Program-made: the position numbers and the translations under genes
Notes under the pieces: model-generated
Told to the model about the DNA's origin: nothing
The model's input: the letters and a program-made list of their open reading frames with translations, nothing else
Databases searched by the model: none
Shown here: piece after piece, positions 1 through 64,000 of the stretch
Layout: the number at the start of each line of letters is the position of its first letter
Numbering within the stretch: position 1 is the first letter of the stretch
Source of the DNA: a virus
Virus record (IMG/VR): IMGVR_UViG_3300017818_000007
Coordinates: 117,868 to 181,867 of that record
Strand: one strand, 5' to 3'
Length of the DNA: 64,000 nt

Positions 1-2
1 TG

Positions 3-3000
3 CCACAAGGACCAGATCCTGTATCAATTAGTGGCGATCCTGGAAACACACAAAGCGAATACTCAGTTTCTAATAGCGGAGAAAACTCATTTGTGTTTAC
101 TCCAAACGGGTTTAGTGAAAACCCAACAGTAATTTTATACAGAGGCGGCACATATAAGTTTAAAGTAAATGCTCAAGGGCATCCTTTCTTTATTAAAACA
201 GCCAACACAGTAGGCATTGGTGACCAATACAACAACGGTGTTGAAAACAATGGTGCTGAACAAGGAACAATTACATTTACAGTTCCAGTTGATGCTCCAG
301 ACTTGCTTTATTATGCTTGTCAATATCATCAAAGTATGCAAGGTGTACTTGAAATTAGAAATACCTCTGATGATTTAAGTATTGATGTTGAAGAAGATAT
401 TATTAGTAAGGCAACATTTAAAAGTGCAAACGGTGTACAGTTAACAAATGGTATGAAAGTTAATTTTGTTGGAGATGTTTTACCAACAAAATACAGAAAT
501 AAAAATTGGTATGTTGAAGGTGTAGGCGAAAGTATTGTTTTAATTGACGAAACAGAACTTGATACTCCTGAACTTTATGCTAAAAATGAAGAATATGAGT
601 TTGATGTTGATCCGTTTGACGATACTCCTTATGATGATACAGAAAATAGTCCTTTAACAGCAGAATATATTACAATTAATAGATCAAGTAAGGATAAAAA
701 TCCTTGGTCACGGTATAATAGATGGGTACATAAAGATGTAATTGAATTAAGTGCAGAGTATAATAATACTTCTCCTGTGCTTGATGAAAATTATAGAGCA
801 GTAAGACCTATTATTGAATTTAAACCTAACTTAAAACTTGTAAACTTTGGTACTAATGGTATTGGTAATATTGACTTAATTGACACTGATACTAAAGATG
901 CTATGAGTGATGTTGAAGGGTCATTTGGATACCACGTAGACGAAGTTCTTTTACGTAAAGGTATGCGTGTTATTTTTAATGCAGATCCTGACATTACAGT
1001 AAAAGGTAAAGTATACGAAGTTGACTTTGTTGAACATAACGGTGTTAAAAGAGTACATCTTGAAGAAGTATATGAACCGTTAGTTAATGACAGTGTTGTT
1101 GCAACATCGGGCGAAACACACCAAGGGTCAAGTTGGCACTTTGACGGTACTAGTTGGATTAATGGTCAACAAAAGACAATATTAAATCAAAGTCCTTTGT
1201 TTGATCTTTATGATAGTGCAGGTAATAGTTTTGCTGATACAGATTATTACTTTTCATCTACATTTAATGGGAATAAACTTGCAAGTTATAAGATTGGAAC
1301 AGGATCAGATGACCCTGTTTTAGGATTTCCTATTGCATATCAAAACATTAATAATGTTGGTGATATTACATTTGAGTTTAATTGGGACGACGGGTTGTTT
1401 ACTTACCAAGAAGGAACAACACAAAAGACAGTTGATACTGCAAGTGGACTAGTAAAAGATTATGCTAAAGATAAGTTTATTAGTGGATGGGAACTTGTTA
1501 AAGGAAAACAAACTGTTCAACGTATTTTACAAGTAGTCGATACTGTAATTGACACTGACACTGTTGCAGTTAACGCAATTAATCAACCTCATAAGTATGA
1601 TCTAGACATTGTAGTTGAATATAATGGTAAGACATATAAAGAAACAACAGATTTTGAAAAGGTTATTGATAGAGAAAGACAAATTTATGAACTTAAATTT
1701 AATTCTATAATTCCTCAAGGAACACGAATTACTTTAAAAATTAAAACAAATCAAAAACCAAACGAAAATGGGTTTTATGAACCGCCTATTAACTTAACTA
1801 ATAATAGTGAAAACAATGATCTTAAAACATTTACATTAGGTAGTGTTAGTGATCACTTTAAAACTATATTCCAAAACAATAGTTTTATTACAGGTAATTC
1901 TGTAGGTCCTAATAACTCTCGTGATATTAGCGAGATTCATTTAGATGGTAGCAGATATGTAAAACACAAAGGCAGTGTTTTACCTGCAATTATGTTTTTA
2001 GTTCAAGAAAATTTAAACTTTGTTAATTCAATGCGTAAAAACGCAAATGATTACAACTTCTTTAAAGATCAGTTTATTGAAAAGGCTGGAGAAATTGAAA
2101 GAACAACTAGTGTTGCAAATGATGTTGATAAAATTTTATACGAATTAGGTTCAAATAAGATTACAACGTCTCCGTACTTCTATTCTGACATGGCTGGCTT
2201 TGGTAGAAAAGTTGAACGTTTAGAATTTGAAGTTAAAAACGGAACTCAAAATGTTTTTGCAATTAATAATGCATTTGATACAACAAAAGTAAGTGATCGT
2301 GCAGTTTATGTTTACCTAAATGATGTACAACTTTATTTAGATGCAGACTATGAGTTTGATGCAGTAGACAATACTGTCACAATTAAAAAAGAATTATCAG
2401 TTGGAGACAAAGTTAAGGTTAACGATTATGATACAACAGGTAATGTTATTCCTCATTCTCCTACTAAATTAGGTTTATATCCAGCATATGTTCCAGAAAT
2501 TTTTGTAGATAGCAGTTATATTAATCCTACAAAGGTAATCCAAGGACACGACGGATCAATAACAAAAGCATATAACGACGAAAGAGATGAATTAATTCTT
2601 GAATTAGAAAAAAGAATTTATAATAACCTTAAAGTAAAATACAATCGTGATGTTTTTGATATTCTTAAGGAACAACCTGGACATTATAGACCAGATGCTT
2701 ATACCAGAGACGAATTTAATAAAGTTTTAAGGACTGATTTTGGTTATTGGAAGAGTTTATTTGATGTAGATTTTGAAACTAACAATGTTTCTCAGAGCGG
2801 TGACGCATTTACATATAACTTCAACACAATGATCAATTTACAAGATCAAAAACTTCCAGGAAACTGGAGAGCAATTTATAAAGATTATTTTGATACAGAT
2901 CGCCCTCACACACATCCATGGGAAATGTTAGGTATTACTCTTAAACCTACATGGTGGGACGAACAGTATGGTGAAGCACCATATACTAGTGGTAATAACT

Positions 3001-6000
3001 TGTTATGGAACGACATTGAACGCGGTTTAGTTAGAGATCCTAACGGAACAAAAATTTATCCTGCATATGCAAGACCTAATTTGTCTAAAAATTTACCTGT
3101 TGACGAATACGGTGAGTTGATTGATCCTAGCAAAATCAATATTGTAAAAGCAATTTTTATTACAGAAATTAAAAATGCTTGGAAATTTGGTGACGAAGGC
3201 CCAGCAGAAACTGCTTGGAGAAAGTCAAGTTGGTTTCCGTTTGCATTACAAGTAGCAGTAGGCTTAACAAAACCAGCACAATACTTTGGTAGTTTATTCG
3301 ATGTTAACCAAAACGAAATTACACCAAGTGGAAACGTTGTTTATGCAGATAATGGAAAAATCTTTAGTCTTAAAGAAGCAAAAATTAAAGACTTAAGATT
3401 TAACAATGAACGTTTCTTAGGTTTAGGTTATCATGTTCCTATTGTAGAATACATTAAAAGTTTTGATAAAGATGTAAAAGAAACATTTTACGATTATCTT
3501 ACAAATACATCAAGCAACTTAACATACAAGTTAGGTGGATTTGCAAACAAAAATAGATTGCGTGTATTAGCAGAAAGTTCAAATCCTAATACAGCAGATA
3601 ATAGTATTTTCTTACCAAGTGAAAACTACCAACTTACATTAAGAAAAAGTAATCCTATAAGAAATGTAAGAGTTTCAGGTATTATTGTTGAAAAAACAGC
3701 AAAAGGATTTTTAGTTAGAGGTTATGATAATATTAAACCTTGGTTTAGCATTTATAAGCCTAAGCATGGAAAGAATGATATTGCTGTAAATGTAGGTGGC
3801 AAACAAGCAAAATTTGTTATTTGGGATTCAGAGAAGTTTTATGGAAAAGGACAGATTGTAGAATTTGGTGGAGAATATTATAGAGTTTCAATTAACCATA
3901 CATCAACTGAAACTTTTGATAATAGCAAGTTTACAAAACTTGGAGAGTTGCCGGTCACTGGCGGAACAGAAGTTGCAAAAGCAAAAGCATTTGAATCTAA
4001 AATAACTGAAGTGTCTTATGGAACAGTATATCCTAGAGCACAAGAGGTATATGACGTTATTTTAGGATATCAAGAATACCTAAAAGAACAAGGTTTTGTA
4101 TTTGATATATTCCAACGTGAAACAGCAACAATTCAAGACTGGGATTTATCTGGTAGAGAGTTTTTGTATTGGACAACACAGAATTGGGCAGAAGGCAGTG
4201 TTATTTCACTAAGTCCTTTTGCAGATAGTTTAAGTTTTGAATACAAGTATGCTACTGTTGACAATGTTTTAAACAGTTTTTATGAATACAGTATCTTAAG
4301 TGCTAACGGAACTCCACTACCAAAAGACAATATTAGTATTGTTAGAGGTTCAGGCAAGTTTAATATAACAACAAAGAATACACAACGAGGTATTTTCTTT
4401 GCTGTGTTAAATCTTGTACAATGGGAACACATTGTAGTCTTTGATGATAAGAGTCAATTTGGCGATGTGATATATGATCAAGAAGCAGGATACAGACAAA
4501 AACGTATTAAATTAGTTGGATTCAAAACAAGTGAATGGGATGGTGATTATGTAAGTCCGGGTTTTGTGTTTGACGAAGCGGTAGTAGCAGATTACATTGA
4601 TGGTAAAGATTATAATCTTGGTGATGTTGTAAGACACAAGAGTAAGTTTTACAGTGCTAAGAAGTTTTTACCAGCCACAAAAGCATTTAATTTTAGTGAA
4701 TGGGTGTTTATAGGAGATAAACCTGTTGCTGAGTTATTGCCTAACTTGGACTATAAAGCAAGTTCATACGAAGATTTTTATAGTTTAGAAAGTGAAAACT
4801 TTGACAGTGAAACTACTAAACTGAGCCAACACTTAACAGGTTATCAAAAGAGATTATATCTTGATAATATGGTTAGAGATGATATTGCTCAGTATAAGTT
4901 TTATTCAGGATTTATTAAAGAAAAAGGTACAAGAAACTCTTTAGAAAAATTAAATCGTTTAACTATTGACGGAACGTCAACTGATCTAAGCATTACAGAT
5001 AACTGGGCAATTAAGATTGGATCTTTAGGTAGTGGATCTACAACAAAAGAACTTGAAGTAGTTTTAAGTGAAAAAGATAATGTTGAGAATCCACAAGCAT
5101 ACGAATTTGTGACTGCAAAAACTTCAAATTCAGATACAAATACTATAGAATTATTGTCAAGCGATTTAACATTAAAACCAGATAACTTTAGTGTTGATGT
5201 TTGGAAAAACTTTGATACAACACAAGACGGTGTAAGTCTTAATTCAATACAAAAAATACCAACAGCGGGTTTTGCTAGGTTAGATGATGTTGATCACACA
5301 GTGTTTAACAGTGAAGACTTGTTAACAGATACTACACTTCCTACTTTAAATGAGGGAGCATCTGTATGGGTAGCACGTGATAAAAGTGATACATGGAACA
5401 TTTATCGTTTAACTGCTAATCGTGCAAGACTAGTACAAACAGAAGATAACCAAGTGTCGGTTGATAATGGTACCATAACTTTACATACAAATATACCTCA
5501 TGGATTAAAAGAAGGCGATACTATTGTTATCAAACAATTTGATAATCAAATTAACGGAACACATTTAGTTAATAGTGTTTTAGGATTAACTTCTTTTACT
5601 ATTACAACAGAATTATTAACTATTACACTTGCAGAAGATAGTGCTTCAGGTACAATACTAGAACTATTACCTGTTCGTGTAAGTAGTCCTGACAAGATTA
5701 ATGATATTAAAGACGTAGCAGAATTTGCTGAAGGAACAAAGATATGGGCCGACGATGTTAGTGACGGTACTTGGAGAGTTTTTGAGAAAACAAAAGCATA
5801 TGCTGAAAATCAAGTTCAACTTATTGCTAGTGATGCAAAAACTTATGCTTCAACTGTAAAATACGGTGACCAAGGAAGAACTATTGTTGTTGGTAATCCA
5901 GGACAAACTGTTGAAGGTGCTGTTTTAATTCTTAGACGTAAATTTAATACGGACATTAGCACACTAGAAGGAAGTTCTGGTTTTAATATTAGTGAAAGCC

Positions 6001-9000
6001 TTGTAGACCAATTAGTTTCACCATCAGTACCGGCCGGTCTAGGTTCAAGTCTTAGTTTATCGCAAACAACTAATACATTAGTTGCTGGTGCTCCGTATGC
6101 TTCTTTTGTAAAAACAATTACAGATCCTGAAAAGCCAAGATTTAATACTGTTGGCTTAACAGGTACGGCTAGCAGTTATACAAAGCAAGGCGTTGTTAAA
6201 CTGTCAACATATAATTCTTTAACAAACATTTATGATCCAACACATATTATTGCAAGTCCAAGACCTGCAAACAACGAAGAATTTGGTTCAAGTGTTGCTG
6301 TAAGTGATACAAGAATGGTAGTTGGTGCTCCTGGCAGAGCAAATAACGCTGGCGGAGTATATGTTTATACAAAAGGAACAAACGGTTGGGATCTAAATGC
6401 AGAATGGGAATTAACTGCTCCATCTGATCATCCTAATGATAGATTTGGTGAAAAACTTACAGCCTCAATCGACATGAGTATACTTGCAGTTTCTGCAAGG
6501 AACAAAGAACTTGAGTCTGATAGTACAACAGTGGATACCGGTGCTGTTTACATTTACTATTGGGACGGTACAGGTTATAATTTAATTCAAACTATTGATG
6601 CAACAACAGTTGACACTCTTAGCAAATCAGATTTATTTGGATCTTCGTTGTCGTTAAGTAGAAATGGCGATGTGCTTGTTATTGGTGCACCATTAAATGA
6701 TGATGACAGTATTAACCAAGGTGCTGTTTATGTATTTGAAAGACAGACACAAGGTGACTCAACGGTTGGTTATACATATAAACAAAAACTTACAAGTCCA
6801 ACTAACCTAAGTGGCGAGCAGTTTGGTAGCAATGTTTCAGTTAACCCAGACGGTTTAAGTTTTGCAGTTGCAGGTAAAGGCGGATCGAATAGTGCTATTA
6901 CTTTGTTTGATAATAACGAAACTTCTTTTGATGCTAAATCAACATCGTTTGTAGATACAGAAACAGGTACTGGTAGTGTTTATACATTTACAAAGTTAGG
7001 CACAACATATGTATTTGGACAAAAACTTTCAAGCAACGATTTACAATCAAATGATGCATTTGGTACAGGTCTCGATTTTAGTACAACAAGTTTATATGTA
7101 GGTGCACCATACTTTACATACAATGGCAACGACACTGGTATGCTATTTGTGTATCAGAAAGAAGCGTCAGCAGGCTGGAATACTCTAAGACAACAAGACA
7201 GTTTAACTGATCCGTTTAGTGTTGAGAAGGTAATGACGTATCGTACAGATTCACAAACTGTTGTTGATTTCTTAGAGACTATTGATCCTATAAAAGGAAA
7301 AATACCTTACATTGCAGAAACAGAAATATCTTATAAGAGTGCAAAAGATCCTGCAATTTACACAACAAGTGATCGTGGCCTTAATGTTGATCCAGATACA
7401 AACTGGGGTGCAACACACGTAGGACAAATTTGGTGGGATCTAAGTACTGTAAGATATGTTTGGTACGAGCAAGGCGATGTTGAATTTAGAAAAAATAACT
7501 GGGGTGGATTGTTCCCAGGGTCAACTATTGATATTTACGAATGGGTAGAAAGCGATCTAAGTCCAGAAGAATGGAATAATATTTCAGATACAACAGAAGG
7601 TATTGCGGCAGGATTTAGTGGACAATCAAAATACGATAACAATACTTTTGTATTAAAGCGTGTCTATGACACAGCAACAAATAACTTTGTTAATAGATAT
7701 TATTATTGGGTTAAAAATAATGTACTTTTACCACAACGTGTTAGTACACAAATTGCTGTTGGTCTAAGTGAAAAGATTGCAGTTGATACACGTCGTTTGC
7801 CTGCAAACGAAATCGCAAACGTAATTGCAGATCCTAAAGGATATGGTATCAAATCGTTGCAACTTTTAGACACTAACAGTTTTAGTCTTACCAATATTAA
7901 AACAAGTTTAAGTGATACTGACGTAAGTTTAAATGTACAATATAAGAAAGTAAAAACTAATATTCCAAATCATAATAGTTGGTTATTATTAGATGAACAA
8001 CAAAGAGACAAAATTGACAATCCATTGTTAATTAAAAAACTTTATGACAGTTTAGTAGGTTTTGATGATGCAGGTAATACAGTACCAGACTCACAACTTC
8101 CTGTACAGAAAAAATATGGTTTACAAATTAGACCAAGACAAAGTATGTTTGTTAATAGACTGGGTGCATTAGAAACACTGTTTACATACACAAATAACTT
8201 ACTTGCAAAAAGTAGAATCGTTGATGAAAAAGATCTAAGTGGTTTATTTGAATCAGACCCTCAGCCAACACTAATTAGTGGGCGTTATGATGTTAAGGTT
8301 GATGAGTTTAATGATTTAGATAATATTAAAACACAGGATTTAGAACAAGCAACTGCTACTGCAACTATTGTTAACGGTAGAGTTAAATCTGTAGAAATTA
8401 CAAATCCTGGGTTTGGTTATGTTAATCCGCCAAACATTGAAATTACAACAGAAGGTTGGGGAGCAAAATTCCAATCAACTATTGATGCTCAAGGAAGAGT
8501 CACATCAATTGAAGTGTTAAAAGAAGGACGAGATTATACAAACGGTGCTATTAGAATTAGACCATTCAAAGTTCTTGTTGATGCTGATAGTACAGCAAAC
8601 AACTATTGGACAATGTATGAATGGAATATTGCATCTGAAGAATGGATTAGAACAAACACACAAACATATGATGTTAATAGATTTTGGAAATATAAAGATT
8701 ATGTTGTTGAAGGATTTGATGTTGACAGCATTATAGACTTTAAAGTTGCAGAGCCTTATCTATTAAAAACAATTACTCCTGCAACAGGACAACTAGTTGA
8801 GGTAGCAAATGTTGGCGATGGAAACAAAATTGTTCTTAGAAAAGTTGAAGCAAATGGTACTTGGAATAATAATTATGATATTTTGTTCAAAGCAAATAGC
8901 ACAATTGAATTTGATTCGTCTATCTATGATTACACAGGACTAAACTTTGGCTTTGCTGGCGCAGAAAACTTTGATATTAACTTATATGATGAACAGCCAA

Positions 9001-12000
9001 CACAAGAAACACGAGTTATTTTAGAACAACTGTATTCAAACATTTTTGTTGATGACTTAAAATATGCTTGGAATGAATTTTTGTTTACAGCAATACGTTA
9101 TGCAATCAGTGAGCAAACATTTACTGACTGGGCATTTAAAACAAGTTTAATCAGTGTTAAGAATAATTTAGGCGGCTTTACTAAAAAGATTAATTATAAT
9201 CTTGACGATCCTGGAAATATACAATCTTACGTTGAAGAAATTAAACCATATAGTGTCACAATTAAAGACATGATTACAAGTTATAATAATCGTGAGCCTA
9301 GCAGTATTTTTACTACTGACTTTGATTTGCCAAGCCGTTATAACGAAACCAAAGAAGAGTTTGAAGTATTAAACGAAACAAGCGAAGATATAACAACTGA
9401 GCCATTTAATCAATGGTTTGAAAATTATAAATTTAATGTTGACAGCATTGAAATTGCTGAAGCAGGAGACGGGTATACACAAAGACCGATTGTTGTAATT
9501 AGCGGCGGAAGAGAAGATAAACCTGCTATTGTACAAACAACACCGTTTAGGGTTCTTACTACTACAGACTATGACAACTTGTATGTGTACGTTAATACTA
9601 CAAGTGTTCCGGATCACTTCTTTAATACAACAAATGTAGTTTCACAAAATCTTGTTTATCAGATTCCAAGATTCCCAAGTGTTCCTGAAGTTAAAGTTCC
9701 AACACCACTAGGTGCTATTGGTGTAGCAGTTAACGGAGTAAGTATTTTTAATCCTAGTTCTGCAGTCACAGAATTACTTAATGGTACAACATATACTGTA
9801 AATGCAGTATTCAGTCATGAAGAATTAGGTATTGATGACGGTTCAGGTCATCCGCAAGAAGATGGAATTTACCATTACCATAGCGATCCTACCTTTATGT
9901 ACACTAAGGATCCAGAGAATCACAGTCCAATATTAGGATACGCCTTTGACGGTTTCCCAATTTATGGACCGTACGGTTTTATTGCTACAAATGATAAAAC
10001 AGTTAAATTAATTAAATCAAGTTATAAACTTAGAACAACACCTCGTGCAGATGGTAGTATGCCAACTGGAAGATACAACGAGGATTATGAGTTTGTACAA
10101 GGACACGGAGACCTAGACGAAAACAACGGTAGGTTTATTCAAACACCAGAATATCCACAAGGAACATACGCTTACTTTATTACAGTTGACGAGCAAGATG
10201 ACGGCACGTTTGAACCAGCGTTCCCATACATTGTTGGACCTCATTATCACGGTAATCCGTTGTTGCCTAATGGCAACGGTAAAATGCCACAAAGCGGAAA
10301 CATTAATGCAACAGCAACAGCATATATCAGTAGAAACAAAGTAAACAAAATTGTTGTTGAAAATCCAGGCGCTGGTTATGTAAGTGCTCCAACAGTCACA
10401 ATTACTGGTGGAGGTAATACAACATCAACAGCAAAAGCAGTTGCAATTCTTGAAAACAATAAAGTTAGAACAAATAAAACTGAACTTAAATTTGATAGAA
10501 TTGGCTCAACAGGTATTATTGCTGATGAAGAATACGTTGATACATATACCGCTAAGTCAGGACAAGTTGTTTATAAACTAACATACTTGCCTACGTTAGA
10601 TAAAAGAGATTTTGTTATCAGTGTGAATAATGAAGCAATTTTTGTTGAAAACTTTGATGTAAGCATTGAAACATTAACTGATAAAACTTATAAAAAACAA
10701 GTTGGCCATGTTGTATTAAAAACATTGCCAAAAGAGCGTTCAACAGTCACAATTACATATAAGAAAAATGTAAAACTAATGAACGCTATTGATAGAATTA
10801 ATTATTTCTATGAACCAACAGCAGGTATGCCTGGTAAAGATCCGGCACAATTAATGTATGGTATCGAATATCCGGGCGTTAAAGTACAAGGTTTAGACTT
10901 TGGTGTTAGTGTTGGGTGGGACGGCCTTCCATGGTTTAGTCATGGTTGGGATACGTTCTCAGGAGGCAACACAGATTATGCTTTCCGTGCAGACGGAGTT
11001 GCAACATCGTTTACATTACCTTATGCACCTAAACAGGATGAAAAGATTAACGTTTATTTTGATGGTGTAAGGCAAGATCCAAATAACACTCCAACTATTG
11101 TTGGCGACGGGAACACAACAGCATTTACTTTAAATGCAACACCAGCAGATGGTGTGTTGGTAGTATTCCGTCCAGAAGATTCAGATGGTAGTGTTGTTCC
11201 AACAGATGTAAACAACTTAGACACAATTATACAAGGTGGTAATTTATCTTATAGTACTGCAACTGGACAAACACCAGAAGAAATTAGTTTACAAGGCGAC
11301 GGGTTTGTCACACCAGATACGTCACACGCACCTGAAGAAGTTGTACCAGGTCAAATATTTGATTCGCTGGCTATGAAAGTTTATAATGCTCCAGCAGATG
11401 GTTCTCCAATTATTGACATTACAAGACATTGGGGAGATGGAAGTGAAACTGAGTTTACGTTTAACAAATATCCCGGAACAACAGACAGTATTATAGTCAC
11501 AGTAGGGCCTAGTAATCCTACACCAACAGATACTGCAACAAGATCAAGTTCTTATAAAGTTTTAGGAACTGACTACACTGTTGACTATGCTAATAAAAAA
11601 ATTACACTTACATCAGCACCAACTGATGGACAGTTAGTCACAATTACAACTTTAAATGTTGGCGGTAGCGAGATACTTGAAAAAGAAGATTATGTTGACT
11701 CAGGTGATAGTACTATTGAGTTTGTTTTAACAAGTAAGTACGAAGATGTTAAAAGTGCGTTTGTCACAGTTAATGGTGTAAAACAAGACTATGCTATCTA
11801 TGAAGATACTGATAGTGGTAGTGCAAAAATTGTTTTAACAAATCCTCCAAACGATATGACAGATGCCGTGACACAGATTACTGCATTAAGCGGATTAGAA
11901 AAAACATACAGTGAAGTAGTCACAGACGTACACGAAGTACAAAGCAACGACGGTCTTACATATGACTTATCTCAGGTACCTGGAAATATTGAACCGTTCC

Positions 12001-13472
12001 ATGCAATGGTAGTAGTTGAAGCAAATGGTAGAAGATTGAGAGCACCAGACACAATTTATTATGTTGCTAACGGAGTGACTCTAGATTATCTAGCAAGTCA
12101 AGATCCAGAGTATCCAGCATTTAGTTTGGCACTTGGTGAATTAGAAGTTCATCAGAACGGTGTTAGACTTGAACCAATTTCAGATTATCAGTTTAATACT
12201 GCAACAAACCTTGTCACTTTCTATCAAGGTAGATTACAAGCAGGCGATGTAATTGCAATCACAGTATTACGTGGTCATGATTATGAAATTAGAAAACACG
12301 ATGATGACGATAGTTCAAATGCAGGATATATCAAAATTATTAACAACAGTGCAGAAGATAGTACCGGAGTTGGTGAAGGAACAATTCTTAAAATTACAAG
12401 TTTCACAAATCACGATGCTAACCTAATGCGTAAAGAAGTATTTGCAGGAAATACAGGCGGAAATTATAAGTTAAGCAGAAAAGCAATTGATGTTGCATAT
12501 GTTTGGGTAGAGTTGAATAATATTCCTCTTGTAGCAGATGCAGATTACAAAATTTTAGATGATGGATATACCGTTTATATTGACAACAAGTTTTCACAAA
12601 AATCAACTGATAGAGTAGTAATAACTTCGTTTAGTGAAGATAGAACACACGACGGTATTGGATTTACTATTTTTGAAGATATGCTTAACAGACATCACTT
12701 TAAGAGAATTAGTAAACAAGATACTACTGTGTTAACTACAAAATTATTGTTAGGTGATACAGAAATTTCTGTACAAGACGCAAGTTTCTTTGATACGCCA
12801 AGTCCAGAAAAACGTGTTCCTGGCGTAATATTTGTTGGTAAAGAAAGAATAGAATTTTACAAAATTAACGGTAATAAGTTATCACAGATAACAAGAGGTA
12901 CACTTGGTACAGGAATTGCTGAACATCCAGTTGGAACACAGGTGTTTGATGCAGGACCAACACAAACTGTACCATATAAAGAATCATTAAGCGTATATGA
13001 AATAATTGTACGTGATGGATTACCAAACGGTAAATCAGTACACGTTTTGGAAACAATTAACTTCTCAGGAAGTGTTAATGCACACGATCAAGTAGAAGTT
13101 TATGTAGGGGGCAGAAAACTACAAAAACCAACAGTTTCTGCTAATCCAATTACAAAACACGATCCATCTATCGCTTATGATAGTGAAGAAACAAACAGCC
13201 TAGGTGTTGCTAGTGATGTAGTTCAACTACCAGAATTTACTATTGAACCAGTTGAAGATAGTACAGCAAAAGGCTATTATAAACTAATATTAAGGGACGA
13301 ACCAGAGAACGGAACCGAGATTAAAGTGGTGCAAAAGCAGGGTCATGTATGGTATACAGCAGGTGTTAGCACTGCATCTAACGGTGTCACACTACAAAGA
13401 GCAGAATCTCCGCAGGCTAATTTCTTGCTAGAGAGGTCCTCTGGTTTACCTATAATAAATATTAAGGAATAG
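3..13472 (+). CDS. Giant virion structural protein (baseplate wedge/tail-associated), 5'-truncated; contains an N-terminal cupredoxin-like motif, FG-GAP-like beta-propeller repeats and an inserted YHYH domain
   Basis: Frame is open from nt 3 (PQGPDPVSISGDPGN...), so the track start at 93 is not the true start. Motifs: GHPF...YYACQYHQSM; repeated (F/L)GSS(V/L)...(V/I)GAP...GAVY units (~5850-7160); YHYH motif with GYAFDGFPIYGPYG (~9560-10270). Lies directly upstream of the tail-fibre genes. Confidence 0.8.
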   Translation, partial: PQGPDPVSISGDPGNTQSEYSVSNSGENSFVFTPNGFSENPTVILYRGGTYKFKVNAQGHPFFIKTANTVGIGDQYNNGVENNGAEQGTITFTVPVDAPDLLYYACQYHQSMQGVLEIRNTSDDLSIDVEEDIISKATFKSANGVQLTNGMKVNFVGDVLPTKYRNKNWYVEGVGESIVLIDETELDTPELYAKNEEYEFDVDPFDDTPYDDTENSPLTAEYITINRSSKDKNPWSRYNRWVHKDVIELSAEYNNTSPVLDENYRAVRPIIEFKPNLKLVNFGTNGIGNIDLIDTDTKDAMSDVEGSFGYHVDEVLLRKGMRVIFNADPDITVKGKVYEVDFVEHNGVKRVHLEEVYEPLVNDSVVATSGETHQGSSWHFDGTSWINGQQKTILNQSPLFDLYDSAGNSFADTDYYFSSTFNGNKLASYKIGTGSDDPVLGFPIAYQNINNVGDITFEFNWDDGLFTYQEGTTQKTVDTASGLVKDYAKDKFISGWELVKGKQTVQRILQVVDTVIDTDTVAVNAINQPHKYDLDIVVEYNGKTYKETTDFEKVIDRERQIYELKFNSIIPQGTRITLKIKTNQKPNENGFYEPPINLTNNSENNDLKTFTLGSVSDHFKTIFQNNSFITGNSVGPNNSRDISEIHLDGSRYVKHKGSVLPAIMFLVQENLNFVNSMRKNANDYNFFKDQFIEKAGEIERTTSVANDVDKILYELGSNKITTSPYFYSDMAGFGRKVERLEFEVKNGTQNVFAINNAFDTTKVSDRAVYVYLNDVQLYLDADYEFDAVDNTVTIKKELSVGDKVKVNDYDTTGNVIPHSPTKLGLYPAYVPEIFVDSSYINPTKVIQGHDGSITKAYNDERDELILELEKRIYNNLKVKYNRDVFDILKEQPGHYRPDAYTRDEFNKVLRTDFGYWKSLFDVDFETNNVSQSGDAFTYNFNTMINLQDQKLPGNWRAIYKDYFDTDRPHTHPWEMLGITLKPTWWDEQYGEAPYTSGNNLLWNDIERGLVRDPNGTKIYPAYARPNLSKNLPVDEYGELIDPSKINIVKAIFITEIKNAWKFGDEGPAETAWRKSSWFPFALQVAVGLTKPAQYFGSLFDVNQNEITPSGNVVYADNGKIFSLKEAKIKDLRFNNERFLGLGYHVPIVEYIKSFDKDVKETFYDYLTNTSSNLTYKLGGFANKNRLRVLAESSNPNTADNSIFLPSENYQLTLRKSNPIRNVRVSGIIVEKTAKGFLVRGYDNIKPWFSIYKPKHGKNDIAVNVGGKQAKFVIWDSEKFYGKGQIVEFGGEYYRVSINHTSTETFDNSKFTKLGELPVTGGTEVAKAKAFESKITEVSYGTVYPRAQEVYDVILGYQEYLKEQGFVFDIFQRETATIQDWDLSGREFLYWTTQNWAEGSVISLSPFADSLSFEYKYATVDNVLNSFYEYSILSANGTPLPKDNISIVRGSGKFNITTKNTQRGIFFAVLNLVQWEHIVVFDDKSQFGDVIYDQEAGYRQKRIKLVGFKTSEWDGDYVSPGFVFDEAVVADYIDGKDYNLGDVVRHKSKFYSAKKFLPATKAFNFSEWVFIGDKPVAELLPNLDYKASSYEDFYSLESENFDSETTKLSQHLTGYQKRLYLDNMVRDDIAQYKFYSGFIKEKGTRNSLEKLNRLTIDGTSTDLSITDNWAIKIGSLGSGSTTKELEVVLSEKDNVENPQAYEFVTAKTSNSDTNTIELLSSDLTLKPDNFSVDVWKNFDTTQDGVSLNSIQKIPTAGFARLDDVDHTVFNSEDLLTDTTLPTLNEGASVWVARDKSDTWNIYRLTANRARLVQTEDNQVSVDNGTITLHTNIPHGLKEGDTIVIKQFDNQINGTHLVNSVLGLTSFTITTELLTITLAEDSASGTILELLPVRVSSPDKINDIKDVAEFAEGTKIWADDVSDGTWRVFEKTKAYAENQVQLIASDAKTYASTVKYGDQGRTIVVGNPGQTVEGAVLILRRKFNTDISTLEGSSGFNISESLVDQLVSPSVPAGLGSSLSLSQTTNTLVAGAPYASFVKTITDPEKPRFNTVGLTGTASSYTKQGVVKLSTYNSLTNIYDPTHIIASPRPANNEEFGSSVAVSDTRMVVGAPGRANNAGGVYVYTKGTNGWDLNAEWELTAPSDHPNDRFGEKLTASIDMSILAVSARNKELESDSTTVDTGAVYIYYWDGTGYNLIQTIDATTVDTLSKSDLFGSSLSLSRNGDVLVIGAPLNDDDSINQGAVYVFERQTQGDSTVGYTYKQKLTSPTNLSGEQFGSNVSVNPDGLSFAVAGKGGSNSAITLFDNNETSFDAKSTSFVDTETGTGSVYTFTKLGTTYVFGQKLSSNDLQSNDAFGTGLDFSTTSLYVGAPYFTYNGNDTGMLFVYQKEASAGWNTLRQQDSLTDPFSVEKVMTYRTDSQTVVDFLETIDPIKGKIPYIAETEISYKSAKDPAIYTTSDRGLNVDPDTNWGATHVGQIWWDLSTVRYVWYEQGDVEFRKNNWGGLFPGSTIDIYEWVESDLSPEEWNNISDTTEGIAAGFSGQSKYDNNTFVLKRVYDTATNNFVNRYYYWVKNNVLLPQRVSTQIAVGLSEKIAVDTRRLPANEIANVIADPKGYGIKSLQLLDTNSFSLTNIKTSLSDTDVSLNVQYKKVKTNIPNHNSWLLLDEQQRDKIDNPLLIKKLYDSLVGFDDAGNTVPDSQLPVQKKYGLQIRPRQSMFVNRLGALETLFTYTNNLLAKSRIVDEKDLSGLFESDPQPTLISGRYDVKVDEFNDLDNIKTQDLEQATATATIVNGRVKSVEITNPGFGYVNPPNIEITTEGWGAKFQSTIDAQGRVTSIEVLKEGRDYTNGAIRIRPFKVLVDADSTANNYWTMYEWNIASEEWIRTNTQTYDVNRFWKYKDYVVEGFDVDSIIDFKVAEPYLLKTITPATGQLVEVANVGDGNKIVLRKVEANGTWNNNYDILFKANSTIEFDSSIYDYTGLNFGFAGAENFDINLYDEQPTQETRVILEQLYSNIFVDDLKYAWNEFLFTAIRYAISEQTFTDWAFKTSLISVKNNLGGFTKKINYNLDDPGNIQSYVEEIKPYSVTIKDMITSYNNREPSSIFTTDFDLPSRYNETKEEFEVLNETSEDITTEPFNQWFENYKFNVDSIEIAEAGDGYTQRPIVVISGGREDKPAIVQTTPFRVLTTTDYDNLYVYVNTTSVPDHFFNTTNVVSQNLVYQIPRFPSVPEVKVPTPLGAIGVAVNGVSIFNPSSAVTELLNGTTYTVNAVFSHEELGIDDGSGHPQEDGIYHYHSDPTFMYTKDPENHSPILGYAFDGFPIYGPYGFIATNDKTVKLIKSSYKLRTTPRADGSMPTGRYNEDYEFVQGHGDLDENNGRFIQTPEYPQGTYAYFITVDEQDDGTFEPAFPYIVGPHYHGNPLLPNGNGKMPQSGNINATATAYISRNKVNKIVVENPGAGYVSAPTVTITGGGNTTSTAKAVAILENNKVRTNKTELKFDRIGSTGIIADEEYVDTYTAKSGQVVYKLTYLPTLDKRDFVISVNNEAIFVENFDVSIETLTDKTYKKQVGHVVLKTLPKERSTVTITYKKNVKLMNAIDRINYFYEPTAGMPGKDPAQLMYGIEYPGVKVQGLDFGVSVGWDGLPWFSHGWDTFSGGNTDYAFRADGVATSFTLPYAPKQDEKINVYFDGVRQDPNNTPTIVGDGNTTAFTLNATPADGVLVVFRPEDSDGSVVPTDVNNLDTIIQGGNLSYSTATGQTPEEISLQGDGFVTPDTSHAPEEVVPGQIFDSLAMKVYNAPADGSPIIDITRHWGDGSETEFTFNKYPGTTDSIIVTVGPSNPTPTDTATRSSSYKVLGTDYTVDYANKKITLTSAPTDGQLVTITTLNVGGSEILEKEDYVDSGDSTIEFVLTSKYEDVKSAFVTVNGVKQDYAIYEDTDSGSAKIVLTNPPNDMTDAVTQITALSGLEKTYSEVVTDVHEVQSNDGLTYDLSQVPGNIEPFHAMVVVEANGRRLRAPDTIYYVANGVTLDYLASQDPEYPAFSLALGELEVHQNGVRLEPISDYQFNTATNLVTFYQGRLQAGDVIAITVLRGHDYEIRKHDDDDSSNAGYIKIINNSAEDSTGVGEGTILKITSFTNHDANLMRKEVFAGNTGGNYKLSRKAIDVAYVWVELNNIPLVADADYKILDDGYTVYIDNKFSQKSTDRVVITSFSEDRTHDGIGFTIFEDMLNRHHFKRISKQDTTVLTTKLLLGDTEISVQDASFFDTPSPEKRVPGVIFVGKERIEFYKINGNKLSQITRGTLGTGIAEHPVGTQVFDAGPTQTVPYKESLSVYEIIVRDGLPNGKSVHVLETINFSGSVNAHDQVEVYVGGRKLQKPTVSANPITKHDPSIAYDSEETNSLGVASDVVQLPEFTIEPVEDSTAKGYYKLILRDEPENGTEIKVVQKQGHVWYTAGVSTASNGVTLQRAESPQANFLLERSSGLPIINIKE

Positions 13473-13475
13473 ACA

Positions 13476-14135
13476 ATGTCAAACGAGGATAAAAAGTTGG
13501 AACAAATGCCAAAAGAAAACAAAAAACCAAATGAAAATACAGGTGTATTAATGGAAGGCCACATTAAGATCTTTGATCCAAAAAGTGGAGAAATACTAGT
13601 GAATAAGCGTAATGCTATTCATTACGAAAACATGAGTATTTCACTAGCAGAATCACTTGGAAATGAAGGGCGTGGAAACATCGTTGAAATGGCATTTGGC
13701 AATGGTGGAACAACAGTAGATCCAACAGGAATTATCACTTATTTGACTCCAAATAATACAGGCGTTAATGCTTCATTGTACAATCAAACATACTATAAAA
13801 CAGTTGATGATAACAATGTTAACAACACAGATCCTGCAAGAAACTTCATCGAAACACGTCATACCTTAGGTACAACATATACAGACATTTTAGTAAGTTG
13901 TTTATTAGACTACGGTGAACCAACAGGACAACAGGCATTTGATAACAGCACAAACTTAGATGGTAATTTTGTTTTTGACGAACTAGGTTTAAGAGCATAC
14001 AGCACCGAAGGTGCTAATGAAGGCAGACTTCTAACACACGTAATTTTCCACCCTGTACAAAAGTCACTAAACAGACTTATACAGATTGATTACACAGTTA
14101 GAATACAGAGTTTAACTAACTTGAGCGAGAATTAA
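13476..14135 (+). CDS. Conserved baseplate/tail-associated protein (219 aa)
   Basis: Intact ORF with GGAAT RBS, tightly packed between the giant structural gene and the tail-fibre paralogs; function inferred from context. Confidence 0.55.
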   Translation: MSNEDKKLEQMPKENKKPNENTGVLMEGHIKIFDPKSGEILVNKRNAIHYENMSISLAESLGNEGRGNIVEMAFGNGGTTVDPTGIITYLTPNNTGVNASLYNQTYYKTVDDNNVNNTDPARNFIETRHTLGTTYTDILVSCLLDYGEPTGQQAFDNSTNLDGNFVFDELGLRAYSTEGANEGRLLTHVIFHPVQKSLNRLIQIDYTVRIQSLTNLSEN

Positions 14136-14138
14136 TAG

Positions 14139-16127
14139 ATGGCGTACACAGTAAATTTTACAAACGCAGTTCAAAAGACACCAATTACTGTAGATGACAA
14201 CAGTAGGAACACTTCTGATACGTCATTAACACTTATTGGTAGAAACGAACCTAGTTATGGACAAAGCATTGCAGAAAACTTTGTTCACGTATTAGAAAAT
14301 TTTGCAAATCCAACAGCACCTAATAATCCAATTGAAGGTCAGTTGTGGTATGACAGTGCAACAAACAGATTACAGATTAATGACTCAACCGCAGGCGCCG
14401 CTAATTGGCGACCAGCAGGTGGTGTTCATGTAAGTGCAACCGAACCACAAAATCCATTACAAGGTGATGTTTGGGTTGACACAACAAACTCACAACTATA
14501 TTTGTTTACAGCAAGTCAGTTTCAATTAGTTGGTCCAAACTTTAGTGGAGGACTTAAATCAGGTGCTCAAGCAGAACAGGTAGTTGATACTAAAGGTGAA
14601 ACACACACTATTGTAAAAAATTATGTTGACGACAAAGTAGTCACTATTATTTCAAAAGATCAGTTTATTCCTAAACAAGTAATTGAAGGATTTACAGAAC
14701 TATTTCCTGGTATTAATATTTCAGCAAAAGATTTTGATGGTAATGGAATTGTTCTTAACAAACTTCATGCTAGTGCAACTAAGGCAGATGCATTAAGTGT
14801 CACACAACCAGCAGTAGAAATTGTAAATGCAAATAACTTTTTAAGAAGTGATATTACTGATACAATGAACGGACAGTTATATGTACGTAATGACGGTGGT
14901 GTCACAATTGGTTCAAACCAAATCTTTAATTTAGAAATTGCAGATAATAATGCTGTTATTAAAAACAATTCAGTAGATGGTAGTATTGACATTTCAGTAT
15001 TTCCAAATGATACAGGAACAATTGAAACAATGGCTCGTTTTGATGGAGCCAATAAACGTTTAGGTATTAACACACTAAGTCCGGTCACAACATTAGATGT
15101 TCATGGTACTGGTCACTTCACTGAACGTTTAACTTGTAGTTCAGACGAAGAAGCAACAAGTACTACAACAGGTAGTATTACAACCGGTGGCGGCATTGGT
15201 GTTGCTAAACAATTATTTGTTGGCGGAAACTTAACAACCTACGGACACTTTAGAGTAGGTGAAAATGATCCATCAGATAATGCTACAGGTATTGCACCAA
15301 GTGTTGACGACAAACTTACTATTGGTACACCTAGTTTAAGATTTAAAAACGTACACTCAGAAATATTTACAGGTAGACTAGTTGGAACAATGGTTGGTGA
15401 TGTCACAGGTAATGTTAATGGTACAGCAGATAGACTAGTTGCTAGTACAACATTTAAAATTACTGGACACATGGCTGATGCAACAGGATTCAGTTATGAT
15501 GGACAAACAGGTGGAACAGAAAAAACATTTGATGTCACACTAACACAAGATGCTATTGATGAGCAGACAGAAACAACAGAAACACAAACTACAGAAGACT
15601 ATGTTTTAGTTTCAAGAGATAATGTTGGACTAAGAAAAGTACAGTATAAAAACTTCTTTGCTGGAGCACCAACTGTTCCAGTAGGAGGAATTATGCCGTA
15701 TGCAGGACAAACTGCACCAATAGGATATTTGTTATGTGATGGTTCTGAAGTACCTATTGCAAGTTATCAAGCATTATTCCAAGCAATTGGTACTACATAC
15801 GGAACAGGTATTAATCCAAACACATTTAAACTTCCAGACCTACGTGGTAGATTCCCACTAGGTAAAGATAATATGGACAACGGGTTAACTGTACAGGATA
15901 CAGATAACAACGCTGTTGATGCAGGTGGTGGCAGTGTTGGTAGAGTCACAGATACTGCGGCAGAATCACTTGCTGGTACAGGTGGTAGTGAACTTAAAAA
16001 CATTACAGACAATGCAATTGGACAAGGTACACAATATACACAAAATACTGGTACTGGTGTTTATAGTGATATTAACGTAATGAATCCATTCTTAACATTG
16101 AATTATATCATAAGGGCAGAAGACTAA
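14139..16127 (+). CDS. Tail fibre protein 1 with C-terminal phage tail-collar domain
   Basis: Shared N-terminal module (LIGRN..YGQ..AENF...LENFA...P..GQLWYD) and C-terminal collar motif PVGGIMPYAGQTAPIGYLLCDG...LPDLRGRF. Confidence 0.8.
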   Translation: MAYTVNFTNAVQKTPITVDDNSRNTSDTSLTLIGRNEPSYGQSIAENFVHVLENFANPTAPNNPIEGQLWYDSATNRLQINDSTAGAANWRPAGGVHVSATEPQNPLQGDVWVDTTNSQLYLFTASQFQLVGPNFSGGLKSGAQAEQVVDTKGETHTIVKNYVDDKVVTIISKDQFIPKQVIEGFTELFPGINISAKDFDGNGIVLNKLHASATKADALSVTQPAVEIVNANNFLRSDITDTMNGQLYVRNDGGVTIGSNQIFNLEIADNNAVIKNNSVDGSIDISVFPNDTGTIETMARFDGANKRLGINTLSPVTTLDVHGTGHFTERLTCSSDEEATSTTTGSITTGGGIGVAKQLFVGGNLTTYGHFRVGENDPSDNATGIAPSVDDKLTIGTPSLRFKNVHSEIFTGRLVGTMVGDVTGNVNGTADRLVASTTFKITGHMADATGFSYDGQTGGTEKTFDVTLTQDAIDEQTETTETQTTEDYVLVSRDNVGLRKVQYKNFFAGAPTVPVGGIMPYAGQTAPIGYLLCDGSEVPIASYQALFQAIGTTYGTGINPNTFKLPDLRGRFPLGKDNMDNGLTVQDTDNNAVDAGGGSVGRVTDTAAESLAGTGGSELKNITDNAIGQGTQYTQNTGTGVYSDINVMNPFLTLNYIIRAED

Positions 16128-17962
16128 TGGCATATAACGTTAATAAAACAGACGGAACATTATTAACAACTGTTGTAGACGGAACAGTTGATACAACTTC
16201 TGCAGATATTGCTTTAGTTGGTAGAAGGTTTAGTAATTACGGCGAAGTTTTAAACGAAAATTTAATTAAAATTCTTGAAAGTTTTGCTAATACAACAGCA
16301 CCTGATAATCCTTTAGAAGGACAAATTTGGTACGATAAACTTGAAGGACGTTTAAAAGTTTATACAGGAACTACATTTAAACCAACTGGTGGACCGCTAG
16401 TTGAGGAAACTCAACCGCAAGGGTTAGTTAAAGGCGACCTTTGGATGGATTCACTTAACAATCAATTATACTTTTACGACGGTGTTGACTTAGGACTTGC
16501 AGGTCCAATTTATACTTCAGCACAAGGTAAACACGGTTGGATTGTTGAAACTGTTGTTGATTCAAACGATAACGGTCGCTCAATTACAAAACTTTTTGTT
16601 AATGATTTGCTTGTGGGTATTTTAAGTAGATATGCGTTTACTCCTAAAGTAGCAATTACAGGGTTTGCAAGTATTAAAGTAGGATTAAACTTTAGTTCAA
16701 CAGTTGACGGATTAAAGTTTCATGGTACAGCAGGGTCGGCAGATACTATTGCAGGTATTGATCCTGGTAATTTCCTACGTGCAGATATTGCTTCAACATC
16801 GCAATCACAGTTAAGTATTAAAAATGATGCTGGTCTAGTTATTGGTGGTGAACAAGATCTTAATATTGAAATTGTAGGTGATGTCACAACATTTAAAAAT
16901 AACCTACAAAACAAAGATTTTAAAATTCAAGTTAACTCGCAAGGTAATGGCGGTATTATTGACGCACTAGAAATTGATTCTAGTCTAATGAAAGTTAACA
17001 TTTTTAAAGATAAAACTTCAAGTGAAGTTGAATTAGGTGGTAGTTTAGTTGTACAACAGAATCTAACTGTAAACGGAACAACAACGTTTGTTGATTCGCA
17101 AAATTTAAGAGTAGCAGATAAAAATATTGAACTTGCTTATGCTAGTGGATCTGAATCAGATGTACTTGCTGACGGTGGTGGATTAACACTTAGAGGTGAT
17201 ACTGATCACACGTTTGCGTGGAGTAGAACAGACGAAGCATGGGAAAGTTCAGAATCGATTAGTATCGCCGCTGGTAAAGAGTTTAGAATTGCTGAAAACA
17301 ATATTATTAACACAACAACTATTGGTCCTAGTGTTGTAAATTCTAATTTACAAAATGTTGGCGTTCTTACAGAATTGCAAGTTGACGACATCGATATTAA
17401 TGGTACAACTATTGGTACAAGAAACACCGACGGAGATTTAAACTTTGATATTTGGGGTACAGGAAATATTGTACTTAACCCAAGAAATACAGTAGAAACT
17501 CAAATTAAAGGTGTTCAAGATCCAACTGACGCACAAGACGTTGGTACAAAAAATTATATTGACAGTGAAATTAGAACAAGAACACTGTTTATGACAATTA
17601 ACACAACTGGTATTGCAGATAAAACATCAGCAGTAGACGGTTTACCGTTTATTATGAACACACTTGCTCCGGCAAGCAATTTTGACAACGGTGCAACTGC
17701 AAGAATTTTAGCAGAAGATTTAACACTCGCTGGCGCACAAACTAATATTAACGTGACGTCTATTCCTACAGGAACAACAAACACATTATTAATTGGTCAA
17801 ACAACAGTTGATCAAAATGGAGTGCTGAACAGTGAAAGTGTTTTATCAAGTGTAGCATTTCCAGATGGTATTACACTGTCAGGTAGTGCATTAGGTGTGG
17901 TAAGATCATACCATTTATTAACAGTGAGCGGAGGGGCTTGGACTTACACCCAAGCGTTATAA
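16127..17962 (+). CDS. Tail fibre protein 2 (paralog)
   Basis: Same N-terminal module as genes at 14139, 17972 and 21294; TAATG-coupled to the upstream gene. Confidence 0.72.
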   Translation: MAYNVNKTDGTLLTTVVDGTVDTTSADIALVGRRFSNYGEVLNENLIKILESFANTTAPDNPLEGQIWYDKLEGRLKVYTGTTFKPTGGPLVEETQPQGLVKGDLWMDSLNNQLYFYDGVDLGLAGPIYTSAQGKHGWIVETVVDSNDNGRSITKLFVNDLLVGILSRYAFTPKVAITGFASIKVGLNFSSTVDGLKFHGTAGSADTIAGIDPGNFLRADIASTSQSQLSIKNDAGLVIGGEQDLNIEIVGDVTTFKNNLQNKDFKIQVNSQGNGGIIDALEIDSSLMKVNIFKDKTSSEVELGGSLVVQQNLTVNGTTTFVDSQNLRVADKNIELAYASGSESDVLADGGGLTLRGDTDHTFAWSRTDEAWESSESISIAAGKEFRIAENNIINTTTIGPSVVNSNLQNVGVLTELQVDDIDINGTTIGTRNTDGDLNFDIWGTGNIVLNPRNTVETQIKGVQDPTDAQDVGTKNYIDSEIRTRTLFMTINTTGIADKTSAVDGLPFIMNTLAPASNFDNGATARILAEDLTLAGAQTNINVTSIPTGTTNTLLIGQTTVDQNGVLNSESVLSSVAFPDGITLSGSALGVVRSYHLLTVSGGAWTYTQAL

Positions 17963-17971
17963 GGATAAGAT

Positions 17972-20314
17972 ATGCCATATACTATTAACAGAACAGACGG
18001 AACAACGTTAGTCACACTAGCAGATGGTGTAGTTGATACAACTACGGACCTACAACTAGTTGGTCGTAATGTTGCTGGATACGGTGAAATACAAAATGAG
18101 AATTTTGTTAAATTATTAGAAAATTTTGCTTCAACTACTAAACCACCTAAGGCGCAAGTAGGTCAAGTATGGTTTGATAAAACTGTAAACACACTTCGTC
18201 CTGCTGTTTTTGATGGTGTAGAGTGGAGACAGGTTGGATTATTAGAAGTTTCTGATCTAGAACCAAGCAATAGAAAAGAAGGTGACCTTTGGTGGGACTC
18301 AGATAACAATCAATTATATGCTTGGACAGCAGACGGCAATGAACATATTCTAGTTGGACCACAAGATTTAAAAGGTTATGAATTTACGCAATGGCGTAGT
18401 ATTCTTTTAACTGATGATCAAGGAACAAAACATCCTGTAATGGCAGGATATATTCATAACGTAATATATGCGATTGTTGCAGATACAGAATTTACTATTG
18501 ATCAAGCAGTCACACCAGTACCTAACTTTACAAAATGTTATAGAGGCACAACATTAAAAGGAACTAATTCAAACGGTGTAAGCACAGACACAAAACATCA
18601 CGGTACTGCTACTGATGCAGACAGATTAGTAGGCAAAGCCGGCGACACTTATGATAATAGATTAGAAAATGAAACTATTGCAGGTGTTTACAGTTTCCAA
18701 AACAATAATGGTATTAATGTTGGTCCTAATGATGAACTAAAAATTAATGTTGATAGTGTAAGTGGTAATGCAGGAATCAATAACGAAACAAATGATGTAT
18801 TATCATTTGGTGTAAACTATACAGGCAGTGGTGCAGACAAGACAGTTTTTTATATTGAAGGTAAAGATGTAAAACCTTATGCAGACAATGAAGTAAACTT
18901 AGGTGCACCTACAATGAAATATAGAAACATCTACGCAGATGCTATATTTTCAAACGTAGTTGGTGATGCTTTAGGTAATTTTAGTGGTACACTTACAGGT
19001 AGTGTTAACGGTAATGTAAGCGGAAACGTCACAGGAAACGTCACAGGTAATACAACAGGTACTGTAAATGCAACTGGCGGCAAGATTGTATTAGATAATG
19101 ATAGAGTTATTGCTTTAGTAGATGCAGGACAAGACGGTGTATCTGGAACATACGAAGGTTTCTTAGATGGAACATCAAGATATGTACTTGACGGTATGTA
19201 TAGATCAAACAACCAAACAATTAGCGGTACTAAAACATTTACAGCAACACAAGTTTTTAATGCGGCAGTTAATGTAAACCATACGTTAAGTGCAGACAAC
19301 GTTAATATTACCGAAGGTACTATTGGTAGCAATGGAAATACAACACTTTTACAATATGTAAAAGTTGATAATTCAAATATTGAAGATACTAACTTAGTTA
19401 GGGTTGTGATTGATGATGGTTCAAGAATTGAAAACAGTGCGTTAGGTACAGTAGGTATTCTTTCAAATGTAAAATCTACTAAATTTACTGATGCAAATAA
19501 CAAGTCTTTTAAATTTATTTCAGATGACGGAACGTTTAACAGTGCTGATAACGATACTGTTGTCACTCAATTAGCAATTAAACAGTATGTAGATGAAAAA
19601 GTTGGCGCTATTCCAAAAGATTTAACATTCCATTTAGATACTAGAGATATGAATCTAGATGCAGTTAAAGCACAACTTGAAAGACTTGCTCCTGCAACAC
19701 AATATTCTGCAGGTACTAAAGCAAGAATTTTAGGATCACATTACTTTTCAAGTTTACCTTCAGGACAGTTCTATCGTAGATTTGGAGTATTCAGTGGTAT
19801 AAGGTATGGTATTGGTTTTATTGGCGGTCGAGCATACAGTTATGTAGGTGTAAAAGCAAATGTCACAGATTTAATTAATGCTAAAAGTGCAATTACAGGA
19901 TATGAATTTGTTAAAAAAGGAATTGGTGTTCCAACAACACAACTTAGTAATGTCACCGCAGATCCGTTCTTAGATGATTTTGCGGATTCTTATTGGATTA
20001 CAACTGACAGAGGACTAACACAAAATCAAGCAGACTATATTGGTCTTCCACAAGGTGTTGGTGCAAGGGTTCTTGTTATTCAGGATGGTGTTATAGTAGG
20101 ATACGGATTTGACCCATCGGCTGTTTTATTAGACGGTATTAAATCAGATACTTTACTAGGTCGCCAAACTTATACTGGAAATGACTATGTAGTTGAATGG
20201 TTCCAACTAGGAGGAATTTTTAGTGGAGATCCTAACACACAGTTTAGTACATACAGTTATGATATAACTAAAACTATTTTAAGTGGTAGTTGGGAATTTG
20301 TAGGATATTTTTAA
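17972..20314 (+). CDS. Tail fibre protein 3 (paralog) with GNVT repeats
   Basis: Shared N-terminal module; GNVSGNVTGNVTGNTTG repeats typical of fibre shafts. Confidence 0.72.
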   Translation: MPYTINRTDGTTLVTLADGVVDTTTDLQLVGRNVAGYGEIQNENFVKLLENFASTTKPPKAQVGQVWFDKTVNTLRPAVFDGVEWRQVGLLEVSDLEPSNRKEGDLWWDSDNNQLYAWTADGNEHILVGPQDLKGYEFTQWRSILLTDDQGTKHPVMAGYIHNVIYAIVADTEFTIDQAVTPVPNFTKCYRGTTLKGTNSNGVSTDTKHHGTATDADRLVGKAGDTYDNRLENETIAGVYSFQNNNGINVGPNDELKINVDSVSGNAGINNETNDVLSFGVNYTGSGADKTVFYIEGKDVKPYADNEVNLGAPTMKYRNIYADAIFSNVVGDALGNFSGTLTGSVNGNVSGNVTGNVTGNTTGTVNATGGKIVLDNDRVIALVDAGQDGVSGTYEGFLDGTSRYVLDGMYRSNNQTISGTKTFTATQVFNAAVNVNHTLSADNVNITEGTIGSNGNTTLLQYVKVDNSNIEDTNLVRVVIDDGSRIENSALGTVGILSNVKSTKFTDANNKSFKFISDDGTFNSADNDTVVTQLAIKQYVDEKVGAIPKDLTFHLDTRDMNLDAVKAQLERLAPATQYSAGTKARILGSHYFSSLPSGQFYRRFGVFSGIRYGIGFIGGRAYSYVGVKANVTDLINAKSAITGYEFVKKGIGVPTTQLSNVTADPFLDDFADSYWITTDRGLTQNQADYIGLPQGVGARVLVIQDGVIVGYGFDPSAVLLDGIKSDTLLGRQTYTGNDYVVEWFQLGGIFSGDPNTQFSTYSYDITKTILSGSWEFVGYF
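19028..19059 (+). repeat. 32-nt exact repeat, copy 1 (GTCACAGGAAACGTCACAGGTAATACAACAGG)
   Basis: Identical to 22287-22318 in tail fibre 4; encodes VTGNVTGNTTG. Confidence 0.85.
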
Positions 20315-20802
20315 TGTATGAAGTTAACGAAGACTTTATTACAAATGTAGACGAAATTATGATGCTAGTAAAGGTGCATGAACAAGACGGCAAATTTACT
20401 AGAAGAGGCAAAGGCGCAAAAGAAAGGCACGAAACAAAGTACGGTACAAGTAATTTTAGTTCATTATTTCAAAAGGATATGAACGAAGAATTAGTTGAAA
20501 CTATTTGGAAGACCATACCAAATGAACGTAAATGGTGTTCGCAGGTAGTAGTAAACAAATATCAACCTGGTGATTGGCTAATCAAACACCAAGATAGTGC
20601 AGGAGGATATTGGAAGTTTAAGTTAGTTTATCTAACACAAGGCTTGCCGCACTTTAAATACTGGGACCAAGATGGAAACGAACATCTAGTTCAAGAGAAA
20701 AAAGGAGCAATGTTTGATATGCCGATTGATACTTGGCATGAAGTGACAAAAATAGAAAAAGGTGAAGATCCAAAATATAGTCTTTGCCTGATATGGGAAT
20801 AA
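20314..20802 (+). CDS. 2OG-Fe(II) oxygenase-like protein
   Basis: HxD (KHQD)...H (WHEV)...KYSL pattern; start moved to the TAATG-coupled ATG at 20314. Confidence 0.62.
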   Translation: MYEVNEDFITNVDEIMMLVKVHEQDGKFTRRGKGAKERHETKYGTSNFSSLFQKDMNEELVETIWKTIPNERKWCSQVVVNKYQPGDWLIKHQDSAGGYWKFKLVYLTQGLPHFKYWDQDGNEHLVQEKKGAMFDMPIDTWHEVTKIEKGEDPKYSLCLIWE

Positions 20803-20806
20803 AGAT

Positions 20807-21280
20807 ATGGCAAACAAAAGTATGACATTAATGTTTAATAAATCCAACGGTGTAATGATTGGAGGATTTGAAACGGATCAAACGCCTTCACAATTTTTAG
20901 AAGGAGTTAGATATAAAACATTATCTTATGATCCTGACACTCATGCATATGTAGGTGATTATGCAACTGGCGGACTACAACCAATTGTAGACGATGGCAA
21001 TTCAACAATTGACGAAGAACTTTTAGATCAAAATGTTCAAGAAAATATTATTTTAGAATATCCATTATATACACAACTTAATATTATTATGGATGTTTTA
21101 CATAACAATGGTGACATTGTTAAAACAAAAGAATTCCTAAAGATGATGCAATTCATTGAAGACGAACGTGCTAAGAATAAGGCTAGAAAAGAAGTTTATA
21201 AAGATGCAAGTTCACCGTACAACTATACTTCAAAAGAAGAAGCACAACAAGAAGTCAATAAACGACTAGATTTAGATTAA
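20807..21280 (+). CDS. Hypothetical protein (possible tail-fibre assembly factor)
   Basis: Intact 157-aa ORF inside the tail-fibre block; function by context only. Confidence 0.45.
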   Translation: MANKSMTLMFNKSNGVMIGGFETDQTPSQFLEGVRYKTLSYDPDTHAYVGDYATGGLQPIVDDGNSTIDEELLDQNVQENIILEYPLYTQLNIIMDVLHNNGDIVKTKEFLKMMQFIEDERAKNKARKEVYKDASSPYNYTSKEEAQQEVNKRLDLD

Positions 21281-21293
21281 GGTAAATACACTT

Positions 21294-23066
21294 ATGCCAT
21301 ACATAGTAAACACATATAACGGACAGCAAATTGCAATAGTAAATGACGGTACTATTGATCAAACTACTGATATTAAACTTATTGGTAGAAACTATGCTGG
21401 CTTTGGTGAAATTCTTAATGAGAATATGGTTAACCTCATGGAGAACTTTGCAGGAACTACTCCTCCACCAAGACCGGTTGCAGGACAGATTTGGTATGAT
21501 TCCGCAAACAAAGTTCTTAAATTTTATGACGGCAACCAAATGCGTATTGCAGGCGGCGCCGAAGTAGGTATTTCACAACCATCAGGATTAGCAAAAGGAG
21601 ACTTTTGGTGGGAAGAAGATGGTGAACAGTTATATGTTTTTAATGGTGAAGATTTTATTCTAGTTGGTCCGGTGACAACAGGCGGTGAAGGAGTTTCACA
21701 GGTTAGTGTTGCAACAATTAAAGATACACTAGCAAATGATAGAACAATTCTTAAAGTCACAGTACAAGACCAAGTTATTAATATTGTTTCAAAAGACGAG
21801 TTTACTATTGATAATAGCGTAAACCCAATTACAGGTTTTAGTGCTATTAAGAAAGGTTTAAACCTTGCAAGTAAAACTACATTCCCTGGTATGCGTTATT
21901 GGGGTACAGCAGAAGATGCAGATAATTTAGGCGGTATTCCTGCTTCTCAATATATTTTAAATAGCGGTTTGCAACAGTTTAGTGATGTTGTTAGTTTCTT
22001 AAATGATAACGGTATTACACTAGGTGCTGGTAGTGATTTAAAATTACACATTACTGGTGGCGACCAGGTTAATATTACTAACCAAGTTGGTAATACAATC
22101 AATTTTAATGTTAACACAATTGGCGCAGGAGCAGTTAAAGTAGGCCAATTTACGAGTACTAACTTTTTACCTGGATCAGATAATACAGGAAGTATTGGTA
22201 ATGCAAATACTAAATGGGCAACTGGATTCTTTTATGATATAACACTAGATACAAACGGAGCATTAAACGGTAATGTTGTAGGTAATGTCACAGGAAACGT
22301 CACAGGTAATACAACAGGAACACATAACGGTAATGTTCAATCTACTATTGGTGTAAGCACATTTAATGACGTCACAGTAAGCGGAACACTTACAGCAGAT
22401 CTAACAGGTACATCAACAACAGCAACAAAACTAGTTGTTGACGGTGGAAGTGGGTATGCATCAACAACAGCAGTACCATCGGGTGCTGATAAAACATCAA
22501 TTCCTGCACGTGACTCTAACGGCGAAATTACAGCCACAGTGTTTAACGGTACAGCAACAAACTCAAGTGCTTTAGATAGTGTCCCAGCAGATATTTTAGC
22601 AACAGCAAATACTATTGCTAAACGTGATTCACAAGGTGATATTACAGCACGTAAGTTCTTAGGTACAGCAACAGCGGCACAATTTGCTGACTTGGCTGAG
22701 AATTATCTAGCAGATAAAGCATATGATGTAGGTACTGTACTAATCTTAGGTGGTGAATATGAAGTCACCGAAAGCAGAGGACAAATGGATTCAAGAGTTG
22801 TTGGAGTTGTATCAGATAAACCAGCACACCTAATGAACAGCGAGTTAGAAGGCGAGTTTGTTGTTCCAGTAGCACTAAGAGGTAGAGTACAAGTTAAAGT
22901 TGCAGGTCCTGTACGTAAAGGTGATATTTTAATTACTAGTACAATGGCTGGTATAGCAACAGCACTTACAGAAGATAGTGCAGTTCCAAATGCAGTATAT
23001 GTAATTGGAAAGTCAATTGAATCTAATCTAAACTCAGAAGTTAAACTAGTAGAAGTAGTTGTATAA
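21294..23066 (+). CDS. Tail fibre protein 4 (paralog) with C-terminal intramolecular-chaperone/peptidase G2-like domain
   Basis: Shared N-terminal module; C-terminal ADLAENY...VVGVVSDKPAHLMN...VALRGRVQVKV. Confidence 0.72.
   Translation: MPYIVNTYNGQQIAIVNDGTIDQTTDIKLIGRNYAGFGEILNENMVNLMENFAGTTPPPRPVAGQIWYDSANKVLKFYDGNQMRIAGGAEVGISQPSGLAKGDFWWEEDGEQLYVFNGEDFILVGPVTTGGEGVSQVSVATIKDTLANDRTILKVTVQDQVINIVSKDEFTIDNSVNPITGFSAIKKGLNLASKTTFPGMRYWGTAEDADNLGGIPASQYILNSGLQQFSDVVSFLNDNGITLGAGSDLKLHITGGDQVNITNQVGNTINFNVNTIGAGAVKVGQFTSTNFLPGSDNTGSIGNANTKWATGFFYDITLDTNGALNGNVVGNVTGNVTGNTTGTHNGNVQSTIGVSTFNDVTVSGTLTADLTGTSTTATKLVVDGGSGYASTTAVPSGADKTSIPARDSNGEITATVFNGTATNSSALDSVPADILATANTIAKRDSQGDITARKFLGTATAAQFADLAENYLADKAYDVGTVLILGGEYEVTESRGQMDSRVVGVVSDKPAHLMNSELEGEFVVPVALRGRVQVKVAGPVRKGDILITSTMAGIATALTEDSAVPNAVYVIGKSIESNLNSEVKLVEVVV
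22287..22318 (+). repeat. 32-nt exact repeat, copy 2
   Basis: Identical to 19028-19059. Confidence 0.85.
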
Positions 23067-23109
23067 GGCGTTTTAAACGCATTTTAAGCGTCATACAGCG
23101 GCGTTTATG

Positions 23110-23532
23110 CTATTCGCTAGTACTTGATGTATCAACGTGCATAACGCCTATTTTAGACGCTTGTAAGAAGTCTATTCCGTCATTACTGCGGTAATGCTCT
23201 CCAAAATAAACAGTTTTTATTCCACTTTGGTAAATCAATTTGGCACATTCAATACAAGGACTATGAGTAATAAACAGGTCAGCACCCAACCCACTCTCAT
23301 TGCTACGGGCCAATTTTGCAATAGCATTTGATTCCGCGTGTAATACTTCTGGTTTTGTTTTTCCATCTTCTTCACAGCAATTATCCCATCCACTTGGCAT
23401 TCCGTTATATCCATATGCAATTATACGATCGTCCTTTACAACAATAGCACCAACTTGAAGTCTTTCTGCGTGTGATAATTGTGCAAAACGTTTTGCAACG
23501 TCCATATATGCTTCTATAAATTTTTGTTTCAA
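23110..23532 (-). CDS. dCMP deaminase
   Basis: HAESNA and HSPCIECAKLI zinc-deaminase motifs; TTG start overlapping the thyX stop. Confidence 0.9.
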   Translation of the reverse strand: MKQKFIEAYMDVAKRFAQLSHAERLQVGAIVVKDDRIIAYGYNGMPSGWDNCCEEDGKTKPEVLHAESNAIAKLARSNESGLGADLFITHSPCIECAKLIYQSGIKTVYFGEHYRSNDGIDFLQASKIGVMHVDTSSTSE

Positions 23533-24206
23533 GTAAAATCCTTAGCCATAGGAAAGATCTTAGCAATGACTTCTGCACAAGCATGAGCAATTTCCATATG
23601 TTCTTTTTGTGTGCCATTGCCGCCGCGTAATTGAATATAGTGTACCCATGAACGCAATGTACCGTTCATATAAAGTCGCGTTTTAGTAAGTCCTTCTGGT
23701 AGAACTGCTCTTGCTTGTTCTTTTGCAATACCATTTTCAATGGCCCAGTTGTATGCTTCTTTTGCCGCTTCAATAACTTTGTGTTGCTGTGATTCCCAGT
23801 CATTGATTAGATTCATTTCTTCTTGTGTAGTACCTAGTGCAACACTGTTTTGTCTGTTCTTTTGATCTTGTAATCGTGCGTCACGAAATACGAACATATC
23901 ACCAAATTCATTTGGATTAGCATAACGCTGACTAAACTCTTGGAAACTAAACGAACGATGGCGCACAATTTGGTGTGCAATATCACGTGTAGTATTAATT
24001 TCTAAACAAGCATTAACCATTTCAAGTGGTGACCAATGTCCCCATTTAATTAGATAACCAATTAGTTTTTCTGCTGTTTCTTTATTATATTGGTTAGTAG
24101 GGTTTGAAACTCTTGCACAAAAAGCAATTAAGTCTTGTGCGTTTTCTAATCCTTCTTTTTCAAAATCTTCTGTTGGTTTACTGTACGATACTAATTTTAC
24201 ACTCAT
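23529..24206 (-). CDS. thyX: Flavin-dependent thymidylate synthase
   Basis: RHRSFSFQEFSQRY signature; HWSPLE; QARAVLP. Confidence 0.95.
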   Translation of the reverse strand: MSVKLVSYSKPTEDFEKEGLENAQDLIAFCARVSNPTNQYNKETAEKLIGYLIKWGHWSPLEMVNACLEINTTRDIAHQIVRHRSFSFQEFSQRYANPNEFGDMFVFRDARLQDQKNRQNSVALGTTQEEMNLINDWESQQHKVIEAAKEAYNWAIENGIAKEQARAVLPEGLTKTRLYMNGTLRSWVHYIQLRGGNGTQKEHMEIAHACAEVIAKIFPMAKDFT

Positions 24207-24209
24207 TTT

Positions 24210-24743
24210 TTATCCTAACGTTGTATTAAATGCTATTGATGTTTTTATCTCATCTTGATTATTTGGTTTTGATTGATGATGAATATGACCTGGAAACGTA
24301 ATAATATCTCCTTCATCGATACTTATCTCATATTCTTTATTTAAAAAACTAAAACTGGTTATAGGAGTTCCTTTAGGTAGATCAATAAAATAAACATTAG
24401 AAAATGTACAATTACCGTGAGTATGTAAACCATGATAATCGCCTTTTGCATATCTTTGAAACCAAATTTGTGTAAGATGTAAGTTTTGTTGATCTTGAAT
24501 ATTAAGTTTTTGAAATAAGTTTCTATTGTAGTTTTCTAATATTGGACCAATTATATCAAAATAAGGTCTAGGCATTTCTCTAGGCATATACCAATCAGTA
24601 TCAAGTAAACTTTGATTAACAGTTTCTAGTTTAAAACCGCCCATACTTTGAATAGCACTTAGTAAATCTGTTTTAATATCAGAGTGATTTAGTACTTTAC
24701 TTTTAAAAATAACAAAGCCAGGAAACTCATGAACCTCAATCAT
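24210..24743 (-). CDS. 2OG-Fe(II) oxygenase-like protein (TIGR02466-like)
   Basis: HTH...SNVYF...FPGHIHHQSKPN...KTSIAFN double-stranded beta-helix pattern. Confidence 0.65.
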   Translation of the reverse strand: MIEVHEFPGFVIFKSKVLNHSDIKTDLLSAIQSMGGFKLETVNQSLLDTDWYMPREMPRPYFDIIGPILENYNRNLFQKLNIQDQQNLHLTQIWFQRYAKGDYHGLHTHGNCTFSNVYFIDLPKGTPITSFSFLNKEYEISIDEGDIITFPGHIHHQSKPNNQDEIKTSIAFNTTLG

Positions 24744-25108
24744 TTTTTCTTTTTACCTTGTCTTTTTATTTTAAAGTTAACTTTTTTTGTAAATGCATCT
24801 CGAGATTTATTAATATTATCTACAAGGTCATCTAGTTTAATTGAAAAATCAATTGTTTCTATATTATTTTTGTGTTGTGTGATTATAGCGTTTACTCTTT
24901 TCGTAGCGACATCTAGCGAATGAGATTGTTTCACTATTTCTTGTACGTCTATAATAAACTTGTCTTTATTTTTGAGATTTAAAAGTAGATGTTTAACAAA
25001 CCGAATGGGAAGACTTTCTATATTAATTGTGTTTAGAACGTCTTCCCAATTGGCGTCGAAGTTTGATTCATCTACAAAAAGTTTTCCGCTTTGTGGACTC
25101 TTGTCCAT
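24740..25108 (-). CDS. Hypothetical protein (122 aa)
   Basis: Intact ORF coupled to neighbours. Confidence 0.55.
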   Translation of the reverse strand: MDKSPQSGKLFVDESNFDANWEDVLNTINIESLPIRFVKHLLLNLKNKDKFIIDVQEIVKQSHSLDVATKRVNAIITQHKNNIETIDFSIKLDDLVDNINKSRDAFTKKVNFKIKRQGKKKK

Positions 25109-25662
25109 TATGCATCAACTTTTTTCCTAGTAGAAGTTGTTTTCTTTTCTGCAGGGTCAATTTCATCTGCTCTACGTCTAAGATCTACAACCTCTTTATA
25201 AAGTGCATCTGCTCTTGCTCTGTAATTTTTAGCAATAGTTTTTTTAGATGTTTCTGAAGTATCTGTTTCTTCAGGTTTAATTGCTAACTCAGATACAGCC
25301 ACACCTTTTTGATTAGCAATTTCTTCGTTAAGTTTATCAAGTGTAATCCAAGTTTCCTTTTGTGGAGTTGGAGTCATTGTAATGTCCGCTGTTGGAACTT
25401 TAACAAGATTACCTGATCTACTTAAAGTTGCTAAAATGTTAGAGCCGTCTGAAAATTGTCTTACAGCAAGTACAGTAGCAATTTCAAATGCTTCTTGACC
25501 GTTGTTAGATTCAACTACCTTAAACACATCATCATGATATGAAGGGTTTAATCTTTCAACTGGAATTACTAATGCACTGTAAGGATCTCCCGGCAATGTT
25601 TTATAAGCAATTACAACTTTCTTACCATTATAATTACCTACGTGTTTGATTGCTGTTGCCAT
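25108..25662 (-). CDS. Hypothetical protein (184 aa)
   Basis: Intact ORF with AGGAG RBS. Confidence 0.6.
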   Translation of the reverse strand: MATAIKHVGNYNGKKVVIAYKTLPGDPYSALVIPVERLNPSYHDDVFKVVESNNGQEAFEIATVLAVRQFSDGSNILATLSRSGNLVKVPTADITMTPTPQKETWITLDKLNEEIANQKGVAVSELAIKPEETDTSETSKKTIAKNYRARADALYKEVVDLRRRADEIDPAEKKTTSTRKKVDA

Positions 25663-25674
25663 AAATTTTTCTCC

Positions 25675-25968
25675 TTAAGATTTAGGTGCTTCAGCGGGTG
25701 CTTCAGTACCTTCTTTTTCCTTTGGTGCTACTGCGTCAAGGAACTGTGTCAATCTGTTGTATGTATTACCAACAACTGACATTTCCGCCGCTTTGAATGT
25801 TCCACGTGAACTAGCAACATCAATGATTGTTTTTAAAGCCTGCAAGTCGGTCACAGTTAAGTCTGGAGCCGCTGGATTAGCAGGATTGGCAGGATTGTTT
25901 GGATCAGGTTTAACCTGTTCAGCCGTTTCTACCTTCGGCGCTTCTTGTGTTTTTGTTTCTTCATTCAT
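25675..25968 (-). CDS. Hypothetical protein
   Basis: Start moved to ATG 25968, which has an AAGGAG RBS. Confidence 0.55.
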   Translation of the reverse strand: MNEETKTQEAPKVETAEQVKPDPNNPANPANPAAPDLTVTDLQALKTIIDVASSRGTFKAAEMSVVGNTYNRLTQFLDAVAPKEKEGTEAPAEAPKS

Positions 25969-25993
25969 ATATGAATCTCCTTCGTACAATTAA

Positions 25994-26302
25994 TTATACA
26001 ATTTTAACTTGGTCGGTTGCAAGAACTGAACAAGCCAAACTAAAATAAGACACTTCTGAAGCATCTTCAAACCCAATTTGGTAAACATTTTCCATTTTAT
26101 TGTCTACCAAATACAGATCTTGAATAATAGCAAACCTTCCATTTAGGTTATTATATATCCAATCTCTAATATTATCAATAGTGTTAGTGTAATTCCATGA
26201 TTCAATTTTGAGACTTAACTTTTCAAAATGAATAGGCATAGTATCTAATTCTCTAATGTCTAAAACATTTAAAGGATTAGGATCCTGAACTAATAACCTC
26301 AT
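25994..26302 (-). CDS. Hypothetical protein (102 aa)
   Basis: Intact ORF with ATGA overlap to the VWA gene. Confidence 0.55.
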   Translation of the reverse strand: MRLLVQDPNPLNVLDIRELDTMPIHFEKLSLKIESWNYTNTIDNIRDWIYNNLNGRFAIIQDLYLVDNKMENVYQIGFEDASEVSYFSLACSVLATDQVKIV

Positions 26303-27579
26303 GCCGCCTCTTTTAAATCATAGTGACAAGTAATACCGTGTGGTGCTTCAATTGATGTATCTGAATGAATAATCCATACAGTTTCACAATAGTTTTCATC
26401 ACCCCAGTTCCACGAATAGCCATCTGTGAACACTAGGAGTTTTCTAGGAGTAATACCTTCGTCCTTCATAAAACGCCAGTTAGCATCAAAGTCTGTACCA
26501 CCACCGCCGTGTAATTCATACTCCTCAATGCTTTCGCCGCTGTCTGGAGTAAAGTCTTGTACATTATACACTTCTGTATCAAAACACCATACTTTAATTT
26601 TATAATCGTCGTATTGATCACAAATGCCTTTTACTTCACTTAAAAAGTCTTGTGCTTCACGTGAACCAATTGAGCCTGACATATCAAGTGCAATACACAA
26701 GTCAATAGTATCATCAAAGTCCATACCAGGCAATACTGCGGAAGTATGCCAACCTTTACGTGAAGGACGCATGAATGAATAGTTGCTCTTAATAGTAGAT
26801 TGAATCTGCTGATTAAGGATTTCTCGCCAGTTCATTTTAGGCTCGGTAAGTTCCTTAATAATACGTTGTACACCTTTAGGAATATTACCAACACCAGCCG
26901 CCTGTGCAGATGAAATCATTGCTTCTTTCATTTCATCACGGATTTTACGTAGTTCTTCTTTTGAGTATGTAGGTTGTCCGCCTTTACCTTTTTTCTTTTT
27001 AGTTTTACCGTTAGGACCTTGGCCTTTACCTTTTTCCCAATCAATATGTTCATCAAGAAGTTTACCTAGTTGATCAAGTTGTTCTTGATCGTACTTTTGG
27101 TAGATGTCATCATACACAGCCTCTGATGCCCAACCATAATATTTAGGATCATGGAATGGTTTAACTTGTGTAATTACTTCACCAATCTTATGACGTACTA
27201 AATCACCGTTAACACAATAGTCGGCGGCGATGTTATAAATTTGTGGTTCACGATCATCACGACGTGTAAAGTGATCATATACACAGTGTAGGATTTCGTG
27301 ACCAAATAAGAACTCAGTTTGTTTTTGTGAAAGTGTTTCTACAAAGTTTTCGTTGTAGTAAAAATTACGACCATCAGTTGCCGCAGTTGCACACCAATCA
27401 GTTGCATCAATAATTTTAAGACGTGTAGCAAGATTACCAAAAAATGGTTGACGAATAAGTAGAGCAATACGAGCAGTTGTTAATTTTTCTAATACTTTTG
27501 CACTATTGATAGAAGGATCTTTTTCATAGATCTTACCATCTATCATTGTTTGTTCTACTGCGGTTGTTTCTTGTGACAT
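26299..27579 (-). CDS. VWA-domain/putative metallopeptidase protein (DUF2201-like MoxR partner)
   Basis: HEILH (HExxH) motif in the N-terminal half; DMSGS MIDAS motif, GGGTDF and VFTDG in the C-terminal half. Confidence 0.85.
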   Translation of the reverse strand: MSQETTAVEQTMIDGKIYEKDPSINSAKVLEKLTTARIALLIRQPFFGNLATRLKIIDATDWCATAATDGRNFYYNENFVETLSQKQTEFLFGHEILHCVYDHFTRRDDREPQIYNIAADYCVNGDLVRHKIGEVITQVKPFHDPKYYGWASEAVYDDIYQKYDQEQLDQLGKLLDEHIDWEKGKGQGPNGKTKKKKGKGGQPTYSKEELRKIRDEMKEAMISSAQAAGVGNIPKGVQRIIKELTEPKMNWREILNQQIQSTIKSNYSFMRPSRKGWHTSAVLPGMDFDDTIDLCIALDMSGSIGSREAQDFLSEVKGICDQYDDYKIKVWCFDTEVYNVQDFTPDSGESIEEYELHGGGGTDFDANWRFMKDEGITPRKLLVFTDGYSWNWGDENYCETVWIIHSDTSIEAPHGITCHYDLKEAA

Positions 27580-27606
27580 ATCTTACTCCTAACTAACTAT
27601 ACTTAT

Positions 27607-27634
27607 AGTATAGCATCATACACGGTTTTGTCAA
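27607..27634 (-). promoter_or_regulatory. sigma70-type promoter for the VWA operon
   Basis: TTGACA-16 nt-TATACT with TG extension. Confidence 0.7.
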
Positions 27635-27635
27635 C

Positions 27636-28211
27636 CTAGAATTTGGCTAAAAATTGGTTTTGCATATCCATTTTGGCTTGCAAATACGAGTAAGATTCTT
27701 CCAATTCGAGTGGAGAATATTCCCCTGGCTTAAACACATATTCTACTGCTGAACTTGGAAGTTTTGAAGTTTTAAGACCATCTCCAGCATCAATTACATA
27801 CGGAAGTAAGTCTGTTTTGGATATAATTGCTACTGCATCTTTATCGCAAATTAAAAGAAACTCTGCATATGATTCCGGAAGTGTTCGTCCTTCACTACTG
27901 CCACGCGAGTTCATAAGTTGTAGTTCTGCAACGTGTTTTCTTGGTTGTTTCTTTTTAGAAGTAAAAAGACTACCATCAGTGTATTTCATTTCGATTGTAA
28001 TACCGTTAGGTCCAATGTGATCAACACCTTCTTCATTTACATATCGTAAATCTTGATTACTAAAAAGTTCTAGTGCTTTTTCAAATAAATCACTTTTATC
28101 AAAACGAAGTTTACGTTCATTTAGTTCGTCACCCACTTGGTCTACAAGTGTCACAAACTTATTCCAATCTACGTTCCATCTTAGCCAATGTGCTAGTTCT
28201 TTTGTATTCAT
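27636..28211 (-). CDS. Putative PD-(D/E)xK restriction-endonuclease-like protein
   Basis: E-x-A...EGVD-x7-IEMK spacing resembles a type II REase catalytic core; no search run. Confidence 0.45.
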   Translation of the reverse strand: MNTKELAHWLRWNVDWNKFVTLVDQVGDELNERKLRFDKSDLFEKALELFSNQDLRYVNEEGVDHIGPNGITIEMKYTDGSLFTSKKKQPRKHVAELQLMNSRGSSEGRTLPESYAEFLLICDKDAVAIISKTDLLPYVIDAGDGLKTSKLPSSAVEYVFKPGEYSPLELEESYSYLQAKMDMQNQFLAKF

Positions 28212-29026
28212 TTTTTAGAATTAATCCATTTAATTACTTGTTCGCTGTTCCCTGCGAAAATTCTATCTGAGTGTTCGGCAATCAAAGCATTCATTTCATC
28301 TAGATGATTTTCTCCTGCTTCACCGTCTACTTGTACAAAGAACAATTTTTTATCATTGTGTTTATCACAGTATTTTTTTGACTCTTGAATAAAAGATTTT
28401 GATTCACCTACTTGATGTACAGAAGTCACAGATCCTTCTGGACCACTGTATTTTAAAAACCCATAAGCATCTAAACTAGGAATATATGCGTCTACACTTC
28501 TTGCAAACTTTTTGTTTTCAACATCTTTTTTATTTTGTATCTCACCGTTAGCAACAGTGTATTCACCGTTAACTGGTTTATCAACAGCAATACCTGTATA
28601 CTTACGAAGCATTTCTAACTGTACATCTTCGTCAATTGATTGTCTTGTTGCGTCTCGACAGTAGTCAATTTGAATCCACGGGTGAGAGTCTAAATATATT
28701 TGTGACATTTTTTTGATGTCTGTAAACGTAATTTTATCTTCGTCACTAATACCTCTGTAAGAACAGTTCTTTGAAATACGTGAAAAGATAGTGTTCATAA
28801 CATTAGTGACATTGCGTCTTGTTGGAGTATCAATTGTTTTATCTCGACACTTCCATTTAATTTCGTTTTTAGAATTACGGGTCTTTTCAACTGCTAGTTC
28901 ATTTCCAGCAATTATTTCCCAAATTGATTTATCTTCTATTAGGTTAGATTGATTAGTTGCTTCACGACTTTTAATAATATTGTGAGCACCGTTTGTATTT
29001 TCGATTATGATTTGTTTTGACACCAT
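28208..29026 (-). CDS. Putative restriction-endonuclease-like protein (272 aa)
   Basis: C-terminal RSVDAY...GFLKY..G.S..HQ..E pattern recalls viral REase-like nucleases; weak call. Confidence 0.35.
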   Translation of the reverse strand: MVSKQIIIENTNGAHNIIKSREATNQSNLIEDKSIWEIIAGNELAVEKTRNSKNEIKWKCRDKTIDTPTRRNVTNVMNTIFSRISKNCSYRGISDEDKITFTDIKKMSQIYLDSHPWIQIDYCRDATRQSIDEDVQLEMLRKYTGIAVDKPVNGEYTVANGEIQNKKDVENKKFARSVDAYIPSLDAYGFLKYSGPEGSVTSVHQVGESKSFIQESKKYCDKHNDKKLFFVQVDGEAGENHLDEMNALIAEHSDRIFAGNSEQVIKWINSKK

Positions 29027-29053
29027 AATTCCCCATTTCTTAATTTATAGTAT

Positions 29054-29082
29054 ATTTTAGCAAATTATAATGTAGATGTCAA
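29054..29082 (-). promoter_or_regulatory. sigma70-type promoter for the two nuclease-like genes
   Basis: TTGACA-17 nt-TAAAAT with TG extension. Confidence 0.7.
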
Positions 29083-29102
29083 GTCTTTTGGTAAAATAGA
29101 AT

Positions 29103-29122
29103 GGGGGATCCGAAGATCCCCC
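29103..29122 (-). terminator. Intrinsic terminator after the MoxR gene
   Basis: GGGGGATC-TTCG-GATCCCCC hairpin followed by ATTCTATTTT. Confidence 0.8.
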
Positions 29123-29128
29123 TAGTAG

Positions 29129-30223
29129 TTAGGATGCCATTGCGGCTTGAACATACTTGCCGTATTTGTCATGAAAACGATCAAAGTTTTTAAGATCCTT
29201 TGGACTGAATGGAAGTTTGTAAGTTGTAATTGCTACCCTTACACCCATCACAACAAGTTCAGTTTCAAAGTTATCCATCATAAATCCAAAGAAGTTATCT
29301 GCCATAGCATTCCACCCTTTTTCTTTACGTTTGAACGCTTCTTGAAGTTCATAGCACATTGAAACAGTTAACGAGTACATAGCACTGATATCTGTAGTCT
29401 CCATGCTTTTCACTTTACCGGACAAGATGTCCGTAGGATTTGGCAGTTTTGAAGCAACCTTACGGTGTGCCGCAAACTTTACTGCCAAGCCTTCACCAAC
29501 GGCGCCTGCCACGAGGTCTGTCAACGTGTTTTCTGACAGGTCATCGTCGAGAAGTTCGCTCACGAAACTCCACGAACGTGGAGTAGCAAATGCACGTGAA
29601 CTGCTCTTAGGATCAAAGTCATATAGATCCTGTTTTGCAAAAGAGCAATAACCAACTACATCTGCGTGAATTTTGTTTTCAGTTGCCCACTGCAACCAAT
29701 CTTCAAAGTCTACTCGCATTTCTAAATGCAAGAAACGGTTAGCCAACGGAGCCGGCATACGATAAGTGACACCTTTATCAGTTTCACGATTACCTGCCGC
29801 TACAATCATTACGTTGTCTGGAAGTTTATAAGTACCAACTCTACGATTAAGAACTAGTTGGTATGCCGCCGCTTGTACTGCCGGCGATGCAGAGTTCATT
29901 TCGTCCATAAACAGAACGATATGTTTAAACTGTTTTGCCATTTCTTCGTCTGGAAGTTCTACTGGCGGTGCCCATTTCATTGTATTATCATTGGCCGCGT
30001 AATAAGGCATACCTTTGATATCTGTTGGATCCCACAATGAAAGTCGAATATCAATTAGATGTGAATCTTCAAAACTGTTAGTAATTTGACTAACAATATC
30101 TGATTTACCAATGCCTGGAGGACCCCATAAAAATACTGGACGGCCTTTAGCCATTGCGTGTTTAAGTGCCACTTTCGCTTCGTTTGGAGTGACTGTACGT
30201 GCTTCTGTTGCTTGTGTTGACAT
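29129..30223 (-). CDS. MoxR-family AAA+ ATPase
   Basis: Walker A GPPGIGKS, Walker B LFMDE, AAGNR, PLANRF, ATPRSW. Confidence 0.9.
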   Translation of the reverse strand: MSTQATEARTVTPNEAKVALKHAMAKGRPVFLWGPPGIGKSDIVSQITNSFEDSHLIDIRLSLWDPTDIKGMPYYAANDNTMKWAPPVELPDEEMAKQFKHIVLFMDEMNSASPAVQAAAYQLVLNRRVGTYKLPDNVMIVAAGNRETDKGVTYRMPAPLANRFLHLEMRVDFEDWLQWATENKIHADVVGYCSFAKQDLYDFDPKSSSRAFATPRSWSFVSELLDDDLSENTLTDLVAGAVGEGLAVKFAAHRKVASKLPNPTDILSGKVKSMETTDISAMYSLTVSMCYELQEAFKRKEKGWNAMADNFFGFMMDNFETELVVMGVRVAITTYKLPFSPKDLKNFDRFHDKYGKYVQAAMAS

Positions 30224-30261
30224 AAGTTTTACCTCTTTGTTTAATTCCTAACTATAAGTAT

Positions 30262-30289
30262 ATAATACACTCATTAGAGGAATTGTCAA
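30262..30289 (-). promoter_or_regulatory. sigma70-type promoter for MoxR
   Basis: TTGACA-16 nt-TATTAT. Confidence 0.6.
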
Positions 30290-30335
30290 CTGTTTTTTAG
30301 GATATTTTGGAAAAAACCTGTCCAAAATGAACAGA

Positions 30336-30719
30336 TTAATCTAATTCTTTAGCCATAGCACGGGCAAGACCGTACTGTTTAATATCTCCGGCAAACATCA
30401 TTAGATTTAATGCCATTTTTTCGCTAAGAACATAAATGCGTTTTTTAGTCACGTAATACGGACAATCAATAAATTCATCTAAGTAAAGAAATACTTGAGG
30501 TGTAAATTGTATATCGTTAGGAAAATGTATTTCGTGTGTTTGTATATCTGCCTCGCTTACTACAAAGTCAAAGCCTTCTTTTGTTAAACGTAAACCGCTA
30601 TCACCTTTTGCTCTGATATTTTGCCACCAAAGCATATGATGTTTTTTAATGCTTTCTTCGTCTGTTTCTTTATCTGCGGCGAAGAGAAATGTTTTAGTGT
30701 ATGCTGTCTTTTTATCCAT
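30336..30719 (-). CDS. Hypothetical protein (127 aa)
   Basis: Intact ORF, TAATG-coupled. Confidence 0.55.
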   Translation of the reverse strand: MDKKTAYTKTFLFAADKETDEESIKKHHMLWWQNIRAKGDSGLRLTKEGFDFVVSEADIQTHEIHFPNDIQFTPQVFLYLDEFIDCPYYVTKKRIYVLSEKMALNLMMFAGDIKQYGLARAMAKELD

Positions 30720-31000
30720 TAAAGAACTTTACCGTTGGTTAATTCTATAACTTTAAACTCGTCTGTATTAAACAGTTTGTTTAATTTTTTTGCTAGATTA
30801 TGAGCGTGTCCTGGATTTGAAAAAGAAACCTTTTTATATTTTGGACCTGGAGTTGGCGAAACTGAATTTGAACTTTTCAAATTAAAAGGTTTGCCTTGAT
30901 AGAATACTGCCCATATAGCATCAGCGGCAAGAACTTCTTCGCTTCTAAATGTATTCTTATCAGTGTACTTTAATAGTACTGTTGGTTTAGGTCTACTCAT
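30719..31000 (-). CDS. Hypothetical protein (93 aa)
   Basis: Intact ORF with AAGGA RBS. Confidence 0.6.
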   Translation of the reverse strand: MSRPKPTVLLKYTDKNTFRSEEVLAADAIWAVFYQGKPFNLKSSNSVSPTPGPKYKKVSFSNPGHAHNLAKKLNKLFNTDEFKVIELTNGKVL

Positions 31001-31043
31001 ATACGCAATTTCCTTTATTAACTACGTATATATTTATCAAAAA

Positions 31044-31265
31044 TTAGAGTTTTCCGCCATCCATTTGTACTGTAATCTCAGGTTCTACAGGCTGTTGATT
31101 ATCCTGTAATTCAACTAAACGTGCCATTACCATGCTAACACTGTCTGCTAGGTCGCGATATTGTTTGGCATCTAGTTTAATGTCTTTTGCAGATGTTCTT
31201 TGTGCTATACGTACAGCCTGTAAGAAGTTTTCTATTGCTAGTGTATTAAGATTGCTTCGAGACAC
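31044..31265 (-). CDS. Hypothetical protein (73 aa)
   Basis: Intact ORF in operon orientation. Confidence 0.5.
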   Translation of the reverse strand: MSRSNLNTLAIENFLQAVRIAQRTSAKDIKLDAKQYRDLADSVSMVMARLVELQDNQQPVEPEITVQMDGGKL

Positions 31266-31716
31266 GGGCCAATGTTTCCTTCATTTCTAAGTCAGTTGTA
31301 AACGGACCTTCAAAGTTGTATCGCTGTAATGTAATAAGTTTAGGACAAAAACTTTTAACCCATCCTTTGTCAAATCTAATACAGTAATAACCTGCACAAT
31401 AAAGGCTTTTAGATTTTCTACTTTTGCTAAACAGTGGTAAACCTTTTTTAACATCATATAGAGGGTTGTAAGGTTTAGTGCTTGTTGGATAGTTATATAC
31501 TTCGTGTTTTTGTTCTTTTTGTTCAATCTTTTTAAATGCTTGTTCAAAGAAGTTGTCGCCAAAAGTTTTATGTACTTCTTCAATATTTTCAAAACGAACT
31601 TTTTCTAAACCTCGAATAAAGTAATAACAATTTGTATCTTTTTGTAGAGTTCCAACTTTACGTCCTCTATCTTGTACAATCCAAAATTTATTAGGCACTA
31701 ACTGTTTTGCTAACAT
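31246..31716 (-). CDS. Hypothetical protein
   Basis: Start moved to ATG 31716, which has a GGAGG RBS. Confidence 0.55.
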   Translation of the reverse strand: MLAKQLVPNKFWIVQDRGRKVGTLQKDTNCYYFIRGLEKVRFENIEEVHKTFGDNFFEQAFKKIEQKEQKHEVYNYPTSTKPYNPLYDVKKGLPLFSKSRKSKSLYCAGYYCIRFDKGWVKSFCPKLITLQRYNFEGPFTTDLEMKETLARVSKQS

Positions 31717-32704
31717 ATTTCCCTCCATATCGTGCATTTAATGGCTCAGCAAACGATTGAGCCTGTTCTGTTATTTTAACAAGATCGTAAGAGCCAGCAA
31801 ACTTAACTAGTCTAATACCAACTTGTTGTACTGCTTCTTTTTGCTGTATTGTTTCAGCAATAGTTGAAGCAATAATCTCTTTAATTTCTGTAGGTTGTGC
31901 AGACAAATCACAGAGTGTGACATTTCTTTCGTAGTCGTCTAATACCCTATGTTCATCGCCATTATGATCAACCCAACGTTGTAGCATAAGATTGTTCCAA
32001 TTATAACCTTTTGCTGTCTTATCCTCGAACGCTTCAAGTAATCCAACTTTGTTCTTTGTACCTTTCTTGCGAACGCCTGGGTAGGCTGAGAATACGTTAT
32101 CACTTGTATCACCTCTCATACATTTTTCAAATAGCAACCATTCGGGATTAGGTGCACCCTTAGGTTCTTTAGTTTTTTTATCTATTATTTCTTTGCCTTT
32201 TTCATCAAAATAGCCTTCGTTTGTAATGGTTGTCTTCATAACACCATTATACTGTTTAACATTAGGTGCAATAAGTTGTGCAAAGTCACCGTCTGTACTA
32301 ATAATAATATGGTTGTCTTCAGGATGACTCTGTATCCAGCCTGCAATCAAATCATCTGCTTCTAGTTGCGGGTGTTGTAATACTGTTGCATTTGTTTTAT
32401 TTTGTAAAAAGTCTTTAAACTCGTCAAATGTTTCCCAGAATATAGTTTCTTCTTCTTGTTGCGAAGGTGTTAAAGCGTCACGTGATTCTTGACGATTACG
32501 TTTATATGGCTCGTAAAAGTCCTTGCGCCAACTACGACCTTCTAGACAAAATACTACGTGATTGCCGTCAAAGTCTTTCCATGCCTTGCGAATACTTTGT
32601 AGAGTTGTATGCAATGCCATACCAATTTTAATTTCAGCATCACCTCTTACGGCGTGCCTAGCACGGAAAAATGTGTTTGCTGTGTCTACAAGTATATAAT
32701 TCAT
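31691..32704 (-). CDS. rnh: T4 RNase H-like 5'-3' exo/flap endonuclease
   Basis: ILVDTAN, LEGRSWRK, EADDLIA, ISTDGDF and GDTSDNV motifs. Confidence 0.85.
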   Translation of the reverse strand: MNYILVDTANTFFRARHAVRGDAEIKIGMALHTTLQSIRKAWKDFDGNHVVFCLEGRSWRKDFYEPYKRNRQESRDALTPSQQEEETIFWETFDEFKDFLQNKTNATVLQHPQLEADDLIAGWIQSHPEDNHIIISTDGDFAQLIAPNVKQYNGVMKTTITNEGYFDEKGKEIIDKKTKEPKGAPNPEWLLFEKCMRGDTSDNVFSAYPGVRKKGTKNKVGLLEAFEDKTAKGYNWNNLMLQRWVDHNGDEHRVLDDYERNVTLCDLSAQPTEIKEIIASTIAETIQQKEAVQQVGIRLVKFAGSYDLVKITEQAQSFAEPLNARYGGKYVSKTVSA

Positions 32705-32713
32705 ATTCTATTC

Positions 32714-33382
32714 CTATACTGTTTTAAGTTGAACTGCTTTGTCTAAATCTTCTAGCGGAGCAAATCCATGATCAAACAAATCAAATGCTATACTAACTCG
32801 TTTGTTGTTTTGTTGATGTTCTGGTACACTATGCAATACATAACTTGAAAACAATGTAAGTCCACCTTTAACATTTTCAAAACCAACTTTAACGTGCTCA
32901 TCTACAGGACAATAGTATATAGTCTGAGTATCATAGTTGTCAAGATGAATATTTCCACTTAGATAAGAAAAGTTTTGAGCACCATGACCGTGTTTAGTAA
33001 TAGGTTGTCCCTTATGAACAACATTTGCCCAACTAAACATATATAAGTTTCTAACTGTGGTACTATTAGTATGCATATATTGTATGTATTGTTCTTTAAT
33101 CCAATGCAACAGGTTCATAAACTGTGGAATGTTTTGTGTAATTTGAAATAAATTATATGCACTGTATTGTGCAGTTAAACTATTTTCCCCCAAACCAGTA
33201 CCGCCATCGCCACCGTCACTGTTTTTCTTTAAAGTTTTAATAAGTTTTTCTTCGTTATCGATTAACCAATTTCTGATAAAATCAATATCTTCTGAATTAG
33301 GATATACAGCATTCCAAAATGGAATATTCCATGTAGGAGCATATTCGTTAATAGGGTGTATGCTTTTCCAAACTTGTAGCAT
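32714..33382 (-). CDS. 2OG-Fe(II) oxygenase-like protein (TIGR02466-like)
   Basis: WANV...HGH...SGNIHL...FSSYVLHSV...RVSIAFD. Confidence 0.65.
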   Translation of the reverse strand: MLQVWKSIHPINEYAPTWNIPFWNAVYPNSEDIDFIRNWLIDNEEKLIKTLKKNSDGGDGGTGLGENSLTAQYSAYNLFQITQNIPQFMNLLHWIKEQYIQYMHTNSTTVRNLYMFSWANVVHKGQPITKHGHGAQNFSYLSGNIHLDNYDTQTIYYCPVDEHVKVGFENVKGGLTLFSSYVLHSVPEHQQNNKRVSIAFDLFDHGFAPLEDLDKAVQLKTV

Positions 33383-33753
33383 TAACTAATCTCCGATTTA
33401 CCGTCACCTAAATCTTTTGTATTGATGTATCCTGCACCCATCTTTGCCTCCACAGATGCAACACCTTCATCACGTGCAATATTTCCGCAAAGTTCTTTAA
33501 ACCAAGCGTCAACAATTTCTTCTTCGCTATCACCTTGATAGCCATTTAGTCTTAAGTCACGAACAAAGTATTCATTCCAGTCAAGTTCAAAAAATCCGTT
33601 GCGTGGATTATCTTTCTTCATTTCAACATTAAGAACTGCTACATATGGCTCTTTCTTTTTAGTTGCCTCTGCTTTTGCATCAGTTCCTTTTTCTTTTGAT
33701 ACAGAAGCAGGTACGTGATTTTTATCAAACATTTTTTTAAGTTTATCTAACAT
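33382..33753 (-). CDS. Hypothetical protein (123 aa)
   Basis: Intact ORF with AGGA RBS. Confidence 0.55.
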   Translation of the reverse strand: MLDKLKKMFDKNHVPASVSKEKGTDAKAEATKKKEPYVAVLNVEMKKDNPRNGFFELDWNEYFVRDLRLNGYQGDSEEEIVDAWFKELCGNIARDEGVASVEAKMGAGYINTKDLGDGKSEIS

Positions 33754-33792
33754 TATAGTCCTGCCTTTCTTGCTTTTTCGTCGAGTGTTTCA

Positions 33793-34686
33793 TCAGGTGC
33801 CCCAGGCGTTGCCGAAGATGTCGACGTGTAGTCTGGGTGTATAGCGCCAACCTCGCTCCATTGCCAATGTTGCGACTCCTCTAGTGTTGAGTTGGTATTC
33901 TTCCGACCTACCCCCAAGCGGCATAACATAGACTGGAACATCGATTCCTTCGCTACGGTACGCTTCAACGGCTTTGGAAACTTCATCCACATCTTCTTTG
34001 GTAGCCACAACAAACTTGAAATACATACTACTATTAGGTACATCGTAGTACTGCCTAGCAATATCAGGCTTGATAGCAGTATCCCAAGGCTCTCCGCTAA
34101 CGGAAAGTTTTGGACTGCACGACCAAGTGATATGAAATGATCTTTCGTTGTCGAGCCACTCTCTGAAATCATCTCTAAGAGTTTGTGTTGTGTTTGTTTC
34201 AAACGTGACATTTTTTAAGTCCTCCATACGAGGGTGTTTAAATAGATCCATGTATAACCTCTGCCACCCTAGCAAAGGTTCACCACCAGTTAAAATAAAA
34301 TGAACATCTTGTCCATTATCCATTGTCCACTTACCTTGTGGAGTAAGACCTAATACATAATCAACTACTTCGTCAACTGTATGGTCTTTCATATATTTTT
34401 TAAATTCAGGATATATACTTGCATACGTATCACAGCCTGTGTGAACAATAGGCAAATCCTCGAACTTATTTATCTTGTCTAAAATACCGTCATCTAGCAA
34501 TGCTTTAACTTCTGGATTATATTTAATACCTTGTTCTAACTTCTCTGCTCTGTTAGGATGCTTGTCTAAACCAAAGTTCATACAACGAAAATTACAACCA
34601 AAGGTACGTAAAAAGACGGAAGGTACACCTACAAAGCGACCTTCTCCTTGCACACTATAAAATGCTTCACTATATCTTAATTTCAT
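33793..34686 (-). CDS. queE: 7-carboxy-7-deazaguanine synthase (radical SAM)
   Basis: FYSVQGEG..VGVPSVFLRTFGC, CDT, TGGEPL, ETN, SPKL, PRLHVDIFGN. Confidence 0.88.
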   Translation of the reverse strand: MKLRYSEAFYSVQGEGRFVGVPSVFLRTFGCNFRCMNFGLDKHPNRAEKLEQGIKYNPEVKALLDDGILDKINKFEDLPIVHTGCDTYASIYPEFKKYMKDHTVDEVVDYVLGLTPQGKWTMDNGQDVHFILTGGEPLLGWQRLYMDLFKHPRMEDLKNVTFETNTTQTLRDDFREWLDNERSFHITWSCSPKLSVSGEPWDTAIKPDIARQYYDVPNSSMYFKFVVATKEDVDEVSKAVEAYRSEGIDVPVYVMPLGGRSEEYQLNTRGVATLAMERGWRYTPRLHVDIFGNAWGT

Positions 34687-34704
34687 TTACAACTCCTATT
34701 ATAT

Positions 34705-34733
34705 ATTATAGTGTTTATTTAGGTTTTTGTCAA
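34705..34733 (-). promoter_or_regulatory. Consensus sigma70 promoter for queE
   Basis: TTGACA-17 nt-TATAAT. Confidence 0.85.
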
Positions 34734-34736
34734 CCA

Positions 34737-35159
34737 TTAACAGCCAGTACTTTCTTCAAACATTTCCATTTGTGTAATATCTTTTTTGGAGTACTTTTGT
34801 TTATTTGGAATGACACCGCGAACACCGCCTGCAGGATCTTCCATATCACCGTCTCGGCGGAAAATTAAATGAACGTGTGGATACATAACTGTTTGTCCCG
34901 CACTTTTGCCCATATTAATACCTATATTGAACCCTGTAATTGGATTAGTTTCAGCATCAACATTCATTTGACCCATATCCATAGCAAACTTAAAACACTT
35001 TAAAATGTTTTCTTGTGTGTTTTCTTTTGGAACAACAAGGGTATGTCCAAGAGTGACAGGATAAATGTCCTCATATACAACGTATTCCTTTGTATCAAAC
35101 ATAACATTGGTCCAAGGTGCTCGACCTTCTTGTTTTGCTTTTTCTAGTGTATCAGTCAT
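34737..35159 (-). CDS. HIT-family nucleotide hydrolase
   Basis: GHTLVVPK, FNIGIN.G..AGQTV.YPHVHLI (Y replaces the first H of the triad). Confidence 0.85.
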   Translation of the reverse strand: MTDTLEKAKQEGRAPWTNVMFDTKEYVVYEDIYPVTLGHTLVVPKENTQENILKCFKFAMDMGQMNVDAETNPITGFNIGINMGKSAGQTVMYPHVHLIFRRDGDMEDPAGGVRGVIPNKQKYSKKDITQMEMFEESTGC

Positions 35160-35168
35160 TTGTTTTCC

Positions 35169-35369
35169 TTATAAACTATACCAATCGGATATTTCTTCCA
35201 ATGCGGCATCCCATGGTTTTATGTCTTTATATTCTTCGTACTTTTTAGTAGCAACCTTCCAACCTAATCTAAAGTGTGTAAAGTAGTTGCCCTTAAAAGC
35301 ACCCTTAGGCTTGGAAAATATCTTTGCTGTACTGTGTGCAAATTTAATTTTCCAAACAAGTTTACTCAC
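35169..35369 (-). CDS. Small hypothetical protein (66 aa)
   Basis: Fills the gap in operon orientation. Confidence 0.45.
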   Translation of the reverse strand: MSKLVWKIKFAHSTAKIFSKPKGAFKGNYFTHFRLGWKVATKKYEEYKDIKPWDAALEEISDWYSL

Positions 35370-35371
35370 AA

Positions 35372-36154
35372 TTAATACTCCTGCTTGTAAAAGTAAACAT
35401 AGTAGCCTTTACCGTTTGTATCACCGCCGTCGTTGTAAATTTCTTCGCCGTTGTAGTAGACTCCGTATATAAGGTCTTCACCATTAGGTGCTTCAGCAAC
35501 TGCAAATTGCAACTTAGTTTCGTCAAACTCTATATCACTTTCGATTACAGTTTCAAAGAACGTGCCTTTTTCTGAACTTACCATTTGACAAATATATTCT
35601 CCCTTTTCGGGATACTTGTTTCCATACTCGTGATCAACTTCAGTAGGCTCACACCAAACATTGTTATCAGGATCAGAATGTTTTTCACTTGTTTCGTTAA
35701 TCCACTCACCAAGTTCTTCACCGTCAACAACTTCTTTAAGATGTTTAGCACTATACTCTGCACTGTCTACTTTATCAATATATAAACGTGCCGCATCGTA
35801 TGTTAGTCCCCACGTATGTTCAAACTCGTCAATTGGTTCATACCAAGTTGCACCAACACTTTCTTCATCGTCATCGTGCATAAACATTGCTTCACGAGGA
35901 ATATCACCGCCGCTAATGTATTCGTATTCACCATCTTCACCTACGTTTTCACGTGTTTGATCTGACGCATTTAAAATATAATGAATTGCATCAGCATCGC
36001 CGTGTTCTTCTACAGTCTTACTCCAAAAATCAAATGCTTCTTTTGAAATACGCATATATGAGCATTCGGATCCATAACCGCTTAACATAATACGATAAAA
36101 GTGTGGGCCTTTAATACGTTCGATTGTTTGTTCTTTTTCTTTAAGTGTTGCCAT
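35372..36154 (-). CDS. Acidic hypothetical protein (260 aa)
   Basis: Intact ORF, TAATG-coupled. Confidence 0.55.
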   Translation of the reverse strand: MATLKEKEQTIERIKGPHFYRIMLSGYGSECSYMRISKEAFDFWSKTVEEHGDADAIHYILNASDQTRENVGEDGEYEYISGGDIPREAMFMHDDDEESVGATWYEPIDEFEHTWGLTYDAARLYIDKVDSAEYSAKHLKEVVDGEELGEWINETSEKHSDPDNNVWCEPTEVDHEYGNKYPEKGEYICQMVSSEKGTFFETVIESDIEFDETKLQFAVAEAPNGEDLIYGVYYNGEEIYNDGGDTNGKGYYVYFYKQEY

Positions 36155-36543
36155 TATACTAATTCCTCTGTAATATACCTTTTGAGTTCTTTATCTTCTA
36201 CATCATTTGGTATATCGTTTTTATAAAAGATTCTATAAGAATCACTACCATACTTGCCAATGCCACATAATTCTGTTGCGTCATTGCCGTCCCAGTCTAG
36301 CCATTGCTGACTCATTTTCCAAATACGTTTAGCACGAACATTTTGCATACCTAATGGTTGTAATACTTCAGCAATCTCATCTACTGTTGAATATAAAAGA
36401 ATACCAGCAGTAGGCCAACGTTCGAAAAACTTAGTGAGTACAGGTTTTGTTTGCCGTCTATCAACTTGGTTAAGACAGATAACACCGACCATGTGTTGCC
36501 AACTGTCTTCAACCTGCTGTTGTACCATTAGGTCGTCTCTCAT
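36154..36543 (-). CDS. MBD4-like HhH-GPD DNA glycosylase
   Basis: W...GVICLNQ, PLGM..VRAKRI..MS, LCGIGKYGSDSYRIF helix-hairpin-helix motif. Confidence 0.78.
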   Translation of the reverse strand: MRDDLMVQQQVEDSWQHMVGVICLNQVDRRQTKPVLTKFFERWPTAGILLYSTVDEIAEVLQPLGMQNVRAKRIWKMSQQWLDWDGNDATELCGIGKYGSDSYRIFYKNDIPNDVEDKELKRYITEELV

Positions 36544-36650
36544 AGTGGTAATTTTCCTGTATAAAGATCAATACTTAAACTAATCATTCCCATAGCAAAA
36601 ACTGTAATAATAAAAAACCTTGCTAAAATTACTGCGATATAATCATGCAT
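36540..36650 (-). CDS. Small membrane protein (36 aa, not in the ORF track)
   Basis: MHDYIAVILARFFIITVFAMGMISLSIDLYTGKLPL; TAATG overlap at the start and ATGA overlap at the end. Confidence 0.6.
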   Translation of the reverse strand: MHDYIAVILARFFIITVFAMGMISLSIDLYTGKLPL

Positions 36651-37207
36651 TAATACAACTCCTCAATTTTATCACAAATTTTTAACTTCTTTGCTTCTTC
36701 TGCACTTAACCAAACGTCTTGTGGCGGAAGAAGAACTTCTTTGATTTTAGCCTCAGTCATACCTAAACATTTTTTATAGTGCTTAATCATACGTTCTGTA
36801 CTAAGTTCAAATTCTCTTACACGAGCATACAGTTCGTGTTCTTTGCCTCTACTACCCCAACTGTACTGATGCGATAGTATGCTTGTATTAGGAGTAAGGA
36901 TACGTTGTCCTTTTTGTCCTGCAATAAAAATTAAAAATCCACAACTTGCAATAAGTCCTAGTCCTACTGTTTTAATAGGTATTGAACTTGATTTCATTAC
37001 ATCAATTAGAGCAAATGCAGAATGTACATCTCCGCCTGGTGAATTGATTACAAGTGTTAGTTGTGGTAGTGGATTATCAGCAAGGTTATGATTCATTACC
37101 CACTTAATTGCTTCCTTGCAAGAAGCAGATGTTATTTGATCCATCAAAAGGTAAACACCGTTTGATTCTATGTTTTGTATTTGTTGTTGTTGTTCTTTTT
37201 TAGCCAT
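36650..37207 (-). CDS. clpP: ClpP-like protease (S14)
   Basis: INSPGG, IASCG (catalytic Ser position), ILSHQ (catalytic His position). Confidence 0.8.
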   Translation of the reverse strand: MAKKEQQQQIQNIESNGVYLLMDQITSASCKEAIKWVMNHNLADNPLPQLTLVINSPGGDVHSAFALIDVMKSSSIPIKTVGLGLIASCGFLIFIAGQKGQRILTPNTSILSHQYSWGSRGKEHELYARVREFELSTERMIKHYKKCLGMTEAKIKEVLLPPQDVWLSAEEAKKLKICDKIEELY

Positions 37208-37745
37208 ATGTTCCTACATTTTCCCACGGATATACTAGCCATACATCCTCTTCTGCTTTGTTTACTTCATCACAAGAGTATGACACACCGTCAAACTCAC
37301 TGCTTAGGTTTTCCGTTAATACTGCGAAACGAACATTACCGCCCCATACCTTATCCCACTTAGAATCGTTTGGTAAGCAACTTGCTTGCCAGTCTTCTTT
37401 AATCCAATTAAATGTAGCACCAGTATCGTTAATATCGTCTACAACAAGAATGTTTTTAGCGGTTGGTCCGCCTGTAGCAACTTTACCGTCATTATAACCG
37501 TATGCATCTTCGCTCATCCAACAGTTAGTTTCTTGATGGCTTTCACCGTCACGTAATGCTACCTTAAGTGCTTCACAACGAATGCCGGTCATGTTTGAAA
37601 TAATAGTAGCAGGTACATTACCACCTCGTGTAATACCTACAATGTAATCAGGCTTCCAGCCATCTTTATACATTTGATTAACAATGCTAACACACATTGT
37701 TTCTACATCTTGCCAAGTATAAAATTTCTTTTTAATTTGCGACAC
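37200..37745 (-). CDS. Type I phosphoribosyltransferase (Gpt/Hpt-like)
   Basis: VGITRGG and the ILVVDDINDTGAT PRPP-binding loop. Confidence 0.85.
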   Translation of the reverse strand: MSQIKKKFYTWQDVETMCVSIVNQMYKDGWKPDYIVGITRGGNVPATIISNMTGIRCEALKVALRDGESHQETNCWMSEDAYGYNDGKVATGGPTAKNILVVDDINDTGATFNWIKEDWQASCLPNDSKWDKVWGGNVRFAVLTENLSSEFDGVSYSCDEVNKAEEDVWLVYPWENVGTYG

Positions 37746-38034
37746 TGAATTCTACCCCCGTAATCTTGTCCCATCTAAAACTACGCCAACCATTTGCGTT
37801 AACGTCCCATACTACACAAACATCTTCACTAATCTTACGTACTTTCTTTTGTGAAGCAGGATCTTCTTTTGTTGCTTCAGGAATGACACCTTCTTTAAGT
37901 GTACAAGTCATAATGCGTTCATCGCCGTTTAGTTTATTAAACTTAACAACTACATTGCCTGAGTGCAACAAGTTCTTTAGCCAATCACGTGTTTGTTGTT
38001 CATTAAACTTTTCAATATTAATGTTCGAGTTCAT
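37732..38034 (-). CDS. WYL_2/DUF2693-like SH3-fold protein
   Basis: F.K.NG.ER.M.CTL...VWDV..NGWRSFRWD. Confidence 0.6.
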   Translation of the reverse strand: MNSNINIEKFNEQQTRDWLKNLLHSGNVVVKFNKLNGDERIMTCTLKEGVIPEATKEDPASQKKVRKISEDVCVVWDVNANGWRSFRWDKITGVEFSVAN

Positions 38035-38488
38035 ATTTTTCTCTCAAGTAAGTTTTGTTATCGACCCATTTGCCGTCTCTAATAAAGCCCCACTCTCTTA
38101 GTTTAGGGCCTGGTATAAAAAGTGTCCATACATCAGTATTAGGAGCCAACTCAATACGGTGGAGACTCCTAGGAGTGCTGATTCGAAAGTGCCCCGGCGA
38201 ACGCCAATGCTTTCCCGATACAGTATGCTCCCAATAACCGCCGCGAAGAATAAGTGTAAAATAGGGCCAAGGATGGTCGTGTAAATCATCTAAATCTCCT
38301 TTGTGAAACTTGTGTAAGAATACATTAAATGGAAACCATTTACGATCCTTTAAAAATAGGTAGTAGCGAGTTAGGTAAGGTTCGTTTTCATAACGATCCA
38401 TAATAACACGTTTTCGACCAATTAATTCTAACCAGTCTAAAAAATCAAAACCAGCAATCCATGAAAAGAATTTAAAACGGAATGTCAT
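38018..38488 (-). CDS. Cupin-like protein
   Basis: LHDHPW.Y.T.IL.GGY.E...HRIEL metal-binding cupin-type pattern. Confidence 0.5.
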   Translation of the reverse strand: MTFRFKFFSWIAGFDFLDWLELIGRKRVIMDRYENEPYLTRYYLFLKDRKWFPFNVFLHKFHKGDLDDLHDHPWPYFTLILRGGYWEHTVSGKHWRSPGHFRISTPRSLHRIELAPNTDVWTLFIPGPKLREWGFIRDGKWVDNKTYLREKYELEH

Positions 38489-38795
38489 CTGATCCTCCTG
38501 TTTCGTTGTCTTTATCTGCTTTAACCATGTTATAAACAGACATGAATTGATCCCAAAGTGTTTGACAAGTAGGATTAGACTTAACTAGATCTTCATCAAT
38601 ATATGTACCACCATTCCAACTCCAATCGTTGTTAGCATTGATAGTAAATGTTCCATCTGAAACATAATCGTCATTAGGGTAATCAGTACCAACTGAAACT
38701 GTGTATGACGGATTTGGAAAAGATACAGTTCCGCTTGGATACTCGTCTGTTGCTTCGCCTAATGTAATAGTGTATTGTTTATCATCATCGCCCAT
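38472..38795 (-). CDS. Hypothetical protein (107 aa)
   Basis: Intact ORF in the operon. Confidence 0.5.
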   Translation of the reverse strand: MGDDDKQYTITLGEATDEYPSGTVSFPNPSYTVSVGTDYPNDDYVSDGTFTINANNDWSWNGGTYIDEDLVKSNPTCQTLWDQFMSVYNMVKADKDNETGGSDDIPF

Positions 38796-38797
38796 AA

Positions 38798-39484
38798 TTA
38801 CCTCGGAGCAAATTCCTGTTGTAATTTAATATTATCCATAAACTCTTTTTTAGTTCCTGGATCATCTTTAAAACTACCTTTTAGTACAGTTGTTTGTGTA
38901 AGTGAACTATGTGCCATAATGCCACGGTTCTCACAACAACCGTGTGTTGCTTGAATGTAAACACCTAAGTGTTTTGCATCTGTAGCCTTTTCAATTTCAC
39001 GTGCAATATCATTTGCAAGTTCTTCTTGTAGTGTACCACGTCTAGCACACCATTGTGCAATGCGTGTATATTTAGAAAGTCCAATAACTTTACCATTAGG
39101 AATAACACCAATGTATGCTACACCAGTCACTGGTTGGTGGTGATGTGAACAAACACTTTTAAGTTCAGAACGAACTACAAGCATACCTTTATATGCATCT
39201 TCGCCGTCGTTTGGAAATGCAGTTGCTGGCGGAATAGTATCATAACGACCTTGCATAAGTTCATTGTAATACATTTTAGCAAGTCGTCGTGCTGTACCTT
39301 GTGAGTTAGGATCGTTATGACGATCAATAATTAGTGCATCTAGTACACCTTCAAACTTTTCAGCGGCTTCATTAATTAATTCTTCTTTTTCACCATCTTG
39401 GATAAAAGCAGAAATATTGTCGCCTGCCCAATATCGTTTGTTTGCTTCTTTTAATCTTTGCGTTATTTCAGCATATTTTTTCAT
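38798..39484 (-). CDS. folE: GTP cyclohydrolase I
   Basis: SVCSHHHQP, GLSKYTRI, LQEELA, ATHGCC..RG. Confidence 0.95.
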   Translation of the reverse strand: MKKYAEITQRLKEANKRYWAGDNISAFIQDGEKEELINEAAEKFEGVLDALIIDRHNDPNSQGTARRLAKMYYNELMQGRYDTIPPATAFPNDGEDAYKGMLVVRSELKSVCSHHHQPVTGVAYIGVIPNGKVIGLSKYTRIAQWCARRGTLQEELANDIAREIEKATDAKHLGVYIQATHGCCENRGIMAHSSLTQTTVLKGSFKDDPGTKKEFMDNIKLQQEFAPR

Positions 39485-39498
39485 TTTTTTCTCCGAGT

Positions 39499-40617
39499 TT
39501 AAGACGTGGATGTCTTTTCATTATATAAGTTTACAGTCTTTTTAATATTATTGCAACTAAAATAATCATCATTTAGAAAATTAACTAGTCTATCTAATGC
39601 AACTTCATGTTTTTTAAAGTCATTCATTACCCAATGAATTTTTTCAATTATCTTATCTTTGTTTGCAATATAACTATCCCATGATTCAGTCCATTCACTA
39701 GGGTATTTGAAATAGTCATCATACATTTCTGTATAACTTAATCTATCAGGTATAAGTGGAAACGCATTTACAATAGCACCTTCGTATGCACTGATACCTA
39801 AAGTTTCTTGTAGGTTAGCACTAAAGACCATTTTTGCTTCACCTAACAAATTATGATATTCAACTTTGCTTAGTCTTTGATCTTGACAAACTACAAATTC
39901 ATAATCACTTTGTAGTTCTTCTTTTAAATCTCTAAAAATTTCTGGTTGTTTTTCAGGAGCAACTCTATGAGGGAAAAGAATTAAGTTTTTCTTTTTCATT
40001 CCTTTATAAGGATATAGTGTGTTCTTAAGATATTCCATAGGCCAACCTGATCTTACAATTTTTTTATCTTTAATGTAAGAATCGTTAGCACAATTCATAT
40101 CAACACCTAACAACGTTTCACAAAACATCTTAATATGAAAGTCACTAGCAAAATAGTTATGATCAAAAGCATGGAAAAAACTTTTTTCTGCGTGTCTTAC
40201 CCATGGTTTATCTCCAACTAATCTTCCTAAGAAATCTGCAGGATCATAACTGCCGGCGTGCCATAATCCGTGTGTTATGACATCAATGCCTAACAGTTCT
40301 GCCATATACTTTACATTAAGTATGCCAGGATGCCACGCATCTGTAAACAGTATATGATCCCCAGATTTAATTTTGCCTTTAGTAAAGGCTTTTGCAATTT
40401 TCTCTATCTGAGTTGATTTGTAAATGTTAGTACCACCAAAGTTTAAAAACGCACCTGGTGTAGTTGCATCTGGAATATCGTCACTACCTTCTACAACTTC
40501 AACTTCAATTGGATTAAACAATGATCCTTTAGAAAGAATTTTAGGTACGTGAACTTTCCATTCACTTGTGTATCTAGTTTCAACGCTTTCTAAATCTACT
40601 AACCAAATCTTACTCAT
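39499..40617 (-). CDS. GT-B fold glycosyltransferase
   Basis: LFPHRVAPEKQPEIF, QETLGISAYEG (ExxG-like motif), P.RLSY.EMY. Confidence 0.75.
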   Translation of the reverse strand: MSKIWLVDLESVETRYTSEWKVHVPKILSKGSLFNPIEVEVVEGSDDIPDATTPGAFLNFGGTNIYKSTQIEKIAKAFTKGKIKSGDHILFTDAWHPGILNVKYMAELLGIDVITHGLWHAGSYDPADFLGRLVGDKPWVRHAEKSFFHAFDHNYFASDFHIKMFCETLLGVDMNCANDSYIKDKKIVRSGWPMEYLKNTLYPYKGMKKKNLILFPHRVAPEKQPEIFRDLKEELQSDYEFVVCQDQRLSKVEYHNLLGEAKMVFSANLQETLGISAYEGAIVNAFPLIPDRLSYTEMYDDYFKYPSEWTESWDSYIANKDKIIEKIHWVMNDFKKHEVALDRLVNFLNDDYFSCNNIKKTVNLYNEKTSTS

Positions 40618-40848
40618 TTAGTTCCTCTGCCTATTCTTTCCATGAGCATAGCGTTTTCTAATTCGATTTTTAAATCGATTATACTGTTGCCATACATGGC
40701 TTTGATTGTTATAGAGGTCTGCCTCGTTAAAGACATAACTCTGTCGATCTCCGCGAACCCAACTGTTCACGCACCAATCCTTGTATGATTCAAGGTCTTT
40801 AAAGATCTTTACGATCTCCGGATGGTCTGCAAAATATGACACTATCAT
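40618..40848 (-). CDS. Hypothetical protein (76 aa)
   Basis: Abuts the glycosyltransferase gene. Confidence 0.5.
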   Translation of the reverse strand: MIVSYFADHPEIVKIFKDLESYKDWCVNSWVRGDRQSYVFNEADLYNNQSHVWQQYNRFKNRIRKRYAHGKNRQRN

Positions 40849-40853
40849 CTCCT

Positions 40854-41297
40854 TTAATATTTTGCGTACTCGATGTGGGCACCGTTTTCTCCATCTTCAC
40901 TAACGTCGATGTGAACTTCTCTGCCCGGGTGTTTAGCAATAATCTGGTTGTATAGATCATCGCAAATCATTTCACAACTCTTATAATCTAGTTCAAGGGT
41001 CTTCTCCTCGTAAAGTTTTTCTAACCAACGTTTAAATTGAATAAATTCGATATCACGATCGTTGTGTGTCACAGTAATACCGACTTTGAAATGGAATATG
41101 TGTCTGTGGGGATATCCCAAAAATGAAACATCATATTCATCACCTGTTGCAAGACTAGGATCATCTAGTGCCGCAGGATACTTGTGGATACCTTCCTTAC
41201 GGAAAGTCACCCAAATCATACGTTTTGCAGTTCGCATGATTTTTTCGTGTGTTTCTTGAGCCATTGCTTCCTTCATCATGTTATCAGTTATACTCAT
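40854..41297 (-). CDS. queD: QueD-like T-fold protein (CPH4 synthase-like)
   Basis: HRHIFHF...HNDRDIEF...KSCEM...VSEDGENG; lies between dpdA and folE. Confidence 0.7.
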   Translation of the reverse strand: MSITDNMMKEAMAQETHEKIMRTAKRMIWVTFRKEGIHKYPAALDDPSLATGDEYDVSFLGYPHRHIFHFKVGITVTHNDRDIEFIQFKRWLEKLYEEKTLELDYKSCEMICDDLYNQIIAKHPGREVHIDVSEDGENGAHIEYAKY

Positions 41298-41326
41298 ATT
41301 ATAGTGCCTTTCAGTGCTGTTGTCAA
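41298..41326 (-). promoter_or_regulatory. Consensus sigma70 promoter for the queD-like/GT/folE operon
   Basis: TTGACA-17 nt-TATAAT. Confidence 0.85.
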
Positions 41327-41327
41327 G

Positions 41328-41831
41328 TTAATCTTTAGGTTCATCGTCGCCATATTTGCTCCAATCTGTGAACTTATCACGTTCTAGTAAATTGTGTACA
41401 GGTTGAATCCAAACACCCGGATTGGAATGATTAAAATCAGCATCGTCAATTTTCATACAAGCATTGTAGTTTAATTGATTTACATAAGGAAGTTTTACGG
41501 ACATTAAACTAATAAATTTATTGCGTTCATTAAATCCGTTTTCTAATATCCATTCGTGATACTTAACATCATAGTCTAAAGTCACCCAATAGTTTTTATC
41601 AAGTAAACCGTATACCAGTCCTTCCCAATCTTCTTTTGGAACAAAACTATGATTAGCACCTAGATAAATGTGGTCAACGTGATTCTCTTTTGCTTTATCT
41701 AGCACTTCTTCTAGTGGACGACATCCTACCACAAACAGTGTGTCCATATCGTATGCTGGTGTTTTTTCAACTTCGTACCCTGTAAAGTACATTACATCAT
41801 CTTTTACACCATCTGCATAATCACGTTTCAT
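41328..41831 (-). CDS. Conserved hypothetical protein (167 aa) downstream of dpdA
   Basis: Intact ORF, ATGA-coupled. Confidence 0.6.
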   Translation of the reverse strand: MKRDYADGVKDDVMYFTGYEVEKTPAYDMDTLFVVGCRPLEEVLDKAKENHVDHIYLGANHSFVPKEDWEGLVYGLLDKNYWVTLDYDVKYHEWILENGFNERNKFISLMSVKLPYVNQLNYNACMKIDDADFNHSNPGVWIQPVHNLLERDKFTDWSKYGDDEPKD

Positions 41832-42013
41832 TTTGTTAGCCTATCAATTTGATCTTTAATATAAAGTTTTGTTTTCTTTAATTTTAATAAAAGTGACTTA
41901 TGACCAAAGTCTCTATATATACTACGCTCTTTTTCTAACTCGTCAACCTTTTTTGAATAGTATTCGTGTTCTTTGGTTAACTTTTTTACAGTTTTGTTTT
42001 TTATTTTTGACAT
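41828..42013 (-). CDS. Small coiled-coil protein (DUF465-like, 61 aa)
   Basis: H....KVDELEK...LKLKK.KL.IKDQI. Confidence 0.45.
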   Translation of the reverse strand: MSKIKNKTVKKLTKEHEYYSKKVDELEKERSIYRDFGHKSLLLKLKKTKLYIKDQIDRLTK

Positions 42014-43470
42014 TATGCCTCCTCAAATAAGTTCGCATATTGCGTACTTGCGTTTACAGTTTTTTTACCCGTTGCTCCCCTAGTGCCGATAATTGACATC
42101 CAGAATCTACTAAACTCTTCTATGATCGCATTCGCTTCGTCTCTGTTGTCAGTTGCAAATATCGCTTCCACAACATCTTTAAAAAATAACCTGTCAAAAC
42201 GTTCTTCGACAAGCATCGCTGGAATTCTACCTGCGTCATATTCTCTGTTGGCTTCTTGTACTGCATTAATGTGACTCCATACGTTATGACCCATTTGGAT
42301 CGCATAAGAAAAACTATCCCATGATGTTTTTCCTTCTTTGCCTATTTTATTTAGGTCGCCTGGCGCATAGATACAAATATCTTTTGCACTTAGTCCTTGT
42401 GTAATTGGCGAATCTTTAAAACTAGTGTGTTTGCCTTCACGTACAAATGCTTGACCAAATGGTGTTGTATCAGTTGCTAAAGCCTTGTCGTCAATGCTGG
42501 GTACCATTCTGTATACCCATTTACTTCTGTCTTGTGTTTCAAGTTCACAATAGATTTGACCATTTGCTGTTGCTAGGAACGGACTAGCACAGTCAAATGT
42601 AATCGTAAAGTTTTCATTGTGATACTTGCGAACTGCTCTTTGAATATCAGTTAAGAGCGTTGCCCACTCTAGTTTACTTGTGCCTAAGAAGTGCATAAAG
42701 TCATGTATTCCTTTTTCAAGCAATCCATCAAAACGTAATGCTACTAATCTTTTAAGAACAAGGTGTACGTCACACATATTTTGTCCACCCATCGACCATC
42801 CATTAAAGTGTGTGTCTGGATATTTCTTAGGATCACAGTAGTCCTTCATCTGCTGATACCAATCTTCTGCATCAGCATGATTTTCACCTTGTAGTACGTT
42901 TAAGAATTTACAAGCACCTGTACGATTCTTCATAAAGTAGTCGTTGTTAATGCGTGTGGCATTTACTGCTTCTTGATAAGTTGTAATGCCTGTTGCTTTT
43001 TGACCTGCTTCAGATCTAGATACCCAAGCAGGAATATCAAGGATCATACCATAGTCCATATAAGCATCCATCCACGCAAGAACTTGCTCACGTTTCTTTT
43101 GTGCTTTAGGACAGTTAGGATCTTTCCAATCACCTTCCCATACGCCTTTACCAATCTGGAAACCACCTGAATCACCTAACAGCCAACTATTCTCACGATC
43201 ACGTTCACGCACCATAAGTTCTTTAGGTGCGTCCTTGTTTATATCAAGTTCTGCGTGTCCTGCCGAATATAATGTCCAATGATATTGAAAGATACCTTTT
43301 TGACGATTAAGCCAATTAAGACCTTCCATATCGTTATTAGGAAAAGGAATACGTGACTTATCTACATATTCTTCGCGACGTTGCTTACCAATAAACGTAG
43401 CATAGAAGCCACTAAGTGCCGGAAGATATATTGCGTAGTCCTTTTGTTCTGCTGTTAAGTCAGTTCTCAA
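42013..43470 (-). CDS. dpdA: TGT-like deoxyguanine transglycosylase (DpdA, probably DpdA2-type)
   Basis: LGDSGGFQI, MILDIP, FLNVLQG, GW.MGG, HFLGTS, TFDCASP TGT-fold motifs; neighbours queD-like, folE and queE. Confidence 0.82.
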   Translation of the reverse strand: MRTDLTAEQKDYAIYLPALSGFYATFIGKQRREEYVDKSRIPFPNNDMEGLNWLNRQKGIFQYHWTLYSAGHAELDINKDAPKELMVRERDRENSWLLGDSGGFQIGKGVWEGDWKDPNCPKAQKKREQVLAWMDAYMDYGMILDIPAWVSRSEAGQKATGITTYQEAVNATRINNDYFMKNRTGACKFLNVLQGENHADAEDWYQQMKDYCDPKKYPDTHFNGWSMGGQNMCDVHLVLKRLVALRFDGLLEKGIHDFMHFLGTSKLEWATLLTDIQRAVRKYHNENFTITFDCASPFLATANGQIYCELETQDRSKWVYRMVPSIDDKALATDTTPFGQAFVREGKHTSFKDSPITQGLSAKDICIYAPGDLNKIGKEGKTSWDSFSYAIQMGHNVWSHINAVQEANREYDAGRIPAMLVEERFDRLFFKDVVEAIFATDNRDEANAIIEEFSRFWMSIIGTRGATGKKTVNASTQYANLFEEA

Positions 43471-43480
43471 AATTTATCTC

Positions 43481-44212
43481 CTACTTACTTTGTGCAGGCA
43501 AAATGTATTCATAACTTGCTAAACCGCTATCAACAGCAATTTGCATTGCACCTTGATCTGAAATACGCATTGTCTTATCACCATCAAGATTTAAAATAGC
43601 CATAGTTTGTGCTACTGGCCATGCCCATTCATTTTTAAGTGAACCTGTAATACCTGGCTGGAATACAAATTCGCCGGCGTGTGTACTTGCATCACCAAAC
43701 TTAAACTTAAGGTCAGTACCATCTGTAATTACAGTAAACACAGTTTCTTCTGCGTTTGCAGTTGCCTGTAATTTAAAACGTTGGATACTAGCCATTGTAG
43801 GTTGTACTTCAACGTCCCACTGAGCACCTTTAAACTTAACAGTCTTAAGTTTTTCGTTAATAATTTCTGCGTTCATAAAACGATAATCGTTTTTAAAATC
43901 ACCAGCGGCATTTTCAAAGTGAATACCTACTGGAATAGTTTGACCATTTCTGTCTGCTTGTACAACATCAATAGTTGCACCGTCTTTATACTCTGGACAT
44001 TTTAAATGCACATCTAGTTTATTTAGGTTAGGCATACCAAATGTACCCTTCATTTCTACTTGAGCATTTTTAGTATTTGCCTGCATGATTACAGAGCGAT
44101 CCTCTGCCATGCTGTCGATGCCTGTTTGTACATCATCGCCGTTTACCTTAACAATGTTAAGAAAACCTAGTGCGTGTGTATGTGCTACAATGTCTTGCAA
44201 TATGTCTTTCAT
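43481..44212 (-). CDS. DNA polymerase sliding clamp-like protein
   Basis: 243 aa, adjacent to the family B polymerase, C-terminal YEYILPA as in clamp-like proteins. Confidence 0.65.
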   Translation of the reverse strand: MKDILQDIVAHTHALGFLNIVKVNGDDVQTGIDSMAEDRSVIMQANTKNAQVEMKGTFGMPNLNKLDVHLKCPEYKDGATIDVVQADRNGQTIPVGIHFENAAGDFKNDYRFMNAEIINEKLKTVKFKGAQWDVEVQPTMASIQRFKLQATANAEETVFTVITDGTDLKFKFGDASTHAGEFVFQPGITGSLKNEWAWPVAQTMAILNLDGDKTMRISDQGAMQIAVDSGLASYEYILPAQSK

Positions 44213-44235
44213 GTTTTTCTCCGTTCCTTATACAT

Positions 44236-44264
44236 ATTATACTTAAAAAATCATTCAAAGTCAA
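44236..44264 (-). promoter_or_regulatory. sigma70 promoter for the clamp/dpdA operon
   Basis: TTGACT-17 nt-TATAAT overlapping the polymerase 3' end. Confidence 0.75.
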
Positions 44265-46923
44265 ATAAATTGTTGAATGTATTCTTCTGTTCGGTTGATT
44301 TAATATCCCAATCCAAAACGCCTAACAAGTTGCCTAGTTTGTTATCAATAATAACTGATTCCATTTCGTCATCGTTAAACGGAAGTTCTTGAAACCAGGG
44401 TGGTATTCTTAGTTCGTCTGTAGGATATGCAACCGAGGTATATCCCATTGGATTGTTCTTTAGTTTACAAACGATAACTTTCATACCATCAACGATATTC
44501 ATTGAATAGTTGTCACCGTTCATCTCCTTTAGTTTGTTCCAGTTAATACTTGCTCTTACGTGACCAGGCATATTAACTTTACCAAATTTTCTTTCTTTAG
44601 CAAGATAGTCTGTGATGTTGTTTGCACGTTTTGGAGAACCTTTTTCCCAACCAGGTCTTGCTTTAAATTGTGTGCGGAAGTCTGTAATTTTATCAAGAAT
44701 TTCTGGTTCTTGGGCACCAGTTAGCACAGCCAATAATATCTCACTTAAAAAGTCCTGCATAAACACAGGAGTATCACTACGTTTAAGATCAAGACCCATT
44801 GCTTTTACTTTACCTGGTTTACCGTCAACGTCCATTCTTGCACCTTCATTATCATAGATAAGAATTGCATAACGTTTCTTTGTGATGAATAATCCTTTTT
44901 CACCAACAACTTCTCTACCAGCGGCAATAACACCTGTGCTTCTTGGTTTAGGACAATGAAACGCATCACTCATAAACTGTGGAAACGATTTGTTTGCTTC
45001 GTCACAAATTTGATCATATAGTGCAATGATACTATCTTTATCCCACGGAATATCGCCTTTTTCAATTTCAGGACGTAAACTTGTGTAAGCACTAAAATAA
45101 CAAGAGTCAGTATCACCGTAAATAATTGCTTTGCCTACGTGATCGTAATCACCTGTAATAATTTCATTAACTCTTGATGACATATGTTTAACAATGGCTC
45201 TACCTGTTAGTGTAGTACTCTGCCCAATACGTGGATCAAAAAAGCGACAACCAGGATTAAGAATAGCACCATAAAGAGAGTTAAGATTAATCTTCTTAAC
45301 CAATTGTCGTTTATCCCAAAATGCTTCTTCAACTTTATTTCCTGCTTCTTGTGCTTGGCGTTTCTTTGCCTGCATTTCTTTACGTTCTGCATACCAACGC
45401 TTTAACAGTCCTGGAATAATACCATCATATTCTGTAGTAAAGATAGTACCGTTAGCACTTAACATCCACGGCTGATTACTTTCAAATATTAATCTATAAA
45501 CTTCTGCCGCACTCATTACATCTTCTTCACCGTTTTCCCATACAACAGTAATTTGTTTGTCTTTACGTTCTTCCATGACAAACTCATATTCAAGACTTCC
45601 AAAGCGACCTTCCCACGCTGACGCAAATGACTTTTTCTTAAGAGTCATTTCATTACGTACCATTTCTTCAGTATATTCTGGCTTCAGTTGTCCTACAACA
45701 GTTGCTGGATCCATATTAAGTGATCTAATAACAGATGGATACAGTGAGTTCAAGTCCATTGAGCCGATCCAATCGTGCAATCCTTTTTTAGGATATGCAA
45801 CATACGCACCAGCCGCAGGCTCTGAACCTGGCTCTCTGTGTACTCTATTAGGAACAACAAAACCTCTATGGTGTGCTTCGTTAATAATTGCTTGTTCTGT
45901 CACAGCAACAGCACCCATTGTTGTTGGCAACAATACAGTGTTTGCGTGTGCAAGTTCGTTTGCAAGATCAATAAACTTTAACTTTTTGTCAAGTTTATCG
46001 AGTAGTGCAACGTCTTGCCTGTTATATTCGATGAATGTTTTAAAGTCATTGTTGTATAACTGATCAAGTGTGCCTTCGTAAACAGTTTTACGTTCGCCTA
46101 CTTCCATTTCACCAATAGCATCTAGTCGATATGTGTGGCGTTCTTCGTATGTGTACTTACGATATAATTCTAAACTATCTAAGTGTTGTCTTCCTACAAG
46201 GTCGTATGTTTCTTGCTCACGGCCAAACTTTTCATAAGTTCTTTTCTTTGGATATTGATCCCACAAGCAAAACCGCTTTGTATCTTCTTTTGAAAGTACA
46301 CGAGTAATACGGTTAACTGTGTAAGGAATATCATAACCTTCACTGTTCCAACCACTTAAGATATCTGCGTCTTGTATTAAGTCTAAGAACGTGTCAAGCA
46401 TTTCTGCTTCACTTTCAAACAAGTGTGTATTATCAAAATCTTTTACAGCAAATTTAGCATCTTCCATGCTCATACCTTTTGGAGGAAGTGCTAATGTAAT
46501 AAGACTATTCAACCATTGTAAGTGTACTGTAATTGCTGTAATGGCTGTAAATGGATCTTCAGGTGAACTATAACCACGTTCAGGATCAAAGTCAACCTCA
46601 ATATCGAAAAACGCAACGTGTAGTGTTGGAGCATCGATACCTAAATAATTTTCTTCAAGCAATCGATATACAGGATTAACATCTGCTTCAAATAGTCCGC
46701 GATGTTTGTTAATTTTTTGTTCTTTAAGGAAGTCTTTCCAACTTTTACATACTACTCTACTAACTGTATCGCCCATAGTAGACTTGTGCTTACCACGAGG
46801 ATCTTTATAATAGAATTGATATCTTGCTGGATATTCTCGGAAATCTCTTTCGCCGTTTTTATTACGTTCAACGACTTTGATAATATCTTTGTCTCTGTCC
46901 CACAGAGCATCTACATAACTCAT
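44251..46923 (-). CDS. Family B DNA polymerase with 3'-5' exonuclease
   Basis: FFDIE, GWNS.GYD, DLNSLYPS, KINLNSLYG and YGDTDS motifs; no intein-sized insertion. Confidence 0.97.
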   Translation of the reverse strand: MSYVDALWDRDKDIIKVVERNKNGERDFREYPARYQFYYKDPRGKHKSTMGDTVSRVVCKSWKDFLKEQKINKHRGLFEADVNPVYRLLEENYLGIDAPTLHVAFFDIEVDFDPERGYSSPEDPFTAITAITVHLQWLNSLITLALPPKGMSMEDAKFAVKDFDNTHLFESEAEMLDTFLDLIQDADILSGWNSEGYDIPYTVNRITRVLSKEDTKRFCLWDQYPKKRTYEKFGREQETYDLVGRQHLDSLELYRKYTYEERHTYRLDAIGEMEVGERKTVYEGTLDQLYNNDFKTFIEYNRQDVALLDKLDKKLKFIDLANELAHANTVLLPTTMGAVAVTEQAIINEAHHRGFVVPNRVHREPGSEPAAGAYVAYPKKGLHDWIGSMDLNSLYPSVIRSLNMDPATVVGQLKPEYTEEMVRNEMTLKKKSFASAWEGRFGSLEYEFVMEERKDKQITVVWENGEEDVMSAAEVYRLIFESNQPWMLSANGTIFTTEYDGIIPGLLKRWYAERKEMQAKKRQAQEAGNKVEEAFWDKRQLVKKINLNSLYGAILNPGCRFFDPRIGQSTTLTGRAIVKHMSSRVNEIITGDYDHVGKAIIYGDTDSCYFSAYTSLRPEIEKGDIPWDKDSIIALYDQICDEANKSFPQFMSDAFHCPKPRSTGVIAAGREVVGEKGLFITKKRYAILIYDNEGARMDVDGKPGKVKAMGLDLKRSDTPVFMQDFLSEILLAVLTGAQEPEILDKITDFRTQFKARPGWEKGSPKRANNITDYLAKERKFGKVNMPGHVRASINWNKLKEMNGDNYSMNIVDGMKVIVCKLKNNPMGYTSVAYPTDELRIPPWFQELPFNDDEMESVIIDNKLGNLLGVLDWDIKSTEQKNTFNNLFDFE

Positions 46924-46936
46924 TTATTCTCCTGTT

Positions 46937-46982
46937 TGTCACTTTCGGCTGACAATACCAAATTATGTTGCTTATGGCCAAC
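46937..46982 (-). promoter_or_regulatory. Two stem-loops in the DNA polymerase 5' leader (candidate translational operator)
   Basis: GTTG..8 nt..CAAC and TGTCA-GC-C-GAAA-G-TGACA hairpins directly 5' of the AGGAG RBS. Confidence 0.4.
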
Positions 46983-47009
46983 TGTACCTTCATCGTAGTA
47001 TTTATCGTA

Positions 47010-47279
47010 CTACTTTGCCTTGCGTTTTTTTCTGCCTTTTTTCTTTTTTTCTGGATCAGGTATTCCGTTTTCTTTTCTATATCTTTCTTTTAACTCTGCA
47101 TCAGTCCAGTGTGGTCTTCTATCTAATCCACCAGCACCTTGTGCCGCACCGGGTTCTAACTTTTGTATTTTACCGCCTTTAGCAAGAAATTCTTGCATTA
47201 ACTTATCTAATTTTTCTTGCTGTTCTTCTTTAGAGGGGCCATCTTTACCTTCGTAGTTCCTTCTAATGTCTATTGCCAT
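47010..47279 (-). CDS. Hypothetical basic protein (89 aa)
   Basis: AAGGAG RBS and its own promoter. Confidence 0.55.
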   Translation of the reverse strand: MAIDIRRNYEGKDGPSKEEQQEKLDKLMQEFLAKGGKIQKLEPGAAQGAGGLDRRPHWTDAELKERYRKENGIPDPEKKKKGRKKRKAK

Positions 47280-47299
47280 ATAACTCCTTAGTTAATAAC

Positions 47300-47328
47300 A
47301 ATATAACATTACTTCCATTCTTTGTCAA
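47300..47328 (-). promoter_or_regulatory. sigma70-type promoter
   Basis: TTGACA-17 nt-TATATT. Confidence 0.6.
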
Positions 47329-47632
47329 GTTCTATTTGCTCAAAATACATTTCTGCATTTTGGCCTTTATCATCAATCCAAAAATCATACACTGGTTTCT
47401 TAAAATTAACACTTGTGTACTTTGCACCCCAATCTTTTAGTTGTTTGATAGTAAGTTCAGAATGATCAACACCAGTTGCCATTCCCCTTGCTGTCCAATA
47501 ATGAATTTCGTGTCCTTCATCAAACAGTTTATTAAAATGTTCTATTCTTTCTTTATAAGGTTTTGATAAACTGTAATGTCTGCCTAGTTCTTGATCGCAA
47601 ATAGTACCGTCAATATCAACGTAATAAATCAT
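47309..47632 (-). CDS. Small HAD-family phosphatase
   Basis: YVDIDGTI (DxDGT), WTARG, KP..DFWIDDK; start at the TAATG-coupled ATG. Confidence 0.8.
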   Translation of the reverse strand: MIYYVDIDGTICDQELGRHYSLSKPYKERIEHFNKLFDEGHEIHYWTARGMATGVDHSELTIKQLKDWGAKYTSVNFKKPVYDFWIDDKGQNAEMYFEQIELDKEWK

Positions 47633-47922
47633 TACCACCAACCCATTGCTCTACCAAAACCAAATACGTGTAAGCAGGCAAAATAACTTGTCATTACAAG
47701 CGGCCAGCCTACTTGTCGTCTTACAAACGCAACAATACTAAACACTGCACCTGTAAAACTTACAGGATAAATCAAATGCATTGGCGGAGCATCTGCTGTG
47801 ACGCTGATCCAAGTCATTGATGTGAATACGCAAATACTTGCGATTGTTTCGTAATAAAATGCTGTCTTATCAGAAGTATAACTTCTAATCCAAAACTGCT
47901 TTACTTTTTCCCATATACTCAT
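47632..47922 (-). CDS. Small ~3-TM membrane protein, paralog A
   Basis: Hydrophobic helices; collinear with 48106-48387 (FW..SY.SD..AFY.E...TADAP.M..YP...RR...WP...TSYFA...VFGFG.A.GWW). Confidence 0.7.
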   Translation of the reverse strand: MSIWEKVKQFWIRSYTSDKTAFYYETIASICVFTSMTWISVTADAPPMHLIYPVSFTGAVFSIVAFVRRQVGWPLVMTSYFACLHVFGFGRAMGWW

Positions 47923-48104
47923 ATTGTTTTATCACTTTTAATACATATTGCTTGTTGATTAGTTGGAAAATATCCATCCTTGCCAACTGCTAATACTAGT
48001 TCATCACGTGCTTCAAAACATTCTGCCATTGTTTTGAACATTCCCATTTGTCCTACATTAACTGTATCTAATTCAATAATGATATATAATAACATCCAAA
48101 CCAT
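47919..48104 (-). CDS. Small hypothetical protein (61 aa)
   Basis: Fills the gap between the membrane paralogs; C...R...C pattern. Confidence 0.5.
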   Translation of the reverse strand: MVWMLLYIIIELDTVNVGQMGMFKTMAECFEARDELVLAVGKDGYFPTNQQAICIKSDKTI

Positions 48105-48105
48105 T

Positions 48106-48387
48106 TTACCACCACCCTGTTGCTACTCCAAATCCAAAAACATTAACAACAGCAAAGTAAGATGTCAGTAAAACTGGCCATGCAATCCTACGTCTATAAT
48201 AAGCATAGATTGCCGTTAGAGAACCTATAAAAAACCCAGGATACACATAACGCATATCCGGAGCGTCTGCCGTAAATGCAAGTGTAAGGCTTGCTCCTAC
48301 GGTAAAAATAAAACTTAAAAGTTCAAAGTAGAATGCTATGCGATCACTATGATAACTTTCGAGCCAAAAATCTTTGACTCGCTTCAT
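48106..48387 (-). CDS. Small ~3-TM membrane protein, paralog B
   Basis: Paralog of 47632-47922. Confidence 0.7.
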   Translation of the reverse strand: MKRVKDFWLESYHSDRIAFYFELLSFIFTVGASLTLAFTADAPDMRYVYPGFFIGSLTAIYAYYRRRIAWPVLLTSYFAVVNVFGFGVATGWW

Positions 48388-48647
48388 TACTTGTCTCTGC
48401 CAGTAATAGTAATGATAGATTCTAGATCGTCAAAGTCGCTGTAGACTTCTTGCCAATTTGCTTTATGTGCAATACCAATTGCTTTGTTAATTAATGCAGG
48501 TTTAACATCAAGTTCTTCTGCTACTGCTTTTACAGTATCTCTTAGACCTTCAGTAAGATCTTGAACTTCTTGTTTAACATTGACTCCGTCGTTAATGACT
48601 TGCATTAGTTTGGCCTTTTCTTCAGGGCCAAATACTTTTGAACTCAT
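48387..48647 (-). CDS. T4 DsbA-like dsDNA-binding protein
   Basis: 86 aa, EEKAKL...EG...QE..DL.EG..D.VK...EEL...P..I.KAI pattern. Confidence 0.5.
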   Translation of the reverse strand: MSSKVFGPEEKAKLMQVINDGVNVKQEVQDLTEGLRDTVKAVAEELDVKPALINKAIGIAHKANWQEVYSDFDDLESIITITGRDK

Positions 48648-48672
48648 AGGTTCCTCCTTTGTTAATTTTAAT

Positions 48673-48701
48673 ATTATATAAGAAATTTATTCACTTGTCA
48701 A
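48673..48701 (-). promoter_or_regulatory. Consensus sigma70 promoter
   Basis: TTGACA-17 nt-TATAAT. Confidence 0.85.
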
Positions 48702-49361
48702 TGAATTATCGTTGTTTGTGGCTTTTTCTTCGTCCGTTTTGTACTGCCATTCATCAGTATGTCCTACACTCCACTTTGGTGTGTTCTCTACTGTGTAATT
48801 TTGTGTACAAACTTTAAAGTCTGGTATTAATCTATCGTTTGTGACCAAACTTTGATCTGTCCAAATAATTCTATTGTTTGGCTGTGCCGCAAATTGTCCG
48901 TTATCTAATTTAATGACATTAAACGTTTTATGTTCTGGGTCGTGTTCTGAAAAATTAACGTTTAATCTATTGTTGTCTGGATGGCAAGTATCTAAGGTAA
49001 ACAAATATTCGCCTTTATGCATCTGTTTGTCTTTTCCAAAAAATTCGCAGTCACATAACATAGGTTTTTTAATTACTGTAATATCATAGTCAAAACAATC
49101 CCATATTTGTAAAGTATCTAATGGTAGTTGATTATCTTTGTCATAATCTTCTTTCCACACAAATGCACTTATAGGTAGTTTGTCATAAAGAGCACCGTAC
49201 TCTGTTAGTAGTGTTTCAAAGTATAATGCTTTACTTTCAATGCTTCTAATACTAATCCATATACCTGGAGTTAGTTCGCCGTGGCCTTTTTGATGATCGT
49301 ATAGGTATTCTTTTTTTACATATACTTCGATAGGCGGTAGGTTATGTACTAAAAAGGCCAT
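48687..49361 (-). CDS. Conserved hypothetical phage protein (224 aa)
   Basis: Intact ORF with GAGG RBS. Confidence 0.6.
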   Translation of the reverse strand: MAFLVHNLPPIEVYVKKEYLYDHQKGHGELTPGIWISIRSIESKALYFETLLTEYGALYDKLPISAFVWKEDYDKDNQLPLDTLQIWDCFDYDITVIKKPMLCDCEFFGKDKQMHKGEYLFTLDTCHPDNNRLNVNFSEHDPEHKTFNVIKLDNGQFAAQPNNRIIWTDQSLVTNDRLIPDFKVCTQNYTVENTPKWSVGHTDEWQYKTDEEKATNNDNSLTSE

Positions 49362-49407
49362 ATAATCCTCTTAGGGTTGTGTTTCTTTTGAATATTTAGT
49401 ATTACTA

Positions 49408-49887
49408 CTAGACGTTTATACCCGGTGTTTGACTTGGGTTGGGCATTAATTTCTGACGGAATCTTTCTAGTGCATCAATGGTGTTTTGTAAATCACGTTC
49501 TTCTGTTGGTTTTTGTGACATACCCTGCATACCTTTAAGCATTGGCAAGAACATATCTATTGCTTTGCCTAACTTATCTACAGGACCTATTTTTTCTAAT
49601 ATGCCTATAAACTTTTCCATTGCTTGGTCTGGTGGTAGTTTACCTTGTTCAAAATCTTTTTGTGTTTGTTTTAACTGATCAACTTGCTGTTGTGTTGCTT
49701 GATCATTTTCAGAAGTAAGTGCGGCTTTTGCACCAGCAATCCATTTTTTTAATCTTGCAAGAATTTGTGAAGTTTGTTGTCCTGTTGTTTGCGTCTTAGT
49801 ATCTTTATTGTGACCAAACTGTTTATCTAATGAACCTTTTACATCACCCCAAGCATAATTTTTTTGATCAAACTCTTTAAATCTCAT
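49408..49887 (-). CDS. Putative capsid-internal protein (159 aa)
   Basis: N-terminus MRFKEF resembles T4 capsid-targeting sequences. Confidence 0.45.
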   Translation of the reverse strand: MRFKEFDQKNYAWGDVKGSLDKQFGHNKDTKTQTTGQQTSQILARLKKWIAGAKAALTSENDQATQQQVDQLKQTQKDFEQGKLPPDQAMEKFIGILEKIGPVDKLGKAIDMFLPMLKGMQGMSQKPTEERDLQNTIDALERFRQKLMPNPSQTPGINV

Positions 49888-50537
49888 TATACATCCTTTT
49901 CAACAAAATCTAAGTACTCTTTAAATAACGAAGATTCTGCTTTCTTTTCTGGCTGTTGATTTTTACGAAATGTAAATGTATCACCTTTTTTATCGTATAT
50001 TACATCTGTGTTAGTTGCCATTTTATAAATTTGTTGGATCTTATCAATAATCTTAGGATTATCCTGTGATTGAATTACAAGGTCATACATCGCGTGTGCT
50101 AGTATTTCTGCTGACGATCCTCTTTTCATTTTTAAATCGCCTTCTTTTTGCATTGATTCAAAAATGCTTTCTAGTTTTCTTTCAATACTATCTAGTCTTG
50201 TTTCAATATCACTAGTATAAGATTGTGTAGGTTGTACAACGGGTTCTGATACCGGTTTTGTATACATTGAATTTGGATTAGGATTAGCAGGTTGTGGTCT
50301 TTGTGTAGATTTGTTTACACCTGCAAGTGCGGCAATATCGTTTGAACTTACGTCACTAACGCCTGGAATATGTTTGCCTCTAAGTTGTTGCTCAATCATA
50401 CGAGCGTGTGCTTGTGGGTTATCTGCTGAAGCAGTTGTTTGTTCTGTTGCTTTACCTGCATCAGGTGCATCAGGAACAAGAGGTTTTGCTTCAATTCCAA
50501 GATCGTTAAATTTGTTTAGTATTTTATTAAAGTCCAT
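49887..50537 (-). CDS. Hypothetical protein in the internal-protein cluster (216 aa)
   Basis: Coupled ORF; ALAGV motif shared with the KLAGI motif of 52736-52957. Confidence 0.5.
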   Translation of the reverse strand: MDFNKILNKFNDLGIEAKPLVPDAPDAGKATEQTTASADNPQAHARMIEQQLRGKHIPGVSDVSSNDIAALAGVNKSTQRPQPANPNPNSMYTKPVSEPVVQPTQSYTSDIETRLDSIERKLESIFESMQKEGDLKMKRGSSAEILAHAMYDLVIQSQDNPKIIDKIQQIYKMATNTDVIYDKKGDTFTFRKNQQPEKKAESSLFKEYLDFVEKDV

Positions 50538-50538
50538 A

Positions 50539-50694
50539 TTAGTTCACCGATTTTGATTTTGTTTTGTTTCCTGCTTGTCTTGCTTTACGTCCTGCACAAT
50601 GCGCCTTTTGAGAAAACCCTTTTGGATTATTGCAGTTGATTGCTTTTTTATATTTCTTACTCCAGGCCTCACTGTAAATTTCATAATATCTCAT
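50539..50694 (-). CDS. Small basic protein (51 aa, not in the ORF track)
   Basis: MRYYEIYSEAWSKKYKKAINCNNPKGFSQKAHCAGRK...; TAATG-coupled; CTS-like start. Confidence 0.7.
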   Translation of the reverse strand: MRYYEIYSEAWSKKYKKAINCNNPKGFSQKAHCAGRKARQAGNKTKSKSVN

Positions 50695-51242
50695 TACTTT
50701 TTCTTTTTTGGAACGCAGTTAGGTACTTCTTTTTTACCTTTCTTTTTCATTCCAATCATTTCATAGCCTTTCCAACATGGATCGTCTTTTGATTCATTTG
50801 GATATTCTTTTTTAAGTTGTGCTACTCTACGTGCTAGTTCTTTTTTTAGATCCGGATCTTTATCTGTATTTGGATCTGCTTGAATGTCTTGTAGTGCTTT
50901 ACGTTTTGCTTCGTATGGCGAAAGTGCTTGATCAATTTCTTGAGGAGTAAGTGCTTCTTTTAATCTTAATCCAAGACTTTCAAAGTAATCATCTTCTTGG
51001 TCTTTCATAGAAACCATATCCTTACGTTCTTTTTCCTGTTGACGTTCACCTTCCATATATGCATGAAGTGTTTTGATCTTTTCATGTACGCCACTTAATT
51101 TGTTTTGAAACCACTCTGGAAACACGCCACCTCTGTGTACGTGATCACGAATTTCATCAGCGGCATACTTAATAAAAGCAATTTGATTATCTAGCATTTC
51201 TGCTTCGTAATTTGATGCTGGTTCGTCGTATTTGTCGCTCAT
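50694..51242 (-). CDS. Modular putative internal protein (182 aa)
   Basis: C-terminal basic module DPCWKGYEMIGMKKKGKKEVPNCVP. Confidence 0.55.
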   Translation of the reverse strand: MSDKYDEPASNYEAEMLDNQIAFIKYAADEIRDHVHRGGVFPEWFQNKLSGVHEKIKTLHAYMEGERQQEKERKDMVSMKDQEDDYFESLGLRLKEALTPQEIDQALSPYEAKRKALQDIQADPNTDKDPDLKKELARRVAQLKKEYPNESKDDPCWKGYEMIGMKKKGKKEVPNCVPKKKK

Positions 51243-51244
51243 TG

Positions 51245-52000
51245 TTATGTCCTTTTTAATGTACCACCAAATATTGAAGTACCTTTCATATCTAGTGCGT
51301 TATCTGTTGGTTTTTGCATTTTTGCTTTAGGTGGGTTAGGTACAGCACCAACTAAAGAGCCGTATTTTTTACGTGTTTTTTTGTCTCCAATAGCAAGATG
51401 TGGACTTGCTACTGTTGCAATATTACCTGCACTTGTAGCACCAGGTGATGCAATTTCGTCTAACTTATTAAGTGCGTTAAAAATTGTGTTTTCATTTTTC
51501 TCTTCATCGTGGAAAGGACTGTACTTTTTATAAATTTTCATATCAGGGTCTAGTATTTTCATCATACTGCCAATTGCTTGTGATTCTTCTTGTCCTTTTT
51601 TCCACACACGATGGTCATCACTGTATTGATATGTCCAATCATGTGATTTTAATTTAGCAATATAATCGTCCATTGCTTCAGGACCTAAATCTTTTACCTG
51701 CTGTTGTCTAATTTTTTCAGCACGATCAATTTCTGCTTGTTTTTCTGCTTCATCGTCTTGATATACTTTACCAAGCACATCTTTCATTTTATCGTTCATA
51801 GAACCAAGTTCTGCTGGATCTGCTTCGTCCATTTTTTTATACTTTTCTTTGCGTGGAATAACTTTAGTCTTATCTTTGTGAGCACCAGCGGCACCACTAC
51901 GGCGTATATCCTGCATTGTTTGTGCGTTAGGATCACGTGGTTTAATAGGCTTATCTTTGCCTTCTAATTTAATAGTGCTATCAACATCTGTTAGTTTCAT
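51245..52000 (-). CDS. Modular putative internal protein
   Basis: Start at ATG 52000 (MKLTDV); modules HDWTYQYSDD and LDEIASPGATSAGNIATV. Confidence 0.55.
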   Translation of the reverse strand: MKLTDVDSTIKLEGKDKPIKPRDPNAQTMQDIRRSGAAGAHKDKTKVIPRKEKYKKMDEADPAELGSMNDKMKDVLGKVYQDDEAEKQAEIDRAEKIRQQQVKDLGPEAMDDYIAKLKSHDWTYQYSDDHRVWKKGQEESQAIGSMMKILDPDMKIYKKYSPFHDEEKNENTIFNALNKLDEIASPGATSAGNIATVASPHLAIGDKKTRKKYGSLVGAVPNPPKAKMQKPTDNALDMKGTSIFGGTLKRT

Positions 52001-52004
52001 ACTG

Positions 52005-52739
52005 TTATTTACCCTTTTTTTGGCGTCCACTCTTCATGTTGGCACACCAGTGATACATTTTGCCTTTTTCGCCACTGTATTTTTTAGCCTTAGCACGTAG
52101 ATCAGTGACTGATCCATTACAACTAGCACCAGACTTTTTTACACGACCTGGACGACTTTTACCCTTTTTTTTACCGTCTGCAAAGTTTTCTTCTATACTT
52201 TCACCTTGCATTACTCTTTTTACAGTTCTTTCAAACTTGTGATCTTTATGTTTAAAACCTTTGCCGCCTGCGGCTTCCCATTTGCGAATGTTAACACCGT
52301 AGTCATCAATTAAGATGTTTGGAGTACCGTCTTTTTGTACTGCGAATTGTGCTTTTTCATGTGTAATGTAAACGTTCTTAGGTGGAAAAAACGCAAGATT
52401 CTTTTTAATCCACTCACGTTTGTGTGGTTCTGAATTAGGATCGCCTGGTAAAGGACTTGAGCAAATGTTATATGATCCTTTAACTTTTTTAATAAGTTCT
52501 AATAAATTTTTAGCATTTGATGTTAAGGGTATGTTAAGCCAAAAGTCATCTGTGTCTCTAATTTTTTGTAGTGCATCGTCGATGTCATGATGTTTGTTAA
52601 TGTTCCACCACTTGTCAACTTTCATTAAGTCTGCCCAAGCACCAAAGAAGTCAGCAAGAACGCCATCCATATCAATATAGATTTCACCAGCAATAATGCC
52701 TGGTTGATCACGTTCTACTAATACTTCAGTAATCTTCAT
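52005..52739 (-). CDS. HAD 5'(3')-nucleotidase (NT5C-like) with CTS-like N-terminus and basic C-terminal module
   Basis: YIDMDGVLADF, K.EW, ILIDD...NI.KWE.AGG. Confidence 0.75.
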   Translation of the reverse strand: MKITEVLVERDQPGIIAGEIYIDMDGVLADFFGAWADLMKVDKWWNINKHHDIDDALQKIRDTDDFWLNIPLTSNAKNLLELIKKVKGSYNICSSPLPGDPNSEPHKREWIKKNLAFFPPKNVYITHEKAQFAVQKDGTPNILIDDYGVNIRKWEAAGGKGFKHKDHKFERTVKRVMQGESIEENFADGKKKGKSRPGRVKKSGASCNGSVTDLRAKAKKYSGEKGKMYHWCANMKSGRQKKGK

Positions 52740-52957
52740 TTTTTCTTACGCCCTCTAAAACCATTATGTCCTGTCATAAAAGGTCTGCTAAACCAAAGTT
52801 TAAACCATTCACTATCTCCAGGTTTAACACCCATTTTCTTTTCTTTGGCTTTTATTTTAGAAGCAGTAATACTAGGATTTTCATCAATTTGATATTCTGA
52901 TAATCCTTTAAATGTGTTTGTAATCCCTGCAAGTTTTTGTAGTTCTTCTTTTGTCAT
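52736..52957 (-). CDS. Small hypothetical protein (73 aa)
   Basis: Coupled ORF; LQKLAGI. Confidence 0.55.
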   Translation of the reverse strand: MTKEELQKLAGITNTFKGLSEYQIDENPSITASKIKAKEKKMGVKPGDSEWFKLWFSRPFMTGHNGFRGRKKK

Positions 52958-53493
52958 TATAGACCTTTTAGCATTCTTGCAATAACTTGATCTAATGCAC
53001 CTTCTAAATCGCCTTTTTCAAACAGTCTTGCCGCTTCAGGAAATTTAGATGCTAGGTGATCATATGTTTGAATAATTGCATCAATGTCTTGTACAGAAAT
53101 ATCCATCTCTACAGCAATACGTTTCTTAGCATCAAAACTTGGACCAGTAGGTTCATTTAAATCTGTAAGTTGCATAATCTTTGGCAAGTAAGCATTTATT
53201 TGTTTTGCAATGTCGCCTTTATTCCATGTCAAATACATACGCAACATTCCTACACTGTATCCTGTACGTTGAATTTCTCGAGCACCCATTCTAGCCCCTG
53301 CTCGTGCATAAGCAACACCGTTTTGAATAACATTATTGTAGATGTCTTGTGAACTAATTTGATCTAATGGTTTGCCTATTAATCCTTCAAGGTATTGTCT
53401 TACTTCTTGCACTCTGCCAGCAACATCTTTAATTGCATTAACAATATGCATGATTTCTTGTTTACCTTCATTTATAAATTGTCTTGCTCTCAT
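52957..53493 (-). CDS. Putative internal protein (178 aa)
   Basis: N-terminus MRARQFINE. Confidence 0.5.
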   Translation of the reverse strand: MRARQFINEGKQEIMHIVNAIKDVAGRVQEVRQYLEGLIGKPLDQISSQDIYNNVIQNGVAYARAGARMGAREIQRTGYSVGMLRMYLTWNKGDIAKQINAYLPKIMQLTDLNEPTGPSFDAKKRIAVEMDISVQDIDAIIQTYDHLASKFPEAARLFEKGDLEGALDQVIARMLKGL

Positions 53494-54191
53494 ATTAATC
53501 TAAACCCCTTCATCATTTTTTTAAGGGTGCCTTTCTTAACATCCTTAGTTGTGTTTTGTTTTGTAAGAATACCAACTCCTGCGGCTTCTTCATTTGTTTC
53601 GTCTTGAATACCCATTGCCTGTCTAACCCTATTGTACATTTGTTTTGCAAGAGTTTCATTACCTGAAACACCTTGTTTAAATCCGTCAAAGTTTCCTTCA
53701 ACTGCAAGTTGTCTTAATTTACTTGCACTCATTCCTTCAACGCCGTCTGCATCAGGATCACGTTCTCCACTGCTAACAACTTTAACAGCATTAAAAGCAA
53801 ACGGTATTTCACCTGACTTATCAGGAGTGTTATTGTATTTGTCAACTAGGTCTTGGTATTGTTGTACACGATCACTACCTGCAACAATAACAACATTGCG
53901 ATATCCGTCGCCTTGTAATAGTTGTAATGCTTGTATGATAGTTTTTACACTAGTATTTCTATTGATAGGAATATTAAACATTTCACTTGCAAAATGAAAC
54001 TTTTCTGCAAATGTTAATGGATTCTTTTTAGCGTCTTGGGTTTTAGTTAAAAATAAAATGGGGTCGCCCATTACTTTTTGTGCTGTTGATTTTACAGTAT
54101 CAACAACTTTTTGATGTCCAATGGTAGGAGGATTCATTCTACCCCAAGCAATAACGGCTGTCCTGTTGTTGACAACTTCGTCAATTCTCAT
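53490..54191 (-). CDS. HIGH-motif (cytidylyltransferase-like) nucleotidyltransferase
   Basis: WGRMNPPTIGH, KNPL...K, VAGSDR, SASKLR. Confidence 0.8.
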   Translation of the reverse strand: MRIDEVVNNRTAVIAWGRMNPPTIGHQKVVDTVKSTAQKVMGDPILFLTKTQDAKKNPLTFAEKFHFASEMFNIPINRNTSVKTIIQALQLLQGDGYRNVVIVAGSDRVQQYQDLVDKYNNTPDKSGEIPFAFNAVKVVSSGERDPDADGVEGMSASKLRQLAVEGNFDGFKQGVSGNETLAKQMYNRVRQAMGIQDETNEEAAGVGILTKQNTTKDVKKGTLKKMMKGFRLI

Positions 54192-54539
54192 TTATTCCTC
54201 CTTGGGATCGTATTCGCCGTTGTTGATTAATTCTATTTGTGATTCCGCAAATTGTCTACAAATTTTTTCTTTTAGATCTTTGGTATAAATTTCTTCTATA
54301 TTACCAGGTAGTTTGTATTCTTCCTGATACATTTTGCAACCTTCTTCAACCATTTCCATAAACGACGAATAACATTCGTTGGCGTCTGTAGCAGGACCTT
54401 TTTTAATTCCGTCTACTACTTTTAAAAAATAATTTTTGTGTAAGTCGTCGTTGTGTTCGATATAAAACTTAATATCGTCTACTAGTACATCTGGCGTATC
54501 TTGTGATACATTATTGTCAAACAGTTCCTTTAATAGCAT
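54192..54539 (-). CDS. Putative internal protein (115 aa)
   Basis: N-terminus MLLKELF. Confidence 0.5.
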   Translation of the reverse strand: MLLKELFDNNVSQDTPDVLVDDIKFYIEHNDDLHKNYFLKVVDGIKKGPATDANECYSSFMEMVEEGCKMYQEEYKLPGNIEEIYTKDLKEKICRQFAESQIELINNGEYDPKEE

Positions 54540-54545
54540 TGTTCA

Positions 54546-57074
54546 TCACCATTTTCTACATGACCAATAACGTGCTTTATGCTTTGGACCTGGAGTATCG
54601 CAGTTGTGTCTAGCACGGAAACTTTTCCTTCTTGCTGGGTTTGATTTTTTAATCTTCATGTTAGGATCACCAAAGTTAACTTTAACTACATTACCTTTTG
54701 GATTCTTAACATATACTTTAAACTTCTTAACATCGCCACGCATTGGTTTGTTTAGTTTAACTGTGCGTCCTTGGTATTCTGCTTCTTCAATGTTTTCATC
54801 GTTTTCGCCAATCCAACCAAACGCTTCATAAAATTCATCACCGTGTAATGTGACATCTGTTAAATCGTTAAACCAAATATCTTCTTCTACTTGTTCAATT
54901 GATTCTTTTACTTTTTTCTTTTTCTTTGCTGGGTGGCTGTGTTCTACAACAACACACTCTTTCATATTCGCTACTGGAATATTTCTAACAATAAATTGTG
55001 ATCCGTCTTCACGTACAAATTTAGCATCGTAGTGTGTGACTGTTCCGTCTTCACTTAATGTGTGTTCGCCATGAATAACTTCACCTTCACCAAACTTATC
55101 ATGTTTAAATGATTTAGTGCAAGGATGATAAATGTTATCACCTTCGTTTTGAATACTCTCTAATTCAAGATCTTTAAATAGTTTTTTTGCTTCATCACTA
55201 TTTGGATCAAGTTTTTTTGATTTAAAACGTTTTTCAGCCTGTGCAACCATATCTGGATCACCCTTACGTGTTTCCCCGCCTTGTGCATCTTTTGCATAAA
55301 CACCTGATTTAGGTGCAGAAGCATCAGTTGGTTTAAACATTGCTGAATCGTCACCGCTAGGTGTGTAAGGTTTAATTTCTACAGGCTTAGGATCTTTAGA
55401 AACTACTTTTTCTCTAGTACCTGAAATCATTTCCCAACCATTGCTATGATGGCTGTTTTCAAATTTATCTAATTCTTCATCAGTAGCATAAATTGTATAC
55501 TCTTTACCTTGATAACTCCATTGAGTTTTGTTCTTGTTTTTATCAATGTTAAAATTTACAGTGCCACCATTTGACTGAATACGTCTTTCACCACCAAACG
55601 GAAGTTTACCATTTGCAGGTTTTTGTTCAGGCTTTTTTCCAAATAACTTTTTTAGAAAGTCAAACTCTGTTAGATTTTCACTTTCATACATACCTTGTAA
55701 TTGTACATCAGGCATTTGATTCACTTTTGGTTTACTTGATTGTGTTGAAGAAGATGATTGCGATTGTTCAGCATCTTTTGCTAAACCAATATCACCTTTG
55801 TATCTTGTTTGGCCAGTCATACCATCTTTACCAAATGTACCTGCTTTGCCGCCCATGATGTTTACTGCTTTTTCTTCTGCTTCTTCTTTTTCAAGATCTG
55901 CTAGTTTAGCCGCGTGTGCTTTACTTTGTAATGCCTTTTCAATTTCATCGTTGTTAGCAAGATCTTGTAATGCTCTCTTGCCTCTAAAGCCAGCCGCCGC
56001 AATCATAACTTGAATGTCTACACCTGAGTTAACCATTCTTGTCATATCTTCAAATGCTTGAGCATCACCACGGTATGCTCTGTTAACAGTTAGAATTGCT
56101 TCATATGCTTCTTTCTGGTCACGCATTGGAATTGCTTGAATCTGTAATGCTAACATTTTTAATTCATGATTGATATTTCTAATGTCGCCTGCTTGTTTCC
56201 ATTCAGCAAAACTTACATCTTTAAGTGCTTCACTTCTATCAGTATAGAAGTTTCCGTCATCACTCTTACTCCAATGTTTATATTGATCGAGTGCTACCCA
56301 ACGGCTACCTACTTTTCTGTGTGTTCCTACATACTCGCCTGATCCTTGATCATAATTTGCTGGATTTCCTTGGAAGTCAGCATCAAAGTCTTTTCCGTAT
56401 GAGTATGCTGGTAAACCAAATCCCATGTCTTTTAATCTGTCAGCCATGTATCTGTCACGGACTGAACCTGTCCAAATAGGACGACCATCAACAGCCATAG
56501 GAACATAACCTTTAGTACCATTTGCATATTCAATTGCTTGATACATTCCGCCGCCACGTTTCTTTGGCTCTTCATCCCAAAGGATTTTAAATTCTTCTTC
56601 TAGATTTTGTTCTTCAATTGCCTTAGCAATATTACTGTGTGATTGTGATTCAAATTCATCATCGTCAGAGTCATCATATGGAACTTCTGAATCTGGATCT
56701 TTTTCTAATGGAATATCTTTATGTCTTTCCATCGCCGCTTGTACAACTTTAACTAAGCCTGGACCAATTTGCTTGTCATTGTGTATCATGTTGCTAACGT
56801 TGGATAAAAACAACGAAAGGTCGTCGTTATTTTTAATTAGTTGTGATAGTTCTGATAGTTTGTACGCAATTTCTGCTTTAGCATCTGTAAATTTTTGAAT
56901 ATTAGCACTGCTGTATTTGATCTGTGATTTGCTTGGTTCAGCAAATACAGCGTCTTGCAAATCAGCAATTACTTCTGATGCTGTCTTATATTGTTTGCGT
57001 TTAACTTCTTTTTTGGCTTCTGTTTGAACGCCATCAATTTTGTTTATTAATTTTCTAAAGTCCATAGTGTCCAT
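54546..57074 (-). CDS. Large modular putative internal head protein (842 aa)
   Basis: Multiple modules separated by Glu-rich linkers; C-terminal EAEYQGR...FRARHNC...YWSCRKW basic module. Confidence 0.6.
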   Translation of the reverse strand: MDTMDFRKLINKIDGVQTEAKKEVKRKQYKTASEVIADLQDAVFAEPSKSQIKYSSANIQKFTDAKAEIAYKLSELSQLIKNNDDLSLFLSNVSNMIHNDKQIGPGLVKVVQAAMERHKDIPLEKDPDSEVPYDDSDDDEFESQSHSNIAKAIEEQNLEEEFKILWDEEPKKRGGGMYQAIEYANGTKGYVPMAVDGRPIWTGSVRDRYMADRLKDMGFGLPAYSYGKDFDADFQGNPANYDQGSGEYVGTHRKVGSRWVALDQYKHWSKSDDGNFYTDRSEALKDVSFAEWKQAGDIRNINHELKMLALQIQAIPMRDQKEAYEAILTVNRAYRGDAQAFEDMTRMVNSGVDIQVMIAAAGFRGKRALQDLANNDEIEKALQSKAHAAKLADLEKEEAEEKAVNIMGGKAGTFGKDGMTGQTRYKGDIGLAKDAEQSQSSSSTQSSKPKVNQMPDVQLQGMYESENLTEFDFLKKLFGKKPEQKPANGKLPFGGERRIQSNGGTVNFNIDKNKNKTQWSYQGKEYTIYATDEELDKFENSHHSNGWEMISGTREKVVSKDPKPVEIKPYTPSGDDSAMFKPTDASAPKSGVYAKDAQGGETRKGDPDMVAQAEKRFKSKKLDPNSDEAKKLFKDLELESIQNEGDNIYHPCTKSFKHDKFGEGEVIHGEHTLSEDGTVTHYDAKFVREDGSQFIVRNIPVANMKECVVVEHSHPAKKKKKVKESIEQVEEDIWFNDLTDVTLHGDEFYEAFGWIGENDENIEEAEYQGRTVKLNKPMRGDVKKFKVYVKNPKGNVVKVNFGDPNMKIKKSNPARRKSFRARHNCDTPGPKHKARYWSCRKW

Positions 57075-57112
57075 ATTATAATACTCCTACTGAAGTATTT
57101 ATGCAAGAGGAC

Positions 57113-57349
57113 TTATCTTCGAAAGGGTTTGATTTCTGTGATTTCTGGTGTGTTTGCTGTGAATTCTAATCCAGCCATGTGACCTACATATAGGTCTTTA
57201 TTTTTGTACGATAAACGCACTTTTACGGTGTTTATAATAACATCTATGTACATTTTCTCTACATAGCGATCTAAGTATGCTTGTACTGTTTGACCATTAT
57301 CTGTACAATTAACTTCTATTTTTTCAGGTAGGTGTTGATTATTTTGCAT
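57113..57349 (-). CDS. Hypothetical protein (78 aa)
   Basis: AAGGA RBS. Confidence 0.55.
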   Translation of the reverse strand: MQNNQHLPEKIEVNCTDNGQTVQAYLDRYVEKMYIDVIINTVKVRLSYKNKDLYVGHMAGLEFTANTPEITEIKPFRR

Positions 57350-57371
57350 ATTGATCCTTTATAAAGCAGTA

Positions 57372-57391
57372 AAGGCCCCCGAAGGGGCCTT
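57372..57391 (-). terminator. Intrinsic terminator
   Basis: AAGGCCCC-TTCG-GGGGCCTT hairpin followed by TACTGCTTT. Confidence 0.75.
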
Positions 57392-57406
57392 ATACCTCAA
57401 GTTTAA

Positions 57407-57676
57407 TTAAGCAACTAGGCCTTTTGCCATTGCTTTATAACCAGCCGCGATAACCGCTCTGCTAGCCGTACCTAAACGGTACTTCTTGTAAACTCTACCT
57501 TTGCTATCTTTAACAGTGTTAAGATATACTGGGAAACCGTTGAAACGTAGTGCTTGAATTACTGCACCTGGGTTTCCTGCACCAAATCTTGATTTGATTT
57601 GAGCCGCAGTTAGTTCATTACCATTTTGTAATGAAGCAAGTACTTTAGCCTGGATAGTTTTTGAATTGTTAGTCAT
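57407..57676 (-). CDS. Small winged-helix/HTH DNA-binding protein
   Basis: KVL..L..G.ELT..QI...FG..NP.A.I..LR..G; AGGAG RBS before ATG 57676. Confidence 0.65.
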   Translation of the reverse strand: MTNNSKTIQAKVLASLQNGNELTAAQIKSRFGAGNPGAVIQALRFNGFPVYLNTVKDSKGRVYKKYRLGTASRAVIAAGYKAMAKGLVA

Positions 57677-57734
57677 GTTTTCTCCTATTGACATTTAATA
57701 AAAAACACTCACAATTAAGTGTTTTACATATATT

Positions 57735-57763
57735 ATAATAGCAAAGAATGTGTATAAAGTCAA
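57735..57763 (-). promoter_or_regulatory. sigma70-type promoter for the HTH gene
   Basis: TTGACT-17 nt-TATTAT with TG extension. Confidence 0.7.
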
Positions 57764-57797
57764 CTACAACTGTTGGTTAATTTTACCAAAATGACTA

Positions 57798-58094
57798 TTA
57801 TTGGAGATTATAGCCGTTTCCGCTAACTTCAATTTCGTAATCACCAGTAATAGTTTTGGAAATAATGTCAGCCATGTCGTCTGCTTTTTGGTTGCTTAGT
57901 TCTTGTGAAAGAGCAACTTCGTAAACGTAATGTCCTTCAGTTGTTTTATAAGATTCAAAAATGATTTTTTGGTCTTCTGCAGATTCTAACAAACACTCGT
58001 CAAGTGTATGTGACATAGCACCTGCGAATATTCTAATAAAGTTTTCGCCTTGATCTTCGTTAAAGATAAGCCTTACAAAATGTTGTTCACTCAT
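57798..58094 (-). CDS. Hypothetical protein (98 aa)
   Basis: TAATG-coupled ORF. Confidence 0.5.
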   Translation of the reverse strand: MSEQHFVRLIFNEDQGENFIRIFAGAMSHTLDECLLESAEDQKIIFESYKTTEGHYVYEVALSQELSNQKADDMADIISKTITGDYEIEVSGNGYNLQ

Positions 58095-58486
58095 TAGTAA
58101 TTCACCCTTATATGATTAACTGTTCCATCTGTAAAATTAGAAATAACTGCTCTTAGCCAAACAAAATTACCTGTAAAATTGTACATATAAGAGCCTGTTC
58201 TGTTTACAGTACTATCGCTAGGATCGGCTGTATGTTCCGTTCCTGATACATCAAACCAATCGTCGCTGGTAGGTTCAGATGCTAAAGTTGCTTCAATTTT
58301 AACTGTTCCGTAAAACCCGTCAACTTTGATTTCGTATGTATGTACTCCGTCACCGCCTTTGTAGTAGCCGTCGCCTTTTACTTTAGCACTGGTGTATGTT
58401 TCAACCGTGCTATCGCCTGGGTGATCAACTTGGGCAGTTTCTGCACTGTTGATTGTAAACTGAAAATTTGTACTTTGTTCTGGCAT
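58094..58486 (-). CDS. Hypothetical beta-rich protein (130 aa)
   Basis: Intact ORF. Confidence 0.55.
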   Translation of the reverse strand: MPEQSTNFQFTINSAETAQVDHPGDSTVETYTSAKVKGDGYYKGGDGVHTYEIKVDGFYGTVKIEATLASEPTSDDWFDVSGTEHTADPSDSTVNRTGSYMYNFTGNFVWLRAVISNFTDGTVNHIRVNY

Positions 58487-58497
58487 AGTACTTTTAT

Positions 58498-58782
58498 TTA
58501 TTTGATTTTGATTTTATATGCCTGGGCCATTCTAGCAATTTCCATGCCCTCAATTAGATTAATATCACTGTAATTTACTTTATATAAGTGATCTTTACCA
58601 GCATCACAGCGATCCCAACCTTTTGCAGATGTATGACCTAAGTTTCCAATCAAAACTTGCTTTTGGATTCTAATTGGTTGACCACCTAATCCACTTGCTG
58701 TCACAACAGCATGAACATTTGTTCCTTCGGTAATAACGTTTCGTTTAATTAGTTCTCGTACTATGTTTTCTTTTTGCATCAA
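58498..58782 (-). CDS. Hypothetical protein (94 aa)
   Basis: Coupled ORF with AAGGA RBS. Confidence 0.5.
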   Translation of the reverse strand: MMQKENIVRELIKRNVITEGTNVHAVVTASGLGGQPIRIQKQVLIGNLGHTSAKGWDRCDAGKDHLYKVNYSDINLIEGMEIARMAQAYKIKIK

Positions 58783-59510
58783 AGTTCCTTTCTTAGTTTG
58801 AATTCTGTGATGCTTTTAACCGCATCGCTTAGATACATTTGTAATAATAACATAATATCTTTATTTGTCGAGTATAAAAATTTACCATTTAAATCATACC
58901 CACCGTTTTTGATTGAATTTAATGTTATATCAGTAATTTCCAAATCAGGATAATTTTTAATCCAATCTTTAAATCCTTGTCTGACATCACTGCTTAAGAA
59001 TTTATTTCTTAAATTAATACGATAGCGATATTTGCCGTGCGGATAATTGTTAACAATTTCATGTGTAGGATTATTCAACAAGTAAGTTCCGTGTTTTTCA
59101 TCTGTAGGCCATGAAATATCTACTACAATATCTTTAAACTGTTTACAAATATCATCAAACAAATCTTTATCATTTAGATAAAATCCGCAATGACTTGTTT
59201 CCAAACGCATTGTAAATTCTGTATTTTGAGAATACAGTTTTTCACGCATTTGCATAATCTTGTATATTGTAAATCTATTTTCCCACATATCTTTAGGACG
59301 GGTTTGGTCCCATCTATTTTTAAGAGTATTTCCGCCTTTGGCTAAAAACTCGTTAAAATTTTCAGATTTAGTTAATGCAGAAAAAACTTTGTCTTTGGGA
59401 TATCTTATAAAAGCAATGCGTGGGCAATACACAGTTGCTTTGTAAAGGTATTTGTTAAAGAACAGTTTATTCGTGTGTTGTGCTTTCAACGTCTTGTTCC
59501 TTGTGTTCAA
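58779..59510 (-). CDS. Hypothetical protein (243 aa; true start may be TTG at 59489)
   Basis: Intact ORF overlapping the clpA 3' end. Confidence 0.55.
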   Translation of the reverse strand: MNTRNKTLKAQHTNKLFFNKYLYKATVYCPRIAFIRYPKDKVFSALTKSENFNEFLAKGGNTLKNRWDQTRPKDMWENRFTIYKIMQMREKLYSQNTEFTMRLETSHCGFYLNDKDLFDDICKQFKDIVVDISWPTDEKHGTYLLNNPTHEIVNNYPHGKYRYRINLRNKFLSSDVRQGFKDWIKNYPDLEITDITLNSIKNGGYDLNGKFLYSTNKDIMLLLQMYLSDAVKSITEFKLRKEL

Positions 59511-61737
59511 GTGTGAAGTTTTCTACATTCAATTTAATTTCTCCATCAACGTAGTCAACTGTGACTTTACCCCCACTTACAAGATCGCCAAATAAAACTT
59601 CTTTAGACATTGGCTTTTTAATACTTTGATCAATAACACGTTGTAATGGTCTTGCACCCATTTTACGATTAAATCCTTTTTTGATCAAATGATCTTTTGC
59701 CGCATCTGTTAGAATAATATAAATTCCTTTGTCTTTAACAAGGTCGTTTGTTTCTTTAATAAACTTATCAACAATAAGTCCTGAAGTTCTTTTATCAAGT
59801 TTTCCAAACTTAATAATGCCATCAAGTCTATTACGAAACTCTGGTGCAAAGAAATCATTTACTGCATCATCATCTTCGCCTTCACGTTCGAGGCTACCAA
59901 AACCAACGCCGTTCTTTTCCATATCTCTAGCACCTAAGTTAGATGTCATAATAACAACAGCATTACGAGCATCTGCTTTTTTACCATTTGAACCTGTGAC
60001 AAATCCATTGTCCATAAGTCCTAGTAATACATTAGAAACATCTCTATGTGCTTTTTCAATTTCATCTAACAGTAAAATACAGTTAGGATGTTCTTGCAAT
60101 TTAGTAATAAGTTGACCAGCGTCTTCTTCAAAGCCTACATAGCCTGGAGGTGCACCAATAAACTTAGCAACAGAATGTTTTTCTTGAAACTCACTCATAT
60201 CAAAACGTACAAGTTGTGTTCCCATTTCTTTGGCTAAAACTTTTGCTGTTTCTGTTTTACCACAACCAGTTGGCCCTACAAACAAGAACGAGCCGACAGG
60301 CTTGTTAAGCGATTTCAAACCTGCTTGAGCAATATAAATTTTGTCAAGCAAACTATCAATTGCTTCGTCTTGTCCAAATACTTGCGTTTTCATACCACCT
60401 TCAAGGTCACGCATATTTTCACTGTCTTTTGCCGCAACTTGTTCTAAAGGTAATCCAGTCATTTTAGAAATTTCAAATACAATTTCGTCGTGATCAACTG
60501 TTCCTTCTTTTTTGTCTAGTATTTTAAATCTAGCACCAGCACGGTCAATAACATCAATTGCTTTGTCTGGCAACTTTTTATCAGCCATATACTTTACAGA
60601 ATACTTAACAGCATTTTCAATTGCTTTTTGTGTAATCTTAACATTGTGATGTTTTTCGTAATATTTCTTAATACCTTTAAGAATATCAATTGAAGTTTCT
60701 TCATCTGGCTCGTCAACTGTGACACGTTGGAACCTACGCATCAATGCACGATCCTTTTCAAAGTGTTTACGGAATTCTTCCCAAGTAGTTGAAGCAACAA
60801 CTTTAATTGTTCCTTTACTTAATGCAGGCTTTAGCATATTAGCCATATCATTTGCTTGTCCTTGGCCACCAGCACCTGCACCACTCATCATGTGTGCTTC
60901 GTCAATAAACAGAATTGAATTCTTTTTCTTTTCAAGTGCATTAATGACCATTTTAAGACGTTCTTCAAAGTCACCTCTGTACTTGCTACCTGCTACTAGA
61001 GCACCAATGTCAAGAGCATAAACAGTACTATCCTTAATAAACTCTGGTACATTATCATTTACGATTTCAACCGCAAGTCCTTCAGCAATAGCAGTTTTAC
61101 CTACGCCAGGATCACCAACCAACATTACATTTGCTTTTTGTCTACGTGCAAGGATTAGTACAGTTTCTTCAATTTCTTTGCCTCGACCAATTACAGGATC
61201 AATCTTACCTGCTCTTGCTTTTGCTGTAAGATTTGTACAGAACTGACTAATTAGTCTTTCTAGTTGACTCTTATTATATTGTTCACTAGCCGCTTCGCCA
61301 ATAATTGCTTCGGTCTCAATAAAGTTGCTAAACTTATCTTTATCAATGTTGTACTTTTTCATTACGAAAGCACTAAATGATTTCTTTTCGTTGAGTATCG
61401 AAAGGAATACGTCACTTGGACTAATAGTAGTTCTACCACTAAACAATGTTTGTGTAAATGCACGATTTAATACACGTTCTAATGCTTGTGTTTTTGATGG
61501 GCGACCTTTACGTGTTGGATTAACAATTTCACCTAGTTTAGTTCCAATGTAATCTGAAAGGTCTTTACTAAGTTCGTCAATGTTAGCACCAAATTCTTCT
61601 AGTACCTGTTTAAAATCTTCATTCAATACTAGAGCATATGCAAAGTGTTCGACAGTCACATATTCGTGTTTTGCTTCTTGGGCAAGTTTAATTGCTTTTT
61701 CAAATATTACTTCTAACTGTGCATCAGGTTCAAGCAT
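59467..61737 (-). CDS. clpA: ClpA-type Hsp100 AAA+ unfoldase
   Basis: Clp N-domain, two Walker A motifs (GDPGVGKT, GPTGCGKT), Walker B motifs, GYVG pore loop, VGF loop, GARPL. Confidence 0.93.
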   Translation of the reverse strand: MLEPDAQLEVIFEKAIKLAQEAKHEYVTVEHFAYALVLNEDFKQVLEEFGANIDELSKDLSDYIGTKLGEIVNPTRKGRPSKTQALERVLNRAFTQTLFSGRTTISPSDVFLSILNEKKSFSAFVMKKYNIDKDKFSNFIETEAIIGEAASEQYNKSQLERLISQFCTNLTAKARAGKIDPVIGRGKEIEETVLILARRQKANVMLVGDPGVGKTAIAEGLAVEIVNDNVPEFIKDSTVYALDIGALVAGSKYRGDFEERLKMVINALEKKKNSILFIDEAHMMSGAGAGGQGQANDMANMLKPALSKGTIKVVASTTWEEFRKHFEKDRALMRRFQRVTVDEPDEETSIDILKGIKKYYEKHHNVKITQKAIENAVKYSVKYMADKKLPDKAIDVIDRAGARFKILDKKEGTVDHDEIVFEISKMTGLPLEQVAAKDSENMRDLEGGMKTQVFGQDEAIDSLLDKIYIAQAGLKSLNKPVGSFLFVGPTGCGKTETAKVLAKEMGTQLVRFDMSEFQEKHSVAKFIGAPPGYVGFEEDAGQLITKLQEHPNCILLLDEIEKAHRDVSNVLLGLMDNGFVTGSNGKKADARNAVVIMTSNLGARDMEKNGVGFGSLEREGEDDDAVNDFFAPEFRNRLDGIIKFGKLDKRTSGLIVDKFIKETNDLVKDKGIYIILTDAAKDHLIKKGFNRKMGARPLQRVIDQSIKKPMSKEVLFGDLVSGGKVTVDYVDGEIKLNVENFTLEHKEQDVESTTHE

Positions 61738-62254
61738 AGTATTGCATTCCTTTTGATAATTTTTGTTCTAATTTTTTAGCCTTCTTAACAGCCATGTCCC
61801 ATTTAAGTTTACTTGTTCTATCTTTATATGTAATACCTAACAAATGATCTAGTTCATGTAGATAGCATCTAGCATCGTAGTCTTCAATTCTACCCATTTG
61901 CTTTTCACCTTTTTCATTATAGAACTCTGCAACGATCCACTTAGGTCTACGCAGTTGAACAATAATATTAGGAAAACTTAAACACCCTTCGTAATCTAAA
62001 ACAGTTTCTTCACTTGCTTGTAATACTTTAGGGTTAACAAAAATAGCACTTTTATCAGGAACGTGTTTACTACCCATAACAAATAATTGTGCATCAAGAC
62101 CTACTTGATTTGCACTTAAACCAACACCGTCTTTTTCGTACATAATTTCCAACATTTGTTTTTTAGTTTCTACTAAATCAAATGGCGGATTTTCAAAATC
62201 AAATTCTTTAACTTGTTTATTTAAAAACTCGTCTGGATAATAAATTAAGTTCAT
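61730..62254 (-). CDS. def: Peptide deformylase
   Basis: GVGLSANQ, EGCLS and HELDH motifs. Confidence 0.95.
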   Translation of the reverse strand: MNLIYYPDEFLNKQVKEFDFENPPFDLVETKKQMLEIMYEKDGVGLSANQVGLDAQLFVMGSKHVPDKSAIFVNPKVLQASEETVLDYEGCLSFPNIIVQLRRPKWIVAEFYNEKGEKQMGRIEDYDARCYLHELDHLLGITYKDRTSKLKWDMAVKKAKKLEQKLSKGMQYYA

Positions 62255-62255
62255 A

Positions 62256-63113
62256 TTATTTTAAGTTTCCCTTTATTTTAGTTATCATATCTATCTGGTC
62301 ATCAGTTAGTTCTTTTGGTATAGAAGCCTTTACTTTTACGTAAAGATTTCCTTGATGTGGACCACCGTTTACATCAGGCATACCAAGTCCTTTCATACTA
62401 AACATTGTATCAGGCTGTGTACCTGGACGTATTGATAAACTGTAAGTATGACCATCTAGGTGTTTTATGTTTACCTTAGTACCTAGTATAAGGTCAAAGA
62501 CATCAACTGTCAAGTCCTTTTGAAGATCAAAACCATCACGTCGATAGCCTTGATAATCTCCAATTTGAATAGTAATATGAAGATCTCCCGGTGGAACACC
62601 TTTTATACTACTATCACCCAAACCACGTAGTCTTATAGTTTGTCCGTTATCAACACCTTTTGGTATTTTAACGTCAATTGTTTTTGAACCACCATTACTT
62701 AATGGAAACTGTACAGTGACATCACCGCCATTAAATGCTTGTGTTAAGGTAATTCTTAATCCAGTCCTTACGTTGCTATTTCTGTTTTGTCTACGTCTTT
62801 GGAATCCACCTGGACCAAAAATAATATCTTCACCTTCAAATCCACCCCCAAACATCTGTGAAAACATATCTTGGAAGTTTCCTGTGTTAAATCCATATTG
62901 ACCTTGTTGTTGTGGATCAGAAGTTCCAAACTGATCGTACATTGCTTTCTTTTCTGGATCTGTTAATGTTTGGTAAGCCTCGTTTAATTCAGTAAACATT
63001 TTATGATCACCGCCTTTGTCAGGATGGTGCTTTGCCGCTAGTTTACGGAATGCAGTTTTAATTTCTTTTTCGGAGGCATTACGAGAAACACCTAAACGTT
63101 CATAATAGTCCAT
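62256..63113 (-). CDS. dnaJ: DnaJ/CbpA-type co-chaperone (no zinc finger)
   Basis: J domain with HPD, G/F-rich linker, C-terminal domain with GDL motif. Confidence 0.92.
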   Translation of the reverse strand: MDYYERLGVSRNASEKEIKTAFRKLAAKHHPDKGGDHKMFTELNEAYQTLTDPEKKAMYDQFGTSDPQQQGQYGFNTGNFQDMFSQMFGGGFEGEDIIFGPGGFQRRRQNRNSNVRTGLRITLTQAFNGGDVTVQFPLSNGGSKTIDVKIPKGVDNGQTIRLRGLGDSSIKGVPPGDLHITIQIGDYQGYRRDGFDLQKDLTVDVFDLILGTKVNIKHLDGHTYSLSIRPGTQPDTMFSMKGLGMPDVNGGPHQGNLYVKVKASIPKELTDDQIDMITKIKGNLK

Positions 63114-63119
63114 ATTAGT

Positions 63120-63148
63120 ATTATATACTTAGTTTAGGTGTTTGTCAA
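63120..63148 (-). promoter_or_regulatory. Consensus sigma70 promoter for dnaJ-def-clpA
   Basis: TTGACA-17 nt-TATAAT. Confidence 0.8.
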
Positions 63149-63151
63149 GTA

Positions 63152-63517
63152 TTACTTGTCAGACTTTTTACTTGATCCAGTGTATAAACCAAACCAAGCC
63201 GCACCAGCACCAACTACGATACTAACCAAACCTGATTGTTCCATAGTAGGATTTGGAAGAGCCATATACCAAACTACAACTTTGTATAGTAAAATAATAT
63301 ATGTTGAAATAAAGAATCTTGGAAAAATTCTCCAACTATCAACAGCACGGGCCATATGAATCCATTTTGCGTATGGATTAACACCTAAATCTTTTGCTGA
63401 AGCATCAACATCAAGTTCTAAGTTAATTTTACGTTTTGTTGTATCAGAACCAACTTTTACATCAACAGTTGCATTGCCGTCAGCAATTTTTTTCTTTTCA
63501 GTAGCAAGATCGCTCAT
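63152..63517 (-). CDS. Two-TM membrane protein (holin-like candidate)
   Basis: WRIFPR followed by two hydrophobic helices and a short basic C-terminus; next to lipoprotein genes. Confidence 0.5.
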   Translation of the reverse strand: MSDLATEKKKIADGNATVDVKVGSDTTKRKINLELDVDASAKDLGVNPYAKWIHMARAVDSWRIFPRFFISTYIILLYKVVVWYMALPNPTMEQSGLVSIVVGAGAAWFGLYTGSSKKSDK

Positions 63518-63548
63518 TATGTTCCCCTCTAAATTATATGTGTATTTA

Positions 63549-63713
63549 TTAAAAACTACAACTAATCTCGCCCCGAGGAGTTATTTTTTCTTGGATTGTT
63601 TCACCCTTGTTAATGTCTATATCAGCGCCAGGTTTAGCGGTACAAGTAGATTTAGCAGAACAACTACTTAGGATCAGAGCCGTCAGTAGTAGAATCGCCT
63701 TCGTAATATTCAC
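63549..63713 (-). CDS. Small lipoprotein (54 aa, not in the ORF track)
   Basis: GTG start; MNITKAILLLTALILSSC signal peptide with LSSC lipobox; overlaps the upstream gene's 3' end in another frame. Confidence 0.65.
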   Translation of the reverse strand: MNITKAILLLTALILSSCSAKSTCTAKPGADIDINKGETIQEKITPRGEISCSF

Positions 63714-63999
63714 GATACTTCTCAATTATTAGTTGTTGCTTAATCATGTATGCACGTATTTGTGCAAAGTTTTTAGCAAGTGTTTCGTAGTCGTCATCGC
63801 TTAAACCAAACAGCACAGGATCTTTACCTTGCTCTTTCATTTTAGCAAACACTTCTTCTGCGTTCTCACTATGGATAATAATGAACTTTAGTTCTTCCAT
63901 TTTTGGAGTCGCAGGATTCTCTAGATTCAGAGGTGCTCTTTTAACCTCAGTCTTGAAAATATCTAACTTGGATACCGTACTACAACTAGTAAGGAACGT
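63664..63999 (-). CDS. Lipoprotein, o-spanin (Rz1/PseT.2)-like; start lies beyond the window
   Basis: Frame is open to the window edge: ...TFLTSCSTVSK... with LTSC lipobox, Pro-rich linker and helical C-terminus. Confidence 0.6.
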   Translation of the reverse strand, partial: TFLTSCSTVSKLDIFKTEVKRAPLNLENPATPKMEELKFIIIHSENAEEVFAKMKEQGKDPVLFGLSDDDYETLAKNFAQIRAYMIKQQLIIEKYREYYEGDSTTDGSDPK

Positions 64000-64000
64000 A

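Follow-up and report, generated by a model that had tools for sequence, protein, structure and literature searches.

Absence of short palindromic words from an uncultured marine jumbo phage, and a phage-borne candidate nuclease for one of them, GTWAC

The window analysed here (64,000 nucleotides) is the final 64 kb of an IMG/VR contig of 181,867 bp, which covers approximately 50% of the genome of a marine jumbo phage that is uncultured and has a T4-like core. It encodes a family B (T4-like) DNA polymerase (44251..46923, minus strand; PHROG 262, E = 5e-196) with 52% identity to the polymerase of Sinorhizobium phage Phosso. This gene served as the marker for gathering relatives, which yielded 67 IMG/VR sequences with 85-92% polymerase identity.

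An ORF of 272 aa (28208..29026, minus strand) encodes an orphan restriction-endonuclease-like protein that, on the basis of its predicted fold and of the GTWAC depletion in other carriers, is a candidate GTWAC nuclease. It occupies an insertion hot spot between a conserved 191-aa gene (27636..28211, minus strand; 70-83% identity in the relatives G001 to G004) and a conserved AAA ATPase gene (29129..30223, minus strand; Pfam families AAA_3 and AAA; 85-89% identity in relatives). The gap between these flanks is empty in G004 and contains an HNH gene in G002 and G003 as well as in G001, where a 249-aa ORF accompanies it; no homologue of the 272-aa ORF was found in G001 to G004 or in 63 other IMG/VR polymerase loci. 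The 191-aa flanking gene, given its conservation in G001 to G004 and its lack of a Pfam match, was ruled out as a methylase. Upstream, the ORF is adjoined by a sigma-70-like promoter (29054..29082, minus strand; TTGACA, 17-nt spacer, TAAAAT, with TG) that matches 11 of 12 consensus positions, a consensus match only. As a terminator-like GC-rich hairpin with a T run (29103..29122, minus strand) closes the upstream AAA-ATPase gene, the nuclease-like ORF looks like a transcription unit of its own.

The 272-aa protein had no match in Pfam or PADLOC. Its AlphaFold2 model (pLDDT 93.8) predicts the fold of a type II restriction enzyme, with PspGI and BstEII as the nearest structures. DNA-bound BstEII was the sole Foldseek match at E≤0.001 (E = 1.6e-4, probability 1.00), and VIA-align ranked PspGI (Z = 8.5) and BstEII (Z = 8.2) before Cfr10I, Bse634I, BsoBI, SgrAI and NgoMIV, although by the guidance of VIA-align a Z of 7-8 may reflect a common arrangement. 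The fold scores are moderate (Z ~8, Foldseek TM 0.36-0.38). While the best structural matches are BstEII and PspGI, along with the PD-(D/E)xK type II group Cfr10I/NgoMIV/Bse634I, sequence identity in the structural alignments is just 8-12%, and the candidate enzyme, whose activity is predicted, would have the 5-bp target GTWAC. BstEII cleaves GGTNACC, which includes GTNAC, and PspGI cleaves CCWGG, with a central W. The ORF is full length and all family-invariant residues are present, including D179, K192 and E208; together with the promoter-like site, this suggests that the gene is functional.

The window further encodes putative functions for 7-deazaguanine modification. A 485-aa DpdA-like protein (42013..43470, minus strand) is a candidate enzyme for placing 7-deazaguanine in DNA and has a tRNA-guanine transglycosylase (TGT) fold. 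It had no Pfam, PHROG or NCBIfam match, apparently being too divergent for the Pfam TGT family, but its alignment consensus contains GDSGGFQ and LDxPT motifs, and all Foldseek matches listed for its AlphaFold2 model (pLDDT 91.8) were tRNA-guanine transglycosylases (probability 1.00, E ~2e-6, TM 0.35-0.54). The protein is conserved clade-wide, with 84-93% identity in all relatives. GTP cyclohydrolase I (FolE; 38798..39484, minus strand; Pfam PF01227, E = 1.8e-40) would catalyse the first step to preQ0, and a QueE-like radical SAM protein (33793..34686, minus strand) is a weak match (NCBIfam QueE, E = 2.5e-9, below cut-offs; Pfam Radical_SAM, E = 1.4e-4). QueC was not found on the contig, i.e. 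on about half of the genome.

An earlier note on this DNA had claimed that three motifs, AGCT, GCWGC and GTWAC, are purged from the window. Exact counting confirmed 0 copies of each, both in the window and in the whole contig, and likewise the abundance of GATC (237), GANTC (122), GGCC (41) and GTSAC (116) in the window. For AGCT, GCWGC and GTWAC, respectively, 209, 41 and 135 copies were expected in the window from base composition, 205, 53 and 157 from a first-order Markov model, and 179±10, 47±4 and 123±8 from synonymous-codon shuffles within 189 crude genes. These shuffles, which the note had named as a possible refutation, did not reproduce the absence: the lowest values among 100 were 158, 39 and 105. 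Over the contig, codon-preserving shuffles predicted 530, 169 and 365 copies. The number three proved too low, as the missing words number at least five or six: RCATGY (100 expected), HGCGCD (70 expected) and RCGCGY (22 expected) are also at 0 in the contig by the same null. Each of the 63 GCGC sites belongs to a GGCGC or GCGCC, and the RCGCGY deficit is chiefly one of ACGCGT (0 versus ~16 expected). The window (1..64000, unstranded) is hence devoid of all six sets, and the zeros extend through the whole contig. AGCCC/GGGCT is depleted ~5-fold against the codon-shuffle null and ~9-fold against the Markov model.

The codon rules proposed in the earlier note hold exactly across the contig. All 200 valines 5' of threonine are encoded by GTC or GTG, while GTA or GTT make up 86% of all valine codons; all 176 alanines 5' of alanine use GCC or GCG; GCT is used for none of 1165 alanines after an A-ending codon, as opposed to 40% after other codons; and GGTAAT occurs 104 times, GGTAAC never. 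In the polymerase alignment, GTWAC sites of relatives are replaced here by varied changes at varied motif positions, e.g. GTTAC to GTTAT, GTTAC to GTGAC, or GTT to ATT (valine to isoleucine). The words would have been removed mainly via synonymous and conservative codon changes. That this recoding represents restriction-type site avoidance, driven by selection through sequence-specific nucleases as the note had proposed, is well supported.

The purges are layered across the clade. AGCT and GCWGC are absent in 67 of 67 metagenomic relatives, and AGCT, GCWGC, HGCGCD and RCGCGY are missing clade-wide; RCATGY is missing in some lineages only, and GTWAC in this genome only. One lineage (L013) purges all CATG, G001 purges all GCGC, and ACWGT, but not ACSGT, is purged in one lineage. 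In a sister clade with 68% polymerase identity the AGCT frequency is normal, and the cultured cousins Phosso and Atu_ph07 contain the words without any purge. GTWAC counts (observed/expected) are 352/259 in G001, 241/185 in G002, 195/154 in G003, 164/148 in G004 and 1208/1383 in the 63 other IMG/VR polymerase loci pooled. As GTWAC is normal in every relative, its purge appears recent and limited to this lineage; the selection, described earlier as long-term, may be called so for AGCT and GCWGC, but not for GTWAC.

Homologues of the 272-aa protein were examined in 14 other viral contig groups. In 12 of these the homologue lies directly upstream of an N6_N4 methylase gene (PF01555), at a distance of 55-70 nt. 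GTWAC is depleted at least 3.5-fold in ten of the 14 (observed/expected: 6/25, 12/52, 3/24, 2/37, 2/34, 2/22, 0/9, 9/43, 3/24, 12/47), whereas GTSAC is near expectation in the carrier groups. Depletion is less than 2-fold or nil in the remaining four (27/36, 5/8.9, 22/40, 35/36), and specificity may therefore vary within the nuclease family. On our contig, representing ~50% of the genome, no methylase of families PF00145, PF01555 or PF02086 was detected, nor did tblastn with the partner methylases of the homologues yield a match.

The explanation that we consider probable as a whole is that selection against cutting by restriction-type endonucleases removed all copies of several short palindromic words, that the purges were gained stepwise (the clade-wide set, lineage-limited RCATGY, and GTWAC in this genome alone), and that GTWAC is most likely targeted by an orphan enzyme of the phage itself, supplied by the 272-aa gene in the hot spot behind the sigma-70-like promoter. 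With this lone nuclease and no protecting methylase on the contig, the phage would probably escape its own cutter through the lack of sites. The other words may have been purged against host restriction systems or against further phage-borne nucleases. To the question whether host or phage enzymes exert the selection, which the earlier note had left undecided, GTWAC thus contributes a concrete phage candidate.

A credible though rather unlikely alternative is that all purges, including that of GTWAC, reflect avoidance of host restriction-modification, and that the phage gene is an inactive or incidental passenger, which may come from a co-infecting phage with the same GTWAC system or from a host whose own such system drove the purge. 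Avoidance of sites of orthodox type II systems is common in virulent dsDNA phages, and roughly one in ten viral genomes shows complete or near-complete elimination (Rusinov 2018, PMC6286503). Marine prokaryote methylomes include AGCT, GCWGC, CGCG, GCGC, GTNAC and GTWAC, the last of which reportedly had no counterpart among the methylase motifs known to REBASE (Hiraoka 2022, PMC8919816). The patchy way in which close relatives purge RCATGY, CATG, GCGC and ACWGT fits strain-specific host systems, and no nuclease candidate for AGCT, GCWGC, RCATGY, GCGC or CGCG was found among ~60 phage ORFs scanned. However, in a set of more than 70 related sequences, the sole GTWAC-purged genome is also the sole carrier of the GTWAC-linked nuclease gene, and full length, intact invariant residues and a promoter-like site of its own argue against a mere passenger.

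To either of these readings it could be added that 7-deazaguanine, placed where G precedes a purine (GA, GG, GGC), limits the purges: only sites unable to carry the modified base would need deletion, and the true enzymes would be plain cutters of GCNGC, CATG, CGCG, GCGC and ACNGT. We regard this addition, taken as a whole, as doubtful. It would account for the loss of GCWGC and not GCSGC, of RCATGY, RCGCGY and HGCGCD and not other CATG, CGCG and GGCGC, and of ACWGT and not ACSGT; it fits with the retention of the DpdA-like, FolE and QueE-like genes in the clade; GA, GG, TC and CC occur in none of the fully purged words, and each retained variant has G plus purine within it or next to it. To our knowledge, HGCGCD and RCGCGY correspond to no known specificity, and neither was found in a literature search on GTWAC, ACWGT, RCGCGY and HGCGCD. 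However, TseI-type GCWGC and NspI-type RCATGY specificities already exist, and the restriction of the GTWAC purge to W is better explained by a W-specific enzyme, given that unrelated carriers are depleted in GTWAC and not GTSAC. Moreover, a G directly 5' rescues GCGC, but not AGCT (GAGCT 0 versus ~75 expected), GCWGC (GGCWGC 0 versus ~40 expected) or GTWAC; AGCCC/GGGCT is depleted though it contains GG; L013 and G001 lost all CATG and all GCGC, respectively, despite their DpdA-like gene; and sites protectable on a single strand showed no gradient relative to those protectable on both. Known phage DpdA enzymes modify GA and GGC, leaving GC, GT and GGT contexts cuttable (Kot 2020, PMC7544227), or GA only, as in phage iggy (PMC10484667); a strict GA/GGC rule is broken here by 23 retained copies of RCATGGT. 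Phages CAjan (GA/GGC) and iggy resemble ours in combining a TGT-fold protein with FolE and a QueE-like gene, and our retained site variants carry G before purine, but the TGT-fold protein of our phage has diverged beyond what Pfam TGT recognises, no QueC gene turned up on the half of the genome at hand, there are several exceptions to the context rule, and both the modification and its context are putative. A link between the purges and the clade's 7-deazaguanine genes is hence possible but weak.

Finally, modified phage DNA can yield motif-specific errors in some long-read assemblies, but that the zeros are a technical artefact, caused by systematic base-calling or assembly errors where motifs are modified, or simply follow from mutation bias or codon usage, has a negligible probability, as no supporting evidence was found, codon-preserving shuffles never approach zero, an independent ENA assembly from another sample record (99.97% identity over 11.9 kb) shares both the zeros and the gene, AGCT and GCWGC are lacking in 67 contigs of many metagenomes in which GTWAC is nevertheless normal, and replacements at homologous sites are heterogeneous with intact reading frames, including an ORF of 4,642 codons.

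The avoidance resembles that described by Rusinov 2018 (PMC6286503) in that a dsDNA phage of non-temperate appearance has completely eliminated 4-6-bp palindromic type II-like words through synonymous recoding. It differs in that the 182 kb contain not a single copy of five or six words, against ~1,250 sites expected in total, and in the stepwise stacking of purges across close relatives. Two further differences are that HGCGCD and RCGCGY match no specificity known to us, and that the best nuclease candidate for one word resides in the phage, not in the host. T4 endonucleases II and IV are viral nucleases that spare the phage's own hydroxymethylcytosine DNA, and chlorovirus restriction-modification enzymes destroy rival or host DNA while their own DNA is exempt. 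HHPV4I of an archaeal virus is likewise virus-encoded (PMC10101028). The candidate shares with these the character of a virus-borne sequence- or modification-selective nuclease that spares self-DNA; they rely on base modification or methylation for self-protection, or target modified rival DNA, whereas the protection proposed here is total site absence. Solitary type II restriction endonucleases of bacterial and archaeal genomes (Ershova 2012, PMC3488263) similarly lack an adjacent cognate methylase in families normally linked to one, but many of them are fragments or have their methylase elsewhere in the genome, in contrast to a full-length gene in a phage genome without the inferred target.

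The counts, the layering, the uniqueness of the gene, its fold, its customary methylase partner and the GTWAC depletion of its carriers are results of the analysis; that the 272-aa protein is active, that GTWAC is its target, and what it does for the phage are inferred. Early in infection, the enzyme would cut GTWAC sites in DNA of the host or of competitors, and the phage would protect itself by having no GTWAC sites rather than via methylation. The link between the GTWAC purge and an enzyme gene is new here.

Exact counting bore out an earlier reading of the sequence, in which AGCT, GCAGC/GCTGC (GCWGC; W, A or T) and GTAAC/GTTAC (GTWAC) had been described as purged: each has 0 copies in the window, and GATC (237 copies), GANTC (122), GGCC (41) and GTSAC (116; S, C or G) are common, as had also been stated. 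At the G+C content of 35.5%, base composition predicted 209, 41 and 135 copies of AGCT, GCWGC and GTWAC, respectively, in the window, and a first-order Markov model predicted 205, 53 and 157. The codon-preserving shuffles proposed in the earlier note (n = 100; synonymous codons permuted inside each of 189 crudely called genes) yielded 179±10, 47±4 and 123±8 copies, with minima of 158, 39 and 105, and thus did not reproduce the absence. The window forms the final 64 kb of a single IMG/VR contig of 181,867 bp, and codon choice over the whole contig followed the pattern that had been described. All 200 valine codons preceding threonine were GTC or GTG (GTA and GTT make up 86% of valine codons overall), all 176 alanine codons preceding alanine were GCC or GCG, GCT was not found once among 1165 alanine codons following an A-ending codon, and Gly-Asn was never written GGTAAC.

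While these three words are purged, the list proved incomplete. An unbiased k-mer scan combined with flank tables revealed three further sets, RCATGY, HGCGCD and RCGCGY, that had been missed. In the whole contig AGCT, GCWGC, GTWAC, RCATGY, HGCGCD and RCGCGY all number 0, against 530, 169, 365, 100, 70 and 22 copies expected (lowest shuffle values, in the same order: 483, 152, 332, 79, 55 and 12). Other CATG sites were kept (303 copies), all 63 GCGC sites of the contig are GGCGC or GCGCC, and the RCGCGY deficit is essentially that of ACGCGT (0 versus ~16). An AflIII-type activity on ACRYGT as joint cause of the zeros for ACATGT and ACGCGT was ruled out by 29 copies of ACACGT and 56 of ACGTGT. 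GCSGC was over-represented 3.5-fold (248 versus 71 expected) and GTSAC 1.7-fold (342 versus 203) in the contig, these excesses being the destinations of recoding. The six purged sets are palindromic 4- to 6-mers of the type II kind; the non-palindromic AGCCC/GGGCT was depleted in the contig, by ~5-fold (codon-shuffle null) to 9-fold (Markov), and not absent.

Relative to the Markov expectation, depletion of AGCCC/GGGCT across the clade ranged from ~9- to 38-fold, with 13 copies versus 113 here and 7/75, 4/56, 3/42 and 1/38 (observed/expected) in the four long metagenomic relatives G001, G002, G003 and G004. Twelve of the 13 survivors here are GAGCCC or AGCCCC, a clean rule not being seen in the pooled clade data. 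Other words were likewise depleted and not absent in the contig: GTCTCA/TGAGAC (4 versus 40-70), GCAAGC/GCTTGC (10 versus ~60), GTGCAC (12 versus 33-42), CCGA/TCGG (169 versus ~375-415) and CTATAG (9 versus ~35). TAAATA, the core of the T4-type late promoter, was found at half expectation (126 versus 250-290), and runs of seven A or T were depleted 3-4-fold (57 versus ~190-220).

An artefact can be dismissed as the source of the zeros. They recurred in L112, an independent ENA assembly with 99.97% identity over 11.9 kb, and AGCT and GCWGC were absent from all 67 IMG/VR contigs with a polymerase 85-92% identical. When polymerase genes were aligned by codon, GTWAC sites of the relatives proved to be altered here in different ways at different motif positions (for instance C to T at position 5, W to G at position 3, or G to A giving Val to Ile). 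Such heterogeneous replacements indicate selection; a uniform miscall would look different.

The contig was rated about 50% complete by CheckV, the complete genome being put at about 360 kb. Its family B polymerase is of T4 type and shares 52% identity with the Sinorhizobium phage Phosso enzyme and 46% with the one from Agrobacterium phage Atu_ph07. For the gp23-type capsid protein, identity to the Phosso counterpart is 75% (next matches: PA5oct- and Rak2-like jumbo phages). Fibre genes, ClpP/Clp ATPase, DnaJ, thyX and an ORF of 4,642 codons are also present. Based on polymerase, capsid and remaining gene content, the contig covers roughly half the genome of an uncultured jumbo phage. Relatives were very common in marine and estuarine metagenomes, Tara Oceans samples included, and a 10-kb query of window DNA gave no near match among deposited phage genomes. 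No tRNA genes were found in the window. The very large ORF (window 3-13472, + strand) begins upstream of the window and adjoins several fibre-like genes with a common N-terminal module (PHROGs 15511 and 14394).

Among the relatives the purges were found in layers. AGCT, GCWGC and RCGCGY were at zero in all of them, and HGCGCD accounted for 3 of 254 GCGC sites in 1.22 Mb of pooled sequence. RCATGY was at zero in ~18 lineages and normal elsewhere, CATG as a whole at zero in L013 (0 versus 80), GCGC as a whole in several lineages, e.g. G001 (L076-L081; 0 versus 94), and ACWGT in L009-L011, where ACSGT was raised. GTWAC was at zero in this genome only, with observed/expected counts of 352/259, 241/185, 195/154 and 164/148 in G001-G004 and of 1208/1383 pooled over 63 relative loci. 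A sister clade (L072-L075, Tara and other marine contigs; polymerase 68% identical) displayed normal AGCT, whereas GCGC and CGCG were nearly missing. No purge whatever was seen in Phosso and Atu_ph07, hence the trait is not one of the wider jumbo-phage group. Its lineage-specific distribution indicates a dynamic trait, as expected in an arms race with sequence-specific nucleases. Together, these data show that several short palindromes were removed by selection in a stepwise manner.

Gene content near the polymerase gave only weak signals for the RCATGY purge: a 2OG-Fe(II) oxygenase-like ORF occurred in both purged sequences and in none of four unpurged ones, and a 111-aa ORF was associated with an odds ratio of ~5. 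One 2OG-Fe(II) oxygenase-like ORF of the window (32714-33382, - strand) was found among relatives only in G001 and G004, both RCATGY-purged, the numbers being small; another (24210-24743, - strand) had no homologue in relatives.

All ORFs of the contig were compared with G001-G004, 63 other polymerase loci and four sister-clade loci. Few ORFs of the syntenic region were without homologue in any compared sequence, among them a 272-aa ORF (28208-29026, - strand) flanked by two conserved genes, one of 191 aa and one for an AAA ATPase. The content of this junction varies among relatives, which identifies it as an insertion hot spot: it holds the restriction-like 272-aa ORF in the window (28212-29128), is empty in G004 (100 nt), and is occupied by an HNH endonuclease gene in G002 (26318-27161) and G003 (38388-39012) and by an HNH gene plus a 249-aa ORF in G001 (82216-83561). 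The 249-aa cargo ORF of G001, a relative with the full GCGC purge, is unrelated to the 272-aa family, and its homologues do not lie beside methylases.

The 272-aa protein had no match in Pfam, PADLOC or other profile libraries. Its AlphaFold2 model (43 sequences) reached a pLDDT of 93.8. With Foldseek, BstEII bound to DNA was the sole match at E ≤ 0.001 (E 1.6e-4, probability 1.00), followed in rank by BsoBI, PspGI, MunI, Bse634I and EcoO109I. VIA-align placed PspGI (Z 8.5) and BstEII (Z 8.2, 217 residues aligned) first, then Cfr10I, Bse634I, BsoBI, SgrAI and NgoMIV. The protein is thus predicted to have the fold of a PD-(D/E)xK type II restriction enzyme, the scores being moderate and type II enzymes dominating the list. 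D132, E133, D179, K192 and E208 were invariant in the 43 family sequences; we take D179...K192...E208 to be the putative active site, from the spacing in Cfr10I/NgoMIV-type enzymes. The BstEII site, GGTNACC, includes GTNAC, and PspGI recognises a sequence with a central W. The 272-aa ORF is full length, keeps every family-invariant residue and is associated with a promoter-like site (TTGACA-17-TAAAAT), before which a terminator-like hairpin closes the upstream gene.

Metagenomes yielded 61 homologues of the 272-aa protein. Eleven of these were inspected along with adjoining genes, in five unrelated viral-looking contexts, and all had a PF01555 N6/N4 DNA methylase (335-352 aa) 55-65 nt downstream; one homologue with such a neighbouring methylase is 68% identical to the 272-aa protein. 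The pairing recurred in 7 of 9 further IMG/VR carriers, i.e. in 12 of 14 carrier groups in total. An HNH gene often precedes the homologue, and the one beside the closest homologue shares 42% identity with its hot-spot counterpart in G001-G003. In contrast to this pairing within the family, PF01555, PF00145 and PF02086 were absent from the contig (~50% of the genome), tblastn of the contig with three partner methylases gave no match, the methyltransferase families seen on it act on sugars or small molecules only, and the gene downstream of the 272-aa ORF is a conserved non-methylase. The copy in this genome is therefore an orphan. A second homologue without a detected partner methylase lies in the 20.8-kb locus L118 (IMG/VR 3300017917_002425, 10001-10807), where GTWAC is depleted 4-fold (12 versus 47).

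Carriers of the gene family were depleted in GTWAC. Observed/expected counts were 6/25, 12/52, 3/24, 2/37, 2/34, 2/22, 0/9, 9/43, 3/24 and 12/47 in ten carrier groups, the other four showing depletion below 2-fold or none at all (27/36, 5/8.9, 22/40 and 35/36), and GTSAC was near expectation in all groups. This depletion of GTWAC and not GTSAC is the decisive comparative result, and by gene-motif association it makes the 272-aa ORF the phage-borne candidate for GTWAC. These findings show that the most recent removal goes together with the presence of an orphan restriction-type gene from a family linked to GTWAC.

We consider the following course of events probable, though by no means assured. 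The 272-aa gene would have arrived on an HNH-associated cassette, either together with a methylase that was lost once no GTWAC sites were left, or at a time when pressure from a host system of like kind had already cleared the genome of them. Its product would cut GTWAC and, made early in infection, may act on the DNA of the host or of competing phages, the phage itself being immune as its own genome offers no GTWAC target.

For the purges other than GTWAC, host restriction systems are a natural explanation, given that marine methylomes include AGCT, GCWGC, CGCG and GCGC, in addition to GTNAC and GTWAC (PMC8919816). No nuclease or DNA methylase for these other words was found among about 60 ORFs scanned with Pfam, PHROG, NCBIfam and PADLOC, from ~50% of the genome; restriction-type enzymes do escape profile libraries, as the 272-aa protein shows. 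That four of the purges are constant across the clade would be compatible with conserved nucleases of either origin, host systems or phage-borne enzymes.

A second layer of protection may be provided by base modification. A 485-aa protein (42013-43470, - strand) carries GDSGGFQ and LDxPT motifs in its family consensus. Its model (pLDDT 91.8) points to a tRNA-guanine transglycosylase (TGT, TIM-barrel) fold, all listed Foldseek matches being transglycosylases of this kind (probability 1.00, E ~2e-6, TM 0.35-0.54). No Pfam (PF01702 included), NCBIfam or PHROG match was obtained for this DpdA-like protein, nor for any of 45 family members, and the family profile had no match among PDB sequences. 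Of the genes for preQ0 on the available half-genome, FolE was clear, a QueE-like gene weak and below cut-offs, and QueD-like and QueC genes unconfirmed. The DpdA-like protein, FolE and the QueE-like gene were kept in every relative. In the sister clade L072-L075 the DpdA-like protein is 84% identical; genes for a cytidylyltransferase, a phosphomannomutase and an epimerase (sugar-nucleotide) lie between polymerase and DpdA-like gene, and an HhH-GPD glycosylase is also carried.

Phage DpdA inserts 7-deazaguanines at GA and GGC, and GC, GT and GGT stay cuttable (PMC7544227; PMC10484667). We tentatively raise, as an add-on to the nuclease-driven purges, that 7-deazaguanine at a G followed by a purine shields sites and that unshieldable sites were deleted. 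On neither strand does a fully purged word hold a G with a purine after it, a feature that all retained variants have (GCGGC, GTGAC, ACGGT, CATGR, CGCGR, GGCGC), and with such protection ordinary GCGC and CGCG cutters would suffice to account for the odd sets HGCGCD and RCGCGY. However, an enzyme with genuine W specificity accounts better for GTWAC, and a G on the 5' side spares GCGC sites without having that effect on AGCT, GCWGC or GTWAC. In certain lineages CATG or GCGC is purged entirely even though the DpdA-like gene set is kept, and AGCCC is depleted despite its GG. Moreover, sites protectable on one strand or on both formed no gradient, observed/expected ratios being either 0.00 or about 0.5-1.4. 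A strict CAjan-type GA/GGC rule was ruled out, as RCATGG is kept before any base, T included, and GGCWGC is still purged. The full combination, in which DpdA-like modification at G-purine, erasure of unshieldable sites and solitary restriction enzymes from HNH-associated cassettes, serving as weapons against host or rival DNA and harmless to a phage genome that lacks their targets, act together in this clade, appears to us rather unlikely.

T4 and chloroviruses carry nucleases and spare their own modified DNA. The same holds for the virus nuclease HHPV4I (PMC10101028). Restriction-site avoidance is textbook knowledge and well documented (PMC6286503), and prokaryotes are known to carry solitary restriction genes (PMC3488263); our literature search found no description of a phage combining a methylase-less restriction gene with a genome in which the inferred target is completely missing. 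The resolution is the unusual aspect here, with very close and very abundant ocean phages in which purges were added one by one and in which the newest, the removal of ~365 GTWAC sites, accompanies the gain of a lone restriction-type gene. The clade also allows the joint working of partial base modification and site deletion to be put to a concrete test. If the two layers do act jointly, purged and retained variants would reveal in which sequence context the modification is placed and which words unknown marine nucleases recognise, a new GTWAC enzyme being among these. If the 272-aa enzyme cuts GTWAC, the virus would carry a methylase-less restriction enzyme to which it is immune through site absence, a gene family would be assigned to a word that matched no known REBASE methylase motif in a 2022 marine methylome study (PMC8919816), and genome-wide word statistics could assign specificities of uncharacterised nucleases in uncultured viruses.

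What the first reader, a model, noticed from the sequence alone, without database searches (positions are those of the whole stretch)
27636..29082. Two orphan restriction-endonuclease-like genes with their own promoter, wedged between MoxR and its VWA partner
Seen: two ORFs (272 and 191 aa, ATGA-coupled) sit between the MoxR terminator and the VWA gene's promoter and have their own sigma70 promoter. No DNA methyltransferase is visible in the window. The 191-aa protein has E...D-x7-EMK spacing and the 272-aa protein has D...LK...Q/E spacing, both like PD-(D/E)xK nucleases. Both genes also obey the AGCT/GCWGC/GTWAC avoidance. Inference: these could be early host-DNA-cutting enzymes whose self-immunity comes from site deletion and/or deazaguanine modification rather than methylation.
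Basis: inference. Interest (0 to 1): 0.7.

Follow-up and report, generated by a model that had tools for sequence, protein, structure and literature searches.

The report
Unguarded phage restriction enzymes, sites purged
An uncultured salt-marsh T4-like phage carries two DNA-cutting restriction enzymes without the usual protective methylases. It appears to stay safe because its whole 182-kb genome contains not one copy of the short sequences (AGCT and GTWAC) that comparison with related phages says these enzymes cut.

Summary
Two ATGA-coupled genes (272 aa and 191 aa, minus strand) lie between the MoxR terminator and the VWA promoter and have their own sigma70-type promoter. The 181,867-bp record has no DNA methyltransferase of the three main Pfam families.

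Neither gene is an orphan. Each belongs to an uncatalogued family that is common in aquatic phage contigs. Both fold confidently as PD-(D/E)xK restriction endonucleases: the 272-aa protein resembles PspGI, BstEII and Cfr10I; the 191-aa protein resembles NaeI, ThaI and PvuII.

Comparative genomics assigns the target sites.
- **191-aa family and AGCT.** All 36 non-redundant loci with a solitary homolog have zero AGCT (0 of 1783 expected). The 19 loci where a PF01555 or D12 methylase sits beside it have a median observed/expected of 0.07. The 68 loci without the gene have 0.80.
- **272-aa family and GTWAC.** Median observed/expected is about 0.25 in 26 loci with the gene and 1.01 in 97 without. 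Nearly all homologs have an adjacent, well-conserved methylase. Only this phage and its closest homolog lack it, and both have zero GTWAC.
- **Close relatives.** Relatives that carry only the 191-aa gene keep normal GTWAC counts.

So these are solitary type II restriction enzymes protected by total site loss. A role as a weapon against host or rival-phage DNA is inferred, not shown. The GCWGC purge has a separate determinant that I could not find.

The parts
29103..29122 (-). Intrinsic terminator hairpin of the upstream MoxR-like gene, followed by a T-run. It insulates the cassette from MoxR transcription.
   Evidence: 8-pair stem, 6 G-C pairs, 4-nt loop, tail ATTCTATTTT. Weak hint: RNA-library contigs of four runs stop at 29133-29158.
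29054..29082 (-). Sigma70-type promoter of the two-gene cassette (TTGACA, 17 nt, TAAAAT, extended -10 TG).
   Evidence: 11 of 12 consensus matches. A consensus match only; not shown to fire.
28208..29026 (-). orfA, 272 aa: solitary type II restriction endonuclease of the alpha (EcoRI/Cfr10I/PspGI-like) class. Inferred site GTWAC. Candidate catalytic residues are D179, K192 and E208, with E133.
   Evidence: AF2 pLDDT 93.9. Foldseek top hit BstEII, E 2e-4. VIA: PspGI Z 8.6, BstEII Z 8.6, Bse634I Z 8.0, Cfr10I Z 7.5. S177, D179 and K192 are invariant in 48 homologs. GTWAC depletion tracks the gene. Homologs have an adjacent PF01555 methylase.
27636..28211 (-). orfB, 191 aa: solitary type II restriction endonuclease of the beta (EcoRV/PvuII/NaeI-like) class. 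Inferred site AGCT. Catalytic residues E44, D64, E74 and K76. Probably a homodimer.
   Evidence: AF2 pLDDT 91.4. VIA: NaeI Z 10.8, ThaI Z 9.8, DpnI Z 9.0. D64, E74 and K76 are invariant in 52 diverse members. AGCT is zero in all 36 solitary-homolog loci. Homologs have adjacent PF01555 or PF02086 methylases. Homodimer model 0.76 against best control 0.24.
27607..27634 (-). Separate sigma70-type promoter of the downstream DUF2201 metallopeptidase/VWA gene. It marks the downstream end of the cassette.
   Evidence: TTGACA, 16 nt, TATACT, 11 of 12 matches, TG extension.
29129..30223 (-). MoxR-like AAA+ ATPase, the upstream flank. In more distant relatives it lies directly beside the VWA gene.
   Evidence: Pfam AAA_3 and AAA_5; phrog_1297 at E 3e-99. 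Synteny.
26299..27579 (-). DUF2201_N metallopeptidase plus VWA-like protein, the downstream flank and partner of MoxR.
   Evidence: Pfam PF13203 at 1.4e-37 and PF09967 at 1.1e-15.

Best explanation
orfA and orfB are two independent, active type II restriction endonucleases. Each comes from a phage-borne family that normally travels as a restriction-methylase gene pair.

- orfB (191 aa) is a homodimeric enzyme with an EcoRV/PvuII/NaeI-type core. It recognises AGCT and probably cuts it bluntly.
- orfA (272 aa) is a PspGI/BstEII/Cfr10I-type enzyme. It recognises GTWAC and probably leaves 5' overhangs.

This phage has neither partner methylase. The genome is protected because it contains no target at all: 0 of about 601 expected AGCT and 0 of about 384 expected GTWAC.

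The likely history is a ratchet, and all three stages are seen in relatives. First a phage acquires a restriction-methylase pair. Then selection removes the sites. Once none remain, the methylase is lost.

The cassette is transcribed from its own sigma70-type promoter. The enzymes would then cut any unprotected DNA in the infected cell: the host chromosome, co-infecting phages, or both.

Shown here: the folds, the conserved catalytic residues, the gene-motif covariation, the methylase adjacency in relatives, and the absence of sites and methylases in this record.
Inferred: the cleavage itself, the cut positions, the timing, and the biological target.
For: - **Folds.** The top structural matches of both high-confidence models are almost all restriction endonucleases.
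- **Catalytic residues.** D64, E74 and K76 are invariant in 52 diverse orfB relatives at 25-43% identity. S177, D179 and K192 are invariant, and E208 near-invariant, in 48 orfA relatives. dN/dS is 0.10-0.29.
- **orfB and AGCT.** 48 loci with close homologs all have AGCT = 0. Of 36 loci with distant homologs (31-45% identity, GC 27-53%), 32 are purged or strongly depleted, while GCWGC there is normal or high. Among non-redundant loci, solitary B (n=36) is 0/1783, B plus methylase (n=19) has median observed/expected 0.07, and no B (n=68) has 0.80; Mann-Whitney p = 6e-16.
- **orfA and GTWAC.** The 48 related loci without orfA have normal GTWAC. Loci with orfA homologs have median observed/expected of about 0.25 against 1.01 without; p = 1.8e-10. 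GTSAC is never depleted.
- **Methylases.** Almost every orfA homolog has a PF01555 methylase (SPPY motif) directly downstream, 65-90% identical between loci. Most distant orfB homologs have a PF01555 or D12 methylase beside them. The non-depleted exceptions I checked for orfA (L139, L145) and all four for orfB (L223, L230, L241, L245) carry such a methylase. Every locus without one has exactly zero sites.
- **Escape footprints.** At each GTWAC of a relative, this phage has a change, often a single base: commonly W to S at the centre, or C to T at position 5. GTSAC is 1.88 per kb here against 0.59-0.82 per kb in five related records.
- **Dimer.** The orfB homodimer model scores 0.76 against a best control of 0.24. 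That mark was reached by 20 of 30 proteins solved as pairs of one chain and by 1 of 23 solved as single chains. The runs agree in at least 94% of contacts and partner pLDDT is at least 87. Similar enzymes are solved as dimers, so the pass may reflect likeness.
- **Insertion.** In relatives with MoxR at 76% identity or less, MoxR and VWA are adjacent.
Against: - No enzyme was assayed. Specificity rests on correlation, and related loci are not fully independent.
- Some loci without orfB are also AGCT-free or nearly so (L073, L098, L112, L122, L130). The 185-kb record G001 has AGCT 0/616 but no orfB. G001 does lack the region where orfB sits in a sister group, so this is explicable, but it is not resolved.
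- Several phages that keep the methylase are still strongly depleted. Depletion alone therefore does not prove that the enzyme acts on its own genome.
- Host restriction can also purge short sites from phages (Rusinov 2018, PMC6286503).
- The record is about 50% complete by CheckV, so a methylase could be unassembled.
- Structural Z-scores for orfA (at most 8.6) are only moderate by the tool's own calibration.
- RNA-library contigs cannot show that the genes are transcribed.
Confidence: 0.77

Rival explanations
1. Restriction-modification systems of the host drive the loss of AGCT and GTWAC. The two genes are nucleases with some other role, such as repair, recombination or homing, and only coincide with the purge.
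For: Avoidance of host restriction sites by phages is widespread (PMC6286503, found). Some loci lacking orfB are also AGCT-free. This genome also lacks GCWGC, RCATGY and WGCGCW with no gene assigned. The MoxR-VWA slot is a hot spot for HNH and GIY-YIG-like genes.
Against: The purged motif changes with the gene. Relatives at 75-82% nucleotide identity that carry orfB but not orfA keep normal GTWAC. The associations recur in unrelated lineages with GC from 27% to 53%. Relatives of both genes sit in restriction-then-methylase gene pairs. Zero sites coincide exactly with absence of the methylase. Pattern scans found no relatives in about 186,000 prokaryotic species genomes, though this is a weak test.
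Confidence: 0.08
2. The genes are leftovers of selfish restriction-modification modules. Once the sites had gone, the methylase was lost and the endonuclease persists, active or decaying, without benefit to the phage.
For: They sit in an insertion hot spot beside mobile HNH genes. orfB changes position between phage groups. orfA is present in only one lineage of the clade.
Against: Both show purifying selection, with dN/dS of 0.10-0.29 and invariant catalytic residues. Solitary orfB is retained across a whole clade and in at least eight independent lineages. Keeping a genome at exactly zero sites implies continuing selection by an active enzyme. The cassette has its own strong consensus promoter.
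Confidence: 0.1
3. orfB is a modification-dependent enzyme of the type IIM/IV kind, like DpnI, NhoI and Eco15I. It would cut methylated DNA of competitors rather than unmodified AGCT.
For: DpnI, Eco15I and NhoI are among the best structural matches, with Z of 8.0-9.0.
Against: Relatives sit directly beside DNA methylases in one operon, which would be suicidal for a methyl-dependent enzyme of the same site. The phage has no methylase, yet it has purged unmodified AGCT. The matches to NaeI and ThaI, which cut unmodified DNA, score higher at Z 10.8 and 9.8. The aligned part of DpnI is residues 1-163 only, which from my own knowledge is its catalytic domain without the methyl-reading winged helix.
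Confidence: 0.03
4. The proteins are non-cutting, sequence-specific DNA binders derived from restriction enzymes, for example regulators or replication factors.
For: No cleavage has been shown. Degenerate PD-(D/E)xK proteins are known.
Against: The full catalytic sets are invariant across both families. A mere binder would not force every site out of a 182-kb genome, nor need a partner methylase in relatives.
Confidence: 0.02

Closest known systems
PspGI / EcoRII / Ecl18kI, BstEII, and the Cfr10I-Bse634I-NgoMIV-SgrAI group of type II restriction endonucleases
   Same: These are the best structural matches of orfA over nearly its whole length: PspGI Z 8.6 with 171 residues aligned, BstEII Z 8.6 with 208, Bse634I Z 8.0, Cfr10I Z 7.5. 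PspGI (CCWGG) and BstEII (GGTNACC) also read interrupted five-base palindromes. From published work on this group, recalled and not tested here, the acidic residue of the (D/E)xK triad is replaced and a glutamate from the following helix takes its place. The invariant D179...F190-x-K192...E208 of orfA fits that pattern.
   Different: There is no detectable sequence similarity: Pfam, PDB sequence and profile searches are all empty. The inferred site GTWAC is not one I know for any characterised endonuclease. GTWAC was listed as a methylated motif with no match among known methyltransferase motifs in REBASE (Hiraoka 2022, PMC8919816). Here the enzyme stands without a methylase.
NaeI, ThaI, PvuII and EcoRV (beta-class blunt-cutting type II endonucleases), and AluI as the classical AGCT enzyme
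   Same: orfB shares the core fold: NaeI Z 10.8, ThaI Z 9.8 over 168 residues, PvuII about 6, EcoRV about 5.5. It has the canonical E...D-x9-ExK catalytic set and is predicted to form a symmetric homodimer. The inferred site AGCT is that of AluI and is the core of PvuII's CAGCTG.
   Different: No sequence family matches it in Pfam, NCBIfam or PDB. I had no AluI sequence by reference, so its relation to AluI is untested. The partner methylases of relatives are PF01555 with a DPPY motif, or D12 type. M.AluI, from my own knowledge, makes 5-methylcytosine.
PacI of Pseudomonas alcaligenes: a solitary restriction endonuclease in a genome without sites
   Same: An active type II endonuclease with no methylase, tolerated because the carrier genome has no recognition site. 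This is cited in Ershova 2012 (PMC3488263).
   Different: PacI is a bacterial enzyme with an 8-bp AT-only site, which would be rare in a GC-rich genome. Here two enzymes with 4-bp and 5-bp sites are carried by an AT-rich virus. About 600 and 380 expected sites had to be avoided, and the change is visible as single-base escapes relative to relatives.
Chlorovirus restriction-modification systems and phage T4 EndoII/EndoIV (virus enzymes that destroy host DNA)
   Same: These are virus-encoded nucleases that degrade host DNA while the virus's own DNA is immune. This rests on my own knowledge and is the proposed role here.
   Different: Chloroviruses protect themselves with cognate methylases, and T4 with hydroxymethylcytosine. 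This phage appears to protect itself by having no sites.

Membership tests
PD-(D/E)xK nuclease superfamily | Alpha-beta-beta-beta-alpha-beta core fold | tested here: met
   AF2 models have pLDDT 93.9 and 91.4. The top Foldseek and VIA matches are nearly all PD-(D/E)xK restriction enzymes.
PD-(D/E)xK nuclease superfamily | Conserved catalytic acidic residues and a lysine on strands 2 and 3 | tested here: met
   orfB: E44, D64, E74 and K76, with D64, E74 and K76 invariant in 52 members. orfA: D179 and K192 invariant and E208 in 45 of 48 members. The (D/E) position is F190, so orfA meets this only in the Cfr10I-type variant form, which is inferred. The geometry was not inspected because no coordinates were available.
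Type II restriction-modification system (endonuclease component) | A cognate DNA methyltransferase gene is linked to the endonuclease gene | tested here: not met
   In this genome no PF01555, PF00145 or PF02086 match exists in 181,867 bp. The feature is met in relatives. Nearly all orfA homologs and most distant orfB homologs have an adjacent PF01555 or PF02086 gene. The families therefore belong to this class, but this copy is solitary.
Type II restriction-modification system (endonuclease component) | Sequence-specific double-strand cleavage at or near a short palindrome | not testable with these tools
   Indirect evidence only: AGCT and GTWAC depletion covaries with gene presence.
Type IIP endonuclease | A homodimer acts on a palindromic site | tested here: met
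   Model evidence only. The orfB two-copy model scores 0.76 against a best control of 0.24. That mark was reached by 20 of 30 solved homomers and 1 of 23 solved monomers. The runs share at least 94% of contacts and pLDDT is at least 87. The pass may reflect likeness to solved dimers. orfA was not tested.
Cfr10I/PspGI-like ('CCGG-family') endonucleases | Shared recognition and catalytic architecture, with Z well above background | tested here: inconclusive
   Best Z is 8.6, which the tool's calibration calls middling. No sequence signal.
Methyl-dependent type IIM/IV enzymes (DpnI, NhoI, Eco15I) | Needs a modified target, and is not paired with a methylase of the same site | tested here: not met
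   Relatives are operon partners of DNA methylases. The carrier genome has purged unmodified AGCT. The biochemistry is untested.
Homing endonuclease (PD-(D/E)xK type, such as I-Ssp6803I) | Sporadic, mobile gene with a long target in the allele that lacks the endonuclease | tested here: inconclusive
   The slot is a hot spot for HNH and GIY-YIG-like genes, and I-Ssp6803I appears at Z 6.1. Against membership, orfB is fixed throughout its clade, pairs with methylases elsewhere, and tracks a 4-bp motif genome-wide.
Any curated protein family (Pfam-A, PHROGs, PADLOC, NCBIfam) | A profile match | tested here: not met
   No Pfam hit at E up to 1, and no PADLOC hit. PHROGs gave only a chance-level hit at E 0.069. 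NCBIfam gave nothing meaningful for 52 family members.

The most novel reading that the evidence does not exclude
Aquatic phages widely carry two uncatalogued restriction-enzyme families and pass through a ratchet. They begin with a restriction-methylase pair, then lose sites progressively, and finally lose the methylase. What remains is an unguarded endonuclease, safe only because its 4-5-bp site has been erased from a genome of about 180 kb or more. The phage can then use it against any normal DNA in the cell, whether host or rival phage. On this reading orfA would be the first endonuclease known for GTWAC, and orfB a new AGCT-cutting family with no detectable sequence match to any catalogued family. 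The abundant RGCY methylation reported in marine myovirus-like genomes (PMC8919816) could be a counter-measure to the AGCT enzyme.
Probability: 0.55. Interest if true: 0.85.

Novelty: new variant of a known kind. Interest (0 to 1): 0.76.

Why it matters
Type II restriction enzymes are usually seen as bacterial defences, made safe by a partner methylase. This case points to viruses using them the other way round, with the safety provided by rewriting the virus's own genome rather than by methylation.

If confirmed, four things follow.
- It would explain complete short-motif purges in phage genomes that are normally put down to host restriction.
- It would add a mechanism for host-DNA destruction or exclusion of rival phages in abundant marine and estuarine myoviruses.
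- It would document an evolutionary route from a restriction-modification pair to a lone endonuclease.
- It would supply two new enzyme families. One has a site (GTWAC) not available among characterised enzymes as far as I know, which has practical value.

It also gives a general method: the specificity of an uncharacterised phage endonuclease can be read from the motif that vanishes with it.

Tried and rejected
**Searches that found nothing**
- Sequence searches of both proteins against Pfam, PHROGs, PADLOC, NCBIfam and PDB, as single sequences and as profiles, gave nothing usable.
- Cultured-phage records (INPHARED) gave no DNA or protein match.
- Pattern scans of about 186,000 prokaryotic species genomes found no relative of either family. 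This is weak evidence that the families are virus-specific.

As a result, source names and the long contigs of the closest orfA homologs could not be read.

**GCWGC determinant**
- I compared whole records: G000 and G001 (GCWGC-free), G004 (GCWGC-only purge), and G002, G003 and G005 (GCWGC present).
- No ORF fitted the pattern of being shared by all the purged records and absent from the others.
- GCWGC is not tied to orfB. Loci with orfB plus a methylase have GCWGC at about 1.5 times expectation. GCWGC-only and AGCT-only purges both exist.

**Other checks**
- The 192-aa gene that replaces orfB in L070 and L073 is not a hidden homolog (hhalign probability 0.09).
- Metatranscriptome contigs from four salt-marsh runs cover orfA and orfB only in thin pieces. 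They cannot show transcription, strand or level, and DNA carry-over is possible.
- I considered an orfA-orfB heteromer, like the two-subunit enzymes BbvCI and BslI, and dropped it without a fold test. The two genes occur independently: 48 loci have orfB alone and about 60 have orfA alone.
- I recalled PF09491 as an AluI family. It is RE_AlwI, so no claim about AluI's family is made.
- The supplement of PMC8919816 is not held, so which genome carried methylated GTWAC is unknown.
Full report
**1. What is there**

On the minus strand, orfA (28208..29026, 272 aa) and orfB (27636..28211, 191 aa) overlap by ATGA. Upstream lies a MoxR-like AAA+ ATPase gene (29129..30223). Downstream lies a DUF2201 metallopeptidase/VWA gene (26299..27579).

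A G+C-rich hairpin with a T-run (29122-29103) follows MoxR. After it comes a near-consensus promoter: TTGACA, 17 nt, TAAAAT with a TG extension (29082-29054). The VWA gene has its own promoter at 27634-27607. The only slip is that the orfB motif is D64-x9-E74-M-K76, not x7.

The window is the last 64 kb of a 181,867-bp linear virus record that CheckV estimates at about 50% complete. Earlier notes of this scan call it an uncultured marine T4-like phage with a dpdA/7-deazaguanine gene set, which I did not re-test. Near-identical DNA occurs in at least 11 salt-marsh metagenome runs, so it is a real, recurring population.

**2. The motif purge is real and absolute**

The whole record has 0 AGCT (about 601 expected from base composition and about 420 from a maximal-order Markov model). 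It has 0 GCWGC (123 expected) and 0 GTWAC (384 expected). By contrast, GCSGC occurs 248 times and GTSAC 342 times. RCATGY (0 of 150) and WGCGCW (0 of 79) are absent too.

**3. The proteins are restriction-endonuclease folds of uncatalogued families**

Neither protein matches Pfam, PHROGs, PADLOC or PDB sequences, but neither is an orphan.
- orfA has 61 homologs and orfB has 74 in marine and freshwater metagenomes.
- A profile of orfB finds 350 clusters at 50% identity.

AlphaFold models built on these alignments are confident, with pLDDT 93.9 and 91.4.
- orfA's best matches are BstEII (Foldseek E 2e-4), then by VIA PspGI (Z 8.6, 171 aligned), BstEII (Z 8.6, 208 aligned), Bse634I (8.0), Cfr10I and BsoBI (7.5) and SgrAI (6.6). 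These Z-scores are moderate by the tool's own calibration, but the list is dominated by one class of enzyme.
- orfB's best matches are NaeI (Z 10.8), ThaI (9.8 over 168 of 191 residues), DpnI (9.0), Eco15I and NhoI (8.0-8.5), SwaI, SfiI, PvuII and EcoRV. This is the blunt-cutting EcoRV-like class.

Catalytic residues are conserved.
- In 52 diverse orfB relatives (25-43% identity), D64, E74, K76 and N101 are invariant and E44 is nearly so.
- In 48 unique orfA relatives, N28, Q129, Q136, S177, D179, K192 and G198 are invariant. E133, F190, Q205 and E208 are nearly so.
- The arrangement D179...F190-x-K192...E208 resembles the Cfr10I/NgoMIV/PspGI variant of the motif, in which a glutamate from the next helix completes the site. 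That comparison rests on my own knowledge of the published work. I could not inspect coordinates.

Pairwise dN/dS is 0.10-0.29, although dS is near saturation. A two-copy model of orfB gives a symmetric interface built from the C-terminal helix and helices 18-50. It scores 0.76 against a best control of 0.24. That mark was reached by 20 of 30 solved homomers and 1 of 23 solved monomers. The runs share at least 94% of contacts and pLDDT is at least 87. Similar enzymes are solved as dimers, so the pass may reflect likeness.

**4. Natural experiment for orfA: GTWAC**

48 IMG/VR loci carry an orfB homolog (55-87% identity) in the same MoxR-orfB-VWA arrangement but have no orfA. All of them have AGCT = 0 and GCWGC = 0, yet they have 9-45 GTWAC each, which is normal density.

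The closest are 75-82% identical in DNA. At every GTWAC in these relatives the window has a change. It is often a single base: commonly W to S at the centre, or C to T at position 5. Consistent with this, GTSAC is 1.88 per kb here against 0.59-0.82 per kb in five related records.

Conversely, 63 loci from IMG/VR and metagenomes carry orfA homologs at 26-73% identity. Most are depleted in GTWAC: for example 0/24, 2/40, 3/44, 2/42, 0/16 and 0/16. GTSAC in the same loci is normal.

Across 123 non-redundant loci of at least 4 kb, median GTWAC observed/expected is about 0.25 with the gene (n=26) and 1.01 without it (n=97). Mann-Whitney p = 1.8e-10.

**5. orfA's relatives are halves of restriction-modification pairs**

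Nearly every orfA homolog is followed at once by a PF01555 DNA methylase that is 65-90% identical between loci. It carries an SPPY motif near the N terminus, which is typical of N4-cytosine enzymes.

The clearest loci with normal GTWAC density (L139 at 59 observed/41 expected, L145 at 23/23) have this methylase; L172, at 22/44, has it too. Only two carriers lack it anywhere in the DNA at hand: this phage (0/384) and L137, which holds the closest homolog at 73% identity (0/24).

GTWAC has been reported as a methylated motif in marine metagenome-assembled genomes with no match among known methyltransferase motifs in REBASE (Hiraoka et al. 2022, PMC8919816).

**6. Natural experiment for orfB: AGCT, not GCWGC**

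In relatives whose MoxR is 76% identical or less, MoxR and VWA are directly adjacent. Most of these have normal AGCT and GCWGC counts, for example 42 observed/43 expected and 19/9. The cassette is therefore an insertion.

AGCT-only and GCWGC-only purges both exist (L119 and L130 against L101, L106 and L109; whole records). So the two motifs have separate causes.

36 further loci carry distant orfB homologs (31-45% identity, GC 27-53%). Of these, 32 are purged or strongly depleted in AGCT: for example 0/41, 0/49, 3/70, 0/68, 1/78, 0/71, 1/64 and 0/69. GCWGC in the same loci is normal or high, for example 43/12 and 47/12.

Most of these homologs have a gene of about 288 aa with a DPPY motif directly downstream. 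Seven of the eight I tested are PF01555 and one is D12 class. L050 has a methylase on both sides.

The four non-depleted exceptions (L223, L230, L241, L245) all have such a methylase. Every locus without one has AGCT exactly zero.

| Non-redundant loci | n | AGCT |
|---|---|---|
| Solitary orfB | 36 | 0 observed of 1783 expected |
| orfB plus methylase | 19 | median observed/expected 0.07 (183 of 1055) |
| No orfB | 68 | median observed/expected 0.80 |

Mann-Whitney p = 6e-16. A blunt-cutter fold also fits AG/CT better than it fits an odd-length site, but that is only an inference.

**7. Exceptions and caveats**

Ten loci without orfB are also AGCT-poor.

The largest exception is record G001 (185 kb), with AGCT 0/616, GCWGC 0/128 and no orfB. 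It covers only the equivalent of G000 positions 4.3-154 kb. In a sister group (L214-L220, some from the same sample) orfB sits among homologs of G000 genes at 154.5-175.5 kb, which is exactly the part G001 lacks. That is a plausible explanation, not a proven one.

Other caveats:
- Loci are phylogenetically related, so the p-values overstate independence. However, the solitary-zero pattern recurs in at least eight lineages of different GC content.
- No cleavage was measured.
- The record is incomplete.
- Host restriction can purge sites too (PMC6286503).

**8. Context of the slot**

Between MoxR and orfB, relatives carry:
- an HNH endonuclease gene (29 loci);
- a weak GIY-YIG-like gene paired with a 375-aa unknown;
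- three other unknown families;
- or nothing at all.

Only this phage has orfA there. The site is an insertion hot spot for nuclease genes. orfB has also moved within the genome in other groups.

**9. Mechanism proposed**

Three states are observed:
- restriction-methylase pairs with normal site density;
- pairs with strong depletion;
- lone endonucleases with zero sites.

Together they suggest a ratchet: acquisition of a pair, then selection against sites, then loss of the now useless methylase. Selection against sites would arise plausibly because fast-replicating phage DNA outruns methylation. That step is inferred.

A lone endonuclease expressed from its own sigma70-type promoter would cut any unmodified AGCT or GTWAC DNA in the cell. 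The targets would be the host chromosome, rival phages, or both. Timing and target are inferred.

RNA-library contigs touch both genes only thinly and cannot show expression. Their stop at 29133-29158 in four runs is a weak hint that the MoxR terminator works.

Deazaguanine modification is not needed for self-immunity, because no sites remain.

**10. Comparison and novelty**

The enzymology is that of ordinary type II restriction endonucleases. Three precedents exist:
- a solitary endonuclease tolerated by a site-free genome (PacI, cited in PMC3488263);
- virus-borne restriction systems in chloroviruses (my own knowledge);
- virus nucleases that destroy host DNA, as in T4 (my own knowledge).

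What I could not find in the literature searched is a phage carrying lone type II enzymes for 4-bp and 5-bp sites with a complete purge of its own genome. I also found neither of these two families described, nor any endonuclease for GTWAC. I rate it a new variant of a known kind.

This stretch was also noted in an overlapping window of this scan (e1-5813144).

Noticed in passing
whole record G000 (window 1-64000 included); also G001 and G004: Besides AGCT, GCWGC and GTWAC, the genome has zero RCATGY (150 expected), zero WGCGCW (79 expected) and zero ACGCGT (20 expected). G001 shares all of these except that GTWAC is normal and ACGCGT occurs once. The 36-kb record G004 shares GCWGC, RCATGY and WGCGCW. 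No responsible gene was found, which suggests further unguarded endonucleases or host pressure.
   Followed up: partly
window 3-13472 (+): A single open reading frame of more than 4489 aa runs off the start of the window. It is a giant protein and I did not examine it.
   Followed up: no
L001-L078, between the MoxR and orfB homologs: The slot occupied here by orfA is a hot spot in relatives. It holds an HNH endonuclease (29 loci), a weak GIY-YIG-like gene paired with a 375-384-aa unknown, unknown families of about 205, 215 and 255 aa, or nothing.
   Followed up: partly
L070:2796-3371 and L073:7103-7681: In two relatives a 192-aa protein unrelated to orfB (hhalign probability 0.09) sits in orfB's place between MoxR and VWA, yet AGCT and GCWGC are still absent from these loci.
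   Followed up: partly
L136:315-1337 and L233:10642-11703: In some orfB-methylase systems a 340-354-aa gene with no Pfam match lies between the endonuclease and the methylase. It could be a second subunit or a second enzyme.
   Followed up: no
window 29133-29617: In four salt-marsh RNA libraries, contigs covering the 3' part of the MoxR gene have far higher depth (42-159) than anything on orfA, orfB or VWA (0-7). They end just before the terminator hairpin. Contig depth is a poor measure, so this is only a hint.
   Followed up: partly
L005-L008 against window 26299-30223: orfB is only 78-79% identical in protein to its homologs in the closest relatives, while the flanking MoxR (95%) and VWA (93-94%) are much closer. 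orfB either evolves faster or has been exchanged by recombination.
   Followed up: no
G000 and G001 whole records: GCSGC is about twice as dense (1.36-1.58 per kb) as in four related records (0.44-0.72 per kb). This parallels the excess of GTSAC and looks like the footprint of W-to-S escapes from GCWGC. However, G004, which is also GCWGC-free, does not show it.
   Followed up: partly
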